Sequence record: OP292222.1
Direction: 5' to 3' (one strand)
DNA from: Escherichia phage Esco_phi_B-01
DNA: 64,000 bases
In this document: in pieces, positions 1 to 64,000 of the stretch
Position numbering within the stretch: the first letter of the stretch is position 1
Layout: each line of letters starts with the position of its first letter
Position numbers and translations under genes: made by a program
The notes under the pieces: generated by a model
Databases searched by the model: none
What the model was told of the DNA's origin: nothing
Seen by the model: the letters and a program-made list of their open reading frames with translations, nothing else

Positions 1-1242
1 CCAAGTATCTGTTTCTACATCCAACCAATAGACACCTTTAGATTCAGAATCAATTACGTTAGCCTCTACTGTAGGGTCCATTTTTTCTTCTTTAACTTCG
101 CCTGTAATTAAAGCAAACGTATGCCCTTGGATAGAATCTAATTTATAGCAAACAGCTTTAGGGTTCCCTGTGATAGTTGAATATCCGCTTTCAAATATCT
201 TCTCGCCGTAAGTTGGTGAGCTAGGGTCAGTGTCTATAGGGGCCTCGGATGTTTTTGCTTTATAAACTCTGTCTCTACCCGCAACATAAATGAAATCGTC
301 AGAAGCACACATAGCTTCGGCAATAGTGGAAATAGGCAGTGGGAGTTTTGCATATGACCCAAATATTTCTATTTCAAACGGAAGGTCGATATCACTACCG
401 ATTTTAGCAAATGTTACATCCTGAGAACTAAAGCGAACGTCATCAGCGGACCATCTAATATCACTTGATTTACGCCCGTAAAATATTTGGTCGTAACCTA
501 GTACGTATGTAGTAGTTTCTGTTTGGTAATGCGCCGTTCTAGATACTGGATTACCTACTCTATCGTTAAACAATCTAATATAGTGCCAGTTTTGTCCTTT
601 ATCATTAGAAACTTTAGCTGTGCTTTGGAATCTTTCTAAAAGATACAGAACTCCACCAAGTTCCATTAAAATAGAACGTTTAGGGTCTTTACAAACTGCT
701 TGAATGCTTCCTTGGATTTCATGGAATCGGTCGGCTTTTAAAACATAATTTGATATAGATGACAAATGCGAATACGCCGGCGTAAAGTTAAAATCTTCCG
801 TCATTAAGGAAGCCATAATGGCATCAGTATTAAAGTTCACATAATTCTGATTATTTTTTGTGAATTTTTCTTCAATAAATTTATTAGACAATGTGAATTC
901 GCGCATATGCTCAAATGTATATGCGTTGGTAGAGAAAGTTTCAAATTCTTCAGTGTAAACCCACTCAGACTGCTCAAACCCTTGAGCAGCTACCGCAACT
1001 CGCATTTTATAAAATGAATTAGGAGAAATGAATGCCTCTTCAAACCATTCGTTATTAGGGGTGTAACCTAAATTTCTCCAAAATAATCTATCGTCGGGAA
1101 TTTCTACACCCGCATCCTTCGTTTGGGCCAGTTCTACGAAATAATAGAAGTTGGCGCCTACGTCATCCCAAAGAATGCTCACATGGTTAGCCGAGAGCTT
1201 ATCAATTCTCAGACTAGTAACATAAGGCGCTTGTACAGACAT
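1..1242 (-). CDS. 7: baseplate wedge protein gp7, N-terminal part (gene runs past window start)
   Basis: minus-strand ATG at 1240-1242, frame open to position 1; N-terminus MSVQAPYVTSLRIDKLSAN resembles T4 gp7; synteny 53-5-6-7. Confidence 0.75.
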   Translation of the reverse strand, partial: MSVQAPYVTSLRIDKLSANHVSILWDDVGANFYYFVELAQTKDAGVEIPDDRLFWRNLGYTPNNEWFEEAFISPNSFYKMRVAVAAQGFEQSEWVYTEEFETFSTNAYTFEHMREFTLSNKFIEEKFTKNNQNYVNFNTDAIMASLMTEDFNFTPAYSHLSSISNYVLKADRFHEIQGSIQAVCKDPKRSILMELGGVLYLLERFQSTAKVSNDKGQNWHYIRLFNDRVGNPVSRTAHYQTETTTYVLGYDQIFYGRKSSDIRWSADDVRFSSQDVTFAKIGSDIDLPFEIEIFGSYAKLPLPISTIAEAMCASDDFIYVAGRDRVYKAKTSEAPIDTDPSSPTYGEKIFESGYSTITGNPKAVCYKLDSIQGHTFALITGEVKEEKMDPTVEANVIDSESKGVYWLDVETDTW

Positions 1243-1269
1243 TAAATCTCCTTAAACCTCCGAAGAGGC

Positions 1270-3228
1270 TTATATTGTAATTGGTTCCAACTCTATAGTT
1301 GTGTACTGAGGACGAAGGTCATCTTCAAATACGATTAAAGAACCGTCTTTGGTAAAGATGTTGTCTTGGTCTGGTCCTGCATAAAGTTCAATAGACTGGA
1401 CTTCAAAACGGTCGGAAGTAAGGCCTATCGCGGCGATATCCCAGAAAATAAAGTCTGAGTAATAATCAATTTCGCCAATAACATAGTAGACCGATTGGTC
1501 TGCAGGAGCTGCCATTTTATCGAAGTCATCTCCGGTATAAGGTTGGATGTATTGGTTTTCAATTACATCACCTGGACGGAAAGGACCTATAACCATTTTA
1601 CCATCGCCTCGTTCGTCTTTATCTGTGGCAACAATACGTACGTTATAAGATTTAATATCATCCGATACGTTTGTTGGGACGAACTCAAATTCACTAGAAG
1701 TTACAGAACGGTTGGTGTATTGATTATAGTATTTAATACCTGCTTCAGGTGTTTTGAAGAAGTTTAATACCTCGCGAACCATTGTTACCGTAGCCGAAGA
1801 GCCAAGGATACTGTGGTCTGCATTATCAATATAAGTCAGCATTTTAGACTTGGCAAATCCATGGTTGAATATTTCAACTTCGTTAATATAATAACGGTCT
1901 ATTTGAGAAAGGATTTGAGCCGTTAGCCATTGTTCGGATTCCTGTAATTTGTTCAGTGCATATGAAACCTTAATTTTATGCTTTAAGAACAAGTAGTCTG
2001 GAGAAATAACCGAAGGAGTAATAGGCGCCAAGTTAAATTCTGAAAGATAATTTTGGATATCTTCACGTTGAACCGCAGTCAAATACAATCCTGATTTAGG
2101 TTTAATAGTAACAAAGGCGTAACCTGGTTTATTTGGGTCCGTAAAGGTTTGTACTGCTTGTACAATAGAACCAAATCGCTCTGAAACGAATGTATCATAA
2201 TCCGTACCAGTTACGGCACGCATCTGGGCTTCGCGTTTAACTACAGCTAGTTCACGAATACGTTCGATATCTTCAGGGTCACCGCCACCATCAGCACCTA
2301 CATAATCCGGATTCCCATCATAGTTTTCTGTAATTTTTTCAACCGTAATATATGCCAAAGAATCCGCATAACTAAAGTCCACTGCGCCGTTAGCAACTTC
2401 ACCATCGGTACGAAGATATTCTATAACAATGGTAGCATCTTTAACAGGTTTTAAACCGCCAATATAATTAGCTTCTAATACACCGCCCGCAACTGATTTT
2501 TCGGCAACGCCTTCACCAAAGAAGAATTCGGTATTACCATCTACGGTTTCACGCATATAGTAAATGGTTGATGTACTACCGGCATGAACCATGGATTTAT
2601 TAGTCCAGTTAGTCCATTCTGCACCATCGACATAAAGTTTAACTTCTTGTCTATCAATATCCGGGTCACGAATAAGAATAGGGGTTTTAGGGTCGTACTT
2701 AAGTTCGGTACGAATAATACGACCTTGTGCTAAAGATACAATAGGGAGATATTGGTTATTAACATCACGTACGGCAATAACGTTTTCCGTGGTAACAAAA
2801 GCATACGGGTCTGCCGAAGTATCACGAGCATAGGCCAAGAATTTAGTACCACGTGGGATACGAATATTCTTTTCATTCAGGGCCTGAGTACAGGTCAACA
2901 TAATACTTGTTTTTGCCGCGGATTTGGAACTAGGAAGGTATCCGTTATCTTGTGCAGCCTGGACAACCGAAGAACGAAGGTTTGCCGTTCCTATAAAAGA
3001 CTCGTATAAAGCTGTGTTAGCAAATTGCTGTATATAAAGAGTATTATAAGCAAGCATATCAATAAGGATATTCATTCGAGAACCAACGAAATCATAATCC
3101 TTAAATTCTTCCTGGCTGGAAAGCCAATCGATAATATTCTTTTTAATTTCTTCAAACGTAGCTCCCACAAATACTTTTGGGATAGCGTTAACGGTTCTTG
3201 TTAATTGGTAATTCGTAGGAGTAGCCAT
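1270..3228 (-). CDS. 6: baseplate wedge protein gp6
   Basis: 652 aa ORF (T4 gp6 about 660 aa); position between 5.4 and 7. Confidence 0.85.
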   Translation of the reverse strand: MATPTNYQLTRTVNAIPKVFVGATFEEIKKNIIDWLSSQEEFKDYDFVGSRMNILIDMLAYNTLYIQQFANTALYESFIGTANLRSSVVQAAQDNGYLPSSKSAAKTSIMLTCTQALNEKNIRIPRGTKFLAYARDTSADPYAFVTTENVIAVRDVNNQYLPIVSLAQGRIIRTELKYDPKTPILIRDPDIDRQEVKLYVDGAEWTNWTNKSMVHAGSTSTIYYMRETVDGNTEFFFGEGVAEKSVAGGVLEANYIGGLKPVKDATIVIEYLRTDGEVANGAVDFSYADSLAYITVEKITENYDGNPDYVGADGGGDPEDIERIRELAVVKREAQMRAVTGTDYDTFVSERFGSIVQAVQTFTDPNKPGYAFVTIKPKSGLYLTAVQREDIQNYLSEFNLAPITPSVISPDYLFLKHKIKVSYALNKLQESEQWLTAQILSQIDRYYINEVEIFNHGFAKSKMLTYIDNADHSILGSSATVTMVREVLNFFKTPEAGIKYYNQYTNRSVTSSEFEFVPTNVSDDIKSYNVRIVATDKDERGDGKMVIGPFRPGDVIENQYIQPYTGDDFDKMAAPADQSVYYVIGEIDYYSDFIFWDIAAIGLTSDRFEVQSIELYAGPDQDNIFTKDGSLIVFEDDLRPQYTTIELEPITI

Positions 3229-3236
3229 TTTAATTC

Positions 3237-3530
3237 CTATTTTATGAATACTTTAGATGAGGCTTGTGCGACTGTATCTCCGCACGAAATAGGGTCTGCC
3301 ATTTGGACAGCCTTTTTGCCTGTAACATATACCTTTGATGTTCTAGGTTGGGTTACCCCACCGTGGGTTTTATATGGTTTTTTAATTTCTGTATGAGGAG
3401 TTATTGGGTCCCCATCGACTAATACAGGAATGCCGCCTGTAAATACTTTACCCTGGGTGGCATTTATTACTGTAGGAGGCCATGCTTCATGACCTGCTGT
3501 TACGCATTGATTATAACTTAAGCCCGACAT
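3237..3530 (-). CDS. 5.4: PAAR-repeat spike tip protein gp5.4
   Basis: 97 aa, same size and position as T4 gp5.4. Confidence 0.75.
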
Positions 3531-4111
3531 TATGGCCTCGCATATACATATTCTCTGAGTTGATTAGCCCATTTACTCCAATTACCCACTATAACCTTGG
3601 TATAAACCTTAGTAAGAGTTTTTCTTACCGGTGCTGGAGGAGGGTCGGTTTCGTTACCGGCTCTAGAATTACTTCCTCCTGAGTTCCCTGTATCACCTCC
3701 TGATGACTCTTCCTGAAAGTCATAGATTAATGTGACGGTATAGGAAAAAGTCTTCTGAAGATTACCAGGGGCTTTCCAGAGGTATAATTGAGTGCTCTTG
3801 TCCTCTGGTAAATCTTTCCATGAACCTGCTGTTTTAAATTCATCACCTAATCGATATTTTAACGCATCTTCAGAAAATCCGAATACCGATTCATAGGTTC
3901 CGTATAAACGAGCCCCATCGACAATAATGCCTTCTGTTGGCTCATATTCTGTTATATTTATTTCAACTAATGTTTCGTTTGTTTCTAATTGAGCGGTAAA
4001 CGTAACATCGATTGAGGCTCCTTCCATGGAGTCTCCTAAATCTGTGCTCATAGGTAAAATATTAGCCAATGTCAATCCTCGAACCATCAATAGTATATTG
4101 ACCGGACGCAA
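3530..4111 (-). CDS. hypothetical protein at the gene 5.1 position; true start probably internal (about 4027-4051)
   Basis: ORF between gp5 and gp5.4; the 5' end overlaps the gp5 C-terminus, so an internal Met is the likely start. Confidence 0.5.
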
Positions 4112-5804
4112 TAGAACTCATAGTCGACATAGTTTCAGACCAATTACCCGCAACGGTCATATCGACGTTTCCGTTTACCGACCACTTAACATTTCCATTT
4201 ACTGTATAATCATGGTTGCCTTCGACTAAGGTTTTTGCATCACCTTTAACAGTTATATCGGCATTGCCTTCAACAATAACCGTAACATTTCCTTTAACAA
4301 TAAGGGTCCCGTCGCCTTCTACCGTTTTGGTTTCATTACCACGAATATGGATGCTTTCAGAACCGTCGGTTTGACGACGAACGTTTGCCATATTATAATA
4401 GGTTTCATCGCCACCTATATTGACTTTATTATTACCACCAACATAAGTATTAGAATCGCCTTGGGTCATATAATACCCGTCGGCTACTGTCTTAGAAGTT
4501 TTACGTCCGTCAGGAGCGACTTCTTCGTAACTACCTGTAGGGTGGATTAATCGGTAACGTTCTTGCCCTGGGGTGTTATCGAATTCTTGGATATGCCCAC
4601 CTTCAGTTTGCATGGTTTGGACATATGGGTATTCGCCTTTATAACTAGAATCCGGCTCTTTAAAAAGAATCCTTGTATCTTCCGGAGTCCACGGGTCGGC
4701 AGGGTCAGAATTTGTAGGGGCTGCAAAGGTTTGAATCATCCTATAAGAACGGCCATTAAATTCTCTTTCTTTAGGGGCCATAATACCGTATGATTCCATA
4801 TTACCTGTAAGGATAATCATTGATACCCTTGATGCTCGGCCTTTAGTTTGGTTGAACCATACTGAATTGCGAGCTTCCTCAAATGCCTTTTTATAATCAC
4901 CTATTAGCATTGCACTGAGCATACCACGGAATTTAGCAAGCCCACCTAAACCCATTTGGAAGGCCATGTTTTCAAGAGCCATTTGTCTTGAACGGTTTTC
5001 TTTATTGTAAACAGGACCTACAACACTATGCCTGCCTATATCGTTTTGAACTTTTTTAAGGTCTTCTTGGAATAATTTAGAGGCCTCGTCCATTGATATT
5101 GCACCCGGGTTTCCTTTAACTTCACGACCTATTTGATTAGATAATATTTTGTTTATCTGATTCATATCTCTAATAGGTTGTGGTGTAATAAGGTGACCTA
5201 TACCAATAGTAGGGTATCCTTCGGTATCCCAATATACCTTCAGACGAAGACCCTCATCACGATGAAGCATGTTTTCTATTGTGAAATTAGGATTATCATC
5301 AGGCTTAACTTGGCTTAAATCTAATCCATCCGGATTAATACCTACATCAGTGTTTGCATCTTGTATTACGTTAGAAGTGGCATCATATCCAACTTCACCA
5401 CCTCGGTTTAGTGCAGCGGCATCATTACCTAAATAAAGTGGATACTGCCCTGTAGGGTCACTAAAACCTTCGTTTGGATTTGCCTTTTGTTTTGAAGCCG
5501 AACCATATGTGCCGAGGACAAGCCCGTTTAATTTCCACTTATCAAGAAAGTGTCCGTAAACTTGTGTACCTGGGACCATACCAGTCATAGCGGTTTGGAT
5601 ACCTGAAACAGAGGCGGAAGATGTAGGCATTAATACCGACATCCATGGTAAATCTTCTGTACGAAGGCCTTTTACAGGACCTTGTACTTTTTCATATGGA
5701 TGCATACCCCAGACGCGTACGCGTACTCGGCCCTGTTTGAGTGGGTCCATTCGGTCTTCAACTACACCGACGAACCAACTTAAATTATCAGACATGTTAA
5801 TCAT
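4062..5804 (-). CDS. 5: baseplate hub / cell-puncturing protein gp5 with lysozyme domain
   Basis: 580 aa; central segment LRLKVYWDTEGYPTIGIGHLI resembles T4 lysozyme; C-terminal VxGN repeats typical of the gp5 beta-helix. Confidence 0.9.
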   Translation of the reverse strand: MINMSDNLSWFVGVVEDRMDPLKQGRVRVRVWGMHPYEKVQGPVKGLRTEDLPWMSVLMPTSSASVSGIQTAMTGMVPGTQVYGHFLDKWKLNGLVLGTYGSASKQKANPNEGFSDPTGQYPLYLGNDAAALNRGGEVGYDATSNVIQDANTDVGINPDGLDLSQVKPDDNPNFTIENMLHRDEGLRLKVYWDTEGYPTIGIGHLITPQPIRDMNQINKILSNQIGREVKGNPGAISMDEASKLFQEDLKKVQNDIGRHSVVGPVYNKENRSRQMALENMAFQMGLGGLAKFRGMLSAMLIGDYKKAFEEARNSVWFNQTKGRASRVSMIILTGNMESYGIMAPKEREFNGRSYRMIQTFAAPTNSDPADPWTPEDTRILFKEPDSSYKGEYPYVQTMQTEGGHIQEFDNTPGQERYRLIHPTGSYEEVAPDGRKTSKTVADGYYMTQGDSNTYVGGNNKVNIGGDETYYNMANVRRQTDGSESIHIRGNETKTVEGDGTLIVKGNVTVIVEGNADITVKGDAKTLVEGNHDYTVNGNVKWSVNGNVDMTVAGNWSETMSTMSSIASGQYTIDGSRIDIG

Positions 5805-6406
5805 TAGAGGGCTTTCTCCATTTCACGAATAAGAGCAGAAATAAAAGACTCAATATCATTAGGGTCTATAATTTTTATTTCGCGCTTATATTCATTTTTG
5901 CGAATAGCATCCTCGTAAATATCTACTGCGGCCAATGGGCCTTCGTATTGAGGATAACGTTTTTCTGTATCGCCTTTATCATACCAAGTATACGGATTTT
6001 CTGGTGTGTTGACAAGATTCCAGAATTTCTCGCCTTTTTCGTTTACATGGTAAAGGACCTGGTTTCCACCAGCTGTAGAATATCTTTGGATGGCTGCTTG
6101 GTAGGCGGCTTCTTGGCCGGTAATCCATCCATAATACGGGTCGTATATATTATTACACATCAGTAGAACCCAATATAATTGGACATTGCCATAAAGAAGA
6201 TGGGCTAATTCTTCCGGACGCGGGGCTCCATTGATATAATAAGTTTTTAGTGTATAATTTTTAGCCACTCTATCAAAGTATTCTTTATAATTTCTAAATA
6301 TATCAGTCATCGGCACGCTCAATACATCGGCATTTGTTAATGAGCCCGAATCTGGCTTGACTGTTTTTGATTCGTAATCGATAGGATCGAAAAATGAGAA
6401 GAGCAT
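5804..6406 (-). CDS. 53: baseplate wedge protein gp53
   Basis: 200 aa (T4 gp53 196 aa); synteny upstream of gene 5. Confidence 0.75.
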   Translation of the reverse strand: MLFSFFDPIDYESKTVKPDSGSLTNADVLSVPMTDIFRNYKEYFDRVAKNYTLKTYYINGAPRPEELAHLLYGNVQLYWVLLMCNNIYDPYYGWITGQEAAYQAAIQRYSTAGGNQVLYHVNEKGEKFWNLVNTPENPYTWYDKGDTEKRYPQYEGPLAAVDIYEDAIRKNEYKREIKIIDPNDIESFISALIREMEKAL

Positions 6407-6418
6407 AGGGCCTCCGAG

Positions 6419-6426
6419 TATAAATA
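6419..6426 (+). promoter_or_regulatory. late promoter TATAAATA for gene 4
   Basis: exact T4 late consensus TATAAATA about 27 nt upstream of the gene 4 ATG; RBS AAGGAGG at 6441-6447. Confidence 0.6.
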
Positions 6427-6433
6427 ATATTAA

Positions 6434-6441
6434 TATTTATA
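6434..6441 (-). promoter_or_regulatory. late promoter TATAAATA (minus strand) for gene 53 operon
   Basis: plus-strand TATTTATA is TATAAATA on the minus strand, 28 nt upstream of the gp53 start. Confidence 0.55.
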
Positions 6442-6452
6442 AGGAGGCAACT

Positions 6453-6902
6453 ATGGCTTACTCAGGGAAATTTAAACCTACCAACTTACAAAAATATAAA
6501 GGTGACTGGAAGAAAATCCAATATCGTTCCTCATGGGAAGCATGGCTCATGCGTTGGCTTGACAACCATCCTAACGTAGTCCAATGGAACTCTGAAGAGG
6601 TAGTTATTCCGTATTTTAGTAATGCAGATGGAAAGAAACGTCGATATTTTATGGACTTCTGGGTTAAGTTTGATAATGGCCAACAATTCTTTTTTGAAGT
6701 CAAACCTTTTAAAGAAACCCATCCTCCAGCGGCTCCTGCTAAAATGACTACAGCTGCTAAAAAAAGATATATCAACGAACATTATACATGGAGTGTAAAT
6801 AAAGATAAATGGAAAGCTGCTAAAGCTACAGCAGATAAAATGGGAATCAATTTTAGATTGATAACTGAAAACTCACTGAAAAAATTAGGATGGAAAGGAT
6901 GA
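6453..6902 (+). CDS. 4: head completion protein gp4
   Basis: 149 aa (T4 gp4 150 aa); synteny. Confidence 0.8.
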
Positions 6903-7726
6903 GTATATTTTCCTACATCAATGAGGCTACTGAAACCACAAAAGGTTCTAAGCCTACTCGTTCAGAACAACAATGGATAGCTTTAGGTGTTGAATATGCC
7001 AAAGCTAAGGCCAAAGGTGTCTCGGCTAAGAAATTCGCTGAAGATAAAGGCATTAAGTATTCTAGCTTTACATCTGCGATGTCTCGATACTCGAGTCGAA
7101 TTAAAACTGCTGTACAGGTCGAAAAACTCCAGAAGAAACCTGGCAATAAATTGACCAAAGCCGAACGCCAATTAATTTTGGTGAATAGTTTTAGAAAGAG
7201 TATTCGTGATAAGATTGCTAACGAAGGCGCTGCTGTAAACAATAAATCAGCTAAATGGTTTACAGAAACATTAAAGAAAGGAATTCGTGGACACCAGGTA
7301 TCTAAACCATCTCCTGGCAAGCTTTATGCTTATATCTATGATGCTAAACACAAGGACACATTACCCTACTGGGACAAATATCCTTTAATCATTTATCTTG
7401 GACTTGGTAAGCATAATCTGATGTACGGGTTGAACTTACACTATATTCCGCCTAAAGCGCGCCAACAATTTCTAGAAGAATTGCTGAAGCAATACGCGAG
7501 TACGCCTACCATTACAAACTCGACTAAATTAAAAATCGATTGGAGTAAGGTAAAAGGATTCGCTGGCGCCGACGTGATGATTAAGGCTTATATCCCTGGA
7601 AATATCAAGGGTCCTTTAGTAGAGATAAAACCTTCTGATTGGGCTAATGTCGTAATGATGCCTCTCCAGCAGTTCATGTCTAAAGGTAAGCGTTACTCAG
7701 CTCAGAAAGTATGGAAGAACGCATAA
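6890..7726 (+). CDS. 2: DNA end protector protein gp2 (alternative start 6899)
   Basis: 278 aa (T4 gp2 274 aa); overlaps gene 4 stop. Confidence 0.75.
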
Positions 7727-7811
7727 TAATCTATTATACCAGCCAGTTATTGAATGGAACAGACCTAGGACCATTATACACTGTCTGGGACTTAAGCAAT
7801 ATAGGAATCCT

Positions 7812-8402
7812 ATGAACGGTTTATTTAACCAAACTAACACTACCAACTTTATCTTAGAGGTTAGTGACTCAGGAATGACGCAGTCATTCAAATTGAACGT
7901 GCAAGATGTAACACTACCAGGTATCCATATTCCTATCTCAGACGTCCCAGGATCGACCCAGGGCATACATCGTGCTAAACTGCCAGGTTCTACTGTAGAA
8001 TTCGACCCTTTGATTGTGAACTTTCTTGTAGACCGCGAATTGAAATCATGGCTGGATGTTTATAAATGGATGCTATCATTAAACAACTATGTAACACATG
8101 AATCTGAAGCCTGGCATCCTAAAGGTCAGCCTGAGGCTATCACCCTCCACATTCTTGATAACAACAAACAGAAAATCGTAATGAGCATTCATTACTACGG
8201 CGGTTGGCCATCCGACCTTTCAGAGATTCAGTACTCTTATAAAGAAGATTCCGACCCTGCGATAATCGCTACAGCAACCTTCAACTTCAAATCGTTTGCT
8301 GTAGAAATAGATGGTACAATAGTTACAGGTCGTCCACAAATTGATTCGTATGCCGAACAACGTGTGGCTCGTATGTCTATGCATCCATCTATGAGAAAAT
8401 AA
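7812..8402 (+). CDS. 3: tail completion / sheath stabilizer gp3
   Basis: 196 aa ORF between gene 2 and gene 1, as in T4. Confidence 0.65.
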   Translation: MNGLFNQTNTTNFILEVSDSGMTQSFKLNVQDVTLPGIHIPISDVPGSTQGIHRAKLPGSTVEFDPLIVNFLVDRELKSWLDVYKWMLSLNNYVTHESEAWHPKGQPEAITLHILDNNKQKIVMSIHYYGGWPSDLSEIQYSYKEDSDPAIIATATFNFKSFAVEIDGTIVTGRPQIDSYAEQRVARMSMHPSMRK

Positions 8403-9155
8403 TGAAACTAATATCAATTGTAGGAATCAAACGTAGCGGTAAGGATACCGTTGCTAACTATGTAATTGAGAATATGGATTCCGTAAAATTCCAACTCGCT
8501 GGTCCTATTAAAAAGTATCTGGCTGAAGCTTATGAATACATATCTGATGACCCTGTATTCGACCGTAGTTATATGCCTAAACTTGATTTTAACTGTTTTG
8601 AAGGTATCGGTTACGACCGTGAAGAAATCCTTCCTTTAAAATCATATGATGTGGTTGATATTTTTGAAAATGCTATTGTTAAGCTGAATAATATCCTTCC
8701 TATTCCAGGAATTGATGTTCGTACCGCATATCATTATGGTCTTACCCCGGTCCAGTATCTGTCTGAAGAAACAAAAGACCAGCTATTTGAAGTAATAAAT
8801 AAAAATAACAATTGGTCAGTACGTCGTCTCATGCAGACCCTTGGGACTGATATTATTGTTAACCAATTTGATAAGATGTATTGGGTTAAGTTGTTCGCTT
8901 TAGACTATTTTGATAAAATATACTCTGATGCGAAATACTATGTCGTACCTGATGTTCGTCAAACACATGAAATTGATTCGCTCAGAGCGATGGGTGCTAC
9001 GATTATTCATGTAGTTCGCGCTGAAACCGGTCAAGTACAAGACTCGCACATCACTGAAGCGGGTCTACCAATTTTACCTGGTGACGTTGTTGTTGAAAAT
9101 AACGGCACTCTTTCTGAACTATACACTACTATTGATAAATTATTAGGAAATAAAA

Positions 9156-9163
<8 letters not shown>
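8402..9163 (+). CDS. 1: dNMP kinase gp1
   Basis: P-loop GIKRSGKDT; C-terminal block WSVRRLMQTLGTDIIVNQFDKMYWVKLFALDY closely matches T4 gp1. Confidence 0.85.
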
Positions 9164-10062
<899 letters not shown>

Positions 10063-10080
10063 TTTAAACTAAGGAACAAA

Positions 10081-10335
10081 ATGAAAACTTACTCTGAATT
10101 TTCTGAAAAATCTCTAACTGAATCCTCACATGGTATGGAAGTAAAACTTGGTACGGCTTTGGCTGAAGCCGAACGTTTGTTCGCGCGTATTAAAGAACTT
10201 GCTGATTCTGTTGACCCGGGTTCCTTTAAAGGTGACCAGACTAAAGTTAAAGCTCTTTTGGCTCTGTGTTCTGATGCCGGTGAAATTGCTAAGAATGGCT
10301 CTAAGATGAAGAAACGTCTGGAAGACCTAAAATAA
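10081..10335 (+). CDS. internal-protein-like small protein with capsid targeting sequence
   Basis: N-terminus MKTYSEFSEKSLTE. Confidence 0.55.
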   Translation: MKTYSEFSEKSLTESSHGMEVKLGTALAEAERLFARIKELADSVDPGSFKGDQTKVKALLALCSDAGEIAKNGSKMKKRLEDLK

Positions 10336-10347
10336 TTTAAAAAAGAT

Positions 10348-10395
10348 GTTTACAAGGTCTATAGGCATGATACTATAGACCTATCAAAACAAACT
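10348..10395 (+). promoter_or_regulatory. PeSL early promoter cassette
   Basis: GTTTAC 10348-10353, 17-nt spacer, TACTAT 10371-10376; inverted repeat GGTCTATAG/CTATAGACC. Confidence 0.65.
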
Positions 10396-10413
10396 AACCA
10401 CATGGAACCCAAA

Positions 10414-10638
10414 ATGAAAACTTATCAAGAATTTATTACAGAAGCTAAAAAGCACGAAGACCAGCTGCCGGTTGTTACAAAAACCTTTGATGGTACACTG
10501 GCCGATTTTAAAAAAATCCCTAGTGATAAACTTGCTAAATTGACCGGAAGCATCAGCGAAAAAGATGGCAAGGTTACGTTTTCTGCCCAAGGCACCGCCA
10601 ATCTTAAAAAACTTTTGAAAGCCGCTGGTGCAGAATAA
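10414..10638 (+). CDS. internal-protein-like small protein with capsid targeting sequence
   Basis: MKTYQEFITEAKK at the second in-frame ATG. Confidence 0.6.
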   Translation: MKTYQEFITEAKKHEDQLPVVTKTFDGTLADFKKIPSDKLAKLTGSISEKDGKVTFSAQGTANLKKLLKAAGAE

Positions 10639-10646
10639 AAATAATT

Positions 10647-10695
10647 GTTTACAACGGGCCTTAGTGATGATACTATAGCCCTATCAAAACAAATG
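10647..10695 (+). promoter_or_regulatory. PeSL early promoter cassette
   Basis: GTTTAC 10647-10652, TACTAT 10671-10676, followed by CTATCAAAACAAA as in the other copies. Confidence 0.6.
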
Positions 10696-10712
10696 AGTGA
10701 TTGGAGAATAAA

Positions 10713-10898
10713 ATGAAACGATGCGAATTAATTAGAAATGTTACTGCACTGGCCGCCGTTACTGCTTTTGGCTTTAGTATGTTTGCAGGATTCATGTTGG
10801 ATTTGCTTACAACTTCCGAGAATACAATCTCTTTAGTAGTGGCATTCTTAATTGGTTCAATCTCTTTCGTTATGGATAAAATCTCTAAAGGTGAATAA
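10713..10898 (+). CDS. small membrane protein (hypothetical)
   Basis: ATG 7 nt after GGAG in the PeSL 3' arm; two hydrophobic segments. Confidence 0.45.
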   Translation: MKRCELIRNVTALAAVTAFGFSMFAGFMLDLLTTSENTISLVVAFLIGSISFVMDKISKGE

Positions 10899-11299
10899 TG
10901 AACGTTGAATATTATGTATATGCGGATTACGAAAATAATCCGTCTAAAGATGAAGATAACCGTTTAGGTGTGGATGCTTTTGAATCCCCTGCAGCGGCAT
11001 GGCAATGGGTTGAAAGAACTGATATTCCTTACCGTTATATTGAAGTGGTCGACCACGCAGGAAACAAGTATCCAAAGGAAGCCTATATCCCTTCTGGGAA
11101 GGTAAATTTCCTTTTGTTCGCGGGTGATAATTATTATCCACGTGGCGGGTATACCGATTTAATCGCTAAGGCATTTTCTGAAGACGAACTACGTAATATC
11201 ATTAAAGAAAACGAGAATAAGCCTCTTTACGGTTCTAATCGTTTTGGCTGGTGGCAGATTGTTAATGCCAATACCCACACTATTGTAGACGAGGGTTAA
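10898..11299 (+). CDS. hypothetical protein
   Basis: 133 aa ORF, ATGA overlap with upstream gene. Confidence 0.5.
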   Translation: MNVEYYVYADYENNPSKDEDNRLGVDAFESPAAAWQWVERTDIPYRYIEVVDHAGNKYPKEAYIPSGKVNFLLFAGDNYYPRGGYTDLIAKAFSEDELRNIIKENENKPLYGSNRFGWWQIVNANTHTIVDEG

Positions 11300-11590
11300 A
11301 TGTTATACGTTAAGGTTACTAATCCAGAGAATGGCTATAAATCCGATCAGGTTGCAGCTGAGTTGTTGATTCGAAATTACGGCAAAGATGCTGTGCTTGA
11401 TGTTCAACAGGTTAATATTGGCCGTAGTTCAAGCGATGTTAAACTCAAAGTTAACAGCCAACGCTATAATTCTGTTAACTTTACTTTTTATACGGCAAAT
11501 GAAAATGGGTTGGTCGAATATGACATCTTTAAAAATCCTTTGAAAATTGCTTCTATTAAACTTGATTACATTAATATGTGGCCACAATGA
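11300..11590 (+). CDS. hypothetical protein
   Basis: 96 aa ORF, tight packing. Confidence 0.5.
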   Translation: MLYVKVTNPENGYKSDQVAAELLIRNYGKDAVLDVQQVNIGRSSSDVKLKVNSQRYNSVNFTFYTANENGLVEYDIFKNPLKIASIKLDYINMWPQ

Positions 11591-12063
11591 ATATTAAATT
11601 CGGACAAATTATCCCTAAAGGTTATGCAATTGAAATTGAAACCTGGGAAAATGATGGCGATAACTATAAAACCCAGACTGTATTTGGCGTAGAAGAACAT
11701 GAAATCCAACAGTACAAATATATCCTAGAACTTTTCCATGGTTCGCATTGCAACAACCCGGATAAATGCGGTAATTCGGAATGGGACGTAGTTAAGCATT
11801 TGGTTATTGCTCACATTGAATCTGGTGTAAAATCAGGCCAATTGACTCCTGAATTTTTAGATAAAGTCCTCGGTATCCAAGACTTGGAAGCCTTGCTGAA
11901 CGATGACGAAGAAGAATACTACTTGAATGAAGCCCTTACTGAGCTCCTTGGTATGGCTTGTGAATATGGTGGCGATTTTATCCGTGCAATTTCTTATGTC
12001 AAGCTGTATATCATTGAAGAAGAAATTAAAATCCCTGATGTGAAAGCACTTGATATGCTTTAA
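11587..12063 (+). CDS. hypothetical protein
   Basis: ATG at 11587 overlaps upstream stop (ATGA); the track start is a GTG 9 nt upstream. Confidence 0.5.
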   Translation: MNIKFGQIIPKGYAIEIETWENDGDNYKTQTVFGVEEHEIQQYKYILELFHGSHCNNPDKCGNSEWDVVKHLVIAHIESGVKSGQLTPEFLDKVLGIQDLEALLNDDEEEYYLNEALTELLGMACEYGGDFIRAISYVKLYIIEEEIKIPDVKALDML

Positions 12064-12148
12064 GAATTATGTGATAATATTACTCTATCATTAATACCCT
12101 CTATTACCAAAGGTTCTTCCCTCAAAGAGCCTTTCATAATAGAATTAA

Positions 12149-12222
12149 GGCCCTGTAGCTGGACGGTCAAGCGAGCGACTCATAATCGCTGGATGGTGGT
12201 TCGATTCCACCCAGGGCCACCA
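12149..12222 (+). tRNA. tRNA with CAU anticodon (Met, or Ile if lysidine-modified as in T4 tRNA-Ile)
   Basis: acceptor GGCCCTG/CAGGGCC, anticodon stem AGCGA/TCGCT with loop CTCATAA, T-arm GGTGG-TTCGATT-CCACC, 3' CCA encoded. Confidence 0.8.
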
Positions 12223-12226
12223 ATTT

Positions 12227-12301
12227 GGATGTGTAGCTCAGTGGTAGAGCAGTTGACTGTTAATCAATTGGTCCATGGTTCGAATCCATGCATGTCCGCC
12301 A
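12227..12301 (+). tRNA. tRNA-Asn (GUU)
   Basis: acceptor GGATGTG/CATGTCC with G-U pairs, D-arm TAGCTCAGTGGTAGAGC, anticodon loop CTGTTAA, T-loop TTCGAAT, CCA encoded. Confidence 0.75.
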
Positions 12302-12305
12302 AATA

Positions 12306-12381
12306 CGAGGCATAGCTCAGAAGGAAGAGCAACGGTCTTCTAAACCGTAGGTCGTAGGTTCGATCCCTACTGTCTCGACCA
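12306..12381 (+). tRNA. tRNA-Arg (UCU)
   Basis: acceptor CGAGGCA/TGTCTCG, D-arm TAGCTCAGAAGGAAGAGC, anticodon stem ACGGT/ACCGT with loop CTTCTAA, T-arm GTAGG-TTCGATC-CCTAC, CCA encoded. Confidence 0.8.
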
Positions 12382-12551
12382 AACAAGAAACCGGGTCGCT
12401 ACCGGTAAGTCGTCGGACTGAAGTTCCCTGAATAAGACCCGACTTTAAGGAGTACATGAGTTCCTCTTAAAGTCCCTTATCTCACAGCTGAAACGGCGCA
12501 CAGAACACTTGCCTAGCAGGTGGAACCCCGACAAGGTTACCCTAGGTTAAA
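12382..12551 (+). ncRNA. candidate stable small RNA downstream of the tRNAs
   Basis: about 170 nt with no credible ORF, GC-richer and self-complementary, ending at a terminator; T4 carries stable RNAs of unknown function in its tRNA cluster. Confidence 0.3.
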
Positions 12552-12579
12552 GGCCCTTCCGAAAGGTTGGGCCTTTTTT
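12552..12579 (+). terminator. rho-independent terminator
   Basis: GGCCCTTCCGAAAGGTTGGGCC followed by a T run. Confidence 0.7.
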
Positions 12580-12580
12580 G

Positions 12581-12588
12581 TATAAATA
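12581..12588 (+). promoter_or_regulatory. late promoter TATAAATA
   Basis: exact TATAAATA 27 nt upstream of the ATG at 12615. Confidence 0.55.
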
Positions 12589-12614
12589 TACAGTAAACTA
12601 ACTTAGGAAATAAT

Positions 12615-13169
12615 ATGAAACTTTTAAAATATTTGAGTTGGATTCTGTTGGTCCCACTAGATTTTATCTCTATGGTTCTGGCTGTTATCCTTGCACCTTT
12701 TGTAGTTCCTTTCCACAATAAAAAGACTGGTAAATTGCCATACGGTTTTGATTGGATGATGACATACGATAATCCAATTGACGGTGATAAAGGTCATATT
12801 AAACGTTGGGCTAAAATCAGGAAAATGCCTGGTGGTGTTTATCTCCAGAGAGTAGCTTGGCTATGGCGAAATAAAGCTTATAACTTTGCTTATCATAAAC
12901 TAGGACGTGATTGTAGTTCAGAATTCCATTATCGTGGTAATCCTGACGTAGAATCAGGTTCTCCTGATAAAGCCCACCATGGTTGGTTATGGATGTGGAA
13001 TGATGATGCCTGGGGTGTATTTGCTTCAGTTCCTTATCTTAAGGTCGGCGGAATCACATTTTACCTTCGCGTGTACTGTGGATGGAAGCTTAAGAGCCTT
13101 TTGTCTCGTAAAATCCCTAAAGCTATGTTAGCCTTCCACGTGAACCCGTTCCGGTTCTACAAGAACTGA
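12615..13169 (+). CDS. hypothetical N-terminally membrane-anchored protein, late-promoter driven
   Basis: 184 aa; N-terminal hydrophobic helix; flanked by duplicated terminator/late-promoter cassette. Confidence 0.55.
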   Translation: MKLLKYLSWILLVPLDFISMVLAVILAPFVVPFHNKKTGKLPYGFDWMMTYDNPIDGDKGHIKRWAKIRKMPGGVYLQRVAWLWRNKAYNFAYHKLGRDCSSEFHYRGNPDVESGSPDKAHHGWLWMWNDDAWGVFASVPYLKVGGITFYLRVYCGWKLKSLLSRKIPKAMLAFHVNPFRFYKN

Positions 13170-13174
13170 TTTAC

Positions 13175-13202
13175 GGCCCTTCCGAAAGGTTGGGCCTTTT
13201 TG
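13175..13202 (+). terminator. rho-independent terminator (duplicate of the 12552 copy)
   Basis: identical hairpin GGCCCTTCCGAAAGGTTGGGCC plus T run. Confidence 0.7.
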
Positions 13203-13210
13203 TATAAATA
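13203..13210 (+). promoter_or_regulatory. late promoter TATAAATA
   Basis: exact TATAAATA 29 nt upstream of the ATG at 13239. Confidence 0.55.
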
Positions 13211-13238
13211 GATAAGTTAATTAACACAGGAAACAATA

Positions 13239-13862
13239 ATGAAAACTTACAATGAATTTTTGAACGAAAGCGTTCTGAGTGAAGCCGGCTTGCGCATGAC
13301 TAAAGATATGTGGCAAGCTGCTTATGATAAAATTTCCGGGACTAAAACCACTACCGAGTTCTTTAAAAACGTTTATGATATGTATGGTTTTGATACTAGT
13401 AGCCAGAAAGAATATTACAAAGCTTCCAAAGCTTTTAAAGATATCGTAGCCGGTGGCGCTACTAAGCCTGCTAAACCAGCTAAAGCTCCTGTTGCTAAAC
13501 CTGCAGCCCCAACCAAAGTTGCACCACCTAAACCTGCTGCAGCGCCTAAAGCAGAGCCTGTAAAAGAAGCTCCTAAATCTAAAATCAAGTTTGACACCAC
13601 TACTATTGTTAAAAAATATAACCAGCTGGCTTCTTTGGTTTCTGAAATCGAAACTGAAACTAAACATCTCGTTCGAGAATTCAACGCTCTTCGTAACGGA
13701 CAGCACATTAACAACCTAGATACCCCAGACCTTTATCGCCTCTATCTGACGGTTGAAGGCCTTAAGTATACCCAGCCTATGCATGAAGAAATTGATAACA
13801 AACTTCGTCAAGCCCGCCGCCTTGCAGGTGACGCAGCACAGTTCGAAAAGACTCGTAAATAA
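13239..13862 (+). CDS. internal-protein-like protein with capsid targeting sequence and Ala/Lys/Pro-rich repeat segment
   Basis: MKTYNEFLNES N-terminus; low-complexity PAKPAKAPVAKPAAPTKVAPPKPAAAPKAEP; late promoter upstream. Confidence 0.6.
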   Translation: MKTYNEFLNESVLSEAGLRMTKDMWQAAYDKISGTKTTTEFFKNVYDMYGFDTSSQKEYYKASKAFKDIVAGGATKPAKPAKAPVAKPAAPTKVAPPKPAAAPKAEPVKEAPKSKIKFDTTTIVKKYNQLASLVSEIETETKHLVREFNALRNGQHINNLDTPDLYRLYLTVEGLKYTQPMHEEIDNKLRQARRLAGDAAQFEKTRK

Positions 13863-13865
13863 TGA

Positions 13866-13888
13866 AAGGAGACTTCGGTCTCCTTTTA
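13866..13888 (+). terminator. rho-independent terminator
   Basis: GGAGAC-TTCG-GTCTCC plus TTTT. Confidence 0.7.
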
Positions 13889-13921
13889 GGGGGTTTAGAC
13901 CAAAAATAATTTCACAAAGTT

Positions 13922-13968
13922 GTTTACACCTCCTTTAAACATGATACTATAGACCTATCAAAACAACA
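13922..13968 (+). promoter_or_regulatory. PeSL early promoter cassette
   Basis: GTTTAC 13922-13927, TACTAT 13945-13950, CTATCAAAACAAC. Confidence 0.6.
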
Positions 13969-13985
13969 GTGTGAAGGAGAGTAAA

Positions 13986-14249
13986 ATGGATAATTATGGC
14001 GAATTGTTTAATTTCTTTATGAAATGCGTTCCTGAAGAATTTGGTGCTACTGTTAACGATATTAAGGTTATAGGTGATGACCATCCCATATTTGAAACTT
14101 ACGCAGTAATGGGTAATGATGATGGACAATGGTACACCGTAAAGGTTGTGGTTAATATGTTTGCCGCCGAAGGTTATGTTAAATTGTCTACCAAAGTTTA
14201 CCATGATAACGATTTTGATGCGGAAGATTATTTCAATAATATGAAATAA
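13986..14249 (+). CDS. hypothetical protein
   Basis: ATG 7 nt after GGAGAG; 87 aa. Confidence 0.5.
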   Translation: MDNYGELFNFFMKCVPEEFGATVNDIKVIGDDHPIFETYAVMGNDDGQWYTVKVVVNMFAAEGYVKLSTKVYHDNDFDAEDYFNNMK

Positions 14250-14305
14250 TTGTTACACGGGCTCATGATTGAGATATTATGAGCCTATAATTTGAGGAGA
14301 GCATA

Positions 14306-14704
14306 ATGAATATCGAAGATAAAGAAATGCAAGAGTTGTATAATTCATTAACACCCGAACAACAAAAAGCTGCCAAAGAATTAGAGAAAGCTCTTACTTT
14401 CAGCTTGGCAAAAACTGATTGGGCCGCCATGTATGAAGAAAAAAGGAGATCGGAAATTGAAGCTGCCGAGAGAAATGAATGGATTGTAGAAACCAAGATT
14501 TCTGATGGTGGTTGCTCTGTTGAGGTGTCAGCTGTGGTTAAAGGTACTCATGGTGAAAAATCACTAGGTTGGCATAATGAGGCAAACAAATATATTGTTC
14601 TCTCAACGTCAAAAACTTATGGTCAAAAGGTTCCTGTATCCAAAGCTATTATTAAGCAAGCTCAATGGGAAGCCAATGAAATCTGCCTCGCCAAAATGAA
14701 ATAA
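14306..14704 (+). CDS. hypothetical protein
   Basis: 132 aa; RBS GAGGAGAG upstream. Confidence 0.5.
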   Translation: MNIEDKEMQELYNSLTPEQQKAAKELEKALTFSLAKTDWAAMYEEKRRSEIEAAERNEWIVETKISDGGCSVEVSAVVKGTHGEKSLGWHNEANKYIVLSTSKTYGQKVPVSKAIIKQAQWEANEICLAKMK

Positions 14705-14706
14705 AT

Positions 14707-14745
14707 GTTTACAACCCTCAGAGGACAGGGTATAATGTCCTCATG
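14707..14745 (+). promoter_or_regulatory. early promoter cassette with hairpin
   Basis: GTTTAC 14707-14712, 18-nt spacer, TATAAT 14731-14736; hairpin GAGGACA/TGTCCTC encloses the -10. Confidence 0.6.
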
Positions 14746-14779
14746 GATTACAAAATACCAACCGACTGAAGGAAATACT

Positions 14780-15373
14780 ATGAATACTTTAAAGAAAATT
14801 GTTGAGTTCATCCGTTCTAAACTGGGTACCGCGATGACTCAGAACCTGTCAATCGAAGACCAGTATACTAAAGCTGCTTCTACCCTGATTGATAAAATTA
14901 CCGAACTCCAGACTGCTCATGTTAAGTCTGTGAATGAAGAAAAACGCATTCGTGCATTGGCAAATGAAAAAGACCAACTGGCTGCTTCTAAAGAACGCGA
15001 AATTCGTAAACTGATTGCCGAAGGCGCCGATGTCCAGGTGCATGCTAAACTTGGCCTCCTTTATCGTCGTACAGCCACTCAACTTCGTAAGAAAGCTGAC
15101 GATTATATCGAAATGCGTAATGAAATTAAACTGAAGGTCAAGGAACTTGATGACTCTCGACAGGAACTGGCTGTTAAGCTCGAGTACATCCGTGAAACTC
15201 GTAATATGGCTGCCCTTGGTATTGCTACTGCCGATGATGTGGTTGAAATCGCTGCACTGACTAAGATTGATATTGAAGATACCCTGCTGCGTGTAGAAAC
15301 GTTTAAAGGCCCACAAGTTGGAATGGATACGACTTCTGCCGATATAGACGACTACATTAATTCACTTAAGTAA
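14780..15373 (+). CDS. hypothetical coiled-coil protein
   Basis: ATG after GAAGGAAATACT; long charged helical sequence. Confidence 0.5.
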
Positions 15374-15380
15374 TGTTACT

Positions 15381-15404
15381 GGGAGACTTCGGTCTCCCTA
15401 TTTG
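15381..15404 (+). terminator. rho-independent terminator
   Basis: GGGAGAC-TTCG-GTCTCCC then TATTT. Confidence 0.65.
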
Positions 15405-15421
15405 GAGGAGAGGAGAATATT

Positions 15422-15964
15422 ATGAGTTTATATGATGACCTGATATCAAATGTCGATTGGTTTAAACATAGTGGTCTTTCCCATGAAACTAATGCAGTTC
15501 TTTATAGAATTCGCCAAGACTTAGGTTATTCCAATGATTTCTTAAGTCGAACAAGCAGACGTGGGCATACTACCAAATTACCTTTTATCTTTGCTTTAGC
15601 TGAAGACCTTTCTTTTGCAGAAGCTTTAGAAATTATTGACGTAAATCTGGGTATTCAACGGGTGGAATTCGCTGGACTACGTTATTCAGTATACTCTTTA
15701 AATGAACCAAGCGATTATAAACAGCTTGTTGATGCTGATGATGATTATCACTTGGTATGCTATTTGATGTTAGAAAACGGTGACCACTTTGGTATGGTAG
15801 ACCGTCGTCCGAGTTATTCGGATATTAAAAATTACGATAAAGATGAGCTTATTATTTTAGCCAACGAATATACATCAGAGAGTCGTAAACAACAACGGAA
15901 GCTTAATCGCTTTATTGCTGAATGCCGTGAATACGCTAAAGAGGTTCAAAATGGAACGGCCTAG
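15422..15964 (+). CDS. hypothetical protein
   Basis: 180 aa; RBS GGAGGAGAGGAG upstream. Confidence 0.5.
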   Translation: MSLYDDLISNVDWFKHSGLSHETNAVLYRIRQDLGYSNDFLSRTSRRGHTTKLPFIFALAEDLSFAEALEIIDVNLGIQRVEFAGLRYSVYSLNEPSDYKQLVDADDDYHLVCYLMLENGDHFGMVDRRPSYSDIKNYDKDELIILANEYTSESRKQQRKLNRFIAECREYAKEVQNGTA

Positions 15965-16304
15965 TCTTTCATCGCATGTTTATCAATTGGCTGAATATGA
16001 TATTGCTATTTCCTTATTCACGGGAATTGTCACAGGTATGCTCGGCGGTCTGGTTGGTCTGGTAATGACCACAGTTATGGCTGCAATCGAAGGAGTCATG
16101 CCTATTGAGATGGGTTTCTATATGATAATTGCTCCGGCTGTCGTGGCTTATTTTATCCCTCTCGTGTATGATATTTGCCATACAAATGCTTTGAATGCTC
16201 CCATCCGTAAGAGATATGCTTTAGAGATGGCTAATTATAATGAGTATGTAAAACAAACCAAACGTAATGACCTTGAAACCTTTATTAAGGAATGTAAATC
16301 ATGA
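15951..16304 (+). CDS. hypothetical membrane protein
   Basis: internal ATG after GAGG; two or three TM helices. Confidence 0.45.
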   Translation: MERPSLSSHVYQLAEYDIAISLFTGIVTGMLGGLVGLVMTTVMAAIEGVMPIEMGFYMIIAPAVVAYFIPLVYDICHTNALNAPIRKRYALEMANYNEYVKQTKRNDLETFIKECKS

Positions 16305-16591
16305 ATAAAATTGAAATTGAAATCCCTGAATACAACGACGAGAAATCTGCAGAAAAAGCTATCTATGCTCTTCTGAATAAAGTAGATACCATCGAACATG
16401 AATGTGAAGCTATTGCCGATAAGTACGGTATTCAATTCGGAACAGGTGATTATGGCTCAGGACGTACATACTACCCTGTTGGTTATGAATGCTCCCAGTG
16501 GTTTAAAGATGAAATTGAAAACAATGGTGGTGAAGTTGAAAATGGCGTCGTTACAGTTGGTGCCTGGATTTCCTCTTCAGCAATGTGCTAA
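16301..16591 (+). CDS. small acidic protein, paralog family member 1 (C-terminal WISSSAMC)
   Basis: one of four tandem small ORFs sharing a C-terminal W-[IV]-S-S-S-x-x-C motif. Confidence 0.5.
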   Translation: MNKIEIEIPEYNDEKSAEKAIYALLNKVDTIEHECEAIADKYGIQFGTGDYGSGRTYYPVGYECSQWFKDEIENNGGEVENGVVTVGAWISSSAMC

Positions 16592-16600
16592 GGAAACGCT

Positions 16601-16882
16601 ATGATGAATGATAACCATAACCACCCAGAGCTTCTGGCCGCAGTAAAAGAAATTCATGAAGCTATTCGTCGTGCCGAGGAAATTGCAGACAAATATGAGA
16701 CTCATTTTAATATATACCCTGCTCGCGGTATGGGCGGTGACTATTATTCTCCTGGTGCCTTGAAAGCTGACCTTGCCCATTGGGAAGAAGATGGTCATCC
16801 TGAATGGGCTATTGTTAATACTCATGACTATACAACTGACCTGGAAAATGGTGGTTGGGTGTCCTCTTCTTCTGAATGTTAA
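16601..16882 (+). CDS. small acidic protein, paralog family member 2 (C-terminal WVSSSSEC)
   Basis: as above; RBS AAGGAAA upstream. Confidence 0.5.
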   Translation: MMNDNHNHPELLAAVKEIHEAIRRAEEIADKYETHFNIYPARGMGGDYYSPGALKADLAHWEEDGHPEWAIVNTHDYTTDLENGGWVSSSSEC

Positions 16883-16891
16883 GGAAATATT

Positions 16892-17089
16892 ATGTCTCGT
16901 GAATTAGATTGTGCAATCCGAACTGCCGCGGCGGCTATTGAAAACGTTATCCAGATTTGCAAAGAAGAACGTGAAGAAGCTGATATCTATATCGATGGTG
17001 TTCGTGACTTAGAACGACATATCACGCTTTATAACGGTTGTATTACTATTAGTGGTACCTCTTGGGTATCATCCTCTTACGAATGCTAA
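16892..17089 (+). CDS. small acidic protein, paralog family member 3 (C-terminal WVSSSYEC)
   Basis: as above. Confidence 0.5.
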   Translation: MSRELDCAIRTAAAAIENVIQICKEEREEADIYIDGVRDLERHITLYNGCITISGTSWVSSSYEC

Positions 17090-17099
17090 GGAATAAAAA

Positions 17100-17324
17100 A
17101 TGACTGATATTGATGAATTAGAAAAAGCTGCTCTTGAACTGGCTGCATTGTATAAGAAAGTAAAAGATATGGCTTCTGCTCAAAGTTTTGGTGTTGAGTT
17201 AGACGATTACGATGGTGAAGTTCGTCTTGAAGATTGGCTGAATAGCTCTTGTTACGGCGAAGAAGCTGGCCGAACCTTCGTTGCTCGTCCCGATGGTAAA
17301 ATCTGGTACCCGAGCTCATGCTAA
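17100..17324 (+). CDS. small acidic protein, paralog family member 4 (C-terminal WYPSSC)
   Basis: as above, more divergent. Confidence 0.45.
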   Translation: MTDIDELEKAALELAALYKKVKDMASAQSFGVELDDYDGEVRLEDWLNSSCYGEEAGRTFVARPDGKIWYPSSC

Positions 17325-17545
17325 AATTAAAGAAAAGATACATTCGTAAAATAAACGGTCTTCGTGATTATGCCAAAGGTTGGCCGTTAAGTATTATTAT
17401 GGCTGATAGACACCCACGTTATAATACTGAGATGACCTATTACAAAAAGTATGATTCATATTGTCGGTCTAAAGCAGGTCGTTTAGATGGTTCTTATGAA
17501 GAATACTTTGGTAAAAAACCTACTCGTATTTCGTTAGGAAAATAA
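17318..17545 (+). CDS. hypothetical basic protein
   Basis: 75 aa ORF overlapping upstream stop. Confidence 0.45.
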   Translation: MLKLKKRYIRKINGLRDYAKGWPLSIIMADRHPRYNTEMTYYKKYDSYCRSKAGRLDGSYEEYFGKKPTRISLGK

Positions 17546-17575
17546 TTTAGCCACATGGATGTGGTAGGAGGACTT

Positions 17576-17905
17576 ATGCATAAAGATTCAGTATTCAAAT
17601 ACCTTTTGAAAACGGATAAAGAATTCTATATGAATGGGCAAGCTTTCTTGTTCATTCGTGGTAAACGTGAGATGTTTTATAAATGCGACCTCTCAATGCA
17701 TCACCATATGTATCATACCCATGGCGAGTCTATACTAGGGTTCTCTAGTGACGAGACTAGACACATAGCTATGTACTACGACCATTTTAAGCTCAATGAT
17801 TGTGGTGACAACGCTTTGGTCTGGAATCCATCTTGGCGACGTTGGGATATGGTAGACAACGATAAATTATTTTTAGAATATTGTAGAAGTGATGTACAAC
17901 TCTAA
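17576..17905 (+). CDS. hypothetical His/Cys-rich protein
   Basis: ATG after GTAGGAGG; 109 aa. Confidence 0.5.
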   Translation: MHKDSVFKYLLKTDKEFYMNGQAFLFIRGKREMFYKCDLSMHHHMYHTHGESILGFSSDETRHIAMYYDHFKLNDCGDNALVWNPSWRRWDMVDNDKLFLEYCRSDVQL

Positions 17906-17948
17906 AAACTTGTGTTACTATTACCCTACACAAACATGAGGAGAACAT

Positions 17949-18188
17949 ATGTGGTATTACTCTCCGCTGTCTGATAAGTCTGATGAGCCGGTACGAATTA
18001 GTCGTGCTAAGTTTAAAAAGATTTATGGCTTTGCCTATAAGAAGTCTGATTATGGTGTTCGTTTTGAAGATGCCCACTGTATCAATGACCCTTATGCGGA
18101 AGAAATCTCTAATGAGATAATTCCTATCGTTAAGAATAATTCTGATGATATGTGGGAATTGCATAACGATTACGTTGCTGAAATTTAA
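17949..18188 (+). CDS. hypothetical protein
   Basis: 79 aa; RBS GAGGAGA upstream. Confidence 0.5.
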   Translation: MWYYSPLSDKSDEPVRISRAKFKKIYGFAYKKSDYGVRFEDAHCINDPYAEEISNEIIPIVKNNSDDMWELHNDYVAEI

Positions 18189-18207
18189 GTTTACTGAGGA
18201 AAATATT

Positions 18208-19167
18208 ATGATGCTAGTTATTGGTTCTCGTGCACTGCACCACGCCGGTCTGATTGAAAGTAAGTATATCGAAAATTCTGATTGGGATTTTATTGCCGAC
18301 CAAGGCTCATGGAATCACTTTAAAGCCCGGATGTTCGGCGCTCATGTGCACGTAGACAACCCAGACGTCCAGGCTTTTAAATGCATGCACAACGGTAAAG
18401 AAACCTATTTTGAAGCTTATATCGTCCGCGCCTTGACTAACGTACGTGAAATTACCGGCGAGCTTCAGGACGAAGATTTAACCTCAAGTTATCGACTCCT
18501 GAAATACGCCGAAAATCATATTAAAAAGGATCGTCTTACAGGTTTCTATTGGGCAACGCCTGATATCTGTCTGGCTATCAAAATGAGCCATCGTTATTTG
18601 AAGAACCACCCTTTCTTTTTGAAGACGATGTCCCACATCAAATATCTTCGTAATAAAGGTGTAACCTTGAATGAAGAGCTCCAAGAAATCATGCTGCAAC
18701 GCCAGAAAGAAACGTTGAGCTATTCTCATCCTAAATTGGATGTAAACAAATCATCATTCTTTAATGATACCATTTATACATTAGACCATGACTCCATCCA
18801 CGAAGCTGTGGCATTGGCTGGACGCCCTGCATATACCTTTTATATGAAAGATGGTTCTGAAGTCATGACCTCACGTGAGAAGTTTGAAGCTTTGCCTGAA
18901 GCTATTAAACTGGCTGGCGTATATGAAGAAACTTGTGTGTTGGCCCTAGAACGTTCACAGGTTCCTAACGACTTTAATATTTCACCATCATTAAGTTTCT
19001 ATATGGCTCTTGAGAAAGTGTGTACCTCAATCACTTCAGGCTGGTTCCGCACTTATGCCTGGGAAAACTACCAAGCTGTAGTGAATATGTATAAGACGCT
19101 AGGTGAAAATGACTACATCAAGCGGTTCCAAGATAACCAACATTTAATTCGTCCTTTCACAAAATAA
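18208..19167 (+). CDS. predicted Pol-beta-superfamily nucleotidyltransferase (hypothetical)
   Basis: N-terminal IGSRALHHAGLIESKYIENSDWDF fits the GS...D-x-D nucleotidyltransferase signature; ATG after TGAGGAAAA. Confidence 0.5.
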   Translation: MMLVIGSRALHHAGLIESKYIENSDWDFIADQGSWNHFKARMFGAHVHVDNPDVQAFKCMHNGKETYFEAYIVRALTNVREITGELQDEDLTSSYRLLKYAENHIKKDRLTGFYWATPDICLAIKMSHRYLKNHPFFLKTMSHIKYLRNKGVTLNEELQEIMLQRQKETLSYSHPKLDVNKSSFFNDTIYTLDHDSIHEAVALAGRPAYTFYMKDGSEVMTSREKFEALPEAIKLAGVYEETCVLALERSQVPNDFNISPSLSFYMALEKVCTSITSGWFRTYAWENYQAVVNMYKTLGENDYIKRFQDNQHLIRPFTK

Positions 19168-19179
19168 TTGCATAAAACA

Positions 19180-19225
19180 GTATACAAGGTCTATAGGTGT
19201 GATACTATAGACCTATCAAAACAAC
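19180..19225 (+). promoter_or_regulatory. degenerate PeSL cassette (-35 mutated to GTATAC)
   Basis: GTATACAAGGTCTATAGG...TACTATAGACCTATCAAAACAAC, same as other PeSLs except in the -35. Confidence 0.45.
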
Positions 19226-19245
19226 AGAGTGAAATGGAGAATAAA

Positions 19246-19458
19246 ATGAAACTTTCTAACCAAGCAATCAACATGTTAAACGAAGTTCGTGCAGCTGGTG
19301 CTAAATGCCTGATGGTTAACACTCGTGACGGTGACCTTCGTCAAGCATTTGGTGAATTGAAATCTGCTGACCTGGTTAAATGTTCAGTTGGTATCGGTAA
19401 CGCACTTCGTGTATCTTTATCCCCTAAAGGTAAAATGTACTTTTTCAACAAAAAGTAA
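19246..19458 (+). CDS. hypothetical protein (alternative start 19234)
   Basis: ATG after GGAG of the PeSL 3' arm. Confidence 0.5.
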   Translation: MKLSNQAINMLNEVRAAGAKCLMVNTRDGDLRQAFGELKSADLVKCSVGIGNALRVSLSPKGKMYFFNKK

Positions 19459-19472
19459 TTGAGGAAAATATT

Positions 19473-20159
19473 ATGAACAGCCCGAAAACTTTTAATTCTC
19501 AAGCTCGTGCAGTAGGTAGTTTTGCCGGTAAAATTTCTAACGATAAAATCAAAAACGAAACTATGTTCTTCAACAGCTCGTTGGCTTTCGCTTTTGATAA
19601 TGGTGGCCCTATTACTCGCAGCTTCATCATGAACCTGCCGGATGATTGGAACACTGACCAGGTTGTATTTGATTCTCGAGTTCATATGCTTATGCCTGGT
19701 TGGTATCCTGCTATCCCAGGTTATCATCATGATGATGTACCACGTCCGGATATTCCGGTTGGTCAACACTTTATTACTGCAGGGCAACCTGATTATGATA
19801 ATCCTCGATACCATTCTGAACATATTCTTGGTCTTGTTAACGCTGATGTGTGTCCTACTTATTTTGCAACCGGAACTGCACAATTTAGCCAGATTCCTGA
19901 TGGCGAACTTATCTATCGCCGGTGGCATAAAGAAGTTCTGGAAAAAATCGAGTCCAATGAATTAACCAAGTGGGATGCTCCTGACCGCACATTGCTCCAG
20001 TTTGATTGGCAGACATGGCATACAGGTTCTCGTGCAGTAAGTAATGGCTGGCGCTGGTTTGGTCGTGTGTCTCGTAATACCGACCGTGTTAAAAAGATTA
20101 CAAATGAAATCCGCGTTAATGCTCAAGTATATCTGGAATTCCCTATGGAGGGCTGGTAA
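19473..20159 (+). CDS. hypothetical protein
   Basis: 228 aa; RBS GAGGAAAA upstream. Confidence 0.5.
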   Translation: MNSPKTFNSQARAVGSFAGKISNDKIKNETMFFNSSLAFAFDNGGPITRSFIMNLPDDWNTDQVVFDSRVHMLMPGWYPAIPGYHHDDVPRPDIPVGQHFITAGQPDYDNPRYHSEHILGLVNADVCPTYFATGTAQFSQIPDGELIYRRWHKEVLEKIESNELTKWDAPDRTLLQFDWQTWHTGSRAVSNGWRWFGRVSRNTDRVKKITNEIRVNAQVYLEFPMEGW

Positions 20160-20746
20160 TGGCCCTTTATGAACCTGGTTGCATGGGTGTTGATGTAAAC
20201 TTCATCCGTCGGTCAGAAAATGCCGGAATCATTATCCCAAGTGGTGAACATATGATTATTAAAAAGTCCTGGCGAAATATTGATGATGGGGATGAAGGAA
20301 TTTCAGCCAGTACAATAGATTGGTCGGGTTGTACTGCTGAAATGAAACAACTTTTAATTGAGGAATATAAAATGGGCTATATCGTAAATGGTTGGCAACC
20401 GGAACCCCATAAAGAACAGACACCAGACCCATTGATTTGTTATAGCAAAAAATACGGCTTTCGTACATGGAGTGATGAATACGACAAATTAGTGAGTTCT
20501 AGGTTCTATGTTTGGATGGGTATATTATTTTTCCCACTCCTAGGGTTTTTCCTGACAACAGATAATGACTTACCCATTAGTGTATTCGCTTCAGCGATGT
20601 CTGCAGCTATCTTAGGACTTATCGCATCATTTTTATGGACTGCAGTTATTGAAGTACCTTTTCGTATTTCTAAAGTTAAAAAGGTATATGACGATATCAC
20701 TAAGAAAAATACATTAAACTCTTTTATTGAGGAATGCCGTAAATGA
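20159..20746 (+). CDS. hypothetical protein with C-terminal membrane domain
   Basis: 195 aa; two TM helices near the C-terminus. Confidence 0.5.
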   Translation: MALYEPGCMGVDVNFIRRSENAGIIIPSGEHMIIKKSWRNIDDGDEGISASTIDWSGCTAEMKQLLIEEYKMGYIVNGWQPEPHKEQTPDPLICYSKKYGFRTWSDEYDKLVSSRFYVWMGILFFPLLGFFLTTDNDLPISVFASAMSAAILGLIASFLWTAVIEVPFRISKVKKVYDDITKKNTLNSFIEECRK

Positions 20747-20979
20747 GTATTGCTATTTACATTAAATCCGAATCGTGTGATTCATATCTGTATTCCTACG
20801 ACACAGGAACATCAGAAGAGAAAATCAAAGAAGATTTAGAAAGCGACTTGGATATGTTCCGACCTATTTCTGATTATATGGTCCAAATATCTGATAGTGA
20901 AAGTCCGTCAACAGAAACGTGTGTTGAAATTATTATACGAGATATTTTTGAACAATCATGGAAACGAGACGATGAGTAA
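20743..20979 (+). CDS. hypothetical acidic protein
   Basis: 78 aa, ATGA overlap. Confidence 0.45.
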   Translation: MSIAIYIKSESCDSYLYSYDTGTSEEKIKEDLESDLDMFRPISDYMVQISDSESPSTETCVEIIIRDIFEQSWKRDDE

Positions 20980-21418
20980 AGTTAAAGAATTATCTGCTGG
21001 TATTTTGTTCATGACCGCCGATAAAGAACTAGTTATGGGTCGTGTAACAGGCTCTCGTAATCCAGAGAACATGCGTCATAAATGGGACATTCCTAAAGGT
21101 CATGTCGAACCGGGTGAAGAGCCTATTCAAGCAGCAATGCGTGAAACCGAAGAAGAGATTGGATTCACAGCATACGATCCTGCGTTCCTGAAAGACCTAG
21201 GTGAGTTCAAATATTCAAGCAATAAGAATCTACATCTGTTCTTATATACTGTGCCTGTCGAACACGAGCAGTTCAAGAATTGCAAATGTACAGCTTACCA
21301 TACGTTCCCTGATGGTCGTACGATTCCTGAATTCGATGCTTTTGCCTTAATTAAACGTCCACAATGGAAATACGTCATGGGCCCGTCGATGTTTAAGGTT
21401 TTAGATTCACTCTTTTGA
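20972..21418 (+). CDS. nudE: Nudix hydrolase NudE
   Basis: Nudix box [23 protein letters not shown]; directly upstream of e as in T4. Confidence 0.8.
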
Positions 21419-21426
21419 TATAAATA
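21419..21426 (+). promoter_or_regulatory. late promoter TATAAATA of lysozyme gene e
   Basis: exact TATAAATA 23 nt upstream of the e ATG. Confidence 0.6.
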
Positions 21427-21448
21427 CCTCCTATAATCAGGAGGTATT
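21423..21448 (+). promoter_or_regulatory. RBS-sequestering hairpin of gene e
   Basis: AATACCTCCT-ATAATC-AGGAGGTATT; the 3' arm contains the SD AGGAGG. Confidence 0.6.
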
Positions 21449-21449
21449 T

Positions 21450-21938
21450 ATGGATATTTTTGATATGTTACGTCAAGACGAAGGTCTTGATTTAAATCTT
21501 TATAAAGACACCGAAGGTTATTGGACTATTGGTATAGGCCAGTTAGTTACCAAGAACCCATCTAAAGATGTTGCTCGCGCTGAACTTGATAAGCTTATGG
21601 GGCGAGTTTGTAATGGTCGTATTACTATGGCTGAAGCTGAACAGCTCTTTAACCGTTCAGTGGAAAATGCTCGTAGAGCTATAATGCGTAATCCTAAATT
21701 GAAACCGGTTTATGATGTGCTGGACGAAGTTCGTCGTTGCGCATTGATTAATATGGTCTTCCAAATGGGCGAAGCTGGTGTAGCAGGATTTACCAACTCT
21801 CTGCGTATGCTCCAACAGAAACGTTGGGATGATGCAGCAGTTAACCTGGCACAGTCTCGTTGGTACAAGCAAACCCCGAATCGTGCCAAGCGTGTTATCG
21901 CCACCTTTAAAACCGGTACTTGGGCTGCTTATAGATAA
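21450..21938 (+). CDS. e: endolysin (T4 lysozyme e homolog)
   Basis: [35 protein letters not shown] and [32 protein letters not shown] closely match T4 lysozyme. Confidence 0.9.
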
Positions 21939-21942
21939 AGCA

Positions 21943-21985
21943 GTTTACATCTCCTAGAATTGTGATAGTATATCTACAGTTACTT
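21943..21985 (+). promoter_or_regulatory. PeSL-like early promoter
   Basis: GTTTAC 21943-21948, 17-nt spacer, TAGTAT 21966-21971. Confidence 0.5.
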
Positions 21986-22021
21986 GAACAAACTAATTAA
22001 ATTTACATTTGAAGGACCCGT

Positions 22022-22618
22022 ATGAAAACGTATAAAGAATTTATCACCGAAGCTACTGCAGGAAAGGTCAAAGGCATTAATAAAGATGAGTGGACTTACC
22101 GAGGAAACGGTGTTGACCGCATAGGAAACGGCTTTGACGCTAAAACAGCTCCTATTGAACGATACTTAGCTACAAAGGCTTCCGACTTTAAAGCTTTCGC
22201 TTGGGAAGGACTTCGCTGGCGTAACGATTTGAATATTGAAGCTGATGGACTTAAATTTGGCCATATTCAAGATGTTGTTGCTAGTAACTTAGACTCGGAC
22301 TTTATTAAAGCTGATGAATCCCTTCGTCGCTGGAATTTAAAACTGTTCTCTAAACAGAAAGGTCCGGTGTTTGTACCTAAAGCAGGTAAATGGACTATTG
22401 ATAATAAATTGGCTAAGGCTGTCAACTTCGCCGGACTTGAATTTGCCAAGCATAAATCAGCATGGAAAGGTCTTGATGCAATGGCTTTTCGTAAAGAATT
22501 TGCCGATGTTATGACTAAAGCCGGCTTTAAGGCAGAACTAGATACCTCTAAAGGTACGTTTAAAGACGCTAATATTCAGTACGCTTACGCCGTTGCTAAT
22601 GCAGCCCGTGGTAATTAA
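22022..22618 (+). CDS. internal protein (IPIII-like) with capsid targeting sequence
   Basis: MKTYKEFITEA N-terminus; 198 aa; sits between e and denV where T4 has ipIII/ipII. Confidence 0.6.
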   Translation: MKTYKEFITEATAGKVKGINKDEWTYRGNGVDRIGNGFDAKTAPIERYLATKASDFKAFAWEGLRWRNDLNIEADGLKFGHIQDVVASNLDSDFIKADESLRRWNLKLFSKQKGPVFVPKAGKWTIDNKLAKAVNFAGLEFAKHKSAWKGLDAMAFRKEFADVMTKAGFKAELDTSKGTFKDANIQYAYAVANAARGN

Positions 22619-22644
22619 TAAAGTCCTCTTATAGATAAAAAGTT

Positions 22645-22693
22645 GTTTACTTCTCCTGTAGGCATGATACTATAGACCTATCAACTACAGGAG
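22645..22693 (+). promoter_or_regulatory. PeSL early promoter cassette
   Basis: GTTTAC 22645-22650, TACTAT 22668-22673; inverted repeat CTCCTGTAG/CTACAGGAG with the SD in the 3' arm. Confidence 0.7.
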
Positions 22694-22699
22694 ATTAAA

Positions 22700-23116
22700 A
22701 TGACTCGTATCAACCTTACCTTAGTATCTGAATTGGCTGACCAACACTTAATGGCCGAATATCGTGAATTACCACGTGTTTTCGGTGCAGTTCGTAAGCA
22801 TGTTGCTAACGGTAAACGTGTTCGTGATTTTAAAATCAGCCCTACTTTTATCCTTGGCACAGGCCATGTTACATTCTTTTATGATAAGCTTGAATTTTTA
22901 CGTAAGCGTCAAATTGAGCTTATAGCCGAATGTTTAAAACGTGGCTTTAATATCAAGGATACTACAGTCCAGGACATTAGTGATATTCCTCAGGAATTCC
23001 GTGGTGATTATGTTCCTCACGAAGCTTCTATCGCTATTTCACAAGCCCGTTTGGATGAAAAAATTGCACAACGCCCTACCTGGTACAAACATTATGGTAA
23101 GGCGATTTATGCATAA
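22700..23116 (+). CDS. denV: endonuclease V, pyrimidine dimer DNA glycosylase DenV
   Basis: 138 aa, essentially identical over its length to T4 DenV as I recall it. Confidence 0.9.
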
Positions 23117-23155
23117 GGGAGCAACCTGGACCTCACAATTCTGTGAGGGACTCCC
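23117..23155 (+). other. nested GC-rich stem-loop directly after denV
   Basis: GGGAG-CAACCTGGA-[CCTCACA-ATTC-TGTGAGG]-GA-CTCCC; no T run follows. Confidence 0.4.
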
Positions 23156-23254
23156 GCCAACCTGTAATAAGGTCGAGCCCAAGTGCGGTAATGGGTAAAT
23201 GCAGAAATGGATGAATTAATGTGCCAAGGAGTGGCCCACAACTAAGAGACAATT

Positions 23255-23800
23255 ATGAAAACGTTTTTAACTGGTAGTTACCTATCCCTGATGAATGCTT
23301 TTGCAAACCATTCTGATGCTAGAGTAGAACACATTTGTAATAGTGGGTTTTATGTACCTGATTCACAAACCCTGTTTAAAGAATGCTGCACCCTAAAACT
23401 TGATGGTGGGCGCCAATCTGGTAAAACAAGGGCAGTATCCATTTTTGCGTCTGATTGGCTCGCAGGTGGTGGGACTGTAATTATTTTGTCTAATTGCGCC
23501 GCGTATGCTAATGTTTCGGCTACTGCAATCCGAAAGGAATATTTTAATAACCATACAGAAAGTATTAAGTACCGTTTGTACACTGATTCTGTTCGTAGTT
23601 TTATTGGTAACACTGCATGTAAATTCCGTGGATTATCACTTTCACGGGTTCTGTATATAATTGATGAGCCTGTTAAAACACCCGATATGGATAAGATTTA
23701 TGATGCCCATATAAAGGTGGTGCAACATTGCTGTCGTGCATCATGTGAAGAAAGCAATCAAACTACTCGCCCTCTGTTCTTTGTGATAGGAATGCAATGA
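23255..23800 (+). CDS. hypothetical P-loop NTPase-like protein
   Basis: Walker-A-like GGRQSGKT and Walker-B-like LYIIDEP. Confidence 0.45.
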   Translation: MKTFLTGSYLSLMNAFANHSDARVEHICNSGFYVPDSQTLFKECCTLKLDGGRQSGKTRAVSIFASDWLAGGGTVIILSNCAAYANVSATAIRKEYFNNHTESIKYRLYTDSVRSFIGNTACKFRGLSLSRVLYIIDEPVKTPDMDKIYDAHIKVVQHCCRASCEESNQTTRPLFFVIGMQ

Positions 23801-24093
23801 TGACCGATGAAGAACTTTTTGAGTTCTGTTATTTCTCACGTAAGGTTCGAAGAGAGGACCTTACTACAAACTTTGAGCATGCTTATTTCTACCCATTAGA
23901 ATATGTATTCATGTCAGGGCCCTTTAAGGGCTCTCGTTTTAGATGCCACGCTCCTAGTATCCGATTAATGAAACAGGTTCCTTACTTCACCCTCGAGTTC
24001 ATCTCTGGGCCTTGTAAGGGTATTATTACTCGCAGTCTCTTGACGTATGACCAAGAGATTCATATGATTTCTGACTGGAAAAAATATGTCTAA
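23797..24093 (+). CDS. hypothetical protein with internal repeat
   Basis: 98 aa; two similar segments (SGPFKGSRFRC / SGPCKGIITRS). Confidence 0.45.
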   Translation: MMTDEELFEFCYFSRKVRREDLTTNFEHAYFYPLEYVFMSGPFKGSRFRCHAPSIRLMKQVPYFTLEFISGPCKGIITRSLLTYDQEIHMISDWKKYV

Positions 24094-24304
24094 ATTGACA
24101 ATTGAAGGCTCTGATGAAGCTTTGAAGATGTTTGTTGACTGGTTCCATGAACAAGGCGAACAAGGCTTTATGGAATGTTGGGACGGCGGCCAATGGAATG
24201 GTAAAGAAACTGTTTACCCGACTACGTATATCTCTGTTAGTGGTGGATATGACGGCCTTCGTTTTGTAGAATATGATATTGCATCTGATGAGGAAGTGAA
24301 ATGA
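24086..24304 (+). CDS. hypothetical protein
   Basis: 72 aa, overlapping stops. Confidence 0.45.
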   Translation: MSKLTIEGSDEALKMFVDWFHEQGEQGFMECWDGGQWNGKETVYPTTYISVSGGYDGLRFVEYDIASDEEVK

Positions 24305-24579
24305 TTGAAGATATCAAAGGTTACAAGCCACATACCGACGATAAAATCAGTAAAGTGAATGCCATTAAAGATGCTGAAGTTCGATTAGGCTTAATCTTTA
24401 AAGCATTAGAAGAAGAATACGTTGAAGCCTTTACATGCTCAGGTGTTGATAAAATGAGTGATGAAGAATTCGACCTCACTCATGAACGTCTCGCCCAGAT
24501 TCGTACGGCAATCGAACGCTTGAAAGAAGCTTCTATGTGGGCCTGCCGTTCCGTTTTCCAACCTGAAGAAAAATACTAA
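24301..24579 (+). CDS. hypothetical protein
   Basis: 92 aa. Confidence 0.45.
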   Translation: MIEDIKGYKPHTDDKISKVNAIKDAEVRLGLIFKALEEEYVEAFTCSGVDKMSDEEFDLTHERLAQIRTAIERLKEASMWACRSVFQPEEKY

Positions 24580-24584
24580 AAGCA

Positions 24585-24634
24585 GTTTACATCTCCTGTA
24601 GACGTGGTACTATAGACCTATCAACTACAGGAGA
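24585..24634 (+). promoter_or_regulatory. PeSL early promoter cassette
   Basis: GTTTAC 24585-24590, TACTAT 24608-24613; inverted repeat CTCCTGTAG/CTACAGGAG. Confidence 0.7.
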
Positions 24635-24641
24635 TTACAAA

Positions 24642-25100
24642 ATGTCAGAAATTAATTCAGAAGTATTCATCCGCCGCAACAAATTACGTCGTCAGTTCGA
24701 AACCGAATTTCGTGAACTTAACGCGTCCATCAAAAAAGCCGCCATTAAGAGCGGTGTCCCAGCTTTCTTTATTAAGTACTCTAATCACTTGTTGGACCGT
24801 GCTATCCAACGTGAAATTGACGAAAAATATGTTTTCTCTTTGTTCAAGAAGCTCCATAATCATGTTAAAGAAATCCATGAATTTTTAATCCAGGAGCCTC
24901 TTCCTGACGTAGAATCTGAAATTATCCCAGGTAAGGTGTATCGTCCACTGCGTCTCGAGATTACCGATAAAACCTTATGGTTGGGTATGACCGTAGATCG
25001 TAAACATCCTGATAAAGGATATTCATTAAAATGTCGTATGGCATTTGTTAACTCTAAACGTTTAGAAGGTAAAACCAGCACGAAAGTAATCTATCTTTAA
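24642..25100 (+). CDS. hypothetical protein
   Basis: 152 aa. Confidence 0.5.
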   Translation: MSEINSEVFIRRNKLRRQFETEFRELNASIKKAAIKSGVPAFFIKYSNHLLDRAIQREIDEKYVFSLFKKLHNHVKEIHEFLIQEPLPDVESEIIPGKVYRPLRLEITDKTLWLGMTVDRKHPDKGYSLKCRMAFVNSKRLEGKTSTKVIYL

Positions 25101-25112
25101 TAATGAGGTCTC

Positions 25113-25652
25113 ATGAAAAAAGTATTAGCCACTTTACTATTGACAGTTAGTATGTCTGCCTATAGCGTAGAGCCTACTTTCAGTAATGAACAACTCGATA
25201 ATTTACATTATGCGTATGCTTTCGGTGAACAATACCAAAAGTCGGGAAAGTTCAAAGAAAACCCTAATCAAAAAGGATTAGGATATATAATGGCCGGATT
25301 ATTATGGCAGGAATCGTCTGCCGGAATTAATCAAGGTTTAAATAAAGATAAGCACCATGCTTATGGCATGTTCCAAAATTACTTGCCTACGTTAAGAAGT
25401 CGTGTTCAACAGGTAGGTTGGAAGATGTCAGACAAAGAAATAATTCGTATGGTCCAAAAACGACAGAACAGTGCCTCTTGGGCCTACATTGAGCTGTCTT
25501 ATTGGATTAATGTTCACAAAGGTGACCTGAGAAAAGCGATTGCTTCTTATAATGCGGGCTGGAATGTCAAAGCAGGCAGTAAATATGCTTCCGAAGTTCT
25601 AGAAAAGGCCAATTACCTAAAATCTAAAAAGATGTTTGAGGCGGTATATTAA
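25113..25652 (+). CDS. secreted lytic-transglycosylase-like protein (hypothetical)
   Basis: N-terminal signal peptide; WQESSAG and YNAGWN resemble SLT-domain catalytic motifs. Confidence 0.45.
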   Translation: MKKVLATLLLTVSMSAYSVEPTFSNEQLDNLHYAYAFGEQYQKSGKFKENPNQKGLGYIMAGLLWQESSAGINQGLNKDKHHAYGMFQNYLPTLRSRVQQVGWKMSDKEIIRMVQKRQNSASWAYIELSYWINVHKGDLRKAIASYNAGWNVKAGSKYASEVLEKANYLKSKKMFEAVY

Positions 25653-26009
25653 ATGATTAAACAGATGACTATAGCGCTTATGTTGATTGCTCCGGGAGTA
25701 TTAGCATCACAGGTTGATGATACAAATAATTCAATTGTCGAGTATGCCACCCGTACAGCAAAAGATTATTGTCATCCGAGTAATACTGAATGTGTTATTG
25801 AATTCAGTTCAAAAATAACAGCTGCTTTTAAAGATGGACAGAACGACGTCGAGCATCGCCGAATGAAAGAGAAAACTCTTTCTAAAAGATACGAGCAACG
25901 TCTAAACGTTACTGAATGTGTTCCGTCTGATAAAAAGTACAAAGAAATGTGCGCGTCTATGGTAGACAGACTCGTTGACTCTTACAACCGAGGGCTAAAC
26001 TCTAAATGA
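25653..26009 (+). CDS. secreted Cys-containing protein (hypothetical)
   Basis: signal peptide MIKQMTIALMLIAPGVLAS; 118 aa. Confidence 0.45.
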   Translation: MIKQMTIALMLIAPGVLASQVDDTNNSIVEYATRTAKDYCHPSNTECVIEFSSKITAAFKDGQNDVEHRRMKEKTLSKRYEQRLNVTECVPSDKKYKEMCASMVDRLVDSYNRGLNSK

Positions 26010-26485
26010 TTATTGATTATATTAAGGGCGATATCGTCGCCCTGTTTCTTCAAGGTAATATTATTGCACACGGGTGCAACTGTTTTCATACTATGGGTTC
26101 AGGTGTTGCCGGTCAATTAGCAAGGGCCTATCCTAAAATATTAGAAATTGATAAGACCACTACTGAATACGGTTCTCGTGATAAATTAGGCGACATGTCT
26201 ATTGTTTTTAAACATAAGCCTAATGGATTTGCAATGTGCTATAATTTATACACCCAATACGAACCAGGCCCTAATCTTGATTACGGTGCTTTAGTAAACT
26301 GTATGATAGAATTAAATCTACAAGCAAACGACCTTTTGTTTAAACCAAGAATTTATATTCCTCGTATAGGTTGTGGTATTGCTGGCGGTGATTGGGACAA
26401 GGTTTCTAAATTAATCGACATGTTTACTCCTGATATTGATTTAATAGTGGTGGATTATGAAAGCACATTACCCACATCCGTTTGA
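26006..26485 (+). CDS. macrodomain-like protein (predicted ADP-ribose binding/processing)
   Basis: GNIIAHGCNCFHTMGSGVAGQLARAYP resembles the macrodomain N-C-x-x-x-M-G-x-G-[IV]-A signature; later GCGIAGGDW. Confidence 0.5.
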   Translation: MIIDYIKGDIVALFLQGNIIAHGCNCFHTMGSGVAGQLARAYPKILEIDKTTTEYGSRDKLGDMSIVFKHKPNGFAMCYNLYTQYEPGPNLDYGALVNCMIELNLQANDLLFKPRIYIPRIGCGIAGGDWDKVSKLIDMFTPDIDLIVVDYESTLPTSV

Positions 26486-26669
26486 CCCTAAAAACAAAGC
26501 GGAAATTATTCGGCACTGGACCGAAACCCGAGTAACTAAATGCCCTATAAAAAGTCAGCATAACACCGATAAATGGTATATTGGTGAATACGTTGAATAT
26601 ACTTTTATAGATAAAAATAAACGTAAACAGCATGTAGAAGAATATTGCTTAAAGGTGCAATGGTTATGA
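26457..26669 (+). CDS. hypothetical protein
   Basis: 70 aa. Confidence 0.4.
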   Translation: MKAHYPHPFDPKNKAEIIRHWTETRVTKCPIKSQHNTDKWYIGEYVEYTFIDKNKRKQHVEEYCLKVQWL

Positions 26670-26872
26670 GCCAAGCCCGAATTCTTAAAACGGCCAAATG
26701 TGAAAAATGCGAATGGCCAGTAATAGCCGCTTTATGCAACGATGAAATGGAATGTGAATTTGATTACTGGTGGTACTGTTCTAATAAAGGATGTTCTAAT
26801 CATAAGGGTGAAGGTTTTCATTCCGGTTATTGCGAACATCCTAAATTTGTGCGATATGGGGAACCCAAATGA
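26666..26872 (+). CDS. Cys-rich small protein (possible zinc binding)
   Basis: CEKCEWP...CNDEMECEF...CSNKGCSNH...CEHP; ATGA overlap. Confidence 0.45.
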   Translation: MSQARILKTAKCEKCEWPVIAALCNDEMECEFDYWWYCSNKGCSNHKGEGFHSGYCEHPKFVRYGEPK

Positions 26873-27042
26873 GTTTGAGTAAAGAACAGAAAGACAAATT
26901 GTTTGAGCTTATCCATGAGCTCATGGAACTTAATATAGAATGTGAATTTGATAACTCTCTGGACTGGGATTGGAGAGGTGACGAAGAGGATGAGTTTTCT
27001 AAAAAGGAAAACGAATTAATAGCTTATGTGAATACGCTTTAA
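26869..27042 (+). CDS. hypothetical small acidic protein
   Basis: 57 aa ORF below the track cutoff; ATGA overlap with upstream stop. Confidence 0.35.
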   Translation: MSLSKEQKDKLFELIHELMELNIECEFDNSLDWDWRGDEEDEFSKKENELIAYVNTL

Positions 27043-27051
27043 GAAGGTAAT

Positions 27052-27624
27052 ATGGCTCAACTTTATTTTCATTATGCGGCAATGAACTCAGGTAAGACCG
27101 CTTCATTGCTAACGGCCGCTCATAACTACAAAGAACGCGGTATGGGCGTGCTCCTTTTAAAGCCTGCGATAGACAATAGAGAATCAAGCCATACCATTTC
27201 GTCTCGTATAGGGATTAGTCAAGAGGCTAATGCAGTGACTCCGGATATGGACCTATACGAGTTCTATCGTTGGGCTGAATCTCAAAAAGATATCCACTGT
27301 GTGTTTGTGGATGAAGCCCAGTTCTTAGAACCTGCACAGATAAAACAACTGGCAAAGATAGTAGACAATTATAATGTTCCGGTTATGTGTTACGGGCTAA
27401 GAACTGATTTTCAGGGTAAACTGTTTCCTGGTTCTGCTGAATTACTCGCTACGGCAGATAAACTCGTTGAGTACAAAGGTGTGTGCCATTGCGGCCGTAA
27501 AGCTACTATGACTGCTAGGGTCCAAGATGGTGTCGCAATTAAGGACGGAGCCCAAGTTTCTATAGGTGGCAACGATTCTTACGTGTCATTGTGCAGGAAG
27601 CACTGGATAGAAATAACGAGTTGA
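27052..27624 (+). CDS. tk: thymidine kinase
   Basis: MAQLYFHYAAMNSGKTASLL P-loop; C-terminal CHCGRKAT...SLCRKHW zinc site typical of type II thymidine kinases. Confidence 0.9.
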   Translation: MAQLYFHYAAMNSGKTASLLTAAHNYKERGMGVLLLKPAIDNRESSHTISSRIGISQEANAVTPDMDLYEFYRWAESQKDIHCVFVDEAQFLEPAQIKQLAKIVDNYNVPVMCYGLRTDFQGKLFPGSAELLATADKLVEYKGVCHCGRKATMTARVQDGVAIKDGAQVSIGGNDSYVSLCRKHWIEITS

Positions 27625-27631
27625 GGGTACT

Positions 27632-27910
27632 ATGGACCTAAATTCAAAGATTTTAATTCTAGCGTTCGCTGTGGCCATCTCTTATATTGTTCTTTCGCCC
27701 ATCATGGATGATGCGGCTTACAAAAGAGAGATAGAAGTTGTAGCAGCGACGTATAATGCTAATAATAAAGAATGTCCTAATAAAAATGGAGTGGATTTAA
27801 TTAAAGCACATTATATGCTTTCTATTACCTCGCCTATACAGAGGAATTGGGTTGAATATAATTTTAACGACGTGTTCTATTCTTATTGTCGTAAGCTTAA
27901 AAAGCTATAA
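27632..27910 (+). CDS. hypothetical membrane-anchored protein
   Basis: N-terminal TM helix; 92 aa. Confidence 0.45.
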   Translation: MDLNSKILILAFAVAISYIVLSPIMDDAAYKREIEVVAATYNANNKECPNKNGVDLIKAHYMLSITSPIQRNWVEYNFNDVFYSYCRKLKKL

Positions 27911-28003
27911 ATAGTAATACTAACCGTAGAGCTTTAGCTTTTGGTAATCGCTATCGGTTAAGGCCGAAAGGCAAATTCGTATAAAATAACAAAGGACTTT
28001 TGT

Positions 28004-28297
28004 ATGGGTATTTTCCGTACAGTGGCTTGTATCCTTATGATTGGATGTTTAAGCCCGACATCTTCACTAGCAAACAAATCCGACCCTAAATTGATGGACG
28101 CCTTTGCTAGTAGTGCGATGCCAGTTTATGCGCAAATGAGTAAACCTAGTGTAAAGGCCTCCGAAGACTACTGGGCTTATGTAACTGCTTCTTGGAAAAT
28201 TTCAAATTGCAATACAATAGAGTCTTGCTCGATTGAAGGTCGGGCTATCGGAGAACGATACGCTAAACTAATGAAGGTAGATGATGAAATTCAATGA
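28004..28297 (+). CDS. rI: lysis inhibition regulator rI-like
   Basis: 97 aa, signal-anchor N-terminus, conserved Cys pair; same size as T4 RI; next to tk. Confidence 0.6.
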   Translation: MGIFRTVACILMIGCLSPTSSLANKSDPKLMDAFASSAMPVYAQMSKPSVKASEDYWAYVTASWKISNCNTIESCSIEGRAIGERYAKLMKVDDEIQ

Positions 28298-28667
28298 TTT
28301 CGTACTTAGTCGAGGGACTGAAGTAGATTCTTATATTGGTTGGCTGTTGGTTTCTTTAGCCTATTTTAAGTCAGCCCATTTGGAAACCAAAAGCTATGCA
28401 AGACACAAAGCATATGACTTCTATTATACAGAAGTTCAAGGACCACTAGACCAGTTCAGTGAACAGTATTTAGGATTTAGTGGCAAAGAATATAAAGCAT
28501 CACTACCATCTGCTTCAGAACTGCCTAAAGACCCCATAGATTTTCTTGATGAACTTATTAAAGCGTCTGATAAAATCTACAAAAATCTTCCTAAGGCCAT
28601 CCAATCGACTTTGGACGACATCACTGGTGTCTTTTACCAGACTAAGTATTTGTTAACGTTAGAATAA
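28281..28667 (+). CDS. hypothetical protein
   Basis: 128 aa overlapping rI stop. Confidence 0.5.
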   Translation: MMKFNDFVLSRGTEVDSYIGWLLVSLAYFKSAHLETKSYARHKAYDFYYTEVQGPLDQFSEQYLGFSGKEYKASLPSASELPKDPIDFLDELIKASDKIYKNLPKAIQSTLDDITGVFYQTKYLLTLE

Positions 28668-28672
28668 TCAAA

Positions 28673-28699
28673 GGTCTCACTTCGGTGGGACCTTTTTTC
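28673..28699 (+). terminator. rho-independent terminator
   Basis: GGTCTCAC-TTCG-GTGGGACC plus TTTTTT. Confidence 0.7.
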
Positions 28700-28707
28700 G
28701 TTTTAGT

Positions 28708-28760
28708 GTTTACATCCTCTAGGAACGTGATACTATAGACCTATCAACTAATGAGGAGAA
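28708..28760 (+). promoter_or_regulatory. PeSL early promoter cassette
   Basis: GTTTAC 28708-28713, TACTAT 28731-28736, CTATCAACTAATGAGGAG. Confidence 0.65.
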
Positions 28761-28764
28761 AGTT

Positions 28765-28947
28765 ATGTTAACTACCGAACAGATTGAGAAAATTATTAAA
28801 CTCGCCCAGCATATTGAAAACGCATCCAATGACCTAGCTGTTGAATATTGTGAAGGCTATTCATATTCCGGAATAGAGCAGTGTAAACGAGATTTGGCTA
28901 ACTCTAAAGCAGCCTTGGTTGAGTATCTTAATGAGTTGAAAGCATAA
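28765..28947 (+). CDS. hypothetical small protein
   Basis: 60 aa after PeSL. Confidence 0.45.
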   Translation: MLTTEQIEKIIKLAQHIENASNDLAVEYCEGYSYSGIEQCKRDLANSKAALVEYLNELKA

Positions 28948-29204
28948 TGGCTGTTGGATTTGCTAAGGACGGAGCTGAACAGCTCGAAATGGAAGCGGTC
29001 GTTCAGGCCGCTATAGTACACGCCCGTAAGCAAGTAGCAGTTGAACGTGAATCGGCTAAATATTGTTTTGATTGTGATGAAGAGATTCCTGAAGCACGAC
29101 GTCAAGCTATCAAAGGTGTGATATATTGTATAGGTTGTCAGTCAATGCATGATGAAATTTTTAAACGTGAGCCACGTAACTGTTGGCACAGGAGCATGAG
29201 ATGA
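28947..29204 (+). CDS. TraR/DksA-family C4 zinc finger protein
   Basis: CFDCDEEIPEARRQAIKGVIYCIGCQ: C-x2-C-x17-C-x2-C with the conserved IPEARR segment. Confidence 0.6.
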   Translation: MAVGFAKDGAEQLEMEAVVQAAIVHARKQVAVERESAKYCFDCDEEIPEARRQAIKGVIYCIGCQSMHDEIFKREPRNCWHRSMR

Positions 29205-29295
29205 TTTACTATCTTGAACCTTGGGCTTGGCTTACAATGCTTATTGGTCCAGTTTTAATGGGTTTATTCTTTTCATGGTTAGCGAGGAAACTGTA

Positions 29296-29493
29296 ATGTT
29301 ATACGACCCGAGTGGTAATTCTGAAGATGGTATTATTGTCCTTTTGGCAGATGTTGAAGAGTCTGACGATGACATCTTTGTTAAAGATTGGGAAGAAAAA
29401 GGCGGAATCACGCTCCAACAAGAAAATGATATGATTTGTCTGAATGCAAGCCAAGTCGAAGAACTTTATAGTATTTTAAAACATAACCGTTGA
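29296..29493 (+). CDS. hypothetical acidic protein
   Basis: ATG after GAGGAAACTGTA. Confidence 0.45.
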   Translation: MLYDPSGNSEDGIIVLLADVEESDDDIFVKDWEEKGGITLQQENDMICLNASQVEELYSILKHNR

Positions 29494-29503
29494 GGAACAG
29501 AAA

Positions 29504-30064
29504 ATGATTATTGAAACAACTGAATTGTTTGGTGAACTGACCGCTGAAGTAGTTGATAATGCAATTGTGCTTTCACAAGAAGACGATAAAATCGTACTAA
29601 CTATCCAAGATATTAAACCACTTTATGATTTAAAGGTTTTGGATAAAGATGGGTATCTTGATGGACGCCATAGAGCATCGTTTGATATTAACGACGATGT
29701 ATGGGCCCAGATTTATAAAAATGAAGACGGATTTAATATCGAAACTGATACGGAATGTCTAAGCATTAGGAATTCTAGTAATTTCTTTAAATGTATTTTT
29801 AAACTGTTCCAGGAAGAATGCAAGCCTGAAGTTGAATGGAAAGTTCCAGGTCAAGATGCGGTGATTCGTTCTAGTGAAACATTTGAAGGTGATGAAGAAG
29901 AAATGGATTATGATACCGAACTAACCGTGTATCAACACCAGGGCCGTGATTTGCTATCCTTGGTCCAAAGACACGACGGTGAAAGTGAATTGGTATTTAC
30001 TAAAGACGAGCTAAAAGTTTTAGTCTCTTATCTGAACTCTGTTATCCCAACTATGAACTCTTAA
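29504..30064 (+). CDS. hypothetical acidic protein
   Basis: 186 aa; RBS GAGGAACAGAAA upstream. Confidence 0.5.
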   Translation: MIIETTELFGELTAEVVDNAIVLSQEDDKIVLTIQDIKPLYDLKVLDKDGYLDGRHRASFDINDDVWAQIYKNEDGFNIETDTECLSIRNSSNFFKCIFKLFQEECKPEVEWKVPGQDAVIRSSETFEGDEEEMDYDTELTVYQHQGRDLLSLVQRHDGESELVFTKDELKVLVSYLNSVIPTMNS

Positions 30065-30074
30065 GGAAAATATT

Positions 30075-30527
30075 ATGATTATCAATTCAAACTCTTGGCA
30101 CGTTAAATTACACGACCGTTTTTACGACCGTCATTCTCGACCACACTCTTTGTGTGCTTATTTCTGGAAAATGGTTTGGGCTTGTTTTGCTTGTGCAGTT
30201 GTTGCAGGTAGTACGCTTTTTGGATTAACTGTTGCAGGAGCTGGTGTATTAGAGCATTTCTTTGTATTAAGTACTCCCGTTCTGTTGAGCCTCGGGTTTG
30301 TTTTAGGGTTGACTGCAATAGCTCTTATTATTGCGCTATCCATCGGTTTGGCATTCGGTGCGATGAATTTACACGCATGGTATGATGCCCGTAAAGAAGA
30401 AAAGGAATGGGAACGAATTAAAGCTAAACGTGAAGGAAAGGAAATTAAAGAAAATATAGTCGTCCAATACATTAAAGCTCGTAAATCTAAGATGTGTCCT
30501 GTAATTCACTTCGAGAACAAAGAATGA
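30075..30527 (+). CDS. hypothetical membrane protein
   Basis: 150 aa; three predicted TM helices. Confidence 0.5.
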   Translation: MIINSNSWHVKLHDRFYDRHSRPHSLCAYFWKMVWACFACAVVAGSTLFGLTVAGAGVLEHFFVLSTPVLLSLGFVLGLTAIALIIALSIGLAFGAMNLHAWYDARKEEKEWERIKAKREGKEIKENIVVQYIKARKSKMCPVIHFENKE

Positions 30528-31534
30528 GAACAGTTATGAAAGGCTACTTCGGTAGCCATCTTTATGGAACAAGTACTCCGGAATCCGATGTCGATTTTAA
30601 AGAAATCTTTGTTCCACATCCGCGTGATATTCTGTTAGGTACGGCAATGAACCATACCAACCTGAACACGAATAACACTGCTTCCAAAAACACTAAAGAT
30701 GATGTTGACCATGAGCTTTACAGCCTGAAATATTTCTTTAAACTGGCTGCTGAAGGCGAAACCGTTGCTCTGGATATGCTCCACACTCCACCTGAACTAG
30801 TGGTTAAATCTGATTTACCTGATGTATGGAAATTTATCCAAGATAACCGTTCACGTTTCTATACAACTAACATGAAAGCCTATTTAGGGTACGTCCGTAA
30901 GCAAGCTTCTAAATATGGTGTTAAGGGTTCTCGATTGGCTGCTCTGCGTGGTGTACTGGCAATTGTTAACCAGATTCCTGAACAGTGGGTCGATTATCAA
31001 GAAGGCATTCCAGATCGTTTACGTCGGACTAAGGTAGAAGATATCAAGCACAGGCTCCCTGAAAACGAGTTTTGCGAATGGGTATTTCATAACCATGAGA
31101 AAACAGGTCCTCAAACGTTCTATACTGTCCTCGGACGTAAGTACCAAACTACTTTGTCATTGGTCGAGCTTAAGCAATCTCTGAATAAACTCGATGCCGA
31201 ATATGGCGAACGTGCTCGTAAGGCTGAAGCCAATGAAGGTATTGACTGGAAAGCTCTGAGCCATGCTTATCGTGCCGGGTACCAATTGATGGAAATCTAC
31301 CAAACTGGTGACTTGGTATTCCCATTGCGTGAAGCCTCTATCATTAAGCTGATTAAAGCTGGTGAATTACCATTTAAAGAAGTTCAAGAACTTCTTGAAG
31401 ATACTGTCGATTTAGTTGAAGTTCTGGCCATCCAGGCAGCTAAGAATGGTATGCCTGCGAAGGTGGACATGAAGTTCTGGGACAAGTTCGTCGAAGAGGT
31501 GTACCTTGACAACCACAACTCTTATTACCGTTAA
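30524..31534 (+). CDS. predicted nucleotidyltransferase (Pol-beta superfamily); alternative start 30536
   Basis: N-terminal YFGSHLYGTSTPESDVDF fits hG[GS]...[DE]h[DE]h; followed by terminator and PeSL. Confidence 0.55.
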   Translation: MRTVMKGYFGSHLYGTSTPESDVDFKEIFVPHPRDILLGTAMNHTNLNTNNTASKNTKDDVDHELYSLKYFFKLAAEGETVALDMLHTPPELVVKSDLPDVWKFIQDNRSRFYTTNMKAYLGYVRKQASKYGVKGSRLAALRGVLAIVNQIPEQWVDYQEGIPDRLRRTKVEDIKHRLPENEFCEWVFHNHEKTGPQTFYTVLGRKYQTTLSLVELKQSLNKLDAEYGERARKAEANEGIDWKALSHAYRAGYQLMEIYQTGDLVFPLREASIIKLIKAGELPFKEVQELLEDTVDLVEVLAIQAAKNGMPAKVDMKFWDKFVEEVYLDNHNSYYR

Positions 31535-31542
31535 CTAAATTT

Positions 31543-31566
31543 AGGACCCTTCGGGGTCCTTTTTTG
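31543..31566 (+). terminator. rho-independent terminator
   Basis: GGACCC-TTCG-GGGTCC plus TTTTTT. Confidence 0.7.
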
Positions 31567-31584
31567 GGTTTAGTGCAAAAAAGA

Positions 31585-31640
31585 GTTTACACTCTCGTAG
31601 AGCATGTTATTATGGACCTATCAAATCTACTGAGTGAAAC
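31585..31640 (+). promoter_or_regulatory. PeSL-like early promoter
   Basis: GTTTAC 31585-31590, 17-nt spacer, TATTAT 31608-31613, CTATCAAATCTACTGAG. Confidence 0.55.
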
Positions 31641-31650
31641 GGAGAATATA

Positions 31651-32631
31651 ATGTTAACTATCAAAATCAACAAAGGTATCTATCGCGGTAATGAAATCTC
31701 TGGTACGTTCATGAGTTCAGGTAAAACCTGGTTCCCTAATAAAATTCATGAATCCGAAGCTCATCTCGGTGATGGCAAGGTATTTGTACAGATTGATGGT
31801 GTTGAACGTGGTGTGTGGGTGTTCAAATGCGACATCGAAATGGAAGGTGCTGAAGCTCATGCAATGGTTACTGAATCCTCTGAAGAAATGAAACATCGCA
31901 TCAACAAACGTTTTAAAGTAATGAACATGATGACTAACGGAATCATCGATGGTAAAATTCGTTCCCTTATCATCTCTGGTGCCGCAGGTATTGGTAAAAC
32001 GTATTCTTTGGATAAAGCATTACAAAATGCCCACGAAAATGAAACTATCGAATATAAATCAATCAACGGAAAGATTAGTGGAATCGGTCTTTACGAGCAG
32101 CTTTGGAATAACCGCGGCCCTAATAGTGTTCTTCTTATTGATGATGTTGATGTATTCTCTGACATGGATATCCTGAACCTTCTGAAAGCCGCATTGGATA
32201 CCGGTGAGAAACGTAAGGTGTGCTGGAGCACTTCAAGTTCTTATCTCGATGATAAAAATATCGATAAAGAATTCGAATACGAAGGCACCATCGTGTTCAT
32301 CACCAACGTTGATATTGACCGTGAATTAGAGCGTGGAACTAAACTTGCTCCACACCTCCAAGCTTTAGTATCTCGTTCAGTTTACTTAGACCTCGGAGTT
32401 CACTCGAATGAAGAGATTATGGTTCGTGTTGAAGACGTTATCCTGTCCACTGATATGATGCAAAACCGAGGTCTGACTGATGCTGAGACTTATCAAGCTC
32501 TAGCATGGATGAAGGCCAATGTATCTCGTCTTCGTAACGTATCATTACGCACGGCTCTTTACCTGGCGGACTTCATTGCCACCGATAAAAATGACTGGAG
32601 CGAAATCGCTGAAGTTACACTTCTGAAATAA
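31651..32631 (+). CDS. AAA-type P-loop ATPase (hypothetical)
   Basis: Walker A GAAGIGKT, Walker B VLLIDDVD; ATG after GGAGAATATA. Confidence 0.6.
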   Translation: MLTIKINKGIYRGNEISGTFMSSGKTWFPNKIHESEAHLGDGKVFVQIDGVERGVWVFKCDIEMEGAEAHAMVTESSEEMKHRINKRFKVMNMMTNGIIDGKIRSLIISGAAGIGKTYSLDKALQNAHENETIEYKSINGKISGIGLYEQLWNNRGPNSVLLIDDVDVFSDMDILNLLKAALDTGEKRKVCWSTSSSYLDDKNIDKEFEYEGTIVFITNVDIDRELERGTKLAPHLQALVSRSVYLDLGVHSNEEIMVRVEDVILSTDMMQNRGLTDAETYQALAWMKANVSRLRNVSLRTALYLADFIATDKNDWSEIAEVTLLK

Positions 32632-32641
32632 AGGTGAAATT

Positions 32642-32983
32642 ATGTTCGAACAATTTAGTTATGACCTTATAAAAGCAGAGTTGAAATACTCTAATGCCAT
32701 GAAACAGTCTATTGAAGACTATGATAATGAATTTAAACACCAATTCGCCGAGAAGGTTTACAAAACCGATTGTGAAGAAGGAGACTACAAGAGACTGGCC
32801 TTGGCCGCGAAGACCCAAGCCTTAATAAATCTAGACCGTAAGCAGGTTAAGTTGGCAGGCGACTTCAGAGATGAACTCTGCGCCATCAGGAACGAATACC
32901 TTATTCGTATTAAACACCAACGTAAAGAGAATACCCAATCCGCTTGGTTTAGTGGGCAAGCCGGTGAAAAAAGTTTTTATTAG
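32642..32983 (+). CDS. hypothetical protein
   Basis: 113 aa. Confidence 0.5.
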   Translation: MFEQFSYDLIKAELKYSNAMKQSIEDYDNEFKHQFAEKVYKTDCEEGDYKRLALAAKTQALINLDRKQVKLAGDFRDELCAIRNEYLIRIKHQRKENTQSAWFSGQAGEKSFY

Positions 32984-32985
32984 TT

Positions 32986-33035
32986 GTTTACATCTCCAGT
33001 AGAAATGATACTATAGACATATCAACTACTGGAGG
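32986..33035 (+). promoter_or_regulatory. PeSL early promoter cassette
   Basis: GTTTAC 32986-32991, TACTAT 33009-33014; inverted repeat CTCCAGTAG/CTACTGGAG. Confidence 0.7.
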
Positions 33036-33040
33036 TTATC

Positions 33041-33565
33041 ATGAACGCTAAAGATATTTTTTCACTGATTAATTTTAACAATGGTAATTTCAAATCTGAA
33101 AAACAAAGCAAGTTCTTTAACGACGTTGCTTGTGGTAATGAGATTACCGTATCTGGAGGAGAGATTTACAAAAGCCGTTGGAACTGGATTGCTATCATCG
33201 ATTCAGTTGGTATTGTAGAGCTCTATAAAAACACCAACAAAAAACGTACTCTTCACTGGAGTCGTGAAACCAACCAAGCTTATCAAGCTGAGCGTAATAA
33301 ACGTTTAATGCCTACCGAATCTGACCTGGCAAACGTTAAATCAGATATCGCTTATTTTGATAATCTGATTGCCGAACAACAAGCGGTTATTGATAAGTTT
33401 GACGAAATCAAAGCTTGTAAAGAGATTCCTGAATTCATGCGGGAATCAGTAAACGAACAATACGCCCTCACTTCAGGTCGTATCGAGCAGTACAAATCAC
33501 AACGAGCTGAACGCCAAGCTCTGCTTCAGAAATTTGAAGAGCGTTTAAAGACGGTTCTCGCATAA
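33041..33565 (+). CDS. hypothetical protein with C-terminal coiled coil
   Basis: 174 aa. Confidence 0.5.
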   Translation: MNAKDIFSLINFNNGNFKSEKQSKFFNDVACGNEITVSGGEIYKSRWNWIAIIDSVGIVELYKNTNKKRTLHWSRETNQAYQAERNKRLMPTESDLANVKSDIAYFDNLIAEQQAVIDKFDEIKACKEIPEFMRESVNEQYALTSGRIEQYKSQRAERQALLQKFEERLKTVLA

Positions 33566-33628
33566 ACGCTTTATACCAAGGATGGTATAATGGTTCTAGG
33601 TTCTTAATTACTTACTGAGGAAATTATT

Positions 33629-34474
33629 ATGTCACAAGCAATTAATCAAATTCGTTCTGAAGTTAAAAAAGTTGTTAAATTTGGTCGTATTCCGAGTTCT
33701 AAAGAAGTGGTTGAAAAGGTCCTATATATGATGTGGGACAAGTTCAATGTTTGTACTGTTAAAGATGACTTCACTAAAATCTTTGACAAGACTAAAGGTT
33801 CGTTTACGTTAGAAGACCGAGTCATGAAAACTCTTCGTAAAACGGGTATGTTGTCTCGTGCTAATGCCAAAATTATTCTTAAAAATTATAACAAAGGCTA
33901 CGACCTTTATGGTCGTTTAATCCCGGCGATGACATTTGATGAAGTTGTTAAAGACCTTAATACTAATCAACGTCGTCTACTGGCCCTTGGTGCTCGCCTT
34001 GCAAAAGGTCAAGATAAACAAATGACCTTTAAGACTAACGGTTCAGGTGATTGGATTATCTTTAATATTGTTAATCATCCAAGAAATGAAAACGAGTATA
34101 CTATTTCCCATTACAGTGGGTGTCAATACGACAACTGGAAGTTCCATCTGCGCTTGGCCCTGTCTGAATTAGAACAACACGGTGTTCTTAGTTTTGGTGA
34201 TGCTGAAACTGGAGTAGGCCAACGTATTAAACTTTATAAAATTAAAGACCTGGCTGAAGAGCATTCAGAACAAGCTCCTAAAATGGAACCTGTACCAGTG
34301 CGCAGCAATGAGAAACATCAAGCCCAAATCGAGTATTTTAGCAATTTGCTTACTTGCTTGAATGTTACAATCCAACAACAAGATGATGAGATTTTCCGAC
34401 TCTCCGGTCTGAATGCCAAAGCTAAGGCTGAACGACAAAAATATATCGATATCTTAAATCTTCTTAAGGATTAA
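33629..34474 (+). CDS. hypothetical protein
   Basis: 281 aa; RBS TGAGGAAAT upstream. Confidence 0.5.
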   Translation: MSQAINQIRSEVKKVVKFGRIPSSKEVVEKVLYMMWDKFNVCTVKDDFTKIFDKTKGSFTLEDRVMKTLRKTGMLSRANAKIILKNYNKGYDLYGRLIPAMTFDEVVKDLNTNQRRLLALGARLAKGQDKQMTFKTNGSGDWIIFNIVNHPRNENEYTISHYSGCQYDNWKFHLRLALSELEQHGVLSFGDAETGVGQRIKLYKIKDLAEEHSEQAPKMEPVPVRSNEKHQAQIEYFSNLLTCLNVTIQQQDDEIFRLSGLNAKAKAERQKYIDILNLLKD

Positions 34475-34476
34475 TT

Positions 34477-34677
34477 ATGGAAATCGCAGGTTTTATTCTT
34501 CTGTACCTTGCATTAGGATTCATTACTGTTCTGATTGGCCGCAAACATATGGAAATTAGCTCAGGTAGCGAAGCAGTATTCGCTACCTTTATTTGGCCGG
34601 TGCTTGCTTTATTTGGAATAGTTTCTATTGTGACTTGGCCTTTCGCTAAATTCTATGAAAAATTATTTGGACTTTAA
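34477..34677 (+). CDS. small membrane protein
   Basis: 66 aa, two TM helices. Confidence 0.45.
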   Translation: MEIAGFILLYLALGFITVLIGRKHMEISSGSEAVFATFIWPVLALFGIVSIVTWPFAKFYEKLFGL

Positions 34678-34678
34678 T

Positions 34679-35548
34679 ATGAACATTAAAACACGTAAAG
34701 AATACTCTATATACGACCATGACACGACTCGTCGTATCGCTATCGATCGGCTGGCCGACTTTGGTCATATTTGTAATGGTAATTATACTTATGGTGTAGG
34801 CCGTAAAGGGACTTATATTAGTTCTTTGAATGATTATTGCCGTAGCCCAGCTCATTTATTTGGTGCAACACTACGAGCTAATATTAAAGACCTCTTGGCT
34901 ACTGCAGGACGTATTTCTACGGTTCCTGTTAATATAAAGAATATTAATTTTACGGCTCGTAACCTAGTCATTAATATTCTGCCTGATGGTATTCAAGTTC
35001 GTTTCCGTCCTACTTCAAAAGGTAATAAGGCTCTTCGTGAAGCATTCGAAACCTTATTCAGAGAAGCAATGACTCGTATTAAGGCCGTAGAATCATATAA
35101 AGTTACAACCGATGAATATGCTGATTGTTCTGGACGGGCTGATGCAGTGTATTTTAATGTTAAACTAACTCGTGAATATCTTTTGTCTTATGCCCCTTAT
35201 CAACCCCAACAAAAGGACCCACAAATGGAACGTCGTATCTCTGCAGTATCATGTGACAGCGTAGGCCAGTATGCAGCCTATGACAAATTCAAAACCACAG
35301 CTGTGCCTAGTCCATTCAATTCAGAACCGTATCATTGGAAAATTAGACCTGATAATTCTTTGGTTGTTACTAACCCTACGATGAAACCTATCGAGAAGTA
35401 TCATGAGGACCACCTCCAGGAATCAATCCACCGTTTAAACGGTCAGATCGAAGATGAGAAAAAGAGTATTCAAGACGTATTGATTCGCATCAAGAATATG
35501 GAAATCCAGCGTGACAAGCTTCGCGCGGCAGTATTAGCTCTAAAATAA
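34679..35548 (+). CDS. hypothetical protein
   Basis: ATG immediately after upstream stop (TAATATG). Confidence 0.5.
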   Translation: MNIKTRKEYSIYDHDTTRRIAIDRLADFGHICNGNYTYGVGRKGTYISSLNDYCRSPAHLFGATLRANIKDLLATAGRISTVPVNIKNINFTARNLVINILPDGIQVRFRPTSKGNKALREAFETLFREAMTRIKAVESYKVTTDEYADCSGRADAVYFNVKLTREYLLSYAPYQPQQKDPQMERRISAVSCDSVGQYAAYDKFKTTAVPSPFNSEPYHWKIRPDNSLVVTNPTMKPIEKYHEDHLQESIHRLNGQIEDEKKSIQDVLIRIKNMEIQRDKLRAAVLALK

Positions 35549-35549
35549 T

Positions 35550-35600
35550 GTTTACATCCAAGGACGGATGGAGTATAATCCTTTTATCAACTACTGAGGA
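35550..35600 (+). promoter_or_regulatory. PeSL-like early promoter
   Basis: GTTTAC 35550-35555, 18-nt spacer, TATAAT 35574-35579, then CTACTGAGGAG. Confidence 0.6.
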
Positions 35601-35607
35601 GAATATC

Positions 35608-36618
35608 ATGACTCGTACTGAATACATCAATGCCTTTACTAAGTATATCACTGACAATACCCCTCCATTAACCCCATATATGGTAATAGTTTCTAATATC
35701 AATAAATGGGTAGACCAAATTGATGATGCATTATCGCGCTGTTTCAAAGCTGAAATAGAAAAGATTGCAGGGCGTTTGTTTATTCCTGATATCGTAGATA
35801 CATTTAAAGGTTCTCGACTGCTTTCTCGACTGGTCAATAAGGACATCCTTTCTGAGTTCGGTAAAGAGAAATATCCGGGTTCTAACCATGTTGTTAGCTA
35901 CAAATGGTTTGGTGATACCATAAAAGATTATGTCAAAATTAAAGGTATGGACCCTAGTAGTTTATTTCCGCAACGTTGGGTTAGCGAATTCAAGGCTAAC
36001 TCTGCATTAATTCTCAAAGCGGCCTCTAAAACTATAGTTTCCGGTGATTGTCGTACTATTCACCCGATGGCTAATTGCATGATTAAAACAAATAGTTATA
36101 AAGGAAAAGCTATTATTTCTGTTATTTGGTCGCCTAATAGGAAACCTAAAGATGATGCGGAAGTTGTAAAGTATCAAGATATTGCTTACGATACCTTGAA
36201 TACTATCGAACAAGCCTTAGCTTTGATGGATACAGTAGAGAAATATGAGACCCAAGAAGTTAAACACCACTTAGGCTGGAAAGGATATGAAGTTTTAGTA
36301 ACAGTTCGCGAAATCAAATGGCCTGTTCCAAAAACTGACGCTGAAATTTACCAAGAAAAATGTGAGGAAATTGTGAATACTGATAAAGAGCCTGCTACAT
36401 TAGAAGACTTGATTAACGACTTGAACAGCCCTATCATGGCCCATACACCAATTACTAAATCCAAGTTACCGGAAATCGTTGCCTTAGAAAAAGCGTATAA
36501 AGATGCCCTTGCTATCAACAAAAAACTGACCGGACAATATACCGCTGCCAAGAAACTTTGGGAAGAGTCTACCAATCGTTTAGACCGTCTTGAACAGGCT
36601 CTGGAGCTGTTGAAATGA
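35608..36618 (+). CDS. hypothetical protein
   Basis: 336 aa from the ATG after GAGGAGAATATC. Confidence 0.5.
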   Translation: MTRTEYINAFTKYITDNTPPLTPYMVIVSNINKWVDQIDDALSRCFKAEIEKIAGRLFIPDIVDTFKGSRLLSRLVNKDILSEFGKEKYPGSNHVVSYKWFGDTIKDYVKIKGMDPSSLFPQRWVSEFKANSALILKAASKTIVSGDCRTIHPMANCMIKTNSYKGKAIISVIWSPNRKPKDDAEVVKYQDIAYDTLNTIEQALALMDTVEKYETQEVKHHLGWKGYEVLVTVREIKWPVPKTDAEIYQEKCEEIVNTDKEPATLEDLINDLNSPIMAHTPITKSKLPEIVALEKAYKDALAINKKLTGQYTAAKKLWEESTNRLDRLEQALELLK

Positions 36619-36926
36619 AACAGCGTTTAGCTGAAGATATTGCTTCAGCATCTAATACCGGTTTATTGAAATTTATTAAAGCCGAGGATGTTGAAGTTGA
36701 ATTGGTTGGTAAAATTCATGGTTGTGATGATTATGGTGATGCCGTTAATTGGGATGCAGTAATGGCTATGGTCGCACGACGAGAACAAGCTTCTAAGAAT
36801 GTTCCTAACTGTCCTAAGTGTGGCACAGAACAGGTTCAATTGGTCCATTGGCAAACCAGTAATCTTCGATATAAATGCCGCCATTGCAAACACAAATTTG
36901 AGCGAGACGAAAATGGCAAAGCGTAA
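36615..36926 (+). CDS. zinc-ribbon protein (hypothetical)
   Basis: CPKCGTEQ...CRHCKHKF C4 arrangement. Confidence 0.5.
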
Positions 36927-37149
36927 AGAATATGTAGAGGCTGCCGATAAGGCAGTCCGCGAACTTACTCTGGCTTATTATAAAGAGCATGGTAAATTTC
37001 CGGACAGTTATTCAGTATTGAAATCTGCTTTAACTCGTTCGTATAATAATATACTATCTGATGTGTATGATTTAAAATACGAACACCTAGAAAAATATGG
37101 AACAGAACTTGACCGTTCTGAAGCATTCAAACAAGTATTAGGAATTTAA
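36913..37149 (+). CDS. hypothetical protein
   Basis: internal ATG of track ORF 36799, overlapping upstream stop. Confidence 0.45.
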
Positions 37150-37150
37150 A

Positions 37151-37414
37151 ATGTTTAAAGTTTATGGGTACGATTCAAATATTCACCGTTGTGTTTTCTG
37201 TGATAATGCCAAACGTCTACTTGATGTTAAGAAGCAACCTTACGAATTCATTAACGTGATGCCGGAAAAAGGTGTATTTGATGATGAGAAGATTGCTGAA
37301 CTCTTGGCTGCTCTTGGACGTGAGTCTCAAGTAGGTTTGACCATGCCCCAGGTATTTGCTCCAGACGGAACTTCTATTGGCGGCTTTGACCAACTGCGAG
37401 CATATTTCAAATGA
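37151..37414 (+). CDS. nrdC: thioredoxin/glutaredoxin NrdC
   Basis: 87 aa; MFKVYGYDSNIHRCVFCDNAKRLL...GLTMPQVFAPDG closely matches T4 NrdC including the CxxC motif. Confidence 0.9.
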   Translation: MFKVYGYDSNIHRCVFCDNAKRLLDVKKQPYEFINVMPEKGVFDDEKIAELLAALGRESQVGLTMPQVFAPDGTSIGGFDQLRAYFK

Positions 37415-37567
37415 TTGAATTATCGTTGGGTGTTTTGTATCTTATCATCGGTATTGGTTATGCTAGACCCTAGCTAAATTAGATGATTCCGGTGACTTTT
37501 GTTGGTGGCTGACGTCTATGATTTGTTGGCCTTTATTTCTGGTTGGTGCTTCATTCTGGAACTTTAA

Positions 37568-37876
37568 ATGATTGAATTAAATGAACAGACCATTTTTCTA
37601 GGTGATGGCACTGAAGATGACCTAGAATATAAACTATATGAATATATGGTTTGGCTGGCTAAAGCAGAAGGTATAGACTTTGTTGTAGCTCACCCATATG
37701 GCGAGAACACCGTTGTAATTGGTGGCGTTGCTTATGAAGTCCAATGGCAATACGTCGGGCTCGAATCCGAAGAATTTGAAGAAGATGAGCATGGTGATTG
37801 GCATCCAGTTGGCCCTTGGTATTGGGAAAACGGCGAGCCTGATTTTGAAGTAATTAGTTGGTGGCGTGACCATTAA
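37568..37876 (+). CDS. hypothetical acidic Trp-rich protein
   Basis: 102 aa. Confidence 0.5.
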   Translation: MIELNEQTIFLGDGTEDDLEYKLYEYMVWLAKAEGIDFVVAHPYGENTVVIGGVAYEVQWQYVGLESEEFEEDEHGDWHPVGPWYWENGEPDFEVISWWRDH

Positions 37877-37992
37877 GCCATGGTATGTCGCTCGGTGGGA
37901 AACTACCGAGCCAGAGGAACCAGTTTACAACGATTCCGAAATAGATTATAATGAACCTTCAAACAATGATTTAATCGATATGGAGTTTGGAT

Positions 37993-38166
37993 ATGAGTAC
38001 CAAAATTGAAGTTGGCCGTCATAAAGGCCGTCTGATTGAACATTCTCTTTACGAGTTATCGGATTCGGGTTCTTTACCTGACCTAGAGTCCGATTTGATT
38101 AAAGCTGCAGCCGATTATATTCATTGGCTTGAAGCTCAACTCCGCTTTTCTGATGAGGCCTTCTGA
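37993..38166 (+). CDS. hypothetical small protein
   Basis: 57 aa ORF below the track cutoff; GGAG 7 nt upstream; stop overlaps next ATG. Confidence 0.4.
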   Translation: MSTKIEVGRHKGRLIEHSLYELSDSGSLPDLESDLIKAAADYIHWLEAQLRFSDEAF

Positions 38167-38468
38167 TGAATTTATTTGAATTTGAAGGTAAAACTGTTCG
38201 TATTACTAAAGAAGATGTCGACCATTATGTTGACTGGCCTGAATTAAACGGCAATCGCGGTTTTGAGTCAGGCGAGCTCTGTGAAGGTGCTGAAGTTAAA
38301 ATCTTGAAGGTGGAGATTTCTCCGTGGGGCAATCCTGAAATCATTGGCGTAACTGCTATCGAATTCAATGGTAAGGTATACGAATACACTAAAGAAATGT
38401 TTGAAGATACTAAAGCTTCATTCTGGTGTTTTTGGACTAACGATGATAATGAATTTGAGGTCGCATGA
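38166..38468 (+). CDS. hypothetical protein
   Basis: 100 aa. Confidence 0.5.
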   Translation: MNLFEFEGKTVRITKEDVDHYVDWPELNGNRGFESGELCEGAEVKILKVEISPWGNPEIIGVTAIEFNGKVYEYTKEMFEDTKASFWCFWTNDDNEFEVA

Positions 38469-38650
38469 AAACTGTATTAGTCTATACTGAAAAGTTAAAT
38501 GGTGACAAGGTCTGGAAACTTCTTATCAAAGGAAGTCCTAATGACCAGTTTATGGCTACCTGCGTAGGATTATACACTCGTCCTACCAAAAAGATGATTC
38601 GTCAATTTAAACGGTTACACCGTATGTTTTACGGTACATTTGAAAAATAA
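38465..38650 (+). CDS. hypothetical basic protein
   Basis: 61 aa. Confidence 0.45.
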   Translation: MKTVLVYTEKLNGDKVWKLLIKGSPNDQFMATCVGLYTRPTKKMIRQFKRLHRMFYGTFEK

Positions 38651-38685
38651 TAAATACCCTTATCTAATAATGGTAAGGGTTTATT

Positions 38686-39159
38686 ATGTTGTTGACCGGC
38701 AAATTATACAAAGAAGAAAAACAAAAACTTTATGATGCACAATGTGGTAAGTGTTTGATTTGTAAACGTGAATTAAACCCTGATGTTCAAAGTAACCACC
38801 TTGACCACGACCATGAATTGAGCGGGCCAAAAGCCGGTAAGGTTCGTGGTTTACTATGTAACCTGTGCAATGCTGCAGAAGGACAAATGAAGCATAAGTT
38901 CAACCGTTCTGGTCTTAAAGGTCAAAACGTTGACTACCTCGAATGGTTAGAGAATTTGCTGGTCTATCTGAAATCTGATTACACTGAAAACAATATCCAT
39001 CCTAATTTCGTTCCTGATAAAACCAAAGAGTTCAGTAGATTAGGTAAGGAAGAAATGATTGCTGAAATGCTTTCACATGGAATGACTTATAATGAATCTG
39101 ACACAAAGAAACAAATGGTCGATTCATTTAAAAAACAACTGAGGAAATCGCTTAAATGA
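38686..39159 (+). CDS. 49: endonuclease VII (Holliday junction resolvase gp49)
   Basis: 157 aa; GKCLICKRELNPDVQSNHLDHDHELSGPKAGKVRGLLCNLCNAAEGQMKHKF closely matches T4 endo VII. Confidence 0.9.
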   Translation: MLLTGKLYKEEKQKLYDAQCGKCLICKRELNPDVQSNHLDHDHELSGPKAGKVRGLLCNLCNAAEGQMKHKFNRSGLKGQNVDYLEWLENLLVYLKSDYTENNIHPNFVPDKTKEFSRLGKEEMIAEMLSHGMTYNESDTKKQMVDSFKKQLRKSLK

Positions 39160-39253
39160 TTAATTTTTATGCCTTAACCGAATCTATGAATGATATTATC
39201 CGGCGCATGGGTGTTGAGTATCCTGCCCAATGGTTATTTGTTGTAACTAATAC

Positions 39254-39481
39254 ATGGACTATCGTATGAATAAATTTCGTAATGCTGCTTCTGATATCCT
39301 GGCCAATATTACATTTGTCCTGTTTATTGTGTGCCTTTTAATCCTGGTTATCCCATTTGGATTGCTGTTTGTGATGATTGGTGCGCTGAGTACTGAAAAG
39401 GGTCTTGAAGGGTCTGAGTTCGAAAAACGAATCCAGTCTGTTCATAGTGTTATTTCTAAAATGTTGAAGGTGAAAGAATGA
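39254..39481 (+). CDS. small membrane protein
   Basis: 75 aa, one long hydrophobic segment. Confidence 0.45.
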   Translation: MDYRMNKFRNAASDILANITFVLFIVCLLILVIPFGLLFVMIGALSTEKGLEGSEFEKRIQSVHSVISKMLKVKE

Positions 39482-39774
39482 AACGTTTTGAAGAGTATGT
39501 AGCTACTGATTGGGCTGCTTGGGACAAGTTTGGCCAAGAATGGTACTTCCATGACTGTGACCTGAACCCAGAATTCTTTAAAGATAAGGAAGATGACCTT
39601 AAAGATATCTATGCTCTTTCAGAGATTCACGGTATTAAACCTACCGTCTACTTCTCTTTTGATGATACTGGGTTCCTTATCCAGATTTACATCCCGTATG
39701 GAACTAATGAAGACGAAGTTATCAAAACTTGGGACTACCAAGGAGTTATTTCCTGTGGACCAAAAGTTAACTAA
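39478..39774 (+). CDS. hypothetical protein
   Basis: 98 aa. Confidence 0.5.
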   Translation: MKRFEEYVATDWAAWDKFGQEWYFHDCDLNPEFFKDKEDDLKDIYALSEIHGIKPTVYFSFDDTGFLIQIYIPYGTNEDEVIKTWDYQGVISCGPKVN

Positions 39775-40072
39775 AATTGAGATTTACGGTATCCCTGAGA
39801 CGGTCATGCGCTGTCCAGGGTGCATTGCAGTTCTATCGCTCCTAAATTCCCTTTCTATCCCACATACTTTCTATCCTGTGATTAACCAGACGCCGTCAGG
39901 CGCAGTATATGATAAGCCTCTTATAGTATCATTGGCCAAACGTGCTGGCTTCAAGAGCTTAGCTATACGCTATCCTGTAATCTTTGTTGATAATAAGAAA
40001 ATAGAAAATATTCCTGCCTTCAAATCCCTTTTGATTGAGCTTGGCTATGACCGAGATTTAATTGAAGATTAG
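39755..40072 (+). CDS. glutaredoxin-like (NrdH-like) protein, GTG-initiated
   Basis: CPGC active-site motif after beta strand KIEIYGI; no in-frame ATG; GTG at 39755 is 9 nt after AGGAG and overlaps the upstream ORF. Confidence 0.45.
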   Translation: MDQKLTKIEIYGIPETVMRCPGCIAVLSLLNSLSIPHTFYPVINQTPSGAVYDKPLIVSLAKRAGFKSLAIRYPVIFVDNKKIENIPAFKSLLIELGYDRDLIED

Positions 40073-40073
40073 T

Positions 40074-40127
40074 GTTTACTTCCTCTCCTCACGTGTTATA
40101 GTCTATCCTATCAACACATGAGGAGAA
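40074..40127 (+). promoter_or_regulatory. PeSL early promoter cassette
   Basis: GTTTAC 40074-40079, TATAGT 40097-40102; inverted repeat CTCCTCACGTG/CACATGAGGAG. Confidence 0.6.
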
Positions 40128-40131
40128 CATT

Positions 40132-40308
40132 ATGACTATCCAAGATAAAGAAATTAAAGTCAACCAGTATTATTCAATCAACGGCAAAGCTGTTCTAGTA
40201 ACTGAAATATCTAGCCTGGACGTGTGGTATACCATAATCGACCTTAATATTAAAATGATTTGTGACCGTGGTGTATTTTGTTCGATAGCTAAGGAAATTA
40301 AATTATGA
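40132..40308 (+). CDS. hypothetical small protein
   Basis: 58 aa ORF below the track cutoff; ATG after AGGAGAACATT. Confidence 0.4.
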   Translation: MTIQDKEIKVNQYYSINGKAVLVTEISSLDVWYTIIDLNIKMICDRGVFCSIAKEIKL

Positions 40309-40559
40309 GCCTGAAATTGCATTCAATGAAAAATGTCGTCACCCTTAATCTGGATGATGAGCGCCTAATTTTTCTCACCGTCACTGATAAGAATATTGAA
40401 ATTGCAAATGGTCCTAAGACTTATTGCTGCCCAGTGAAGAATTGGAAGCATGTAACCTTTTTGACCCTGGCCGACCGTCTGAAAGACCTTAAGTTGGATT
40501 TGGATATCAAAGATATCCAGTACATTAAAAACCTTATTGGATACAAACTGTTGAGGTAA
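40305..40559 (+). CDS. hypothetical protein
   Basis: 84 aa. Confidence 0.5.
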   Translation: MSLKLHSMKNVVTLNLDDERLIFLTVTDKNIEIANGPKTYCCPVKNWKHVTFLTLADRLKDLKLDLDIKDIQYIKNLIGYKLLR

Positions 40560-40561
40560 CT

Positions 40562-40855
40562 ATGGGTAAAACTATCCGTCGTAAAGAATTGCCATCTAGA
40601 GATTTTAATTGCATTGCTAGACGTAAAGCACCTGATGGCGTATCGGAAGAAACTTTGAATGAAAATATCTTCCGGTCAGATAAATGGAAACGCTTTAGCG
40701 GTGTTGATTCTGAAGTTAAGAATGAAATGAATCGCCAACTTCGTAAAGAAGTGAGAAAGCTGAAAAAAGATGTTTACAACGACGATGAACCTGATTACAA
40801 TACTTCTCATCGAGTTGCAAAACGTAAATCAAACGAGTGCTATCGTTACAGCTGA
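40562..40855 (+). CDS. hypothetical basic protein
   Basis: 97 aa. Confidence 0.5.
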   Translation: MGKTIRRKELPSRDFNCIARRKAPDGVSEETLNENIFRSDKWKRFSGVDSEVKNEMNRQLRKEVRKLKKDVYNDDEPDYNTSHRVAKRKSNECYRYS

Positions 40856-40862
40856 GGAAAAT

Positions 40863-40994
40863 ATGAATATCAAACGTATGCTTTTTAAACAAGGATTATA
40901 CACCTTAAATGTTGCTCCAAAAGGCGATACGACTAAGTGGTCAGTAAATGACTGGATTAAATTTATTGATGAAAACGGCAACTGGAAAATTTAA
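40863..40994 (+). CDS. hypothetical small protein
   Basis: ATG after GAGGAAAAT; the track ORF extends upstream into the previous gene. Confidence 0.4.
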   Translation: MNIKRMLFKQGLYTLNVAPKGDTTKWSVNDWIKFIDENGNWKI

Positions 40995-41195
40995 ATGAAT
41001 CCTGAATCTAAATTATCACAACGAATTGCTGAAGCCCGTCGTCAGTTCTTTGAAAATATGGTAGCTCAAGGTATTGATGACGAAGTTTTTCTAAACTGGT
41101 TTTGGAATAACAAATATTCAAAATGCGCAGGAGCAATATTAATATCAGCCGCCGCGATGTATGAAGGTTGGAAAGGTGCATTAGCACAAAAATAG
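40995..41195 (+). CDS. hypothetical protein
   Basis: 66 aa. Confidence 0.45.
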   Translation: MNPESKLSQRIAEARRQFFENMVAQGIDDEVFLNWFWNNKYSKCAGAILISAAAMYEGWKGALAQK

Positions 41196-41240
41196 TTTAC
41201 AAACTCTTGGGACCAGAGTATAATGGTCCTACGGATTATA
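41195..41240 (+). promoter_or_regulatory. PeSL-like early promoter
   Basis: GTTTAC 41195-41200, 18-nt spacer, TATAAT 41219-41224; short hairpin GGACC/GGTCC. Confidence 0.6.
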
Positions 41241-41263
41241 AATTTTAAACTGAGGAAATTATT

Positions 41264-41593
41264 ATGTCACAAGCTATTAAAAACGTACTGAACTCTTTCG
41301 CTTTCGATAAAGTTAATGAACTGATGAAAACTGGCTTTGTAACTCCTCAGGTTCTTGACCAATGGGTTGCTGAACTGTTACCAATTATGCATTCTAAAGA
41401 CCAAAAAATCGGTAAGAATGGTATTCGTGAAATCCTGGTTCAATATATTCTTGATGAGTTTGATGTTGCTGCCTTCGGTGTTGAATCTAAAGCTTGGCAC
41501 CCAGGTGAAATCACAGACAAAACCATCCGTCGTATGAAGAACCAACGTAAGAAAAAATTCGTTGACCTGAAAATTGTTAAGGCTGCGAAATGA
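41264..41593 (+). CDS. hypothetical protein
   Basis: 109 aa; RBS TGAGGAAAT upstream. Confidence 0.5.
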   Translation: MSQAIKNVLNSFAFDKVNELMKTGFVTPQVLDQWVAELLPIMHSKDQKIGKNGIREILVQYILDEFDVAAFGVESKAWHPGEITDKTIRRMKNQRKKKFVDLKIVKAAK

Positions 41594-41856
41594 TTAAAAT
41601 AAAACTCTCTAATTACGATAAAAACTTGGAAATGATTGCTATGAAAGAAGAACTCCTGAATGATGCCCGCTTTACAGGTTATGCAGTCCAATTTAATGGT
41701 GATGGGGCTCTCCAGATTGAAGGTGACCACTTTATTATCGAATATGAATTTAAACGGTACTGGCTATACGCTAAAGATGAAGTTGGCGGTATTGATTACG
41801 TCGATGAGTTTGATAATCTTGATGATGCATTAGAAGGAGCTCGATTCCTACAATGA
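41590..41856 (+). CDS. hypothetical protein
   Basis: 88 aa. Confidence 0.5.
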   Translation: MIKIKLSNYDKNLEMIAMKEELLNDARFTGYAVQFNGDGALQIEGDHFIIEYEFKRYWLYAKDEVGGIDYVDEFDNLDDALEGARFLQ

Positions 41857-42116
41857 AACCTATATCCACCACCCTCGCTTATGAAGGTCTCGGATTTTTC
41901 TTAATAGATAACTGTATGGATGTTGAGTTTGTTTGTGGTGAGACTTCTTTAGTATGGAAGTCTCATATTTCCAAATACAACCATCGGGATTATCCGGAAC
42001 TTTTTAAAGAATTTTGCGGATATATGTCCGAACATGGATGTACTGATACAATTTCTTATCCCGAGTTCATACAAATCCTTGAAACAGTATTTCAGGCTTA
42101 TTGCTTACTCCGTTGA
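41853..42116 (+). CDS. hypothetical protein
   Basis: 87 aa. Confidence 0.5.
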   Translation: MKPISTTLAYEGLGFFLIDNCMDVEFVCGETSLVWKSHISKYNHRDYPELFKEFCGYMSEHGCTDTISYPEFIQILETVFQAYCLLR

Positions 42117-42182
42117 TGCTTTAAACGGGTCTCCAAATACTATGATATAATAGACCTATGATTTGAGTTATCTGAGGTAACA

Positions 42183-42740
42183 ATGACCGAAATTAAACTG
42201 ACTAAAAATAACTATGTAAATAATAAGGAGCTTCTGAAAGCCATTACCCAGTGGAAAACGGAACTCCGAGAAAATACCGACCCTAATAAAATAGTTCGTC
42301 AGAACGACGTTATCGGCTTGGCTATTATGCTCATTGCTGAAGGCCTTTCTAAGCGTTTCAACTTCTCCGGATATACCCAATCTTGGAAGCAAGAAATGAT
42401 TGCTGATGGAATCGAAGCTTCTATTAAAGGCCTTCACAACTTCGACGAAACAAAATACGACAACCCACATGCATATATCACTATGGCTTGTTTTAATGCC
42501 TTTGTTCAGCGTATCAAGAAAGAACGTAAAGAAATGGCAAAGAAATACAGCTACTTCGTCCATAACGTTTATGACGCTAATGACGACGACATGGTAGGTA
42601 TCGCAGATGAAACTTTTATCCAGGATATTTACGACAAAATGACTCAGTACGAAACCTCTTTAGTTAAAGCGCCAGGGTCTGATAAGAGCGCCGAATCTAA
42701 AGTTGGTGAGCTGGATTTTTTATATGGAACTCAAGATTAA
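42183..42740 (+). CDS. 55: late sigma factor gp55
   Basis: 185 aa; NYVNNKELL...[55 protein letters not shown] closely matches T4 gp55. Confidence 0.9.
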
Positions 42741-42951
42741 CCTGGTAGGCCTTTTAGAAGAAGTAGATGGAGAGTATTCGGCAATTCCTTATGTTCTTAA
42801 AATGTATCTTAAGGATATTGCCAAGCTTCCTATTGTAATAGACCCAAAACACCCTGATTCGGTAGAAATTAAAGCTGAAAAAGGAACATTAACTTATAAC
42901 TATCACGTTACCGACGAAGATTTTTATATAAAACTGAATTACAAGGATTAA
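42724..42951 (+). CDS. hypothetical protein
   Basis: internal ATG overlapping the gp55 3' end. Confidence 0.45.
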
Positions 42952-42952
42952 T

Positions 42953-43264
42953 ATGCAAAGCACCGACATTTCTCAATTGACTGAAGAGCAAATTGAAGAA
43001 GCCCAGAAGCGTTTAGAAGAGAATAATGCTAAAGAAGCCGCTTCTCAAGCTGCCAAAATTCTTAAAAAGAATGCCCGTGAAATTAAGCGTCTTAATACCC
43101 ATGCTCAGGGCGCTGTTCTTGAAAACAATTTCGAAGCTTACAAATATGCTATAATTAAATTACGTGGTATTTACCGTCAACCAACTACTGACGAAATCGT
43201 TAGAGTTATGTGGGAAACTACGCGTAAACAGATTTGGGAAATTATCAATGGCGCTAGTAAATAA
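42953..43264 (+). CDS. hypothetical protein
   Basis: 103 aa. Confidence 0.5.
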   Translation: MQSTDISQLTEEQIEEAQKRLEENNAKEAASQAAKILKKNAREIKRLNTHAQGAVLENNFEAYKYAIIKLRGIYRQPTTDEIVRVMWETTRKQIWEIINGASK

Positions 43265-43448
43265 ACCCTTTAAACGGCTTCTTATTGGAGCCGCCTTCAG
43301 ACTTCGCTCATACGGTAATATTTGTATTAAGCAGACTGAAACCGAATATAAAATGGTTGGGCAGTATTCCGATGAAATTTTTCGGATTGAGCCTGTAGCC
43401 AAGGTTTGGGTGGATTCACATCAACTTAAGAAGTGGTGGCAACGATGA
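43248..43448 (+). CDS. hypothetical basic protein
   Basis: in-frame ATG overlapping upstream gene end. Confidence 0.4.
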   Translation: MALVNKPFKRLLIGAAFRLRSYGNICIKQTETEYKMVGQYSDEIFRIEPVAKVWVDSHQLKKWWQR

Positions 43449-43603
43449 TAACATGGACTGCCGGTTAATGAATGACGAATACGAAAAAGTTTAAGAGGTG
43501 TATTATGACTATTGATGATGTAGATATTCTTACTTCCGACGAATTAAAACGATTGGGTAATATATTTCAAGACGAACATCCTGATTTTTAAGAGGTCATA
43601 TGA

Positions 43604-43777
43604 ATGACGAATTCGACGGATTTTGATAAGATTAAATCTGACAAAAATGAGATGATACTTAAATTTGAAGCTGCTCGTATTAAAGCGGAAAATGAAGGTA
43701 CTATTACCTATAAGCCTATCAAGTTCAGGTCTTCTCATGAACCTCTGTACGGGGTATTAATTGGTAAAGGAGCTTAG
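43604..43777 (+). CDS. hypothetical small protein
   Basis: 57 aa ORF below the track cutoff; AAGAGG upstream; ends inside the terminator hairpin. Confidence 0.35.
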   Translation: MTNSTDFDKIKSDKNEMILKFEAARIKAENEGTITYKPIKFRSSHEPLYGVLIGKGA

Positions 43778-43789
43778 GCTCCTTTTTTG
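43768..43789 (+). terminator. rho-independent terminator
   Basis: GGAGC-TTAG-GCTCC plus TTTTTT. Confidence 0.65.
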
Positions 43790-43817
43790 CTTTATATTCG
43801 GATGATAAAATGAATTT

Positions 43818-44435
43818 ATGAAATACATCACATACCTGACAATATATTCCGGGACTAAGCTTCCACCGTTTTATATAGGGTCCACCACTTTAGAGAAGCA
43901 TTTGAATGGATACCACGGAAGTGTCCTTTCTAAAGCGTATAAAGAAATCTATAAAAACGAGCTTTTAGAGCATCCTGAACTATTTGACTCATGTATTGTA
44001 AGTGAACATCCCACAAGAGAAGAGGCTTTAGAAGCTGAAAGAATGTACCAGTTAAGAACTGATGCAGCTCAAAATCCTTTATTCTTTAATAGGGCTATTG
44101 CCGCCCCTAAAGGGTTCTTCGGGCTTTCGCTACCTAAAGAGCATCACCCTCTTTACGGCTCTCATAATGCCAAAGGGTATATTCATTCCTATAATCCTGT
44201 TACATTAGAACAGACCTTTGCACCTACGGTCCCTGAAGGATATGTAGAAGGTCGTTCTCCTAATTATAAAGCATCTAGTCACAATAAGGGCAGGAAGTGG
44301 TATAATAACGGAATAGAACATAAACTGATTAATCCGTCTAATATTCCTGATGGATGGGTCAAAGGCAAACTTCCGGGCTCGGCTTCTAAAGCCGCCTCTA
44401 AAATGTGGGAACGAATACGTAATGAAAATTCTTAA
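43818..44435 (+). CDS. GIY-YIG homing endonuclease (Seg-like)
   Basis: N-terminal KYITYLT...FYIGST (GIY-YIG-type), conserved R and E downstream; basic C-terminal DNA-binding-like region; sits where T4 has alpha-gt. Confidence 0.6.
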   Translation: MKYITYLTIYSGTKLPPFYIGSTTLEKHLNGYHGSVLSKAYKEIYKNELLEHPELFDSCIVSEHPTREEALEAERMYQLRTDAAQNPLFFNRAIAAPKGFFGLSLPKEHHPLYGSHNAKGYIHSYNPVTLEQTFAPTVPEGYVEGRSPNYKASSHNKGRKWYNNGIEHKLINPSNIPDGWVKGKLPGSASKAASKMWERIRNENS

Positions 44436-45444
44436 TACAGGCGACTGGCACCTTGGAGTTAAGAACGACGACCCTTGGGTCCAAAACATTCAATTGACCG
44501 GCATTAAAGATGCTATCAATTATTCTAAAGCAAATGGTATTACTGTATGGATTCAATACGGTGATATTTTTGATGTCCGTAAAGCCATTACTCATAAGTG
44601 TATGGAATTTGCTCGGCATATTTCAGATTTGCTTAAAACCAATGGCATCACCATGTATACCATTGTTGGTAACCATGATGCCCACTACAAAAACACCCTA
44701 ACTCCGAATGCTGCTTCTGAAGTTCTGGGTAAATATGACCATATCAAGGTTATTGAGAAACCTACTACGGTTAACTTTGATGGCACCGAAATTGATTTGA
44801 TTCCATGGATGTGTGAAGAAAACACGACTGATATCATGGACCATATCAAAAATACCACAGCAGATTTCTGTATTGGTCATTGGGAATTAAATGGTTTCTA
44901 TTTCTATAAAGGAATGAAATCTCACGGTTTAGAACCTGATTTCCTTAAAAAGTATAAGCAAGTTTGGTCAGGCCACTTCCATACTATTTCTGATGCAGCA
45001 AACGTCAAGTACATTGGTACTCCATGGACCCTTACTGCAGGCGATGAGAACGACCCTCGTGGTTTCTGGATTTTCGATACCGAAACTCATAAAATGGATT
45101 TCATCATTAACGAAACCTGTTGGCATCGTAAGATTCATTATCCTAATGCGACTATCGATTACAAAGATTTTACAAATATCGCAGTTCGTGTTATAGTCGA
45201 TAAAATCGATGACGGCCTTACTAAGTTTGAATCAGAACTTGAAAAGGTTGTTCACTCTTTACGTATTGTGTCTAAGGTAGATAATAGTGTTGATATCGAT
45301 GATTCTGAAGAGGAAGATGAAGTTAAATCCCTCTTGGATATGATGTATGATTATATCGACGCCCTTCCTGATGGCCACACTGAAGAAGACGTTAAAGCCC
45401 TTAAGACTATGGCCGCACAACTTTATAATGAGGTTACACGATGA
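44422..45444 (+). CDS. 47: recombination endonuclease subunit gp47 (Mre11-like)
   Basis: N-terminal MKILNTGDWHLG phosphoesterase motif; 340 aa; upstream of gene 46. Confidence 0.85.
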   Translation: MKILNTGDWHLGVKNDDPWVQNIQLTGIKDAINYSKANGITVWIQYGDIFDVRKAITHKCMEFARHISDLLKTNGITMYTIVGNHDAHYKNTLTPNAASEVLGKYDHIKVIEKPTTVNFDGTEIDLIPWMCEENTTDIMDHIKNTTADFCIGHWELNGFYFYKGMKSHGLEPDFLKKYKQVWSGHFHTISDAANVKYIGTPWTLTAGDENDPRGFWIFDTETHKMDFIINETCWHRKIHYPNATIDYKDFTNIAVRVIVDKIDDGLTKFESELEKVVHSLRIVSKVDNSVDIDDSEEEDEVKSLLDMMYDYIDALPDGHTEEDVKALKTMAAQLYNEVTR

Positions 45445-45704
45445 CTTTAGATGAATTCAAAAAATCGGGACTTGAACTGGAACACGACTGTATAGTTATT
45501 GACGATGATGGCCAACCTAGTACAATTAAGTTCTGGTTTGAAGCCGTGAGCACTCGTGATACCGGCGAGCTTATTAAAGTTTATGTTGCTACCGATTGGG
45601 CTGTAGAATTTAGCTTTAATGTAATGGTAGATGATACTCCAGAAACATTAATTCATATGGCTGAATCATGCATCAAGGATGCGTATAACGATGAAGACTT
45701 TTAA
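45441..45704 (+). CDS. hypothetical protein
   Basis: 87 aa between 47 and 46. Confidence 0.45.
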   Translation: MTLDEFKKSGLELEHDCIVIDDDGQPSTIKFWFEAVSTRDTGELIKVYVATDWAVEFSFNVMVDDTPETLIHMAESCIKDAYNDEDF

Positions 45705-47373
45705 GTTAAAAAAAGTAACGTATAAAAATATTATGTCGGTAGGGCAGCAGCCCATTACAATCCAACTTGACAAGGTCCAAAAGACCTTAGTCACTGGTAA
45801 AAATGGTGCAGGGAAATCAACATTCCTTGAAGCTGTAACATTTGCTCTGTTCGGTAAGCCTTTTCGTGATGTTAAGAAAGGGCAGTTGATTAACTCAAGT
45901 AACAAGAAAGACCTTTTGGTCGAACTGTGGATGGAATATGATGGCAAAGAATACTATATCAAACGCGGGCAAAAACCCAACGTTTTTGAAATCTCTTGTG
46001 ACGGTGAACGTCTTGATGAATCTGCCAGCAGTAAAGACTTCCAAGCGGAATTTGAACAGCTTATCGGAATGTCCTATGCAAGCTTCAAACAAATTGTCGT
46101 ACTCGGCACAGCTGGATATACCCCTTTTATGGGCCTATCCACTCCTGCAAGAAGAAAACTCGTCGAAGACCTCTTAGAGGTTTCTGTATTAGCGGATATG
46201 GATAAGTTAAACAAATCTTTGATTCGTGAGACTAATAGCCAAATCCAAGTAATAGACGTTAAGCAAGATTCTATTACCCAACAAATTAAAATTTATAATG
46301 ACAACGAAGAACGTCAACGTAAATTATCTGGCGAAAACGCTGCCCGTCTACAATTAATGTATGATGAGCTCGTTAAAGAAGCCAGGACTGCGAAGGCGAG
46401 CATAGAATCCCTGACTGATGAATTACTCAATGTTATCGTAGATGATGACCCTAGCGACTCCATGAGTGACCTGAGTAATAAAGGATTTGCAATCAAAAAT
46501 GATATGGCGACCTTTACAAAGGTGGTTAAGTTATACGAAACTGGTGGTCACTGCCCTACGTGTATGCAAGGGTTAGAAGAGCATGGTAATATCCTTACTA
46601 AAATTAAGGATAAAAACTTTGAGCTTCAAAAATCTTTGGATAAGATTAATGAGCAATACCAAGAGCTCAAGCTCATTAAAGACCAAGTAACCGAACAACG
46701 CAATAAAGCGTTGGCTATTAAATCTCAGATAGCTACTCATAAGCAGCAAGCCATTACTGCTGTAGAGAAAGCCAAAAAGGTTAAGGTATTAATTGACCAA
46801 GCAGCAGCTGAGTTCGTAAGTAATGCCGAAGAGATTGCTACGCTTCAAGCAGAGCTTGATAAAATCGTCTCTACCAAATCGTCCTTGGTAATGGAAAAAT
46901 ATCATCGTGGAATTCTGACAGAAATGTTGAAGGATACTGGTATTAAAGGTTCCATTATTAAGAAATACATTCCTATCTTTAATAAGCAGATTAATTCTTA
47001 TTTGAAGATTATGGAAGCGGACTACGTCTTTACCCTAGACGAAGAATTCAATGAGACGATTAAATCACGTGGACGTGAAGACTTTAGTTATGCTTCATTT
47101 TCACAGGGTGAGAAAGCACGTATTGATATAGCACTTCTTTTTACATGGCGCGATATTGCTTCTAAGGTATCAGGTGTTAATATCAGCACGTTAATTCTTG
47201 ATGAAGTTTTTGATAGTGCAACTGACGCTGAAGGCGTTAAGAGCATTGCAACCATCTTGAATAGCCTTGAGGATACGAACGTGTTCATTATCTCTCACCG
47301 AGACCATGACCCACAAGCTTATGGCCAACATCTTCAAATGAAGAAAGTTGGGCGATTCACGGTGTTAGAATGA
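45691..47373 (+). CDS. 46: recombination endonuclease subunit gp46 (Rad50-like ATPase)
   Basis: Walker A GKNGAGKST, long coiled-coil centre with CPTC zinc hook, C-terminal signature SQGE and Walker B LILDEV; 560 aa. Confidence 0.85.
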   Translation: MKTFKLKKVTYKNIMSVGQQPITIQLDKVQKTLVTGKNGAGKSTFLEAVTFALFGKPFRDVKKGQLINSSNKKDLLVELWMEYDGKEYYIKRGQKPNVFEISCDGERLDESASSKDFQAEFEQLIGMSYASFKQIVVLGTAGYTPFMGLSTPARRKLVEDLLEVSVLADMDKLNKSLIRETNSQIQVIDVKQDSITQQIKIYNDNEERQRKLSGENAARLQLMYDELVKEARTAKASIESLTDELLNVIVDDDPSDSMSDLSNKGFAIKNDMATFTKVVKLYETGGHCPTCMQGLEEHGNILTKIKDKNFELQKSLDKINEQYQELKLIKDQVTEQRNKALAIKSQIATHKQQAITAVEKAKKVKVLIDQAAAEFVSNAEEIATLQAELDKIVSTKSSLVMEKYHRGILTEMLKDTGIKGSIIKKYIPIFNKQINSYLKIMEADYVFTLDEEFNETIKSRGREDFSYASFSQGEKARIDIALLFTWRDIASKVSGVNISTLILDEVFDSATDAEGVKSIATILNSLEDTNVFIISHRDHDPQAYGQHLQMKKVGRFTVLE

Positions 47374-47561
47374 GTGATTTTATAACAGGCCAGCATTTGT
47401 TGGCCGTTCCAGAAATAAAGAGATATGTTTTAGTTAACAACTTCTCTGGAGACGAACATCTTGTTACTGAAGATTATCTCCAAAATGCTTTTAAGTCAGA
47501 ATATGTTACAATAATGTCAAATAGAAATCCAGCATGGTTTGTCTATGAGTACTTTGATTAA
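47370..47561 (+). CDS. hypothetical protein
   Basis: 63 aa. Confidence 0.45.
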   Translation: MSDFITGQHLLAVPEIKRYVLVNNFSGDEHLVTEDYLQNAFKSEYVTIMSNRNPAWFVYEYFD

Positions 47562-47617
47562 ATTGCTTTAAAATATTGATTTATAATACATTTACCAACT
47601 AAATGAGAGAAAATATT

Positions 47618-48037
47618 ATGTTTGCTACTTCTAATGGCGTTACCGTTAAAGATATCCAAGTTAAAACCATCCGTACTGATTCCAACCCACATAATCAGAA
47701 CCGTATCCGTAAATCATGGGTACTGAATATTGATACCAACTCTGCACGCCGATTGCAGTCTCTTCCACAAGAAACCAAGTTTATGCTGTACAGTATCATC
47801 GATAATGATGTATCTGATAAGTGGATTGAAATCATGCGTAAACACTTTAAAGATTCTTTGGCTGCAGGTGCTAAACTTGTTATCGACCGCGACGGTTCTG
47901 AACGTTTAGAAGATGATTATTGCGTCGACCCTGATGAGCAGTTGCTTGAAGCCGGTTCTATTATTGCTTCCAAGATTCCAGAGTATATTGAATCTCTGCC
48001 TGAATCAATCCGTAAACAAATGATCGTAATTGCTTAA
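47618..48037 (+). CDS. hypothetical protein at the rpbA position (between 46 and 45)
   Basis: 139 aa from the ATG after GAGAGAAAATATT; name by synteny only. Confidence 0.45.
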   Translation: MFATSNGVTVKDIQVKTIRTDSNPHNQNRIRKSWVLNIDTNSARRLQSLPQETKFMLYSIIDNDVSDKWIEIMRKHFKDSLAAGAKLVIDRDGSERLEDDYCVDPDEQLLEAGSIIASKIPEYIESLPESIRKQMIVIA

Positions 48038-48062
48038 TAATTTGACTTGATAAGGAAACATT

Positions 48063-48761
48063 ATGAAATTCTCTAAAGAAACCCTGAACATTCTTAAAAA
48101 CTTCTCTGGTATTAACCCAGGCATTATGCTTAAACCAGGTAACACCATTCTGACCCGATCTGTTACCGGTGCAAGTTACGGTGAAGCTACTGTAAGTGAT
48201 ACCTTCGATATCGAAGCGGCAATCTATGATTTGAATGGCTTCTTAAGTATTCTGTCTTTGGTATCGGAAAGTGCTGAAGTTTCGGTAAGTGAAGACCAAA
48301 CCACATTAATTATTAAAGACCAACGTTCAACAATTAAGTGGCCTATTGCTGACCCAAGCACAATCGCATTCCCAAGTAAAGCTATTCCGTTCCCTGTGGC
48401 TGAAGTTATTTTCGACCTGAAAGCCGAAGATTATCAACAGTTGATGCGTGTGTCCTCCGGTCTGAGTATTGATACATTTGCAATCACTGTAGACGATGGT
48501 AAAATTGTTATCAACGGTTATAAACAAGTCGACGATAAAGAATTAACTCGTCCATTGTATTCTCTGGTCGTGGCTGACCATGATGGTCCTGACTTTAAGT
48601 TCATCATTAACAAAACCAATATGAAAATGATGCCTGCCGATTATCATGTGTTGTTATGGGCGCGCGGTGAAGGTCAGGATGCTCGATTTGCAGCTAAGTT
48701 TGAAGGTACACAAGCTTCTTACGTATTAGCTATGGAAGCAGGCTCAAGCCACTCGTTCTAA
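48063..48761 (+). CDS. 45: sliding clamp gp45
   Basis: 232 aa; SILSLV...NMKMMPADYHVLLWA closely matches T4 gp45. Confidence 0.9.
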   Translation: MKFSKETLNILKNFSGINPGIMLKPGNTILTRSVTGASYGEATVSDTFDIEAAIYDLNGFLSILSLVSESAEVSVSEDQTTLIIKDQRSTIKWPIADPSTIAFPSKAIPFPVAEVIFDLKAEDYQQLMRVSSGLSIDTFAITVDDGKIVINGYKQVDDKELTRPLYSLVVADHDGPDFKFIINKTNMKMMPADYHVLLWARGEGQDARFAAKFEGTQASYVLAMEAGSSHSF

Positions 48762-48822
48762 AGCATAGGGAGGAATTTCCTCCCTTGGAGTATAATGTAA
48801 AAACAAACCTGAGGAAATTAAT

Positions 48823-49782
48823 ATGCTTACAGTAAATAATAATGAATTCATGTTCGAACAGAAATATCGTCCAGGTACTTTATCTGAATGTATTCTGCCT
48901 GCTCATGATAAAGAAACTCTCCAAGCCATTGTTAATAAGGGCCTAATCCCTAACATTATCCTAGTCTCTGCTTCACCAGGCACAGGTAAAACTACCGTGG
49001 CTAAAGCATTGTGTGCTGATACAAATTCAGACATGTTGTTTGTTAACGGTTCCGACTGTCGTATTGATTTCGTTCGTAACGAACTTACTCGTTTTGCATC
49101 TTCTAAATCTATCGAAGGTAAACGTAAGGTAATTGTTATTGACGAATTCGACCGTGCTGGTGTTGCTGAAGCTCAACGCCACCTTCGTTCATTCTTAGAG
49201 GCCTATTCCTCAAACTGTTCTGTAATTATTACAGCAAACAATATTGATGGTATCATCGGTCCACTTCAATCCCGTTGTCGTGTAATTAAATTTGGTGAAG
49301 CCACTCCAGCTGACCAAACAGCCATGATGAAAGAAATGATTCATCGTGCCGTAGCAATTTGTAAAAACGAAAATATCGAAGTCGAAGACCTTAAAGTTAT
49401 TGCTGCTTTAGTTAAACAAAACTTCCCTGACTTCCGTAAAACAGTTAACCAACTGGACCGTTATTCCTCAAGTGGTAAAATCGATGCAGGCATTTTGAGT
49501 ATTGTAATGAATACCAATTCGCCTATTGATGAAGTAGTGGCTGCACTGAAAGATAAAAACTTTAAAGAACTCCGTGCATTAGCTCCACGTCATGTCAATG
49601 ATTATGCCAACTTTATTATGGCATTGGCTAACGAACTCTATGGTAAATTGCCTGGACCAAGCATTGTTAGAATGTATGAAATCGTCGGTGAAAATAACCA
49701 ATACCACGGTATTGCTGCTAACCCAGAAATTCACCTGACTTATCTGTTTATCCAACTTGCTCTGGAGCTCCAATGGCTATAA
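48823..49782 (+). CDS. 44: clamp loader large subunit gp44
   Basis: 319 aa, Walker A SPGTGKTT, Walker B VIVIDEFD. Confidence 0.9.
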   Translation: MLTVNNNEFMFEQKYRPGTLSECILPAHDKETLQAIVNKGLIPNIILVSASPGTGKTTVAKALCADTNSDMLFVNGSDCRIDFVRNELTRFASSKSIEGKRKVIVIDEFDRAGVAEAQRHLRSFLEAYSSNCSVIITANNIDGIIGPLQSRCRVIKFGEATPADQTAMMKEMIHRAVAICKNENIEVEDLKVIAALVKQNFPDFRKTVNQLDRYSSSGKIDAGILSIVMNTNSPIDEVVAALKDKNFKELRALAPRHVNDYANFIMALANELYGKLPGPSIVRMYEIVGENNQYHGIAANPEIHLTYLFIQLALELQWL

Positions 49783-50345
49783 GTCTTTTTGATGATGACG
49801 TTGAACTGAATGAACATGAAGTTGCTTGGAAACAACGTAACGACGCTGCTATTCAAGCCTTGGCCGATTCATTTAAAGAAAAGGCTGAAAACGAATTGTT
49901 TGCCATTATGAACGATATCACATACGGTAAAAAACAACGTAACTTGGCTCAATCAGAAAACTATAATCAATTTTGGCTAGATAATAGTTTGAGCCAGCAC
50001 GTAGATTGCATTATGCAAGCCGCGATGGTTAACTGTCTTAAACTTGACGACCAAAGTCACTTCAATTATCTTTTACATGCTGTTCCTAAGGGTAAGAGAT
50101 TTGGTAAATGGGCTAAGGCCCATGATGATGAAGTTAGTGTAGTTTTTATTACTCGTTTATTGATGAAATACCATTCAATTAATAATGATGACGCTTATCG
50201 TTATCTCGAGACTTATAAAATTAAAGGCCATCTTCCGGCAATGCTTAAGAAGATGAAAGGGTTGGTTACGGACGAGTTCCTGAAATCCGTAACTAAAAAT
50301 GTGAAAGAACAAAAAGATTTGAAAAAGAAAGCATTGGAATGGTAA
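49773..50345 (+). CDS. 62: clamp loader small subunit gp62
   Basis: 190 aa directly after gene 44. Confidence 0.8.
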   Translation: MAISLFDDDVELNEHEVAWKQRNDAAIQALADSFKEKAENELFAIMNDITYGKKQRNLAQSENYNQFWLDNSLSQHVDCIMQAAMVNCLKLDDQSHFNYLLHAVPKGKRFGKWAKAHDDEVSVVFITRLLMKYHSINNDDAYRYLETYKIKGHLPAMLKKMKGLVTDEFLKSVTKNVKEQKDLKKKALEW

Positions 50346-50351
50346 ATTAAA

Positions 50352-50714
50352 ATGATTGAAATTACTCTGAAACAACCTGAAGACTTCTTGAAAGTGAAAG
50401 AGACCCTAACTCGTATGGGTATCGCTAATAATAAAGAAAAGAAACTATATCAATCCTGTCACATTTTGCAAAAGCAAGGACGGTATTATATTGTCCACTT
50501 TAAAGAGATGTTGCGTATGGATGGCCGCCAGGTAGATATCGATGGTGAAGACTACCAACGCCGTGATTCCATAGCCCAGCTTCTTAAGGATTGGGGACTT
50601 ATTGATATTGTAGACGATTCTGAATTGTTCGAAATTACTAATAATTTCCGTGTCATTTCATTTAAACAGAAAAATGACTGGGAACTGCTGTCTAAGTATA
50701 CGATTGGTAATTAA
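50352..50714 (+). CDS. regA: translational repressor RegA
   Basis: MIEITLKQPEDFLKVKETLTRMGIANNKEK...FRVISFKQK closely matches T4 RegA. Confidence 0.9.
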   Translation: MIEITLKQPEDFLKVKETLTRMGIANNKEKKLYQSCHILQKQGRYYIVHFKEMLRMDGRQVDIDGEDYQRRDSIAQLLKDWGLIDIVDDSELFEITNNFRVISFKQKNDWELLSKYTIGN

Positions 50715-50724
50715 GTTTAAGCAA

Positions 50725-50745
50725 AGGGACTTTGGTCCCTTTTTG
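50725..50745 (+). terminator. hairpin plus T run between regA and gene 43 (terminator and/or gene 43 translational operator)
   Basis: AGGGAC-TTTG-GTCCCT plus TTTT, followed by GAGTATAAT and the gene 43 RBS. Confidence 0.5.
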
Positions 50746-50802
50746 GAGTATAATTATTCATCAACAAACAAAAGACAATCACTCGTCTATAAAGGAAATG
50801 AA

Positions 50803-53514
50803 ATGCAAGAATTCTATTTGACAGTCGAACAAATCGGTGATAATATTCTCGAACGTTACATCGATAAAAATGGTAACGAACGTAGTCGTGAAGTTCCTTA
50901 CAAGCCTACAATGTTTATGCATGCCAACCCAGAGCAAGCCGTAAAATATATTGACATCTACGGTAAGGGCTGTGTTAAGAAAGAATTCGATTCAATGCGC
51001 GATGCTTCTCAGTGGATGAAGCGAATGGACGATATGGGTCTCGAAGCCCTTGGTATGGACGACTACAAATTAGCCTATTTGTCTGATACCTATCGTAAAG
51101 AAATCAAGTATGATTCTTCCAAGATTCGTATTGCTAACTTCGACATCGAGGTAACATCTCCTGATGGATTCCCTGAACCTGCCCAGGCTAAACATCCTAT
51201 CGATGCCATTACTCACTACGACTCGATTGACGATAAATTCTATGTATTCGACCTTTTAGTTTCACCTTATGGTACGGTCGAAGAGTGGTCGATTAAAATC
51301 GCTGAGAAACTCCAAGACGAAGGTGGTGACGAAGTTCCACAAGAAATCATTGACAAAATCGTTTATCTTCCGTTTAATTCTGAAGAAGAAATGATGCTTG
51401 AGTATCTGAATTTCTGGCAACAGAAAACTCCTGTGATTTTGACTGGATGGAACGTTGAATCATTTGACGTGCCATACGTTTATAACCGTCTGAAAAATCT
51501 GTTTGGTGAGAACACTGCTAAGCGATTAAGCCCGCATCGTAAGACTCGTGTTAAAGTTATCGAGAATATGTACGGTGTTCGTGAAATTATTACACTGTTC
51601 GGTATTTCTGTTCTGGATTATATCGACCTTTATAAAAAATTCAGCTTTACTAACCAGCCTTCTTATTCTCTGGATTATGTTTCTGAATATGAATTGAAAG
51701 TAGGTAAGTTGAAATATGATGGTCCTATCTCCAAGTTACGTGAGACAAACCACCAACGATATATTTCCTATAACATTATCGACGTATATCGTGTTGTGCA
51801 GATTGATATGAAACGCCAGTTCATTCTTCTTAGTCTGGACATGGGTTATTATGCTAAGATGCAGATTCAGTCAGTGTTCAGTCCAATTAAGACTTGGGAC
51901 GCTATTATCTTTAATAGCCTTAAAGAACAGGGTAAAGTTATTCCTCAGGCCAAATCGCATGCGGTTCAACCTTATCCAGGTGCTTTCGTTAAGGAACCTA
52001 TTCCTAACGCGTACAAATATGTAATGAGTTTCGACCTTACATCTCTGTACCCAAGTATCATTCGACAAGTGAATATAAGCCCAGAGACCATCGCAGGCAC
52101 ATTCGCCAACGCACCGATACATGAATATATTGCCGGAACTGCTCCGCGTCCTAGCGACACCTACAGTTGCTCTCCTAACGGCATGATGTACTATAAAGAC
52201 CGTGATGGTGTGATTCCTACAGAAATCACGAAGGTGTTCTTACAACGTAAAGAACATAAAGGTTATATGCTCGCAGCTCAACGTAATGGTGAGTTAATTA
52301 AAGAAGCATTAGAAAATCCTAATCCATCTGTTGATAGTCCACTGGATATCGATTATCGTTTCGACTTCTCTGACGAAATCAAAGCCCAGATTAAAAAATT
52401 GTCAGCATCTTCTTTAAAAGAAATGTTGTTCAAAGCCGAACGTACTGAAGTCGCAGGTATGACTGCTCAGATTAACCGTAAGTTGCTTATCAACTCCCTT
52501 TATGGTGCACTTGGTAACGTATGGTTCCGTTACTATGACCTCAGGAACGCAACTGCAATCACATTGTTTGGTCAAATGGCCCTCCAATGGATTGAACGTA
52601 AGGTTAACGAATATCTGAATAGCGTATGTAAGACCGAAAACCAGAAGTTCGTGCTCTATGGTGATACCGACTCCATTTATGTTAAGGCCGATGCAATCAT
52701 CAATAAAGTAGGCGAAGATAAATTCCGTGATACTAACCACTGGGTTGACTTCTTAGATAAATTTGCACGTGAACGTATGGAACCAGCTATTGATGCAGGC
52801 TTCCGTGAGATGTGTGAATACATGAACAATAAACAGCACTTGATGTTCATGGACCGAGAAGCTATCGCAGGTCCTCCACTTGGTTCTAAAGGTCTTGGTG
52901 GATTCTGGACAGGCAAGAAACGTTATGCACTGAACGTTTGGGACATGGAAGGTACTCGTTATGCCGAACCACACTTGAAAATCATGGGTCTCGAAACTCA
53001 GAAATCAAGTACACCTAAAGCGGTTCAGAAAGCACTGAAAGAATGTATCCGTCGTATGCTTCAAGAAGGCGAGGCCTCTTTGCAAGAGTATTTCAAACAG
53101 TTTAATAAGGAATTTAACGAATTAGACTATGTAAGCATTGCTGCAGTATCCAGTGCTAACAACATCGAGAAATATAATGAAGGTGGTTTCCCTGGTTCTA
53201 AATGCCCGTATCACATCAAAGGTTGCTTAGCTTACATGCGTGCTTCTGCTGGTGATTTGACTATGCCTCGTATCGTTGATGGTGAAAAGGTATATGTACT
53301 GCCACTTAAAGAAGGCAACCCGTTCGGTGAAGCTTGTATGGCATGGCCGTCAGGTATTGAACTTCCGATTCAGATTCGTGACCAAGTCCTCCGTTGGATG
53401 GACTACAACGTACTGTTCCAAAAGACCTTTATCAAACCCCTGACCGGTTTTACTGAGTCTGCTAAAATCGACTACGAGAAAAAAGCAACATTATTTGACA
53501 TGTTTGACTTTTAA
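50803..53514 (+). CDS. 43: DNA polymerase gp43 (family B)
   Basis: 903 aa from MQEFYLTVEQIGDN; exonuclease motif FDIEV, polymerase motifs SLYPSI and YGDTDS; N-terminus resembles RB69 pol. Confidence 0.9.
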   Translation: MQEFYLTVEQIGDNILERYIDKNGNERSREVPYKPTMFMHANPEQAVKYIDIYGKGCVKKEFDSMRDASQWMKRMDDMGLEALGMDDYKLAYLSDTYRKEIKYDSSKIRIANFDIEVTSPDGFPEPAQAKHPIDAITHYDSIDDKFYVFDLLVSPYGTVEEWSIKIAEKLQDEGGDEVPQEIIDKIVYLPFNSEEEMMLEYLNFWQQKTPVILTGWNVESFDVPYVYNRLKNLFGENTAKRLSPHRKTRVKVIENMYGVREIITLFGISVLDYIDLYKKFSFTNQPSYSLDYVSEYELKVGKLKYDGPISKLRETNHQRYISYNIIDVYRVVQIDMKRQFILLSLDMGYYAKMQIQSVFSPIKTWDAIIFNSLKEQGKVIPQAKSHAVQPYPGAFVKEPIPNAYKYVMSFDLTSLYPSIIRQVNISPETIAGTFANAPIHEYIAGTAPRPSDTYSCSPNGMMYYKDRDGVIPTEITKVFLQRKEHKGYMLAAQRNGELIKEALENPNPSVDSPLDIDYRFDFSDEIKAQIKKLSASSLKEMLFKAERTEVAGMTAQINRKLLINSLYGALGNVWFRYYDLRNATAITLFGQMALQWIERKVNEYLNSVCKTENQKFVLYGDTDSIYVKADAIINKVGEDKFRDTNHWVDFLDKFARERMEPAIDAGFREMCEYMNNKQHLMFMDREAIAGPPLGSKGLGGFWTGKKRYALNVWDMEGTRYAEPHLKIMGLETQKSSTPKAVQKALKECIRRMLQEGEASLQEYFKQFNKEFNELDYVSIAAVSSANNIEKYNEGGFPGSKCPYHIKGCLAYMRASAGDLTMPRIVDGEKVYVLPLKEGNPFGEACMAWPSGIELPIQIRDQVLRWMDYNVLFQKTFIKPLTGFTESAKIDYEKKATLFDMFDF

Positions 53515-53516
53515 GT

Positions 53517-53570
53517 GTTTACATACCACATGGAACGTGGTATTATCCTTCCTATCAACTACATGAGGAA
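53517..53570 (+). promoter_or_regulatory. PeSL-like early promoter
   Basis: GTTTAC 53517-53522, TATTAT 53541-53546, CCTATCAACTACATGAGGAA. Confidence 0.55.
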
Positions 53571-53576
53571 ATTATA

Positions 53577-53813
53577 ATGGAAGCTTTAATCGTTAGTGCT
53601 GGTGTTTTAGGATTCGGTTCTCTGGCTATTATGTTCATTGGTTACTTTTTACCATGGATTCTAGCTCTTTTGCGAGGCACCCGTAGCAATGTCGGAATCT
53701 TCTTCCTTAATCTCTTGTTAGGATGGACGATGATTGGTTGGGTAGTGGCTTTAATCTGGGCCATCGTCGCTGAACGTAAATCAAACGCACAAATCATTAT
53801 CGTTAAACAATGA
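53577..53813 (+). CDS. imm: superinfection immunity protein Imm-like
   Basis: 78 aa, two TM helices, LLGWTMIGWVVALIWA motif; immediately after gene 43 as in T4. Confidence 0.65.
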   Translation: MEALIVSAGVLGFGSLAIMFIGYFLPWILALLRGTRSNVGIFFLNLLLGWTMIGWVVALIWAIVAERKSNAQIIIVKQ

Positions 53814-53947
53814 AGATAATTATTTTATTTCTTATAATGACTGCCTTTACCGTTTATTGGGCAGTGGCAATTCCTCCAATGATTCCAACATTAATCATAG
53901 GATGGATTATTCTTATAGCACAAATTAAGTATAACTGTTTTAATTGA
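53810..53947 (+). CDS. small hydrophobic membrane peptide
   Basis: 45 aa ORF below the track cutoff, ATGA overlap with imm stop, almost entirely hydrophobic. Confidence 0.35.
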   Translation: MKIIILFLIMTAFTVYWAVAIPPMIPTLIIGWIILIAQIKYNCFN

Positions 53948-53954
53948 GGATATT

Positions 53955-54455
53955 ATGAAAAAGTTAATTATCGCAATGAGTATGCTCCTATCAGGTTGCG
54001 CGGTCCAATACGGTGATGCAGTTTCGGCTGATGAAGTTGGTAAAGCTCGTATTGCAGCTGAACAGAAACAATTCGACGGCGAAATGAAATTCCGTGCCGG
54101 TTCTGGACTTGTGTATACCCGAGCTAATAATCAATGTGGTAATAACTGTGCAAAATATGCTCAAAGGGAAATCGAATTCCAACGTGAACAAGAGTCTAAG
54201 CGTGAAGAGGTACTAGCCAAACACCAGGCAGAAATGAAGCGCCAAGATGATTTGTACAAAAAGCAGAAACTGTATTCTATGTGTGTAAACCATATCAATC
54301 TACAGATTTCTGTCCATGAGGCTCGTTATTACGAAATGCTCGAAACCGAGAGCTTCGATAAAGCTCGTGATTATAAGAAACAAATCAACAAGCTTAAGAC
54401 CAAAGTGCCTGCTGCAGTAGAACAGTGCATGGAATACGGTAAAGATAAGATTTAA
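53955..54455 (+). CDS. lipoprotein (hypothetical)
   Basis: signal peptide with lipobox LLSGC; charged coiled-coil mature part. Confidence 0.55.
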   Translation: MKKLIIAMSMLLSGCAVQYGDAVSADEVGKARIAAEQKQFDGEMKFRAGSGLVYTRANNQCGNNCAKYAQREIEFQREQESKREEVLAKHQAEMKRQDDLYKKQKLYSMCVNHINLQISVHEARYYEMLETESFDKARDYKKQINKLKTKVPAAVEQCMEYGKDKI

Positions 54456-54515
54456 GCAATAGAAATTTATTAAAAATAGTGTATAATGTACCTACATTCA
54501 CTTGAGGAACAGATA

Positions 54516-56189
54516 ATGAAAAAGGTTGTTATTTTAGGCGCAGGTCTTGGCTCACGGTTGTATCCAATTACTAACGAAATCCCGAAGGTATTGGTTAACT
54601 ATAAACAACATACGGTATTAAAGCATTTGTATGATTTGTATAGTAACCAATCAGATGAAATTATTCTGGTTATTCACAGCAAATTTAACGACCTCGTTAA
54701 AGGCTATATTAAATCCATTAACATGATTACTGGTGATAAGCCTAAATTCACTATTCGTAACGTTGATGTTGCTAATGGTTCAGCTCATGCAATCGATTGC
54801 ATTGCCGAAGATATCATTGGCCATAATGTCCTGTTTAACTGGTGTGACATCATTCCTATCGGTCATAAAGTTGAATGGGGTAACGACTACTGTTATACCT
54901 ATGGAACTGACTGTCGTTTTACATTTGAAGAACCGTACTTACGTGAAATTGGTACTGGTGGCGGTGTAGTTGGTTTGTATCAGGTAGCCAATTGGACAGG
55001 TTTCGACCGTTCTAATTATGGTGAAGACCTTGCTGATAACCTGGATTCAATGGTCTATTTGACCGAACGTAAACTGGATTTTGTAGTTGATGTCGGTGAC
55101 AAATTGAAACTGGCTAAGGCCCATGAAGAATCTGAAATTAACCGTGAATTTAATAAATTAGAATTCACCGAGAATCTGGCTATTAAAGTACCAACTAACG
55201 AATTAGGTAAAGAAATTCAATCTAAAGAAATCAATTGGTATAATTCTATTGATTCTGAATTCGTTCCTAGCATTGTAGACTTTTCTCCAGGCGAATTCAT
55301 TAAAATGGAACGTATCTTTGGTCGAACCATGGCAGATGCCTACCGGTTTATGTCCAAAGAAACTAAAGTCCTCATGGTTTATAAGGTCATTAGTGCATTA
55401 CGTTCATTTGGTGGAACTATTGATAACCCGTCCGATGAGCAATGGTATTCCGATGTTAAGAAAGAAGTATTGGACAAGGTCCTTATTCGTAATGCTTCTA
55501 TTGCTGGATTGATTGAAGGCTTTGCTCCACAGGGCATTACCCATGTTAACGATTTCAAAGTAGGCGACCCTGAAAAACTTCTTCGCCATGCACTAGAAAT
55601 TCTGTCTGAACATAAAGAACCGTACCAACTTATTCATGGCGACCCGCACTACAGTAATATTATGCTGTCGGACGAAGGTGATATTAAAATCATCGACCCA
55701 CGTGGTTATTTCGGTAATAGTTCTAAAGGCCCTGCGATTTATGATGAAGCTAAGGTGCTTTATTCTATCGATGGCTATGACAAATTTAACTCAGACCCTC
55801 TATGGGGCGGATTAACTCGTAACGGAACTCGTGTATTCGTTGATATCGAAAAGATTATGCCTTTAGACGATATCCCTATGTGCACATTTAAGCACAAGCT
55901 CTGGATTGCTGTTATTTGGATGGCTCTGGCAGGTTACTTTAAGAATAACCCTCTGAAAGCTCTAGGTGCTTATTATAACGGTTTGTACCAACTGAGTGTG
56001 CTGCTGAAGCGGCATCCTCGTAAGCGTAAGCTTATTACGGGTGAATTTGTCGATGAAGTTCGTGACCCTATTACGGCTCAAATTATTACTCGTTGTCCTG
56101 ATAAGTGGGTTTTGCTTGACCAGGAAACTGGTGTAAAATATAAACCTACAGGTTCTACTGAACTCCACAAACAATGGAAGAAAATTTAA
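54516..56189 (+). CDS. bifunctional nucleotidyltransferase / small-molecule kinase fusion
   Basis: N-terminus KVVILGAGLGSRLYPITNEIPKVLV fits sugar-phosphate (LicC/MurU/RmlA-type) nucleotidyltransferases; C-terminus LIHGDPHYSNIM...IIDPRG fits the APH/choline-kinase-like catalytic loop. Confidence 0.6.
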   Translation: MKKVVILGAGLGSRLYPITNEIPKVLVNYKQHTVLKHLYDLYSNQSDEIILVIHSKFNDLVKGYIKSINMITGDKPKFTIRNVDVANGSAHAIDCIAEDIIGHNVLFNWCDIIPIGHKVEWGNDYCYTYGTDCRFTFEEPYLREIGTGGGVVGLYQVANWTGFDRSNYGEDLADNLDSMVYLTERKLDFVVDVGDKLKLAKAHEESEINREFNKLEFTENLAIKVPTNELGKEIQSKEINWYNSIDSEFVPSIVDFSPGEFIKMERIFGRTMADAYRFMSKETKVLMVYKVISALRSFGGTIDNPSDEQWYSDVKKEVLDKVLIRNASIAGLIEGFAPQGITHVNDFKVGDPEKLLRHALEILSEHKEPYQLIHGDPHYSNIMLSDEGDIKIIDPRGYFGNSSKGPAIYDEAKVLYSIDGYDKFNSDPLWGGLTRNGTRVFVDIEKIMPLDDIPMCTFKHKLWIAVIWMALAGYFKNNPLKALGAYYNGLYQLSVLLKRHPRKRKLITGEFVDEVRDPITAQIITRCPDKWVLLDQETGVKYKPTGSTELHKQWKKI

Positions 56190-56572
56190 TGTCGTATCGA
56201 GTAGAAAATAAGCCACATTTATGTTTTGATATCGATAACACAATCACGATTTGGAACCATGACCGTGATTATGAGAACTTTAAACCGGACACCGAAATGG
56301 TGTCCATGATTAATAAGCTTTATGATGAAGGGTACGAGATTACATTGTTCACCGCGCGTGGCATGACTTCATGTGGCCCAGGTCGAATCTTGGTTGAAGT
56401 AGTTCCTGCCTTGGTTAAGAACCTTGAAAAAATTGGATTGAAATATCACAATTTGCTTACACATAAGCCGAGTTATACTTTTATCATCGATGACCGAGCA
56501 ATCCGTCCTGACCACTTTAAAGAAATGGTTCGTGAAGGAACTCTTGATGGTTATAAGGCCTATCATCCATGA
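56189..56572 (+). CDS. HAD-superfamily phosphatase-like protein (alternative start 56174)
   Basis: motif I CFDIDNTIT (DxDxT), motif II ITLFTARG, motif IV FIIDDRA. Confidence 0.55.
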   Translation: MSYRVENKPHLCFDIDNTITIWNHDRDYENFKPDTEMVSMINKLYDEGYEITLFTARGMTSCGPGRILVEVVPALVKNLEKIGLKYHNLLTHKPSYTFIIDDRAIRPDHFKEMVREGTLDGYKAYHP

Positions 56573-57105
56573 ATCCAAAAATCATTGTTATAGACGGCCC
56601 GGATAATTCCGGGAAGTCCACTTTAATTAAAAATCTGTTATCCAATAAGAAATACCGCCTTATTGATTTTCCTAAAAAGATTAATGGCAAGTGTATTTCA
56701 TTAGGAACTGATAACGATAAGGCTTTAGTTGAAACTCTGTATAAGTTTTTAGACCCTAATTTCGTTTATATCCTTGACCGTGGTTATCCAAGTAATATTG
56801 TTTACTCAGGATTCCTTCGTGGTGAAATGGACCCTTATGTAGAACTGGAAGATTGGAAAGGGTTTAAATCTGAATTTAACGTTATCGAGGTTATTTTAAC
56901 TCGCAACCCATTAGACGAAGACTTCGAAGACGACCTTATTAAATTAACCGAAGATGAGTTCAACCTAACTATCCGGCAATACGAAACATGTTTTGAAAAC
57001 GTGTTTAAAATCTTAAATCATGACGGCCATAATAATTTGCTTAATGTTGATATGGTAGAATTAAAACGTCTGAACGAATATATTGAAAATAAGGTGAATA
57101 AATGA
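56569..57105 (+). CDS. P-loop nucleotide kinase-like protein (thymidylate-kinase-like)
   Basis: IVIDGPDNSGKST P-loop at the N-terminus; 178 aa. Confidence 0.5.
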   Translation: MNPKIIVIDGPDNSGKSTLIKNLLSNKKYRLIDFPKKINGKCISLGTDNDKALVETLYKFLDPNFVYILDRGYPSNIVYSGFLRGEMDPYVELEDWKGFKSEFNVIEVILTRNPLDEDFEDDLIKLTEDEFNLTIRQYETCFENVFKILNHDGHNNLLNVDMVELKRLNEYIENKVNK

Positions 57106-57800
57106 AACACATTACCGCTGTTAGTTTTGAAAATGCATTTAAACAAATGAACGAAGAAATCCTGGAAGCTCCACAGTTTGCAGTTGATTCTCGTATCGGA
57201 CGTTGTTATGAAATTGGTTCTGCTTCGGTAGAAGTACTGGATGCAAGCACCTATAAATTCACCGACCCACGTATTAATCGTATTAGTTATGAATATGCCG
57301 AATCCTTTTGGAAATTTATGATTTCTGGTGGTACTGACGCTGCCGAAGCATTTAAGGAATACCCTAATGTTGCTAAGTTCATTGATAAGCCGAAAAGTGA
57401 CGTATTGCCTGCAAACTTCAACACTTTCTATGGACCTCGAATTGTGGCCCAACTCCCAGCCCTACTTAAAGAGCTTAAAGAAAAGGCTAACTCGCGAAGA
57501 GTTGTGTTCCAGATTCTCCAAGAACAAGACCAAGCCCTCCTTGATTCTGACGAATCCTTAGAATATCCGTGTACCGATTCGGTAACGTATTATATTCGTG
57601 ACGGACGTTTGTATGCACACACCCATATGCGTTCACAGAACTGCGCTGTTGTTATGCAGCTGGATTTCTATCTGCAGGGTAAACTGATGGCATTTATTGC
57701 TGAACAGTGTGGTGTCGGTTTAGGTACATATTCCCACACCATGGTAAGTGCACACGTGTTTGAACGCGATTTTGACTACGTCCGAGGTTTCCTGAAATGA
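57102..57800 (+). CDS. 42: dCMP hydroxymethylase gp42
   Basis: catalytic region EYPCTDSVTYYIRDGRLYAHTHMRSQNCAVV aligns with T4 gp42 DFMCTNTVQYLIRDKKINAVVNMRSNDVVFG. Confidence 0.8.
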   Translation: MKHITAVSFENAFKQMNEEILEAPQFAVDSRIGRCYEIGSASVEVLDASTYKFTDPRINRISYEYAESFWKFMISGGTDAAEAFKEYPNVAKFIDKPKSDVLPANFNTFYGPRIVAQLPALLKELKEKANSRRVVFQILQEQDQALLDSDESLEYPCTDSVTYYIRDGRLYAHTHMRSQNCAVVMQLDFYLQGKLMAFIAEQCGVGLGTYSHTMVSAHVFERDFDYVRGFLK

Positions 57801-58690
57801 GTTTGTTTATCGTTCCTATTTTCAGTATGCGTAGTTACGAAACAGGTGAATATGCCGTCCTTAAGGACGGCAATTTTCAACTCCATTTAAATCGTGCTCG
57901 TCCAGGTGATTATCTGGCTTATCCTAGAAATTCGAGCGATATCAAAGAATGCATTGAATTATTCCCGGAACTGAATTTCGTACCACTTTGGTATAAAGAA
58001 AATGCTTATGAAACCCGTAAACATTTCTGGTCTGAAAATGAGTTTGTAGTCGATTCACTAATCGAATACTACGATTGCTCAGGACTGGTAACTGATATCA
58101 CCGGTTATGATGGTGCTCACACTGTACAATTCAACTTTAATATCACAATGGACCCTGAAGTTCCTCGTTATTATATCGACGAGTTCATTGATATTGATGT
58201 GGCTTCAGTTGAACGTTCACTTTATACTACAGTCCTGAATCAATGCCAGAAAGACGTCCTGGTGTCACGAGGTGCATCCTCTGATAAGATTTTTGTAGAC
58301 CAAAAGGTAATTAATCCTGCAGTAATTGAGCGTTACTCTGAAGGTCTAGCGCCTATTAAAATTGATGGTATTTTCCATCCATTCCGTATTTCGGATAAGT
58401 GCTATCAATTCGAAAGAGTTGTAGACCAAGCTGCCGCTGAAGGTGCTCGTCTTTATATCACTGACCCGAATGATTCATTTAAGCGTGAAGACTATCGTCC
58501 TGATGTAGAGATTATTAAATTCAAACCGAGTAAGGTTGAATATTATCAAATTCTGAAATCAAGACCACATATCATTTATCATGAGAACCCAGGTTTAGTA
58601 TTCCATCCTGGTCTGGCTGAATTCATTTATTTCGGTGCCAATATTCATTCTGAATACGAAATGCCACGTTATGAGGACGTAGTATGCTAG
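57797..58690 (+). CDS. hypothetical protein at the beta-gt position (candidate DNA glycosyltransferase)
   Basis: 297 aa between gene 42 and uvsX, where T4 has beta-glucosyltransferase; no recognisable similarity to T4 beta-gt by eye. Confidence 0.4.
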   Translation: MSLFIVPIFSMRSYETGEYAVLKDGNFQLHLNRARPGDYLAYPRNSSDIKECIELFPELNFVPLWYKENAYETRKHFWSENEFVVDSLIEYYDCSGLVTDITGYDGAHTVQFNFNITMDPEVPRYYIDEFIDIDVASVERSLYTTVLNQCQKDVLVSRGASSDKIFVDQKVINPAVIERYSEGLAPIKIDGIFHPFRISDKCYQFERVVDQAAAEGARLYITDPNDSFKREDYRPDVEIIKFKPSKVEYYQILKSRPHIIYHENPGLVFHPGLAEFIYFGANIHSEYEMPRYEDVVC

Positions 58691-58892
58691 GTCCTCTATT
58701 GCTTTTTATAGGTTTGTTATTATTCTCTTTCGGAGCCTTGCTATTACTAGTGTGGCTCGAGAAACGAGAAGTTCGGAAGATAGTCGATAAGGCTATCAAC
58801 CGAGGAATTAAGTAATGCTGTAGCTGTGAAGTGATATAATTACCCTATCTTAAAACGTGAGAAAAATATAATGATGCCTATGGAAAAATATA

Positions 58893-60065
58893 ATGTCTGA
58901 TTTAAAATCCCGTTTGATTAAAGCTTCTACTTCTAAAATGACTGCCGACCTGACCAAATCTAAATTGTTTAATGGTCGTGACGAAGTTCCTACTCGTATT
59001 CCTATGCTTAATATTGCATTGGGTGGTGCGTTGAATGCAGGCTTACAATCAGGTTTGACAATCTTTGCTGCACCGTCTAAACACTTTAAAACGTTGTTTG
59101 GATTAACTATGGTTGCGGCATATATGAAGAAATATCCAGACGCAATTTGCTTGTTCTATGACTCTGAATTCGGTGCTTCAGAATCTTATTTCCGTTCAAT
59201 GGGTGTTGACCTGGAACGTGTGGTTCATACGCCAATCCAGTCAGTCGAACAACTGAAGGTTGACATGACCAACCAATTAGAAGAAATTACTCGTGGCGAA
59301 AAGGTTATTATCTTTATCGACTCCATCGGTAACACTGCTTCTAAGAAAGAAACCGAAGATGCTTTGAACGAGAAAGTTGTAGGTGATATGACTCGTGCTA
59401 AGTCTCTGAAATCTCTGTTCCGTATCGTAACACCTTATCTGACTATCAAGGATATTCCTTGCGTAGCAATTAACCATACGGCTATGGAAATTGGTGGAAT
59501 GTATCCTAAAGAGATTATGGGTGGCGGTACTGGTATTCTGTACTCTGCTTCTACCGTATTCTTTATCTCTAAACGTCAGGTTAAAGATGGTACCGAGCTC
59601 ACTGGTTATGACTTCACCCTGAAGGCCGAAAAATCTCGTACTGTTAAAGAGAAATCAACGTTCCCAATTACTGTGAACTTTGAAGGTGGTATCGACCCAT
59701 TTAGTGGTCTGCTCGAAATGGCTACTGATATTGGCTTTGTTGTGAAACCTAAAGCTGGTTGGTATAATCGTGCATTCCTTGACGAAACCACGGGTGAAAT
59801 GGTTCAAGAAGAAAAATCATGGCGTGCTAAAGCTACCGATTGTGTCGAGTTCTGGGGACCGCTGTTTAAACATGCTCCATTCCGTGAAGCAATCGAGAAT
59901 AAGTATAAGCTCGGTGCAATTAATTCTATTAAAGAAGTCGATGATGCGGTGAACGACCTTATTAACTCTCGTGTCTCTAAGAACGTTGCAGTTAAATTGA
60001 GTGGCGACACTCAAAGCGCAGCTGATATCGAAAACGATTTAGAAGAGATGGATTTAGATGACTGA
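58893..60065 (+). CDS. uvsX: recombinase UvsX (RecA-like)
   Basis: 390 aa; MSDLKSRLIKASTSK..., Walker A, EKSWRAKATDCVEFWGPLFKH closely match T4 UvsX. Confidence 0.9.
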   Translation: MSDLKSRLIKASTSKMTADLTKSKLFNGRDEVPTRIPMLNIALGGALNAGLQSGLTIFAAPSKHFKTLFGLTMVAAYMKKYPDAICLFYDSEFGASESYFRSMGVDLERVVHTPIQSVEQLKVDMTNQLEEITRGEKVIIFIDSIGNTASKKETEDALNEKVVGDMTRAKSLKSLFRIVTPYLTIKDIPCVAINHTAMEIGGMYPKEIMGGGTGILYSASTVFFISKRQVKDGTELTGYDFTLKAEKSRTVKEKSTFPITVNFEGGIDPFSGLLEMATDIGFVVKPKAGWYNRAFLDETTGEMVQEEKSWRAKATDCVEFWGPLFKHAPFREAIENKYKLGAINSIKEVDDAVNDLINSRVSKNVAVKLSGDTQSAADIENDLEEMDLDD

Positions 60066-60387
60066 TTTATCTGATTTAGATAATTTTGTTAAAGATACTG
60101 AAGAGGGTCCTAGTGACCCTCGTTATTATGAGAAATCGTTAGATATAATCCGTAAGTCAATGGGTTCTGTTAAGCAGGAAATTATGCTTACATTACCTGA
60201 TGGCACTGCTCACATCGTTTATGTGATGAATATTGTTATTGAGAAAGATGGAAAAGTGTCGGTTGATTTCGGAACGCCTTCCGAAGACCGAAAAGAAGAG
60301 CTAGCGCTTCATGTAGAAAAATGTGTTACAATGCAAATACAAGAAGAACTGGATAAAATTAAATCTAAGAGGTGGTGGAAGTGGTAG
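60058..60387 (+). CDS. 40: gp40-like protein (head vertex assembly chaperone position)
   Basis: 109 aa between uvsX and gene 41; by synteny. Confidence 0.5.
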   Translation: MTDLSDLDNFVKDTEEGPSDPRYYEKSLDIIRKSMGSVKQEIMLTLPDGTAHIVYVMNIVIEKDGKVSVDFGTPSEDRKEELALHVEKCVTMQIQEELDKIKSKRWWKW

Positions 60388-61811
60388 AAACTATTTTGGC
60401 TCAACTGCTAGGCAATAGTGATTATTTCACTAAGGTCTGGCCTTATATGAATGATTCTTATTTTGACCAGGGTCCGGCAAAGACCCTTTTCAAAGAAATC
60501 AAAAAACATGTCAATGAATATAATGCGGTGCCTTCTAAAAATGCTTTGAGTATTGCATTAGATAACAGCACCCTTTCAGAAGTTGAACATCAAGGAGCTA
60601 AAGAGCTTTTAAATTCTCTGAATGCAGGCCCTGAAGACCAAGAATGGTTGGTTAAAGAGACAGAGAAATATGTTCAGAAGGCAGCGATGTATAATGCCAC
60701 TTCAAAAATTATTGAAATTCAAACTAATGCCGACCTTCCGGTTGAGCAACAAAATAGAAAACTCCCAGGTATTGGTGCTATTCCAGATATCATGCGTGAT
60801 GCATTATCGATTTGTTTCGATTCTGAATTAGGCCATGACTGGATGGATGACTATGAAGAACGTTTTAAAAGTTATTCTGATAAAGCACGTAAGGTTCCAT
60901 TCCGTCTTAATATTCTGAATAAGATTACTAAGGGTGGCGCTGAGTTTGGTACTGAAAACGTATTGTTAGCAGGAACAAACGTAGGTAAGTCTCTGGGTCT
61001 GTGTTCATTGGCTGCTGATTACCTTCAATCCGGTTACGATGTTCTTTATATCTCCATGGAGATGGCAGAGGAAGTATGTGCTAAGCGTATCGATGCTAAC
61101 CTTCTAGATGTATCACTGGATGATATTGATGATGGTCACGTCTCATGGCCTGAATATAAAGCCAAGATGGATAAGTGGCGTTCAACTGCTACTTTAGGTC
61201 GTTTAAAGATTAAACAGTATCCTACTGGTGGTGCTAATGCCGATACATTCCGTGCATTATTAAACGAATACAAGCTCAAACAAAACTTTGTCCCACAGGT
61301 CGTTATCGTCGACTACTTGGCCATCTGTGCTTCATCCCGTACGAAAGTTTTCTCTGAAAACAGTTATGGATTGATTAAGATGGTTGCCGAAGAACTACGT
61401 GGACTTGCAGTAGAGAAGAAATTATTGTTGTGGACTGCAGCCCAGACTACTCGTGGCGCGAACGTTGCAGCCGAAATCGATATGGCTGATATCGCTGAAT
61501 CCTTTGGTATTGCACATACTGCAGACTTCATGTTAGGTGTGGTCGAGACAGAAGAGTTTGCTCAGATGGGTATGCAGATGGTTAAGCAGCTTAAATCCCG
61601 TTATGGTGATAAGAGCTACTACAACAAATTTAAGATTGGTGTTAAGAAAGGAAACCAGCGTTGGTATGAAGTTGAAGACGATTCTAACCCAGGCCCAGTG
61701 AACACCGTTCGTGAGGCTACAGGTGAAATGAATCGCCAAGCAGAGGTCAATCGTCAGTCGCGTGTTAATAGAAGCGATTTAGACGATTTAGCAGCATCTA
61801 TCAAATTTTAA
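60372..61811 (+). CDS. 41: replicative DNA helicase gp41 (DnaB-like), GTG start
   Basis: VEVVETILAQL... parallels T4 MVEIILSHL; Walker A LLAGTNVGKS; ISMEMAEEVCAKRIDAN; 479 aa. Confidence 0.9.
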   Translation: MVEVVETILAQLLGNSDYFTKVWPYMNDSYFDQGPAKTLFKEIKKHVNEYNAVPSKNALSIALDNSTLSEVEHQGAKELLNSLNAGPEDQEWLVKETEKYVQKAAMYNATSKIIEIQTNADLPVEQQNRKLPGIGAIPDIMRDALSICFDSELGHDWMDDYEERFKSYSDKARKVPFRLNILNKITKGGAEFGTENVLLAGTNVGKSLGLCSLAADYLQSGYDVLYISMEMAEEVCAKRIDANLLDVSLDDIDDGHVSWPEYKAKMDKWRSTATLGRLKIKQYPTGGANADTFRALLNEYKLKQNFVPQVVIVDYLAICASSRTKVFSENSYGLIKMVAEELRGLAVEKKLLLWTAAQTTRGANVAAEIDMADIAESFGIAHTADFMLGVVETEEFAQMGMQMVKQLKSRYGDKSYYNKFKIGVKKGNQRWYEVEDDSNPGPVNTVREATGEMNRQAEVNRQSRVNRSDLDDLAASIKF

Positions 61812-61832
61812 GGAGCTTCGGCTCCTTTTTTG
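61811..61832 (+). terminator. rho-independent terminator
   Basis: GGAGC-TTCG-GCTCC plus TTTTTT. Confidence 0.7.
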
Positions 61833-61840
61833 TTTTAAGG

Positions 61841-61890
61841 GTTTACTTCTCCTGTAGGCATGATACTATAGACCTGTCAACTAATGGAGA
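61841..61890 (+). promoter_or_regulatory. PeSL early promoter cassette
   Basis: GTTTAC 61841-61846, TACTAT 61864-61869, CTCCTGTAGG...CTAATGGAG. Confidence 0.65.
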
Positions 61891-61895
61891 ACAAA

Positions 61896-62213
61896 ATGAA
61901 AACCATCGACTGTAAAGCGGAATATAAAGTGTATTACCATGGAAGTTGTAGTGTTGCTAATATTGGTAATATGCTTTGTCCTCCTGAGGAAACAGGAGTT
62001 CTGTCTGAAACTGGTCGTAAGAAAAACCTGAACCGTGTGTTCTTTACTGAAGATATTGGTTTGGCTAAGATTTATGCTGGCCGAGCTGCTCGTTCGGTGG
62101 GAGGAGAACCTCGTCTTTATCGTGTAATTGCTCCGGTAGATGTGGTTTGTTTAAATGATACCAAAGGCGCTACGGTTTATCACGCTGAATGGGCCTTCTG
62201 TGAGGAAATCTAA
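61896..62213 (+). CDS. hypothetical protein (alternative start 61884)
   Basis: ATG after GGAG of the PeSL 3' arm. Confidence 0.5.
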   Translation: MKTIDCKAEYKVYYHGSCSVANIGNMLCPPEETGVLSETGRKKNLNRVFFTEDIGLAKIYAGRAARSVGGEPRLYRVIAPVDVVCLNDTKGATVYHAEWAFCEEI

Positions 62214-62417
62214 ATGTTTAAATTAGAAATCGTAGTGTTTATTGGTTGGTTTGAAAATGGTAATATGTTTACCAAAGAAACTGCGCTGGATGTTAGTGAC
62301 CAAAAAATGATTGAATGGGTTACAGTGCAGTATGCAGAAGTGAATAATGCACTGGTGAAAGCCTTTGTTAATGACAATAAAGTTTTTGAATATGATGCCC
62401 GCATTGAGGAAATCTAA
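62214..62417 (+). CDS. hypothetical protein
   Basis: 67 aa; N-terminal hydrophobic segment. Confidence 0.45.
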   Translation: MFKLEIVVFIGWFENGNMFTKETALDVSDQKMIEWVTVQYAEVNNALVKAFVNDNKVFEYDARIEEI

Positions 62418-62558
62418 ATGGAAGAGGTTGAATGTGTAGTATGTGGTTGTTCGGTATGTGAAGACCAGGCGGTATTTGATGCTTGGGACAACGCAACTTG
62501 TTTAGACTGCGATAGCGAATACGAAGAAATTGCTCATAAACATGAAGACGAGGAATAA
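62418..62558 (+). CDS. small Cys-rich acidic protein (possible zinc ribbon)
   Basis: 46 aa ORF below the track cutoff; CVVCGCSVC...CLDC. Confidence 0.35.
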   Translation: MEEVECVVCGCSVCEDQAVFDAWDNATCLDCDSEYEEIAHKHEDEE

Positions 62559-62798
62559 ATGAATATTGTATTAATGAAGCCGACCTCTAGCTCTTTTTGG
62601 AATAAATCTTTTGGTAAGCATAATATGTTTATCCAACGCACCGTAAGCAGCTGGGAACTAGTTCTTTCAGTCGGTCACAACGATTATGAACAAGAATACG
62701 TAGAGTTCTTCGAATTTCCTGTGAAGCCTACTAAGCGTCAGATTCGTCAGACCAAACATAAATTCCGTAAAATTTATTTGGAAGATTCATTAAAATAA
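62559..62798 (+). CDS. hypothetical protein
   Basis: 79 aa. Confidence 0.45.
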   Translation: MNIVLMKPTSSSFWNKSFGKHNMFIQRTVSSWELVLSVGHNDYEQEYVEFFEFPVKPTKRQIRQTKHKFRKIYLEDSLK

Positions 62799-62799
62799 A

Positions 62800-62850
62800 G
62801 TTTACAACGGTCTATGGTAGTGATACTATAGACCTATCAACTAATGAGGA
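62800..62850 (+). promoter_or_regulatory. PeSL early promoter cassette
   Basis: GTTTAC 62800-62805, TACTAT 62824-62829; inverted repeat GGTCTATGG/CTATAGACC; CTATCAACTAATGAGGAG. Confidence 0.65.
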
Positions 62851-62857
62851 GTTAAAA

Positions 62858-63151
62858 ATGAAAAAGTTATTAATCGCAGCAATCCTTACAGTAGCATCAT
62901 GTGGTACAGCTCCAGTTACGGCTGGATTGGATAAAGACCTTTGTGAATGGTCTATGACCGCAGACCAAGAATCAGTTGAACATCAGATTTACGCTGATAT
63001 CATGAATATCACTAAACGTGACCGTCCTGATATGGTTAAAGAAGTATCTGACCAATTGGCTTCTAGCGGTGTTATGCAGTATAACTATGTTCTGTACTGT
63101 GATGCTAATTTCGATAACAAAAATATTGTTAAAGAGGTGATAGGTGAATAA
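62858..63151 (+). CDS. lipoprotein (hypothetical)
   Basis: signal peptide with lipobox LTVASCG; 97 aa. Confidence 0.5.
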   Translation: MKKLLIAAILTVASCGTAPVTAGLDKDLCEWSMTADQESVEHQIYADIMNITKRDRPDMVKEVSDQLASSGVMQYNYVLYCDANFDNKNIVKEVIGE

Positions 63152-63584
63152 GATTAACAGAAATTTGGTTATCAAAAAGCTCCGTTGCAAAAATCCAAAT
63201 GCACAAGCATACAGGATGTTTTGGAGCGACGACCACCAGTACCTGGGTTATTTTCTTGTTGATAGTGATGATAGAATTACAATGGCCCATAAACTTCTTA
63301 ACAGAGAATTAAACCATTGGCAAGAACTTATTGCGGTAAGGTCTAAATTATTTTCATGTAATGCAATGCATCAATTGGTTTATTTTTTCGCTGAAGGTAT
63401 TCCTGACAAGGTTGAGTTTGATGGATTCGAATTTAAAGATATCCACCCGGACAACGAATTGAACGACCGCGTTAATATGGATATCCCTAGCAAGTATATC
63501 AAAAACAGTCTGTTGAAAATTCTGGAAGCTCCGGTTTATTCAATTGACGACCAGATTTTTAATGCCTTTATGAACCGAGGTTAA
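63144..63584 (+). CDS. hypothetical protein
   Basis: 146 aa. Confidence 0.5.
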   Translation: MNKINRNLVIKKLRCKNPNAQAYRMFWSDDHQYLGYFLVDSDDRITMAHKLLNRELNHWQELIAVRSKLFSCNAMHQLVYFFAEGIPDKVEFDGFEFKDIHPDNELNDRVNMDIPSKYIKNSLLKILEAPVYSIDDQIFNAFMNRG

Positions 63585-63585
63585 T

Positions 63586-63777
63586 ATGACTGCAATGTGT
63601 ACGGGCTCTAAGATTTCTGTATTCGAACTGTTCGAAGAATATGAAATCGTATCAAAAGACCAAGAAGCTATCCATATTATTGCCGGTGATGGCGTAACTT
63701 GGATTATCCCACTTTACCACGAAGATACATATGAAGTCACTGATGCAAATGGTGATAAAGCTATTTTCGTAATATAA
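63586..63777 (+). CDS. hypothetical protein
   Basis: 63 aa. Confidence 0.45.
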   Translation: MTAMCTGSKISVFELFEEYEIVSKDQEAIHIIAGDGVTWIIPLYHEDTYEVTDANGDKAIFVI

Positions 63778-63793
63778 ATAAGGCCAGGAGCCT

Positions 63794-63955
63794 ATGAAAT
63801 CTTTTAAAGAAGTTATGAACGAAGATATGGTCGCAGGCGATGCTGGTGGAAATCCATCTAATATTGCCTCCGGAACTACCTCAGGCGCAGTCGTCAACAA
63901 AGGGCCTGAACAAATCCCATCTAAAAAGCGTAAAGAAAAATCCGAAAACGAATGA
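63794..63955 (+). CDS. hypothetical small protein
   Basis: 53 aa ORF below the track cutoff; RBS AGGAG upstream. Confidence 0.35.
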   Translation: MKSFKEVMNEDMVAGDAGGNPSNIASGTTSGAVVNKGPEQIPSKKRKEKSENE

Positions 63956-64000
63956 TATAATGGCTCTATTAATTTAGAGCCCAAGGAAAAATAATGTCAT

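Follow-up and report, generated by a model that had tools for sequence, protein, structure and literature searches.

The window, the whole 64,000-nt stretch of Escherichia phage Esco_phi_B-01 (OP292222.1) that was analysed, belongs to a JS98-like (Dhakavirus) T4-type phage and carries the gene order e-ipIII-denV...regB. The motif GTTTAC-N16-19-TAYWAT occurs 16 times in the window, always on the + strand, against 0.33 +/- 0.60 matches expected, and a variant with the -35 box GTATAC is likewise found at 19180. The true tally is 17 intergenic cassettes, comprised of an A/T-rich upstream tract, a -35 box, a 17-18 nt spacer with TGn, a -10 box, an AGNCCT discriminator, ATCAA..., a Shine-Dalgarno sequence (SD), in most cases of the GGAG type, and ATG. 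Ten of them have the near-identical core TGATACTATAGACCTATCAA in common, and the discriminator consensus is CU-rich in cassettes of all classes. As T4-type early (sigma-70) promoters they belong to the published PeSL kind, an identification made in the initial annotation and borne out both by their anatomy and by published descriptions. The PeSL features of an A/T-rich tract, sigma-70-type boxes, a stem-loop between the boxes or over the -10, an SD and a start codon are all present, as are many copies in hyperplastic early regions and some indel joints between -10 and SD; the PST/T4 promoter consensus TTTACW-N17-TAYWAT of the PeSL papers also fits the window, and PeSL-like sequences were previously noted near JS98 gene 43 (PMC2839356, PMC4122927). 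Each cassette would head a short early transcription unit, with a predicted +1, placed from promoter geometry, at the A of ATCAA, 7 nt past the -10.

The 17 copies counted initially include 15 complete intergenic cassettes. The remaining two, 37923 (inside ORF 37866-38009) and 40772 (inside ORF 40562-40855), are hexamer matches within genes, with no leader, SD or ATG. Two genuine cassettes, 21943 (-10 TAGTAT) and 40074 (-10 TATAGT), had been overlooked because their -10 departs from the earlier search pattern.

Complementarity between spacer and downstream sequence sums to a duplex energy of -199 kcal/mol, against -95 +/- 9 kcal/mol for shuffled spacers. The resulting stems can be grouped into two nearly exclusive designs, which covary across 25 related genomes. 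In class A (10348, 10647, 14707, the inner hairpin of 19180, 41195 and 62800) one block of the spacer is paired to the discriminator, the six bases that follow the -10, so that the -10 lies in the loop and the SD is left open. In class B (22645, 24585, 32986, 40074 and the composite 19180) sequence preceding the predicted start is complementary to the SD. The cassettes and the terminators that accompany some of them are as follows (opening-energy differences and minimum free energies, MFE, in kcal/mol).

10348-10416, + strand: class A cassette; stem AGGTCTATAG 10355-10364 / CTATAGACCT 10373-10382, predicted +1 at 10383; spacer p=0.000; hairpin present in the MFE fold (z -3.98), SD open; indel breakpoints in 5/6 relatives.
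10647-10715, + strand: class A cassette; stem GGGCCTTAG 10656-10664 / CTATAGCCC 10673-10681, with a T-A to G-C compensatory change relative to 10348; spacer p=0.018; a 265-nt insertion directly upstream in 5 relatives.
13865-13887, + strand: intrinsic-terminator-like hairpin GGAGAC-TTCG-GTCTCC with T-run, just upstream of cassette 13922.
13922-13988, + strand: cassette with weak SD pairing only, CTCCTT 13930-13935 / AAGGAG 13974-13979; spacer p=0.011, pB 0.065, fold z -0.15.
14707-14782, + strand: class A cassette; GAGGAC 14721-14726 / GTCCTC 14737-14742, -10 TATAAT in the loop; covariation.
19141-19248, + strand: structure of cassette 19180 (-35 GTATAC); class A hairpin 19187-19196 / 19205-19214 nested in an outer helix that pairs 19141-19160 with the SD and AUG at 19229-19248; MFE -29.9 (z -4.97), own transcript -1.0; opening-energy difference 8.4, independent of the promoter core.
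21943-22024, + strand: cassette upstream of ipIII, -10 TAGTAT with TGn; no significant stem in the complementarity and folding analysis.
22645-22702, + strand: class B cassette upstream of denV; spacer arm CTCCTGTAG 22653-22661 / SD arm CTACAGGAG 22685-22693; opening-energy difference 11.2 against 2.0 shuffled; MFE -23.6 (z -4.63), own transcript -1.0.
24585-24644, + strand: class B cassette upstream of regB; arms 24593-24601 and 24625-24633; opening-energy difference 8.4; MFE -19.2 (z -2.88).
28670-28698, + strand: intrinsic terminator, 11-bp stem and T-run, directly upstream of cassette 28708.
28708-28767, + strand: cassette with a weak stem only, TCCTC/GAGGA (p=0.052); in relatives an extra ORF is inserted between SD and ATG.
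31543-31565, + strand: intrinsic terminator AGGACCC-TTCG-GGGTCCT with T6, upstream of cassette 31585.
31585-31653, + strand: cassette, -10 TATTAT; no significant stem (p=0.12); breakpoints in 4 relatives.
32986-33043, + strand: class B cassette upstream of the nrdC.8 homologue; arms 32993-33002 / 33026-33035, with a T-A to A-T compensatory change relative to 22645; opening-energy difference 13.8; MFE -22.4 (z -4.76).
35550-35610, + strand: cassette, TATAAT; no significant stem (p=0.20).
40074-40134, + strand: class B cassette, -10 TATAGT; arms TCTCCTCA 40084-40091 / TGAGGAGA 40119-40126; MFE -22.8 (z -4.28), own transcript -2.3; helix maintained via G-U pairs in an ortholog.
41195-41266, + strand: class A cassette; GGGACC 41209-41214 / GGTCCT 41225-41230 (p=0.007); covariation.
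53517-53579, + strand: cassette directly after gene 43, TATTAT; no significant stem (p=0.25).
61810-61831, + strand: intrinsic terminator GGAGC-TTCG-GCTCC with T6, upstream of cassette 61841.
61841-61898, + strand: cassette whose class B stem is degenerate, CTCCTGTAG / CTAATGGAG having two mismatches; in the ortholog from IMG/VR genome 2974739009 the pair, CTCCAGTAG/CTACTGGAG, is perfect.
62800-62860, + strand: class A cassette; GGTCTATGG 62809-62817 / CTATAGACC 62826-62834 with one G-U pair; p=0.000, z -2.85.

Most copies had been said to carry an inverted repeat covering the -10 and start or the SD. Against shuffled spacers this is individually the case (p<0.03) in 11/15 cassettes, and complementarity is weak or absent in the same test at four, 28708, 31585, 35550 and 53517. 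The arm positions given at the time hold for 22653/22685 and 24593/24625, but the third pair, quoted as 32993/33025, is off by one, CTCCAGTAG beginning at 32994 and CTACTGGAG at 33026. The view of 19180 as a decaying cassette is not supported. Among relatives its -35 is polymorphic (GTTTAC, GTATAC or GTGTAC), while stem, -10 and leader remain intact as parts of an elaborate conserved structure.

The 5' arm of every stem precedes the predicted transcript start, and because of this position the stems would form only in read-through RNA initiated upstream. On class B read-through RNA, opening the SD is predicted to cost an extra 8-14 kcal/mol relative to the cassette's own transcript; with a shuffled promoter core the rise is just 0-2 kcal/mol. 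The read-through RNAs have MFEs between -19 and -24 kcal/mol, with z from -2.9 to -4.8, whereas those of the own transcripts lie between -1 and -2.3 kcal/mol at z ~0, and the helices frequently reach the AUG. At the denV and regB cassettes of ~39 T4-like loci the upstream arms vary yet stay complementary, giving among others the pairs CTCCTGTAG/CTACAGGAG, CCTCCAAG/CTTGGAGG, CTCCGTTTG/CAAACGGAG, CTCCTCTAG/CTAGAGGAG, CTCCTTTTAG/CTAAAAGGAG and CCTCATTTG/CAAATGAGG; in other lineages the -10 and discriminator serve as the 5' arm. In alignments made from cassettes pre-selected for stems, RNAalifold and pair counts show class B positions 88.9% paired against 74.5% in shuffled controls and scoring 0.474 against 0.236 for covariation (0/500 shuffles); by pair counts, class A positions are 100% paired, with covariation of 0.92 against 0.36. 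Arms also pair better with their own than with foreign partners (-15.1 against -7.0 in class B, -13.7 against -4.4 in class A).

Class A comprises 20 distinct discriminator hexamers, each with its own matching spacer, and the same geometry recurs in Aeromonas T4-like phages with a TTGACA -35. Its hairpins terminate exactly at -1. Stems of the AGGTCTATAG/CTATAGACCT type are confined to sequence before the predicted start and leave the SD untouched, with an opening-energy difference of ~0; if anything, class A would free the SD by sequestering the CU-rich discriminator, a small predicted effect of ~0.2-0.7 kcal/mol. Occlusion of the SD on read-through RNA, attributed initially to most copies, is therefore well supported by computed folding and covariation for 22645, 24585, 32986, 40074 and the composite 19180, only 5/17 window cassettes, and not for the others. 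As modelled, the SD gate is not a general cassette property.

The T4 early-promoter consensus (UP, -35 GTTTAC, TGn and -10, with 'additional regions of consensus' noted; PMC2988021) is present in the cassettes in every element. Beyond it, the cassettes hold the AGNCCT discriminator, ATCAA at +1, and blocks within the spacer that are complementary to either discriminator or SD. This extra conservation is explained by RNA pairing, not by polymerase contacts.

A survey of 313 unique cassettes, in sets that are phylogenetically non-independent, gave 85 of class A and 46 of class B, with almost no overlap. The mean opening-energy difference was 10.9 in class B, 0.74 in class A, 2.26 in stemless cassettes and 1.54 in shuffled controls. 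Cassettes without a strong stem are often preceded by a canonical intrinsic terminator; one lies just upstream of 3/131 strong-stem and 58/182 other cassettes (p=2e-12), an exclusivity that is weaker at group level (6/60 against 28/91), and orthologous sites alternate between the stem and upstream-terminator states. Since strong stems so rarely coincide with an upstream terminator, the stems appear to act on read-through RNA. G-U-type mismatches within stems outnumber A-C-type ones 55 to 11, and one strand therefore matters.

Together these data point, with moderate confidence, to a role for the class B minority in gating translation of the next gene on read-through RNA. On such RNA, where it is made, pre-start sequence would pair with the SD, and sometimes the AUG, closing the ribosome site in vivo; on the cassette's own transcript, lacking the 5' arm, the site would be open. 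In the same reading the conserved core, 20-45 nt long, doubles as a homology patch where some gene-sized indels and swaps are joined.

The original PeSL reading, that the stems are terminators or attenuators of transcription against polymerase arriving from upstream and overlap the SD incidentally, is considered unlikely. Its basis is experimental, as an RB49 PeSL stem placed between promoter and lacZ lowered the downstream reporter to an extent comparable to rrnB T1 and was read as transcription termination (Arbiol et al. 2010, PMC2839356), and PeSLs were named composite promoter-terminator motifs (Comeau et al. 2014, PMC4122927); exclusivity of stems and upstream terminators would also be expected of redundant devices. 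However, no intra-promoter stem is followed by a U-tract, ATCAA(A)AC, ATGGATTA or similar coming next, whereas the four canonical terminators of the window do carry a T-run. Class B loops, at 20-30 nt, are also unlike those of a terminator. In every lineage the class B 3' arm is the SD, while the 5' arm shifts among spacer, discriminator and sequence upstream of the -35; a constant 3' arm with a mobile 5' arm suggests that selection is on the SD. Unlike the PeSL papers, in which the stem is a terminator or attenuator and the word 'translation' has no occurrences, the present analysis finds two exclusive architectures, without U-tracts and mutually exclusive with upstream terminators, one of which targets the SD.

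Unlikelier still is that the helices serve to protect RNA, buried GGAG shielding middle or late read-through RNA from RegB and hairpins barring RNase E/G or 3' exonucleases. The GGAG-type SDs of most cassettes are a RegB target, RegB inactivates early rather than later mRNAs, class B helices cover exactly GGAG, and class A hairpins, ending at -1, would border the leader on processed RNAs. GGAG is nevertheless absent from several class B 3' arms that still cover the SD, for example CAAATGAGG and AAGAGGA, and the helices often run to the AUG. Protection of this predicted kind is compatible with translational gating rather than exclusive of it.

The inverted repeats could instead work at the DNA level, as recombination signals in hairpin or cruciform form or as plain repeated homology, for shuffling and mini-circles and not for expression; this appears improbable. 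Indel breakpoints fall at 11/17 cassette junctions against 31/89 junctions (p=0.03). In IMG/VR genome 2706795356 a cassette-to-cassette deletion has left a hybrid of the 13922 promoter and the 14707 leader, whose joint falls between -10 and SD, as in the mini-circles reported for RB49. The ipIII module is flanked by the similar cassettes 21943 and 22645 and is swapped out in relatives with joints at those cassettes. But the enrichment is modest and is gone against the remaining long gaps between genes (13/26), and of 43 segmental events only 14 have a cassette at one end or the other, 29 touching none, so that the initial description of cassettes as delimiting shuffled modules was overstated. 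Inter-cassette recombination also needs shared sequence, whereas the arms differ among cassettes while remaining self-complementary; and a role in DNA would account neither for the tolerance of G-T over A-C nor for stems that hinge on the upstream terminator. Shuffling of the IP locus in T-even phages, as cited from Repoila et al. 1994 in PMC4122927, is similar in that ipIII lies between like cassettes and is replaced in close relatives; unlike that case as cited, the likeness concerns one locus only, most window indels having no cassette at their ends.

That the complementarity is a by-product, of recent duplicates with a fortuitous palindrome or of a CU-rich promoter pairing a purine-rich SD by composition, is very improbable and already contradicted, since, for all the near-identical core of ten window cassettes and the CU-rich AGNCCT of all classes, own-partner pairing is far above that with foreign partners of the same composition, an opening-energy difference of at least 5 is reached by 6% of shuffled controls against 87% of class B, and many compensatory changes are independent.

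Translational gating by class B has close relatives in T4, where e, soc, 49 and I-TevI have hairpins at their translation-initiation regions together with an internal promoter (PMC3014915). As there, the SD and/or AUG lies in a helix on long transcripts, and the promoter lies within or immediately ahead of the 5' arm, so that its own transcript is armless and translated (here by prediction). By this analogy class B appears to be the early-promoter counterpart of the T4 arrangement, a version of a known trick in which, at ~5 cassettes, a stem is predicted to hide the SD only on upstream-started RNAs. The T4 cases combine a late internal promoter (TATAAATA) with silenced early RNA; here an early sigma-70 promoter is the internal one and the RNA predicted to be silenced is read-through from upstream early or late promoters, and the temporal logic is therefore reversed. 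The classical hairpin of gene e and its late promoter are also present in the window, at 21419-21452, and late RNA that starts at the e promoter (21419) and reads into denV would likewise have a closed ribosome site. The older T4 literature (1980s-2003) may already contain such hairpins.

The motif GTTTAC-N16-19-TAYWAT has 16 matches in the window, all on the + strand, against 0.33 +/- 0.6 expected from shuffled sequence; together with the GTATAC variant at 19180 these make up the 17 copies counted in the initial annotation. Fifteen of the 17 are complete intergenic cassettes, named here by their position. The matches at 37923 and 40772 were rejected as cassettes, being inside ORFs and having nothing of the kind downstream of the -10; both are perfect GTTTAC-N18-TATAAT/TACAAT motifs in coding sequence, with no cassette leader (37923-37952 and 40772-40801, + strand). 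A relaxed scan of intergenic gaps found two copies that had been missed, 21943 (TAGTAT, upstream of ipIII) and 40074 (TATAGT), whose -10 falls outside the earlier pattern. With two intragenic matches out and these two in, the true count is again 17.

Each of the fifteen complete cassettes in the initial set is laid out as an A/T-rich tract, GTTTAC, a 17-18-nt spacer with terminal TGn, TAYWAT, a CU-rich discriminator (consensus AGNCCT), ATCAA..., a GGAG-type Shine-Dalgarno sequence (SD) and ATG, the SD and start codon of the next gene closing its 3' end. A predicted early sigma-70-type promoter, with -35 and -10 at 17 +/- 1 nt and an A/T-rich tract before them, is present in all 17 intergenic copies. 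Judged by sequence, the cassettes are the promoter-early stem-loops (PeSLs) of T4-type phages (PMC2839356, PMC4122927), that is, already known elements, and their earlier identification as such is borne out; the suggestion that 19180 is a decaying copy is unsupported. An Rfam scan of the entire window returned three tRNAs only, and the cassettes are covered by no described RNA family.

When each spacer is paired with the -10-to-ATG segment of its own cassette, the duplex energies add up to -199 kcal/mol, compared with -95 +/- 9 with shuffled spacers. The pairing is individually significant in 11 of 15 cassettes, and against shuffled spacers no significant stem was found at 28708, 31585, 35550 and 53517; altogether, stems are weak or absent in five or six of the 17 copies. 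Hairpins overlapping the promoter are present in the minimum free energy (MFE) folds, and the previously listed arm coordinates are correct except for the third pair, which is offset by one base. If the transcript start (+1) is predicted from standard sigma-70 geometry, which places it 7 nt downstream of the -10 at the A of ATCAA, all 5' arms, whether in the spacer, in the discriminator or upstream of the -35, precede +1, so that a transcript from the cassette's own promoter (its own transcript) would not carry the 5' arm.

The stems can be grouped into two classes. In class A (10348, 10647, 14707, 19180, 41195 and 62800), the six bases that separate the -10 from +1 are paired with a block of the spacer. 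The -10 lies in the loop and the hairpin's last base is exactly -1, a geometry that agrees with the placement of RB49 PeSL stems 'between the -35 and -10 or overlapping the -10' (PMC2839356). In class B, which comprises 22645 (upstream of denV), 24585 (regB), 32986 (an nrdC.8 homologue) and 40074, the spacer's 5' part is instead complementary to the SD, which lies 30-odd nt further downstream. At 10383-10390, 10683-10690, 13957-13964 and 19215-19222, AAAC in ATCAAAAC-type leaders can also pair with the -35 GUUU(A). This pairing stacks on the class A hairpin to form a longer irregular stem, from the -35 to about +12, in read-through RNA, as seen in the MFE folds of 10338-10426 and 10637-10725.

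Folding separates the two classes by the state of the SD. On the class B RNAs of 22645, 24585 and 32986, opening the SD and AUG costs 3.5-4.8 kcal/mol in the own transcript and 12.9-18.6 kcal/mol in RNA from upstream; when the promoter core is shuffled, the cost in the same three RNAs goes up by only 0-2 kcal/mol. In the MFE folds of the four class B read-through RNAs, that of 40074 among them, the SD is buried in a 9-11-bp helix; these folds have energies of -19 to -24 kcal/mol (z -2.9 to -4.8), compared with -1 to -2.3 kcal/mol (z about 0) for the own transcripts. Cassette 19180 has a composite structure: around its class A hairpin, an outer helix pairs 19141-19160, where the upstream ORF ends, with 19229-19248, which holds the SD and AUG (MFE -29.9, z -4.97). 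The modelled read-through difference in opening energy is 8-14 kcal/mol at 22645, 24585, 32986 and 19180. Within the window, folding of class A cassettes left SD accessibility unchanged between read-through and own transcripts. The proposal of the initial annotation, that the stem hides the SD on read-through RNA, thus holds in folds with and without the 5' arm for class B and 19180, but not for class A.

A survey across relatives gave the same division, with a mean read-through penalty on SD opening of 10.9 kcal/mol for class B and 0.74 for class A (85 cassettes); stemless cassettes averaged 2.26 and shuffled controls 1.54. The penalty is at least 5 in 87% of class B cassettes and in 6% of shuffled controls. 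Class A stems were accordingly rejected as SD occluders, their difference being about zero in the window and their survey mean below that of the shuffled controls. The class A penalty is significantly below that of stemless, terminator-free cassettes (p=5e-7), and it rises slightly when the spacer alone is shuffled. There is a hint in these modelled penalties, and we offer it as a conjecture, that the SD may stay open in class A because its CU-rich discriminator is held in the stem; the effect is small.

For comparison, 25 T4-like genomes were stitched from 20-kb IMG/VR loci, using related-loci scans with DenV, 57B, gp49 and UvsX. In most lineages, the promoter sequence before the start can pair with the SD upstream of denV and regB, and compensatory changes are numerous. 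The 5' arm is not always in the spacer: some lineages, a T4-type genome among them, use the -10/discriminator for it. The class B helix was recovered by RNAalifold. In alignment sets picked for having stems, which biases the percentage paired and the covariation measures less so, class B is 88.9% paired (74.5% in shuffled and 47-57% in slid controls) with a covariation of 0.474 vs 0.236 (0/500 shuffles), and class A, represented by 12 cassettes of identical geometry, is 100% paired with 24 doubly changed cells vs 6.8 and a covariation of 0.92 vs 0.36. Inverted repeats of this kind could mark a protein operator, such as a dimeric repressor site; this was rejected, since the arms vary freely while their complementarity is kept. 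Of the 313 unique cassettes, class A takes in 85 and class B 46 (p<=0.01), and only three belonged to both classes at once in the 197-cassette set that preceded this one. Arms pair better with their own partners than with foreign ones (-15.1 vs -7.0 for class B, -13.7 vs -4.4 for class A). The Aeromonas T4-like phages (loci L159-L162; genomes of 221-233 kb) have early promoters with TTGACA, not GTTTAC, and there too the six bases that follow the -10 have their complement in a spacer block, e.g. GTGTGGCC ... GGCCAC and GCGACC ... GGTCGC. The same class A pairing in these phages indicates that the design is older than the divergence of these lineages.

Non-Watson-Crick positions in the helices are of G-U type in 55 cases and of A-C type in 11, and in an ortholog of 40074 the helix is kept via two G-U pairs. 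Intrinsic terminators lie within 70 nt upstream of 3 of 131 strong-stem cassettes vs 58 of the 182 others (Fisher p=2e-12), or 6/60 vs 28/91 when cassettes are grouped by downstream gene, and orthologous sites switch between the stem and the upstream-terminator states. In the window, the cassettes with an upstream terminator are 13922, 28708, 31585 and 61841, all with weak or degenerate stems. These terminators are separate from the cassette stems:

13865-13887, + strand, intrinsic terminator, G+C-rich hairpin and U-tract
28670-28698, + strand, intrinsic terminator, G+C-rich hairpin and U-tract
31543-31565, + strand, intrinsic terminator, G+C-rich hairpin and U-tract
61810-61831, + strand, intrinsic terminator, G+C-rich hairpin and U-tract

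The first of these, before cassette 13922, has U/A-rich runs on either side; a scan places it on the minus strand, and termination there may be bidirectional. Taken together, the G-U excess, the terminator exclusivity and the modelled SD-opening penalty point to stems that act on sense-strand read-through RNA. The view of the PeSL stem as a terminator or attenuator has experimental support from a single RB49 stem (PMC2839356). As canonical intrinsic terminators the intra-promoter stems were rejected, as a U-tract follows them at none of the cassettes.

In T4, genes e, soc, 49 and I-TevI carry a device in which a promoter within the 5' arm of a ribosome-site hairpin yields the sole translatable RNA (PMC3014915). 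The window contains its own case, which serves as a built-in positive control for a promoter placed inside a hairpin:

21419-21452, + strand, ribosome-site hairpin of gene e (lysozyme), classical T4 type with a 14-bp stem

Here the late promoter TATAAATA makes up the 5' arm (TATAAATACCTCCT ... AGGAGGTATTTATG). This motif, which occurs at chance frequency overall (7 vs 6.8) and served only to place the e promoter, is found on the + strand solely at 6419, 12581, 13203, 21419, 27906 and 63773, and at no cassette. By analogy, and going by the folds, class B would be an early-promoter version of the T4 device. Like the T4 gate, it is predicted to hold the SD and/or AUG in a stable helix on RNA started upstream, and its own promoter is placed so that the transcript, with its start reckoned from the -10, would miss the 5' arm. 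Unlike the T4 gate, the internal promoter has early-type GTTTAC/TAYWAT boxes instead of the late TATAAATA, which makes the cassettes a variant of that gate and not a member. Late RNA from the e promoter (21419) would cross ipIII and enter denV, whose SD would be closed, and the same class B gate is predicted for the gene of RegB, a nuclease known to be made under tight control. Three elements of this mechanism are inferred: where transcripts start, that read-through RNA is present, and that translation is affected.

A wider reading, which we put forward tentatively and as rather doubtful, is that the PeSL stem is primarily a translational device within a three-way 'read-through policy', set gene by gene and switched in evolution. 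Class B would make the next gene translatable solely from its own early promoter, holding RegB, DenV and others to the immediate-early window despite later RNAs crossing them; class A would tie up the CU-rich discriminator and leave the SD open on read-through RNA; an upstream intrinsic terminator would allow no read-through at all. In the PeSL papers (PMC2839356, PMC4122927), the stem is read as a terminator or attenuator, and translation does not come up at all. Late-promoter hairpins are the only cases listed in reviews of T4 post-transcriptional control (PMC3014915), and a literature search for early-promoter/SD hairpin gating in T4 gave late-promoter cases alone, though older literature may describe it. 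We rate the cassettes themselves as known, and the SD gate with the trichotomy as a new variation on a known design.

If class B works as predicted, about 15% of the 313 cassettes of coliphage-type T4 relatives would impose own-promoter-only translation, a hard-wired layer of early-gene shut-off beside RegB cleavage and the unexplained silencing of early promoters. The PeSL stem, so far seen as a terminator and recombination signal, would be recast, and the conserved non-consensus positions of T4-type early promoters would be accounted for. Because T4-type denV has the same architecture, the prediction is testable in T4 itself. In genome annotation and in phage engineering, a moved or deleted cassette could then affect how the next gene is translated, and not its transcription alone. 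The regB gene (24642-25100) lies in the same window, and the RegB endoribonuclease cleaves a GGAG-type motif. Nearly all cassette-driven genes have a GGAG-containing SD followed by an A-rich stretch, as in these examples:

10705, 13976, 19238, 22690, 24630, 28755, 31640, 33031, 35598, 40122, 61886 and 62849, GGAG-containing SD

Such SD sequences suggest that cassette-driven genes may be RegB targets.

The window matches JS98-like T4-type coliphages (Dhakavirus: JS98, JS10, IME08, AnYang and others) at 91-98% identity, its + strand being the minus strand of JS98. The order of genes is 57B ... tRNAs ... e, ipIII, denV, vs genes, regB, vs, tk ... nrdC genes ... 49 ... 55 ... 47, 46, 45, 44, 62, regA, 43 ... 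uvsX, 40, 41. G+C content is about 39% along the whole window. Coverage by the relatives is mosaic, 46-84%, over 10-35 kb vs 95-99% over 39-64 kb, and 12 of the 17 cassettes are in the variable 10-36 kb part.

Across six close relatives, indel or replacement breakpoints occur at 11 of 17 cassette junctions; of the remaining junctions, 31 of 89 have them (odds ratio 3.4, p=0.03). Cassette-free junctions of at least 40 nt have breakpoints in 13 of 26 cases, not significantly different from cassette junctions; the enrichment thus exists relative to all other junctions but not relative to other long ones. Among 43 segmental events, 4 have cassettes at both ends, 10 at one end and 29 at neither. 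By these counts, the association of cassettes with breakpoints appears real but modest. The earlier claim that cassettes delimit modules goes too far: clear cases exist, but most modules are not cassette-bounded and 29 of the 43 events touch no cassette. IMG/VR genome 2974741249 (L082/L006/L183; 155,101 bp) is without about a dozen blocks that the window has within conserved genes, each of very nearly 100 nt (a gap of about 100 in the query and of 0-1 in the subject); these gaps look like assembly or scaffolding artefacts, not biology, and were left out of the breakpoint counts.

Recombination between copies leading to deletion, as described for PeSLs, is represented in one relative by a hybrid cassette that joins the 13922 promoter to the 14707 leader, the two intervening genes being gone. 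At 21943-22702, the ipIII gene lies between two similar cassettes, 21943 and 22645, which have in common the upstream CTTATAGATAAA, GTTTAC and a spacer with CTCCT. This module is 721-772 nt long; relatives have 366-406 nt of other sequence in its place, with the joints at the cassettes, and the swap resembles published shuffling of internal-protein loci. At cassette 28708, relatives have an extra ORF between the SD and the ATG. Indels are also present in several relatives on either side of the tRNA cluster, which lies in the hyperplastic region:

12149-12381, + strand, three clustered tRNA genes (Met-CAT, Asn-GTT, Arg-TCT)

Follow-up and report, generated by a model that had tools for sequence, protein, structure and literature searches.

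A 623-bp DUF7338 gene module in a Dhakavirus, probably inserted by recombination at a shared terminator hairpin: a late-promoter version of PeSL shuffling

In the genome of Escherichia phage Esco_phi_B-01 a gene for a DUF7338 protein lies between two exact copies of a hairpin sequence, and we consider it highly probable that a 623-bp module carrying this gene was inserted by recombination at a terminator hairpin that the module and its target share, as a late-promoter version of the shuffling of PeSL (promoter-early stem-loop) cassettes described in T4-type phages (Arbiol et al. 2010, PMC2839356; Comeau et al. 2014, PMC4122927). The window that was analyzed is a stretch of 64,000 nucleotides from this phage (OP292222.1), and its best match is Escherichia phage JS98 (96% identity), which makes the phage a Dhakavirus, that is, a JS98-like, T4-type phage. 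The module, at 12574-13196 (623 bp), would be a self-contained expression module that consists of a T-run, a late promoter TATAAATAT, a leader with a Shine-Dalgarno (SD) sequence, the DUF7338 gene, and a terminator hairpin. It would have entered downstream of the terminator of the tRNA/rnaD unit via homologous recombination in the 22-24-nt hairpin, either by one-crossover integration of a circular intermediate or by a double crossover with a donor genome, these being the likely routes. Such an insertion would put a hairpin on both sides of the module, and recombination between the two copies would delete the module and leave one chimeric hairpin behind.

The 22-mer GGCCCTTCCGAAAGGTTGGGCC is present as two exact copies on the + strand of the window, at 12552-12573 and 13175-13196, and it still matches just these two places in the 64 kb when up to three mismatches are allowed. 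It was matched 0 times in 100 dinucleotide shuffles, the chance expectation being 0. The repeat search gave a direct repeat of 32 nt (12547-12578 and 13170-13201; 94% identity) with a spacing of 623. Copy 1 runs on as T6-GTATAAATA-T and copy 2 as T5-GTATAAATA-G, giving repeat units of 37 nt and 36 nt, respectively, with a one-T indel between them; the homology between the copies stops just 3' of TATAAATA and, on the left, about 5 nt before the stem. The sequence-only reading of this DNA had reported a repeated string that flanks the 184-aa ORF at 12615-13169, and it was right in this because the exact copies are there with the ORF, which starts with ATG, between them; its figure of 38 bp for the length of the cassette has to be replaced by the 37 and 36 nt that the units measure.

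Each copy folds into a hairpin with a 5-bp GC stem, a 2x2 U.U internal loop, 2 bp, and a GAAA loop, and is followed by a U-run. The stem is GGCCC/GGGCC and the core of the hairpin family is CCGAAAGG. The fold energy is -17.8 kcal/mol for copy 1 and -15.3 kcal/mol for copy 2, with z from -3.6 to -3.9. The hairpins were folded directly because the consensus terminator scan needs an uninterrupted stem and the internal loop made it miss both of them. A GC-rich hairpin with a U-tract at both copies predicts a terminator role, and homologous hairpins are annotated as potential or predicted terminators in T4 (X03016) and in SA35RD. The hairpin with its T-run occupies 12552..12579 on the + strand in copy 1 (hairpin, 12552-12573), which would be the left recombination site, and 13175..13201 on the + strand in copy 2 (hairpin, 13175-13196), which would be the right recombination site and is the predicted terminator of the cassette. 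Both copies are intergenic and immediately 5' of a promoter box, as are the stem-loops of PeSL cassettes. This hairpin family is found in 1-4 places per T-even genome and in two places in the 64-kb window. At gathering thresholds, Rfam returned three tRNAs only, with no match to the hairpins or to the rnaD-like RNA.

The locus belongs to the variable region that extends from trna.2 to e.6, in which there are at least four gene arrangements among Dhakaviruses, as expected of a hyperplastic region. The transcription unit that hairpin copy 1 ends starts with a cluster of tRNA-Met, tRNA-Asn, and tRNA-Arg at 12149..12381 on the + strand (ARAGORN; Rfam RF00005, 62-73 bits). It is followed on the same strand by a homologue, about 120 nt long, of the T4 species 2 RNA (rnaD) at 12383..12503, the boundaries of which we infer from the T4 annotation, and by a conserved 48-nt 3' trailer at 12504..12551 that in T4 and RB27 comes after rnaC and leads to the terminator. 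Both assignments come from the alignment with T4 X03016 and RB27, which both annotate rnaD and rnaC. Species 1 RNA (rnaC, about 137 nt) is cleanly missing in Dhakaviruses, in which the trailer and the hairpin are kept and the trailer is directly after the rnaD homologue. Rfam has no family for rnaC or for rnaD. Copy 1 is the predicted resident terminator of the tRNA/rnaD transcription unit because the homologous hairpin is labelled 'pot. terminator' in T4 X03016. This T4 terminator after species 1 RNA is the positional and sequence homologue of copy 1 and has the same 48-nt trailer ahead of it, but it reads AGCCCCGACCGAAAGGTTGGGGCT-T5 where the window has GGCCCTTCCGAAAGGTTGGGCC-T6, its stem is fully paired, there is no TATAAATA behind it and no DUF7338 gene there, and the Dhakavirus unit is without rnaC.

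Copy 1 is followed by the TATAAATA late-promoter box of the cassette at 12581..12588 (+ strand) and then by the leader TACAGTAAACTAACTTAGGAAATAAT; the same box with a similar leader is found at the rI site of Mosigvirus described below. Copy 2 is followed by a second TATAAATA late-promoter box at 13203..13210 (+ strand) and then by GATAAGTTAATTAACACAGGAAAC. This is the resident box of the MKTY gene, an ORF of 207 aa (MKTYNEF..., phrog_2280) at 13239..13862 on the + strand, which is the resident gene after the promoter of the empty site. The distance from the box to the ATG is 26 nt for the first and 28 nt for the second box and neither has a -35 element, as expected of T4-type late promoters. 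Over the whole window TATAAATA is not enriched (7 found and 6.8 expected), and four of the six boxes on the + strand, including both boxes here, are 23-28 nt 5' of an ATG that opens an ORF of 149-207 aa; the two further + strand boxes among these have a spacing of 23-26 nt to the ATG. There was no sigma70-like early promoter (TTTACW-N17-TAYWAT in its T4/PST form, with an AT-rich tract upstream) at the two copies in the window, the sole resemblance being a weak 9/12 match at 12587-12614 that overlaps the leader. From these sequence features we infer gp55-type late transcription from both boxes. Copy 1 would then terminate the tRNA/rnaD transcript and copy 2 the DUF7338 transcript and, with a gp55-type late promoter after each hairpin, the DUF7338 and MKTY genes would be expressed late, insulated, and as monocistronic transcripts.

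The 184-aa protein encoded on the + strand at 12615..13169 belongs to Pfam DUF7338 (PF24027; 212.6 bits against a cut-off of 27, residues 1-183, E 4.6e-63) and to phrog_2143, families that are both of unknown function. All 38 homologues found (38/38) carry PF24027, and they come from many genera of Straboviridae, from Felixounavirus, and from a few bacterial records. The AlphaFold model, made with 33 sequences, has a pLDDT of 96 and shows a helix at residues 2-33 followed by a domain of helices and beta-sheet. Among the homologues T-x-D...G-D-x-G-H...W and WLWRN..Y are examples of motifs that are invariant. The PDB gave no relative by sequence or by fold and only uncharacterized viral relatives turned up, and there was no similarity to a nuclease or a transposase in Pfam, in PADLOC, or in the sequences and folds of the PDB. 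Thus, the earlier description of a protein with an N-terminal TM helix and no assignable function agrees with the Pfam assignment to a DUF, with the model helix at 2-33, and with the lack of a fold match in the PDB. As far as the evidence goes, DUF7338 is probably a late-expressed, membrane-anchored accessory protein.

It had been suggested that the interval 12589-13174 should be compared in related phages because it might be an indel bounded by the repeat, and the predicted outcome is what was seen. In six Dhakaviruses that do not have the gene (CLB_P2, dhaeg, dhabil, IME08, SHP1, and C6), junction-specific BLAST matched the empty site as one uninterrupted piece. The junctions were read in three of them (CLB_P2, IME08, and dhaeg), and exactly the DNA equivalent to 12589-13174 is gone and one chimeric copy is left, in which the left flank and the T6 of copy 1 are joined to the TATAAATAG flank of copy 2. 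The empty junction in these three phages reads ...TTAAAGGCCCTTCCGAAAGGTTGGGCC-T6-GTATAAATAGATAAGTT... and from the hairpin it goes straight to the MKTY gene. Tequatrovirus RB27 has rnaC, the homologous hairpin, T5, and GGTATAAATAGATGAGTTAATTAACACAGGAAAT-ATGAAAACTTA, and the DUF7338 gene is not at this site. Therefore the single-copy arrangement with a resident late promoter is not confined to Dhakavirus and exists outside this genus too. Among the records of Dhakavirus and Gaprivervirus 53 carry the gene (at least 90% aa identity) and 8, which come from 6 phages, have the empty junction; filled sites thus seem to be in the majority here, and individual empty alleles may be deletions and not states that precede insertion. 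A scan of IMG/VR gave 18 loci, mostly in genomes already seen.

A second locus was found in Mosigvirus. In LF82-3 a DUF7338 gene with 74% aa identity follows the lysis-inhibition gene rI. It is some 16 kb away from the rnaC region and lies between two copies of AGCCCCTTCCGAAAGGTTGGGGCT with a period that is again 623 bp. After the left copy come T5-GTATAAATAT and a leader similar to that in the window, and after the right copy comes a resident early promoter, GTTTAC...TATAGT. RB69 has the empty rI site, with a single hairpin and the same early promoter. About 23 of some 160 matches at the Mosigvirus level are filled, and most of the others show a 1178-bp span, which is read as the empty site in RB69. 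The terminator/early promoter unit at rI in RB69 shares the hairpin core CCCTTCCGAAAGGTTGGG with the window and would thus be a second landing site for the 623-bp module, but it is at another locus, an early promoter comes next, and its stem is the variant AGCCCC/GGGGCT. As in PeSL cassettes, the end points of the indel are within the motif and one motif is left at the empty site, both at the tRNA/rnaD site and in the comparison of RB69 with LF82-3. The modules of Dhakavirus and Mosigvirus are only about 74% identical and therefore transfer between the two sites, in whichever direction, was not recent. As judged by the comparison of the rI and tRNA/rnaD sites, the unit that moves is the T-run, TATAAATAT, the leader, the DUF7338 gene, and the hairpin, and its target would be any copy of the hairpin family. 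The proposal made from the sequence alone, that the direct repeats are what insertion or duplication of a module by homologous recombination would leave, thus gains support from the empty alleles and from this second, independent 623-bp indel at rI.

These comparisons also separate the two late promoters. The TATAAATA boxes have separate origins: the upstream one goes with the cassette and the downstream one serves the MKTY gene as its resident promoter, since RB27 has the same single-copy arrangement without DUF7338 there and the same box and leader are right after the single hairpin in CLB_P2, IME08, dhaeg, and RB27. A duplication of the whole 37-nt unit was considered and rejected because the right flank of copy 2 is resident (RB27 and CLB_P2) and the right flank of copy 1 moves with the gene (LF82-3). 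The proposal that each copy of the repeat is a terminator fused to a late promoter therefore holds in that a hairpin with a U-run and a TATAAATA is present at each copy, but the promoters are not copies of one another, as seen from RB27 and the other single-copy phages, and the duplicated unit is the hairpin with its T-run; from the comparison of Mosigvirus and RB27 it follows that the boxes differ in origin.

In most of the lineages examined, the gene is on the same strand as tRNA genes, either inside their cluster or no more than about 1 kb downstream of one of them. These lineages are Dhaka-, Gapriver-, Gelderland-, Karam-, Pseudoteven-, and Slopek-type phages and Felixounavirus, with PG7 and Alf5 among the phages concerned, and the exception is the rI-site copy of Mosigvirus. 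This linkage could be due to co-transfer or to a functional link. A bolder interpretation is that one specific family of terminator hairpins is the homing target of the 623-bp unit, a non-autonomous mobile cassette that has moved between loci (tRNA/rnaD and rI) and between T-even genera, with DUF7338 functionally tied to phage tRNA clusters; we regard this as conceivable but rather doubtful.

Among the alternatives to insertion at the hairpin, it is improbable, though it survives better than the others, that there was deletion only, that is, that the two-copy state is ancestral, for example from an old tandem duplication of a terminator/promoter, and that the single-copy genomes arose by repeat-repeat deletion without any mobility of the module. 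T4-type phages readily delete DNA between direct repeats that are 623 bp apart, and the filled sites do seem to outnumber the empty ones among the Dhakavirus and Gaprivervirus records. However, RB27, which is of another genus, is single-copy with the same resident promoter and the same gene start, the same module is at the unrelated rI locus where most Mosigvirus records, including RB69, are empty, and the upstream promoter and leader move with the gene whereas the downstream promoter remains with the resident gene. Still less probable is it that the hairpin is the site of a dedicated nuclease or recombinase, such as a nearby homing endonuclease of the SegB type, or of cruciform cleavage, with the module spreading by break-induced gene conversion and not by general recombination at short homology. 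The phage AnYang does have, about 380 bp upstream of the cassette, a homing endonuclease gene within its tRNA region, the inheritance of the T4 tRNA region driven by SegB is cited in PMC4122927, and the PeSL authors have raised the possibility of a protein that binds the stem-loop (PMC2839356). But in the window there is no ORF for a nuclease, a recombinase, or a transposase in or next to the module, the sole ORF of which codes for a membrane protein, no endonuclease is listed beside the Mosigvirus site, and short homology is said to suffice for recombination in T4 (Singer et al. 1982, quoted in PMC2839356). The module is thus without the nuclease, transposase, or recombinase of its own that an autonomous element would have. 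An origin from a homing endonuclease, to which AnYang had drawn attention, was rejected since none was found in or beside the module in the window. In AnYang the gene (AnYang locus 2099-2764) replaces part of the tRNA cluster, and its product could promote local gene conversion. Finally, convergent regulation, in which both genes need a strong terminator and a late promoter and the hairpins are identical by selection for one optimal terminator without being recombination sites, is very improbable because, although TATAAATA is a fixed consensus that can recur without shared origin and the two boxes do differ in origin, the stem is identical in 22/22 positions including the non-canonical 2x2 U.U internal loop with 0 chance matches expected, the boundaries of the indels fall on the hairpin at two loci, and the other terminators of the same region have unrelated stems. 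Recombination at the shared hairpin, both inserting and deleting the module, is likeliest because the anatomy of the locus matches the PeSL model.

Relatives that carry the gene with junctions unrelated to the repeat had been named in advance as the finding that would speak against this proposal, and such relatives exist, upstream of the gene in QL01 and vB_EcoM_005 and downstream of it in VR20 and VR5. We read them as further rearrangements of the same modular region and not as a refutation. In QL01 and vB_EcoM_005 the order is rnaD, hairpin, late promoter, a 154-157-aa variant of MKTY, an unrelated terminator, DUF7338, hairpin, and early promoter; thus, the MKTY variant precedes DUF7338 in swapped order, and upstream of DUF7338 there is another terminator and no TATAAATA. 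The start codon of MKTY in QL01 is joined to a late promoter and leader of the DUF type, a fusion that implies a crossover in the SD/start region GGAAATAATATGAAA that both genes share. JS10 has kept both hairpins, has an early promoter after copy 2, and is missing MKTY and e.8. Hairpin copy 2 goes along with the DUF7338 gene in JS10, QL01, vB_EcoM_005, and LF82-3. VR20 has an unrelated hairpin downstream of the gene. In VR5 the DNA between the middle of hairpin 2 and the last 30 nt of the MKTY ORF has been deleted, and at the junction there is the microhomology GCCCTTCCGAAAGG / GCCCAGTTCGAAAAG (GCCC..CGAAA), so that the hairpin takes part in illegitimate recombination as well. In the distant phages STP4-a, PG7, RB43, and Alf5 the gene is present without any hairpin of the family. 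Since the gene has one family hairpin or none in some relatives, the hairpin pair is not obligatory to the gene.

Mosaicism is also seen gene by gene in the neighborhood, e.8 being 88% identical to that of JS98 and 96-97% identical to those of IME08 and dhaeg. The 207-aa MKTY ORF has a central Ala/Pro/Lys-rich linker of low complexity, and its variants of 153-157 aa have only the first 8-16 or so codons in common with it, making this another mosaic gene. Next to it, at 13865..13966 on the + strand, is a classic PeSL-type unit made up of a hairpin GGAGACTTCGGTCTCC, an early promoter TTTACA-16-TACTAT, and a repeated leader. The hairpin GGAGACTTCGGTCTCC represents a second family, at 13868-13883 and 15382-15397, 1.5 kb apart, which brackets e.8, an orf133 homologue, and a 222-aa ORF. 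The -10 element and leader of the early promoter, GATACTATAGNCCTATCAAAACAA, occur four times in the window (10369-10392, 10669-10692, 13943-13966, and 19201-19224) with 0 expected by chance, and they are promoter repeats of the classic PeSL type within this hyperplastic region.

In RB49 and phi1, cassettes of a stem-loop and a promoter lie around variable ORFs, crossovers map to the stem-loop or its immediate vicinity, and excised mini-circles that carry one chimeric cassette have been demonstrated (PMC2839356), and the model was later widened to T4/PST and to middle promoters (PMC4122927). The likeness of the present locus is close: a terminator stem-loop is right upstream of a promoter, an SD sequence, and a start codon, the region is hyperplastic, the variable ORF has no known function, the motif delimits the indels that separate close relatives, and a single chimeric copy is at the empty site. 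A strict PeSL arrangement with this hairpin is found elsewhere, since an early promoter GTTTAC...TAYWAT comes after copy 2 in JS10, QL01, vB_EcoM_005, and LF82-3. Unlike in PeSL cassettes, the hairpins in the window precede the late box TATAAATA and not a sigma70-like -35/-10 pair, the homology that the copies share hardly extends beyond the stem-loop and the T-run, and the family is small (1-4 copies per genome) and does not form a dense series. The promoter-middle stem-loop (PmSL) of vibriophage nt-1 (PMC4122927) is similar in that a stem-loop is combined with a promoter class other than early and the role in shuffling is kept, but it has a Mot-box middle promoter, belongs to another phage group, and has no late version in that paper. 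Late promoters are not mentioned in PMC2839356 or PMC4122927, which describe the early and middle types, and a literature search for a late-promoter/terminator shuffling cassette gave the PeSL papers only. Thus, PeSL-type modular shuffling with a late promoter is a variant undescribed in these two papers, and to call the cassette a late-gene counterpart of the PeSL cassettes, as had been done, is apt because hairpin and promoter units flank variable ORFs in a hyperplastic region.

No established view is changed by these findings. They extend the PeSL/PmSL concept to genes that are predicted to be transcribed late, and they indicate that the stem-loop and not the promoter is the element that counts for exchange. 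They flag DUF7338 as a widespread, mobile membrane protein that is predicted to be expressed late. The hairpin could be a predictable landing pad for the engineering of therapeutic T-even phages. Two independent loci, each with filled and empty alleles and with junctions resolved to the nucleotide, provide a clean natural example of the gain and loss of an accessory gene in T4-type phages, in which short shared regulatory hairpins would serve as portable recombination sites and a gene that has its own promoter and terminator would be expressed and insulated at any landing site.

Follow-up and report, generated by a model that had tools for sequence, protein, structure and literature searches.

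Gene content and organization of the locus

The DNA analyzed here (the window) is a 64,000-nucleotide stretch from Escherichia phage Esco_phi_B-01 (sequence record OP292222.1), which was 90 to 95% identical to the genomes of Dhakaviruses (JS98-like T4-type coliphages) over the full length of the queried stretch. Gene order in the region of interest is 57B, three small ORFs of the ipI locus, trna.4, trna.3, and trna.2, tRNA-Met/Asn/Arg, a DUF7338 ORF, the target gene, e.8, and e.6 (Table 1). The 207-amino-acid ORF proposed in a first-pass annotation of this DNA was confirmed, with a product that begins MKTYNEFLNESVLSEAG..., i.e., MKTYNEFLNE in the ORF translation. Its counterpart in JS98 is orf135, annotated there as “hypothetical protein.” In T4, no gene intervenes between the tRNA/rnaC-rnaD region and e.8.

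Table 1. Features of the locus and of related loci, in window coordinates
Feature	Position	Strand	Remarks
tRNA-Met/Asn/Arg	12149-12381		
Second hairpin + T-run + TATAAATA cassette	12552-12588	+	precedes the DUF7338 ORF
DUF7338 ORF	12615-13169		between the two cassette copies
Hairpin + T5, intrinsic-terminator-like	13175-13201	+	fold -15.3 kcal/mol, z = -2.8
TATAAATA, T4-type late promoter motif (gp55-dependent)	13203-13210	+	28 nt upstream of the ATG
Shine-Dalgarno AGGAAA	13228-13233	+	ATG 5 nt further; invariant in an alignment of six Dhakavirus loci
CDS of the 207-aa precursor	13239-13862	+	ortholog of JS98 orf135; phrog_2280
Predicted propeptide/capsid-targeting sequence, MKTYNEFLNE/SVLSE/A	13239-13283	+	Tyr4 and Phe7, targeting; LNE (8-10) and LSE (13-15), predicted cleavage sites
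N-terminal three-helix domain (predicted), residues 18-73	13290-13457	+	AlphaFold2 pLDDT ~85
P/A/K-rich basic linker, predicted disordered, residues 74-114	13458-13580	+	9 Lys, 2 Glu, net +7
C-terminal three-helix domain (predicted), coiled-coil-like, residues 115-207	13581-13859	+	pLDDT ~90
Downstream hairpin, UUCG loop	13863-13888	+	directly after the stop codon; closes the transcription unit
Early-type promoter cassette serving e.8	13923-13950		beyond the downstream hairpin
True IPIII ortholog	22022-22618	+	phrog_5341, E = 2e-113; adjoins e and denV, as in T4

The gene lies between two hairpins. The upstream one has the layout GGCCC-TT-CC-GAAA-GG-TT-GGGCC at 13175-13196, that is, an outer stem (13175-13179 paired with 13192-13196), inner CC/GG pairs, a GAAA loop of the GNRA type, and a 2x2 internal loop on account of which a simple terminator scan missed it; five T residues follow at 13197-13201. 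Only 1 of 200 shuffled sequences matched its folding energy. A single G separates these T residues from TATAAATA, so that the terminator directly fused to a late promoter motif, as described at first pass, is indeed present. By its sequence features, the element is terminator-like and is predicted to insulate the gene against transcription from the upstream DUF7338 ORF and tRNA genes. On the other side of the gene, a 51-nt stretch had a minimum-energy fold of -16.9 kcal/mol (z = -3.0), and the hairpin alone (centroid structure) folded at -15.2 kcal/mol.

Seven copies of TATAAATA were found in the window against 6.8 expected, i.e., no enrichment; overall enrichment was dropped as evidence because the count equals chance, and it is thus the position and the conservation of the motif that point to late expression. 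As to position, four of its six plus-strand copies in the window stand 23 to 28 nt before the ATG of an ORF of at least 149 amino acids, and the ORFs behind these copies include genes 4 (head completion) and e (lysozyme), which are late in T4. As to conservation, the motif upstream of the family gene is TATAAATA in p000v and PG7, and GATAAATA or CATAAATA in CBH8, Kosakonia 305, and Marfa. Given the hairpins on either side and the layout of the motif, the gene appears to form an insulated unit whose sole promoter motif is late, and we infer that it would be transcribed late in infection.

Evidence for coding

The ORF is a genuine gene. Across its Pro/Ala/Lys-rich (P/A/K) tract, GC content at codon positions 1/2/3 is 0.71/0.66/0.12, and all indels among homologs fall inside the tract and preserve the frame. 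In comparisons with six Dhakavirus and Mosigvirus orthologs, dN/dS was 0.05 to 0.07 in the N-terminal domain, 0.04 to 0.07 in the C-terminal domain, and 0.23 to 0.32 in the tract, which is under the weakest constraint within the gene. A 161-amino-acid antisense ORF (13221-13706, minus strand) overlaps the gene; distant homologs interrupt its frame with 6 to 8 stops but all keep the sense frame open, and the antisense ORF was rejected as a real gene on account of those stops. The suspicion raised at first pass that the repeat might be a frame artefact is excluded by these codon-position, indel, and dN/dS data together with the broken antisense frame.

A T4-type capsid-targeting leader

In T4, amber-suppression mutagenesis of internal protein III (IPIII) showed that residues 4 and 7 of the capsid-targeting sequence (CTS) act mainly in targeting and residues 8 and 10 in processing (PMC9026906), and a 10-residue CTS suffices to package foreign proteins (PMC8442874). 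Tyr4, Phe7, Leu8, and Glu10 of the 207-residue protein match these T4 IPIII targeting and processing residues; the rules themselves were established in T4, from whose leader the present one differs by Q5N, I8L, and A9N. Just two (L/I)xE motifs occur in the protein, both within the predicted propeptide, and the second, which is followed by Ala, resembles the T4 junctions IAE/A and ITE/A and is the better conserved across the family, as [LI][ST]E-A. Multiple protease sites within one propeptide are a known theme (PMC5694885). The lack of internal (L/I)xE sites was considered as evidence for a single cleavage and dropped, as about 1.4 such sites would be expected by chance on a rough estimate. 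Some family members do carry internal (L/I)xE sites.

Five ORFs of the window (9853, 10081, 10414, 13239, and 22022), all on the plus strand, have starts of the MKTYxEF type. The looser pattern M..[YF].[EDQ][FI] had seven matches in the window against 0.2 in shuffles, and a nucleotide pattern of the leader had four against 0.02 expected. The four other leaders read MKTYSEF (twice), MKTYQEF, and MKTYKEF; the first-pass statement that the same MKTYNEF leader recurs in this DNA therefore holds for the class of leader and not for its exact letters. One of the four belongs to a true IPIII ortholog, and its presence with the same leader type indicates that this phage uses the CTS system.

Across the family the leader follows M-x-x-[YF]-x-[EDQ]-[FI], usually continued by (L/I)-x-E, with Tyr or Phe kept at position 4 and Phe or Ile at position 7; leaders from distant genera include MYTFNEFLAE, MLKFKEFISE, MLNFKEFITE, and MLKFKDILTE. 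It is kept as protein despite diverged nucleotides in Mosig-, Winkler-, Kanagawa-, Karam-, and Marfaviruses, and in comparison with p000v its dN/dS was 0.22, with dS saturated. These observations support its assignment as a T4-type CTS with predicted prohead-protease sites.

Domain layout and the Pro/Ala/Lys tract

An AlphaFold2 model, built on an alignment of only 14 sequences (mean pLDDT 74), predicted two three-helix domains, with a low-confidence leader and a disordered stretch at residues 74 to 110 (pLDDT 31 to 39). The low-complexity AKP-rich tract reported at first pass lies in frame within the region between the two domains, where PAKPAKAPVAKPAAPTKVAPPKPAAAPKAEP makes up residues 77 to 107 of a 41-residue P/A/K tract (74 to 114). 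Fold and family searches gave no clue to activity: Pfam returned only a sub-threshold coiled-coil match (COMP, E = 0.006, 17.4 bits; cut-off, 23.9), NCBIfam nothing meaningful, and Foldseek against the PDB nothing better than E = 1.7. Foldseek against BFVD retrieved only family members and two borderline, uncharacterised proteins of T4-like Serratia phages.

The tract has been likened to histone H1-like tails. Lys/Ala/Pro-rich tails of this kind include the KPAA repeats of Pseudomonas AlgP and the PAKKA repeats of mycobacterial HupB. The likeness is one of composition (P, A, and K dominant, about 22% Lys, net positive); the tract here differs in being short and length-variable, in having no regular unit (TRF gave 2.6 copies of a 9-nt unit), and in lying between two folded domains, whereas those of AlgP and HupB are terminal. 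Among family members the tract ranges from 15 to 46 residues and from +1 to +9 in net charge, so that its composition is kept and not its sequence or length. Two members (P0023 and P0026) have unrelated C-terminal domains after the tract, which indicates that domains are exchanged across the linker. With both flanking helical domains strongly conserved, the tract behaves, in the alignments and in the model, as a length-variable, disordered basic linker between domains and not as a histone-like repeat.

The first-pass suggestion of an injected, DNA-coating protein would make the tract an H1/AlgP-like DNA-binding tail and the protein chiefly a coating or condensing agent for DNA in the head and after injection, which we consider unlikely. 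Its appeal lies in the charge of the tract, in which Lys recurs every 3 to 5 residues and whose longest P/A/K-type stretch is net positive in all 22 of the family members examined, and in the behavior of the T4 internal proteins, which bind DNA at low salt (PMC9026906) and whose lysines touch DNA phosphates in solid-state NMR (PMC3012670). Against it stand the missing repeat unit, the unconserved sequence, length, and charge, and the weak constraint on a stretch that is predicted to be disordered; the conserved helical domains would moreover be left without a role, and T4 and many of its relatives manage without the gene. A head holds about 1000 internal proteins in total (PMC8442874), and at internal-protein-like copy numbers the lysines could neutralise only a small fraction of the approximately 340,000 phosphates. 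The tract probably does contact DNA electrostatically in the head, by analogy with the lysines of the T4 internal proteins; such contact would be common to all internal proteins and gives no indication that this one coats the injected DNA.

Family, distribution, and comparison with the T4 internal proteins

The protein matched phrog_2280 (“unknown function”) with E = 3.2e-58, over residues 1 to 202 and profile positions 1 to 178 of 178. The 207-amino-acid type was found by tblastn in 130 phage records (Dhaka-, Mosig-, Winkler-, Kanagawa-, Marfa-, and Karamvirus), and a type of 153 to 157 amino acids, which belongs to the same PHROG (E = 4e-55 for the alternative 157-amino-acid allele), in 512 records, mostly of Tequatrovirus, with the Bas37 relative teqdroes among the carriers. 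All are annotated “hypothetical,” and word-indexed searches likewise returned only “hypothetical” names. Among 1.84 billion representative proteins, a profile search retrieved only 13 relatives, all phage-like, with the leader present wherever the N terminus was. At every locus inspected, the family gene comes after the tRNA cluster, with e.8 or e.6 behind it.

A comparison with T4 IPII and IPIII, proposed at first pass, bore out the leader and an IPIII-like size and charge and gave no sign of relatedness beyond the leader: similarity by BLASTP to either protein was confined to the first 18 to 26 residues. From Ala16, the predicted mature protein would have 192 amino acids, a pI of 9.66, 13.5% Lys, and a net charge of +12, nearly identical to the 183 amino acids, pI of 9.65, 13.7% Lys, and net charge of +10 of T4 IPIII*; the pI of mature IPII* is 9.56 and that of IPI* 9.02. 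Further likenesses to IPIII are the leader itself (MKTYQEFIAE in T4, MKTYNEFLNE here), the cleavage site at residues 8 to 10 (predicted in the protein here), and the status of a non-essential accessory gene in the tRNA/e region of the genome. The two differ in fold, the protein here being predicted to consist of two helical domains and a disordered linker; in locus, between the tRNA genes and e.8 here but between e and denV for IPIII; and in transcription signals, with a sigma70-like promoter directly upstream of IPIII and only a late motif here. IPII is absent from the e/denV neighborhood of the window.

With T4 IPI, compared by eye only, and with Bas37_0260, both products of the polymorphic ipI locus, the protein shares the character of a small, CTS-bearing cargo with the leader alone in common, swapped among related phages via recombination in conserved flanks. 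That diverse internal proteins can have only the CTS in common has been known since the 1990s (PMC3012670). IPI and Bas37_0260 are injected inhibitors of type IV restriction: IPI inhibits GmrSD (PMC3012670), and the CTS-bearing Bas37_0260 inhibits McrBC (bioRxiv 10.1101/2025.11.20.689424). The protein studied here differs in being more than twice their size and far more widely conserved, and in occupying another locus; the ipI-locus genes of the window are ORFs 9853, 10081, and 10414.

A role in head morphogenesis might also be read from the leader, with the protein as a prohead-core accessory that, in the manner of gp67/gp68 or of IPIII in its morphogenetic capacity, matters when the scaffold or shell is built and not once the DNA has been injected. 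A CTS does imply targeting to the core, the C-terminal domain is coiled-coil-like (with helical-bundle matches besides the weak COMP match), T4 IPIII mutants assemble heads more slowly (PMC9026906), and both strong purifying selection and a conserved gene position would suit such a function. T4, however, lacks the gene, and within one genus a version with only 33% identity takes its place, which is not how core morphogenetic genes behave; since its mature part has no internal protease motif, the protein would moreover persist and not be cleared. We regard this role as quite unlikely.

A duplicated stem-loop/late-motif cassette

The hairpin and late motif upstream of the gene are part of a cassette of which the window carries two copies (Table 1). 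The window and JS98 share an arrangement in which the two copies flank DUF7338; CLB_P2 and IME08 lack a DUF7338 gene here and carry just one copy, and in Eco005, ESCO10, and fDHCT2 a single copy stands directly before the internal-protein gene. The upstream hairpin is identical in JS98, CLB_P2, IME08, Eco005, and ESCO10, and a compensatory stem variant (GCCCC/GGGGC in place of GGCCC/GGGCC) occurs in fDHCT2 and in Mosigvirus p000v. In sibling Dhakaviruses whose cargo is 157 amino acids long and only 33% identical to the 207-residue protein, the first 112 bases of the query (hairpin, late promoter motif, Shine-Dalgarno, and 16 codons) are nevertheless 90 to 98% identical.

PeSLs are regulatory cassettes of T4-type phages that consist of a stem-loop and a sigma70 early promoter (Arbiol et al. 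2010, PMC2839356); the PeSL paper makes no mention of late promoters (PMC2839356). As in PeSLs, a conserved module of stem-loop and promoter precedes variable genes, and direct repeats of the cassette flank a gene (DUF7338) that sibling phages lack; the difference is that the promoter motif here is the late TATAAATA and not a sigma70 early promoter, no -35/-10 pair being found within the hairpin/TATAAATA cassette. As a small additional observation, then, the duplicated cassette follows the PeSL pattern, with a putative late promoter, and a stem-loop coupled to such a promoter would extend the idea of regulatory cassettes driving gene shuffling in T4-type genomes. True PeSL-like elements occur elsewhere in the window, at 10349, 10648, and 13923.

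That cassette and leader are common to loci with differing cargo indicates that homogenization occurs at the DNA level, and one might suppose that the MKTY leader merely hitchhikes with a recombination-prone cassette of about 110 bp, ahead of a late cytoplasmic protein that is never packaged. This would not explain why the leader is kept as protein in five genera where its nucleotides have diverged, nor its dN/dS against p000v, nor that the positions retained are 4, 7, 8, and 10, i.e., those for targeting and processing; we judge it very unlikely. There is virtually no chance that the locus holds no such gene at all, with the AKP tract a frame artefact or the overlapping antisense ORF the true one, given the coding evidence above and the match to phrog_2280 (E = 3e-58).

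A probable packaged internal protein

The internal-protein-like reading offered at first pass is the best available one. By its sequence, the protein joins a known class, the internal proteins, as a member that had not been named before: it combines a CTS-type leader, predicted protease sites, a late promoter motif, and a basic mature part of IPIII-like size and charge. We consider it probable that the CTS directs the protein to the interior of the head, that the prohead protease trims it, and that it leaves the head together with the DNA; packaging, cleavage, timing, and ejection are all inferred. No virion proteomics for any family member was found in the literature; in the readable part of the mass spectrometry supplement for one Klebsiella phage, which may lack the gene, no peptide string from a relative turned up.

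On this model, the gene, as an insulated unit between its two hairpins, would be transcribed late from TATAAATA while prohead cores assemble. The MKTYNEFLNE leader would dock the protein into the scaffolding core, and a gp21-type prohead protease would cut after Glu10 (LNE/S), Glu15 (LSE/A), or both, with the cleaved propeptide leaving the head. A basic protein of 192 to 197 amino acids (predicted pI of about 9.6 to 9.7, net charge of +11 to +12) would then remain among the DNA of the filled head and be ejected into the host along with the genome. In this mature form, two small conserved helical domains would be joined by a Pro/Ala linker, about 40 residues long, flexible, and studded with lysines, which probably lies against DNA phosphates within the head.

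As to function, a host-specific accessory role, such as that of a first-responder anti-defense factor, is by analogy the most likely. It is suggested by the absence of the gene from T4, by the way alleles replace one another among members of a genus while the regulatory and leader sequence in front stays identical, and by precedent: to the action of IPI on GmrSD and of Bas37_0260 on McrBC may be added IPIII, which is required for growth on ECOR17 (PMC9391042). A bolder reading, less likely than not, would add phrog_2280 to the T-even internal proteins as a fourth widespread class, lacking in T4 and composed of a CTS, an N-terminal domain, a lysine-studded tether, and an exchangeable C-terminal domain. 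The tether would hold the protein to the DNA so that it enters with the first DNA and acts as a first-response factor in counter-defense, and a late, PeSL-like cassette would move neighboring genes in and out.

When phage DNA enters the cell, the internal proteins are the only products of the phage that are there already, and the few that have been characterized (IPI, IPIII, and Bas37_0260) are counter-defense factors that set host range. At least about 640 sequence records of T4-type phages, of which many are phage-therapy candidates, contain the family described here, and its probable packaging makes it a concrete candidate for testing. Its conserved leader may likewise serve in searches for injected cargo among the Tevenvirinae.

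Probable gene exchange around a predicted internal-protein gene

The 207-aa predicted internal protein of family phrog_2280 lies in a slot where a cassette of hairpin, T-run and late promoter motif occurs as a direct repeat on both sides of a DUF7338 gene. In phages CLB_P2 and IME08 the cassette occurs once and no DUF7338 gene is present at this position, a distribution that fits insertion or excision of the gene through cassette-to-cassette recombination. The duplicated element would be an analogue, with a late promoter, of the PeSLs, the mobile early-promoter and stem-loop cassettes of T4-type phages. PeSL elements of RB49 and phi1 are in turn what three near-identical early-promoter cassettes in the window look like. 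Gene order in the slot also appears to be shuffled, since an ORF exactly as long as the DUF7338 gene follows the internal-protein gene in Eco005 and precedes it in ESCO10. Several ESCO10 product names here look mis-assigned (e.g., “head vertex protein” and “prohead core scaffold protein”).

Features of the internal-protein loci and associated promoters
Feature	Position	Context
CTS-leader ORFs, small, tandem (n = 3)	9853-10062, 10081-10335, 10414-10638	ipI locus, downstream of 57B
Early-promoter cassettes, GTTTACA ... GATACTATAG(A/C)CCTATCAAAACAA (n = 3)	10349-10392, 10648-10692, 13923-13966	Upstream of small ORFs
Hairpin + T-run + TATAAATA, direct repeat	12552-12588, 13175-13210	Flanking DUF7338 ORF
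DUF7338 ORF	12615-13169	PF24027
TATAAATA of lysozyme gene e, then hairpin (CCTCCTATAATCAGGAGG)	21419-21452	Shine-Dalgarno inside hairpin
IPIII ortholog, 198 aa	22022-22618	Between e and denV
TATAAATA + 53-aa ORF, MKSFKEVMNEDMVAGD...	63773-63955	Motif 13 nt before ORF
555-bp ORF, Eco005	L004 3084-3638	After internal-protein gene
555-bp ORF, ESCO10	L005 1803-2357	Before internal-protein gene

Other internal-protein candidates

Of the three ipI-locus ORFs with capsid-targeting (CTS) leaders, the first belonged to phrog_23867 (annotated unknown function), and the acidic pI (4.1) of its predicted mature product is unusual for an internal protein; the other two matched PHROGs annotated as internal head or virion protein. 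The true IPIII ortholog is, like T4 ipIII, directly preceded by a sigma70-like promoter (GTTTACA-N16-TAGTAT), but the window differs from T4 in lacking an IPII gene between e and denV. The hairpin at gene e corresponds to the classic T4 arrangement, which exposes the ribosome binding site in late transcripts only. Near the window's end, a 53-aa ORF encodes a Gly/Ser-rich product with a basic tail and a loosely CTS-like start (Phe4, Glu10).

Domain exchange in phrog_2280

In P0025, one of the relatives from the profile search, an N-terminal domain of the family's 157-aa type is joined to a C-terminal domain resembling that of the 207-aa type. P0023 and P0026 share the leader, N-terminal domain and basic tract with the family, yet their C-terminal domains are unrelated, which indicates a shuffling of domains across the linker in the phrog_2280 family.

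Follow-up and report, generated by a model that had tools for sequence, protein, structure and literature searches.

The acceptors of MenT1/3/4, ANT(2'') and LnuA, structural relatives of the pol-β-fold nucleotidyltransferase (NTase) described below, are hydroxyls, carried by tRNA 3' ends, aminoglycosides, and lincosamides, respectively. In the MNT-HEPN (MntA-HepT) and GlnE/GlnD systems, a pol-β NTase nucleotidylylates a side-chain hydroxyl of an adjacent or dedicated partner. A precedent for a small partner is MenA1, a protein of 68 amino acids encoded upstream of a MenT NTase (PMC10435456). We analyzed a 64,000-nucleotide stretch of DNA from Escherichia phage Esco_phi_B-01 (OP292222.1), hereafter called the window, in which an array of four genes for small acidic proteins (P1–P4) lies upstream of an NTase gene. 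What is new here is a small-protein family that appears tied to an NTase, which points to a two-part phage module. The evidence assembled below points to this link instead of the host-takeover or anti-defense role that had been proposed for the array in the original prediction.

Positions 15400–18200 of the window share 95.5% identity with Escherichia phage MN04 and 94.9% with JS98 (Dhakavirus, Straboviridae), and the DNA is that of a JS98-like Dhakavirus, a T4-like coliphage. The JS98 array sits in the 'e.x' accessory region, where the order is tRNA genes, e.8, e.6, two unnamed ORFs, the array, several small ORFs, the 320-aa orf122, e.2, nudE, and e; the syntenic interval of T4, e.6-e.5-e.4-e.3-e.2, contains neither the array nor the 320-aa NTase gene (e.3-e.2 gap). 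As predicted, four ORFs of 65–96 aa (96, 93, 65, and 74 aa, all on the + strand) end in WISSSAMC, WVSSSSEC, WVSSSYEC, and WYPSSC.

15951–16304, + strand: upstream e.3/e.4-like membrane-protein gene (phrog_2330)
16301–16591, + strand: P1, subfamily A, 96 aa, pI 4.26 (phrog_899, E 2e-23), with loop GDYGSGRTYYP and tail GAWISSSAMC (tail codons 16565–16588)
16601–16882, + strand: P2, subfamily B, 93 aa, pI 4.69 (phrog_899, E 3e-19), with loop YPARGMGGDYYSPG and tail GGWVSSSSEC (16856–16879)
16892–17089, + strand: P3, subfamily C, 65 aa, pI 4.48 (phrog_4882, E 2e-36), with tail SWVSSSYEC (17063–17086)
17084–17091, + strand: TGCTAAGG (Cys codon, stop, and Shine-Dalgarno sequence), crossover point of a one-gene deletion of subfamily D
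17100–17324, + strand: P4, subfamily E, 74 aa, pI 4.27 (phrog_899, E 3e-9), carrying the motif twice, internally as DWLNSSC (17235–17252) and terminally as IWYPSSC (17304–17321)

The stop codon of the upstream gene overlaps the P1 start (ATGA), and the ribosome-binding site (RBS) of P1 lies inside the last codons of that gene. A TAAGGAA junction, said to follow every member, does follow P1, P2, and P3, but the stop of P4 overlaps the next start (ATGCTAA). All four proteins are acidic, with pI values of 4.26–4.69, and the sole cysteine of P2 is its final residue. Minus-strand ORFs of 66–85 aa that overlap the array were set aside in favor of the + frames, which have RBSs, orthologs, and low dN/dS. 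The best explanation of the four ORFs is that they are expressed genes of an old, multi-paralog family of small acidic proteins. Candidate expression signals upstream are as follows.

14708–14736: sigma-70-like promoter, by consensus match only (11/12 positions)
16217–16241, + strand: candidate MotA-type middle promoter TGCTTTA-N12-TATAAT, by consensus match only, ~60 nt before the P1 start

A pattern search found 8 matches to the MotA-type pattern in the window, with 1.7 expected. From 13.5 to 20.5 kb, a stretch that includes the interval between the array and the NTase gene, the + strand has no terminator-like site. The base composition of the array region is unremarkable, and an Rfam search returned nothing meaningful.

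Using orthologs from 11 phages, we defined five subfamilies, designated A (P1), B (P2), C (P3), D (absent from the window), and E (P4). Their common layout consists of an amphipathic N-terminal helix (ELxxAxxxIxxL...A), a 'YGxxF' strand, a variable insert (GDYGSGRTYYP in A, YGMGGTYYSPG in B), a strand, and the sequence G-x-W-x-S-S-S-x-x-C; all four ORFs of the array fit a W-x(1-2)-S-S-x(0-3)-C tail preceded by an N-terminal amphipathic helix. The P1-P2 pairwise score had a z value of 6.9, which was still 4.1 without the last 10 amino acids. Comparison of subfamilies by hhalign gave 97.5% for A-B, 96% for A-D, and 93% for B-D, values that became 92%, 58%, and 50%, respectively, when the last 10 amino acids were trimmed. 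Subfamily E scored weakly against the others (14%), and C aligned with them over just 8–17 columns (9 with A and with B) and not at all after tail trimming. In searches with PHROG profiles, P1, P2, and P4 matched phrog_899, whereas P3 matched phrog_4882 instead. The proposal that the four proteins are paralogs thus holds for P1 and P2, which are homologous over their whole lengths, and for P4 via phrog_899, but P3 resembles the others in a ~9-residue tail and in general architecture only. Because the similarity of P3 vanishes when the tail is trimmed, its paralogy depends on tail, architecture, and position, which makes it only suggestive. P4, whose tail was originally noted as more divergent, is no outlier; its type was recovered even from the most distant phages in the sample and is the sole member of both single-member loci examined (Pseudomonas PspYZU05 and Shewanella Thanatos-2).

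Single small-protein subfamilies are present in 116–280 sequenced phages (tblastn). A single-sequence search of a 5.8-billion protein set with P2 returned close relatives only, and a profile search of the same set returned chiefly E-type members. In an exhaustive HMM search, 49 representatives scored below E 1e-3; almost all were 70–108 aa long, and none came from a cellular family. Eighteen of these were inspected, and all have the common architecture, with 15 ending in W-x(1-2)-S-S-x(2-3)-C. The family profile had no significant match among PDB sequences, where the best natural (non-designed) match was a Nif11-domain protein at E 0.34. Apart from evident mis-annotations (for instance, 'major capsid protein' or 'tail completion protein'), the public name of the four proteins is 'hypothetical protein'.

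The pattern W.{1,2}SS.{0,3}C$ occurs in 4 of the 673 ORFs of the window, all of them in the array, as compared with 0.01 expected from shuffled tails. Two observations support selection on the tail at the protein level. First, the W-x(1-2)-S-S-x(0-3)-C tail is kept in 77 ORFs from 33 loci, 52 of which have no TAAGG junction (TAAGG(AA) follows only 25); downstream of these 52 there is an overlapping start, a different spacer, or a terminator. Second, the tail serines of the 77 members are encoded by both Ser codon families (167 TCN and 65 AGY codons), and the four tails of the window differ from one another at synonymous sites. The tryptophan, one tail serine, and the terminal cysteine are invariant across 36 aligned members. 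The terminal cysteine is missing in some other members, with tails such as WTSSSQN, WSPSSESY, and ...ECN, and is thus not absolutely required.

A constraint on nucleic acid could also preserve these codons, if the pyrimidine run of the Ser codons paired with the next Shine-Dalgarno sequence to couple translation, or if the junction were kept as a recombination or RBS cassette. Such pairing is indeed seen in the minimum-energy folds of the P1/P2 and P3/P4 junctions, Shine-Dalgarno bases are predicted to be paired with a probability of about 0.6–0.99 in 62-nt junction RNAs, and a precise one-gene deletion was mediated by the TGCTAAGG junction. Compared with shuffled sequences, however, these folds showed no gain in energy (z from -0.6 to +2.4), and the tail is retained by terminal members that precede terminators or overlapping starts. 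Tails without TAAGG in most members, the alternation of TCN and AGY codons, synonymous differences among the four copies, and unremarkable folds together establish selection on the protein. Fold z-scores, junction counts, and Ser codon usage largely refute conservation of the RBS or RNA alone, so that the motif is real at the protein level, as was originally proposed; similarity is not limited to the last two codons and the RBS. We consider the nucleic-acid reading extremely improbable and regard translational coupling by the tail codons as at most a secondary role. At the DNA level, repetition within the array is limited to a 32-nt stretch comprising tail and junction, present in three copies with 69–81% identity to the reference copy. 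We rejected recent gene conversion between the genes because the synonymous sites of the four tails differ.

The array had been described as rapidly diversifying, and this description did not survive comparison with other genera of Tevenvirinae, in which each copy has orthologs. Relative to Gaprivervirus VR7, dN/dS was 0.09 for P1, 0.26 for P2, 0.06 for P3, 0.11 for P4, and 0.06 for the NTase, giving a range of 0.06–0.26 for the four small proteins. Moonvirus, Kanagawavirus, and a Klebsiella T4-like phage have orthologs of A, B, and E, and the latter two carry C and D as well. Mosigvirus RB69 has A, B, and C; Tegunavirus has A, B, C, and E; Winklervirus has A and E; Aeromonas phages too hold A and E types; and 44RR2, AS-zj, and Serratia X20 have A and E only. 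The A, B, and E types are recognizable even in a Phapecoctavirus. By these measures of orthology and constraint, the copies represent ancient, constrained subfamilies.

Individual members can nonetheless be lost. Subfamily D (about 70 aa, ending ...GFWFSSSMSC) lies between C and E in JS98, MN04, and most relatives and is present in 116 phage records, whereas the window has no D gene. In the window, the C/E junction matches the JS98 C/D junction exactly in its left half and the JS98 D/E junction exactly in its right half, with the crossover in the shared TGCTAAGG. As read from these aligned junctions, the D deletion demonstrates that the Cys-stop-RBS junction permits gain or loss of a whole gene by recombination. 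The A gene of RB69 is interrupted by a frameshift (ORF139c/138c).

Downstream of the array in this phage, three unrelated small ORFs (887 nt) precede the gene for the candidate partner.

17318–17545, + strand: small ORF (phrog_7065)
17576–17905, + strand: small ORF (phrog_9796)
17949–18188, + strand: small ORF (phrog_3723)
18208–19167, + strand: 319-aa pol-β-fold NTase (Pfam DUF7277 + DUF7275, phrog_2141)

We examined the linkage from both sides. Starting from the small proteins, all 12 loci (L001–L011 and L030) had an NTase gene 35–1071 nt downstream of the last member. Starting from distant NTases (36–56% identity, with three of the negatives at 26–33%), 11 of 15 loci had 1–5 members within 814 nt. 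The positive loci were those of Pseudomonas PspYZU05, a Tara marine contig, four metagenomic contigs, Phapecoctavirus ukendt, Otagovirus phiPsa381, Menderavirus Bhz51, Acinetobacter Meroveus, and Shewanella Thanatos-2. A single E-type member is located directly upstream of the NTase gene in PspYZU05 and Thanatos-2, and the members are downstream of it in Bhz51. Four loci entered from the NTase had no small proteins (L017 and, as L026–L028, Roseobacter DSS3_VP1, Streptomyces Circinus, and Gordonia Yvonnetastic), and the NTases of the last three, at 26–33% identity, are among the most divergent homologs sampled. The association is therefore asymmetric: among the loci examined, the NTase occurs without small proteins, but the small proteins never occur without the NTase. 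The flanking genes vary and include nrdD (44RR2), dda (PspYZU05), dexA (Thanatos-2), gene 41 (Meroveus), and ribonucleotide reductase (RNR) genes. Because the flanking genes differ so widely, the pair travels together, and the pairing extends outside Straboviridae to Phapecoctavirus, Otagovirus, and Menderavirus. Gene neighborhoods thus identify the small proteins and NTase as a probable conserved mobile module.

Linkage bears directly on the proposal that the small proteins are independent host-directed effectors for takeover or anti-defense, whose acidic bodies would act as nucleic-acid mimics or as ligands of host proteins, whose tails would dock on a conserved host hub, and whose NTase neighbor would merely share the island. 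These proteins are small and strongly acidic (pI about 4.3–4.7), they are encoded in an early/middle hyperplastic region that is absent from T4, and single copies are dispensable, with D deleted here and A frameshifted in RB69. In Phapecoctavirus ukendt, moreover, a homolog of vs.4 sits among the members, and T4 Vs.4 is the anti-CBASS protein Acb2. Nevertheless, searches of Pfam, NCBIfam, and PADLOC with the small proteins gave only sub-threshold, chance-level matches, and no homology to known anti-defense families or DNA mimics was found in these databases or among PDB sequences; only the acidity fits. Purifying selection and deep orthology would be unusual for arms-race proteins. The hosts include Escherichia, Aeromonas, Pseudomonas, Acinetobacter, Shewanella, and marine bacteria, a range so wide that a host hub would need to be near-universal. 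Finally, host-directed effectors would give no reason for an NTase gene accompanying the family wherever it was found. We therefore regard this explanation as possible but somewhat unlikely.

The NTase itself looks catalytically competent from its conserved residues. Gly6, Ser7, Asp25, Asp27, and Glu69 are invariant in 56 homologs and constitute the pol-β nucleotidyltransferase signature (GS...DxD...E), and many residues of the C-terminal domain are likewise invariant in these homologs. An AF2 model of the NTase had a pLDDT of 91 and matched the structures of MenT1/3/4, ANT(2''), LnuA, and others. The closest solved fold was that of the MenT1 toxin, a remote likeness at 9% identity. The Pfam scan found no DUF1814/AbiEii domain and no RlaP domain (PF10127) at E up to 1, PADLOC gave no match, and the NTase profile had no significant match among PDB sequences. 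A fold search of BFVD returned only other DUF7275 proteins. The family is large, with 2,121 homologous clusters in metagenomes and 733 phage records by tblastn, and includes the RB69 counterpart RB69ORF134c (about 310 aa). Both the NTase and small-protein families are annotated as hypothetical only, and a literature search for DUF7275/7277, RB69 ORF names, and PHROG or Pfam identifiers found no paper that mentions either one.

The fold of the NTase raises the possibility that the small proteins are MenA1-like antitoxins, in which an N-terminal helix would block the NTase, acting as a tRNA-modifying toxin against the host, until the right time, with the tail uninvolved. Several observations make this proposal very doubtful. 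The small proteins have no sequence similarity to MenA1, and a family profile run against all PDB sequences, with matches accepted to E 10, did not recover the antitoxin chain of 8an4. Neither the tail, which is the most conserved feature, nor the presence of 2–5 paralogs per genome would be explained, and it is not evident why a phage that is strictly lytic would require an addiction module.

The combination of many bodies, one invariant tail, and a family never found away from one enzyme gene favors a model of docking in which all paralogs engage the NTase through their shared tail, as substrate or pseudo-substrate. We assign this model a probability of roughly 45% and infer the interaction, the role of the tail, and the chemistry from conservation and gene order. 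The same tail on different bodies is the pattern shown by clients of one partner. The tail would serve as a common docking peptide by which every paralog engages the same NTase site, most probably the active-site cleft, and the divergent bodies would give each paralog a separate role. If the tail were a substrate, the NTase would nucleotidylylate a tail Ser hydroxyl; if it were a pseudo-substrate, the tail would gate the NTase. In an AF2 model of P2 from a 70-sequence alignment (pLDDT 61.7), helices at residues 9–31 and 53–63 were moderately confident, and residues 73–93, including the tail, had pLDDT values below 50. Low predicted confidence in the tail would suit a peptide that becomes ordered only when bound to its partner, but may just mirror the shallow alignment of subfamily B. 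Several points count against docking: adjacency could mean co-transfer of an accessory island, not joint function; three unrelated ORFs intervene between array and NTase gene in this phage; some members have no terminal cysteine; the likeness of the NTase to MenT is remote; and the need for 2–5 conserved paralogs is left unexplained.

A more elaborate version, which we judge to be clearly unlikely, is a tail-modification system of lytic phages in which the NTase would nucleotidylylate a serine in the W-x-S-S-x-x-C sequence of several clients, the modified clients would be active in RNA repair or counter-defense, and the module would be exchanged among Straboviridae, Phapecoctavirus, Otagovirus, and Menderavirus. 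Nucleotidylylation might even lead to a dehydro-Ser/Cys crosslink, by analogy with RiPP maturation.

Once the two families are linked, what had been two sets of ORFans can be tested as a single module. If the NTase binds or modifies the tail, then the module would represent a new type of phage protein modification or a new means of regulating MenT-related NTases. A connection with tRNA/RNA repair or counter-defense might follow as well, because some distant NTase homologs adjoin genes for RNA ligase, polynucleotide kinase, or tRNAs. If the link is positional only, then the small proteins would be an ordinary conserved ORFan family.

How does this module compare with known systems? MenA1-MenT1 (Rv0078B/Rv0078A of Mycobacterium tuberculosis) differs in that MenA1 has no sequence similarity to the small proteins and no W-SS-C tail, and in that the phage NTase has no DUF1814/AbiEii match; the phage module also has 2–5 conserved paralogs and a lytic setting. 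The MNT-HEPN and GlnE/GlnD enzymes modify tyrosine, whereas the phage proteins have no homology to HEPN and their modification is hypothetical. RiPP clusters, such as those of Nif11-leader prochlorosins, resemble the phage locus in having tandem small paralogs with a helical N-terminus, a Ser/Cys C-terminal peptide, and a single enzyme gene, but the C-terminal peptide is variable in those clusters and conserved in the phage family. The neighboring genes scanned contained no RiPP enzyme domains, and the only sequence hint, the Nif11 match, is insignificant. Acidic accessory proteins of T-even phages, including the DNA mimic Arn, are alike in size, acidity, location in an early/middle region, and dispensability of single copies. 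The phage family described here has no homology to Arn-type proteins and differs from them in being multi-copy, in having a defined tail, and in being tied to an NTase.

Relative to two related loci, the window phage is missing one complete unit of its array of small acidic ORFs (P1-P4), a subfamily D gene of ~70 aa (L001 10685-10920; L002 4688-4927; L numbers denote the phage or metagenomic loci compared, with positions within each locus). This unit was lost by a crossover within the repeated TGCTAAGG junction at window positions 17084-17091, and five array copies are retained in most Dhakavirus relatives. In RB69, the subfamily A gene is split by a frameshift into ORF139c and ORF138c (L003 2173-2479) and could be a pseudogene, a product of sequencing error, or a case of programmed frameshifting.

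A pattern search of the whole window for the MotA box of middle promoters gave 8 matches against 1.7 expected, one of which lies ~60 nt 5' of P1, and a cluster of three tRNA genes was found ~4 kb upstream of the array.

12056, 13022, 16217, 26287, 43788, 47564, + strand: MotA-box pattern matches
35019, 37641, - strand: MotA-box pattern matches
12149-12381: tRNA genes Met-CAT, Asn-GTT and Arg-TCT

The same neighbourhoods in other loci encode another family of ~140 aa (L018 2583-3053; L019 1022-1441; L022 2411-2827), in which the motif W-E-[SA]-S-G-x-C-E-W-E is internal and the C-terminal end reads ...DYGWN[IV]; these proteins may be a related variant with a non-terminal motif. The family profile also matched three long proteins, P0191 (821 aa), P0215 (312 aa), and P0231 (788 aa), in 4-7 stretches and in the helix region only, and these matches are probably coiled-coil or low-complexity similarity. 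Several GenBank genomes, for example those of vB_KpnM-VAC36, vB_YenM_P8, and UPEC07, name array-type small ORFs or the downstream nucleotidyltransferase (NTase) 'major capsid protein', 'tail completion protein', or 'prohead assembly scaffold protein', labels that are evident annotation errors.

The predicted product of the NTase gene itself (window 18208-19167) is 319 aa long, has the domain composition DUF7277+DUF7275, and retains all elements of the pol-beta NTase signature; members of its family occur in 733 phage records. Several distant DUF7275 NTase genes have the following neighbours.

L025 (Thanatos-2) 4459-4606: tRNA genes
L028 (Yvonnetastic) 5595-6137: tRNA genes
L026 (DSS3_VP1) 765-2310: RNA ligase 2 and phosphoesterase
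L027 (Circinus) 439-1311: polynucleotide kinase
L030 (metagenomic contig) 2361-2891: RNA ligase

The tRNA, RNA ligase, and polynucleotide kinase neighbours of these distant homologues hint at a connection of DUF7275 NTases with tRNA or RNA repair. In Phapecoctavirus ukendt, a homologue of T4 vs.4, whose product is the anti-CBASS protein Acb2, is found between small-protein family members and immediately upstream of the NTase gene (L021 2638-2913). Among solved structures, the top match of the window NTase is the MenT1 toxin, and fold matches of the DUF7277+DUF7275 NTase include proteins of Klosneuvirus-like giant viruses.
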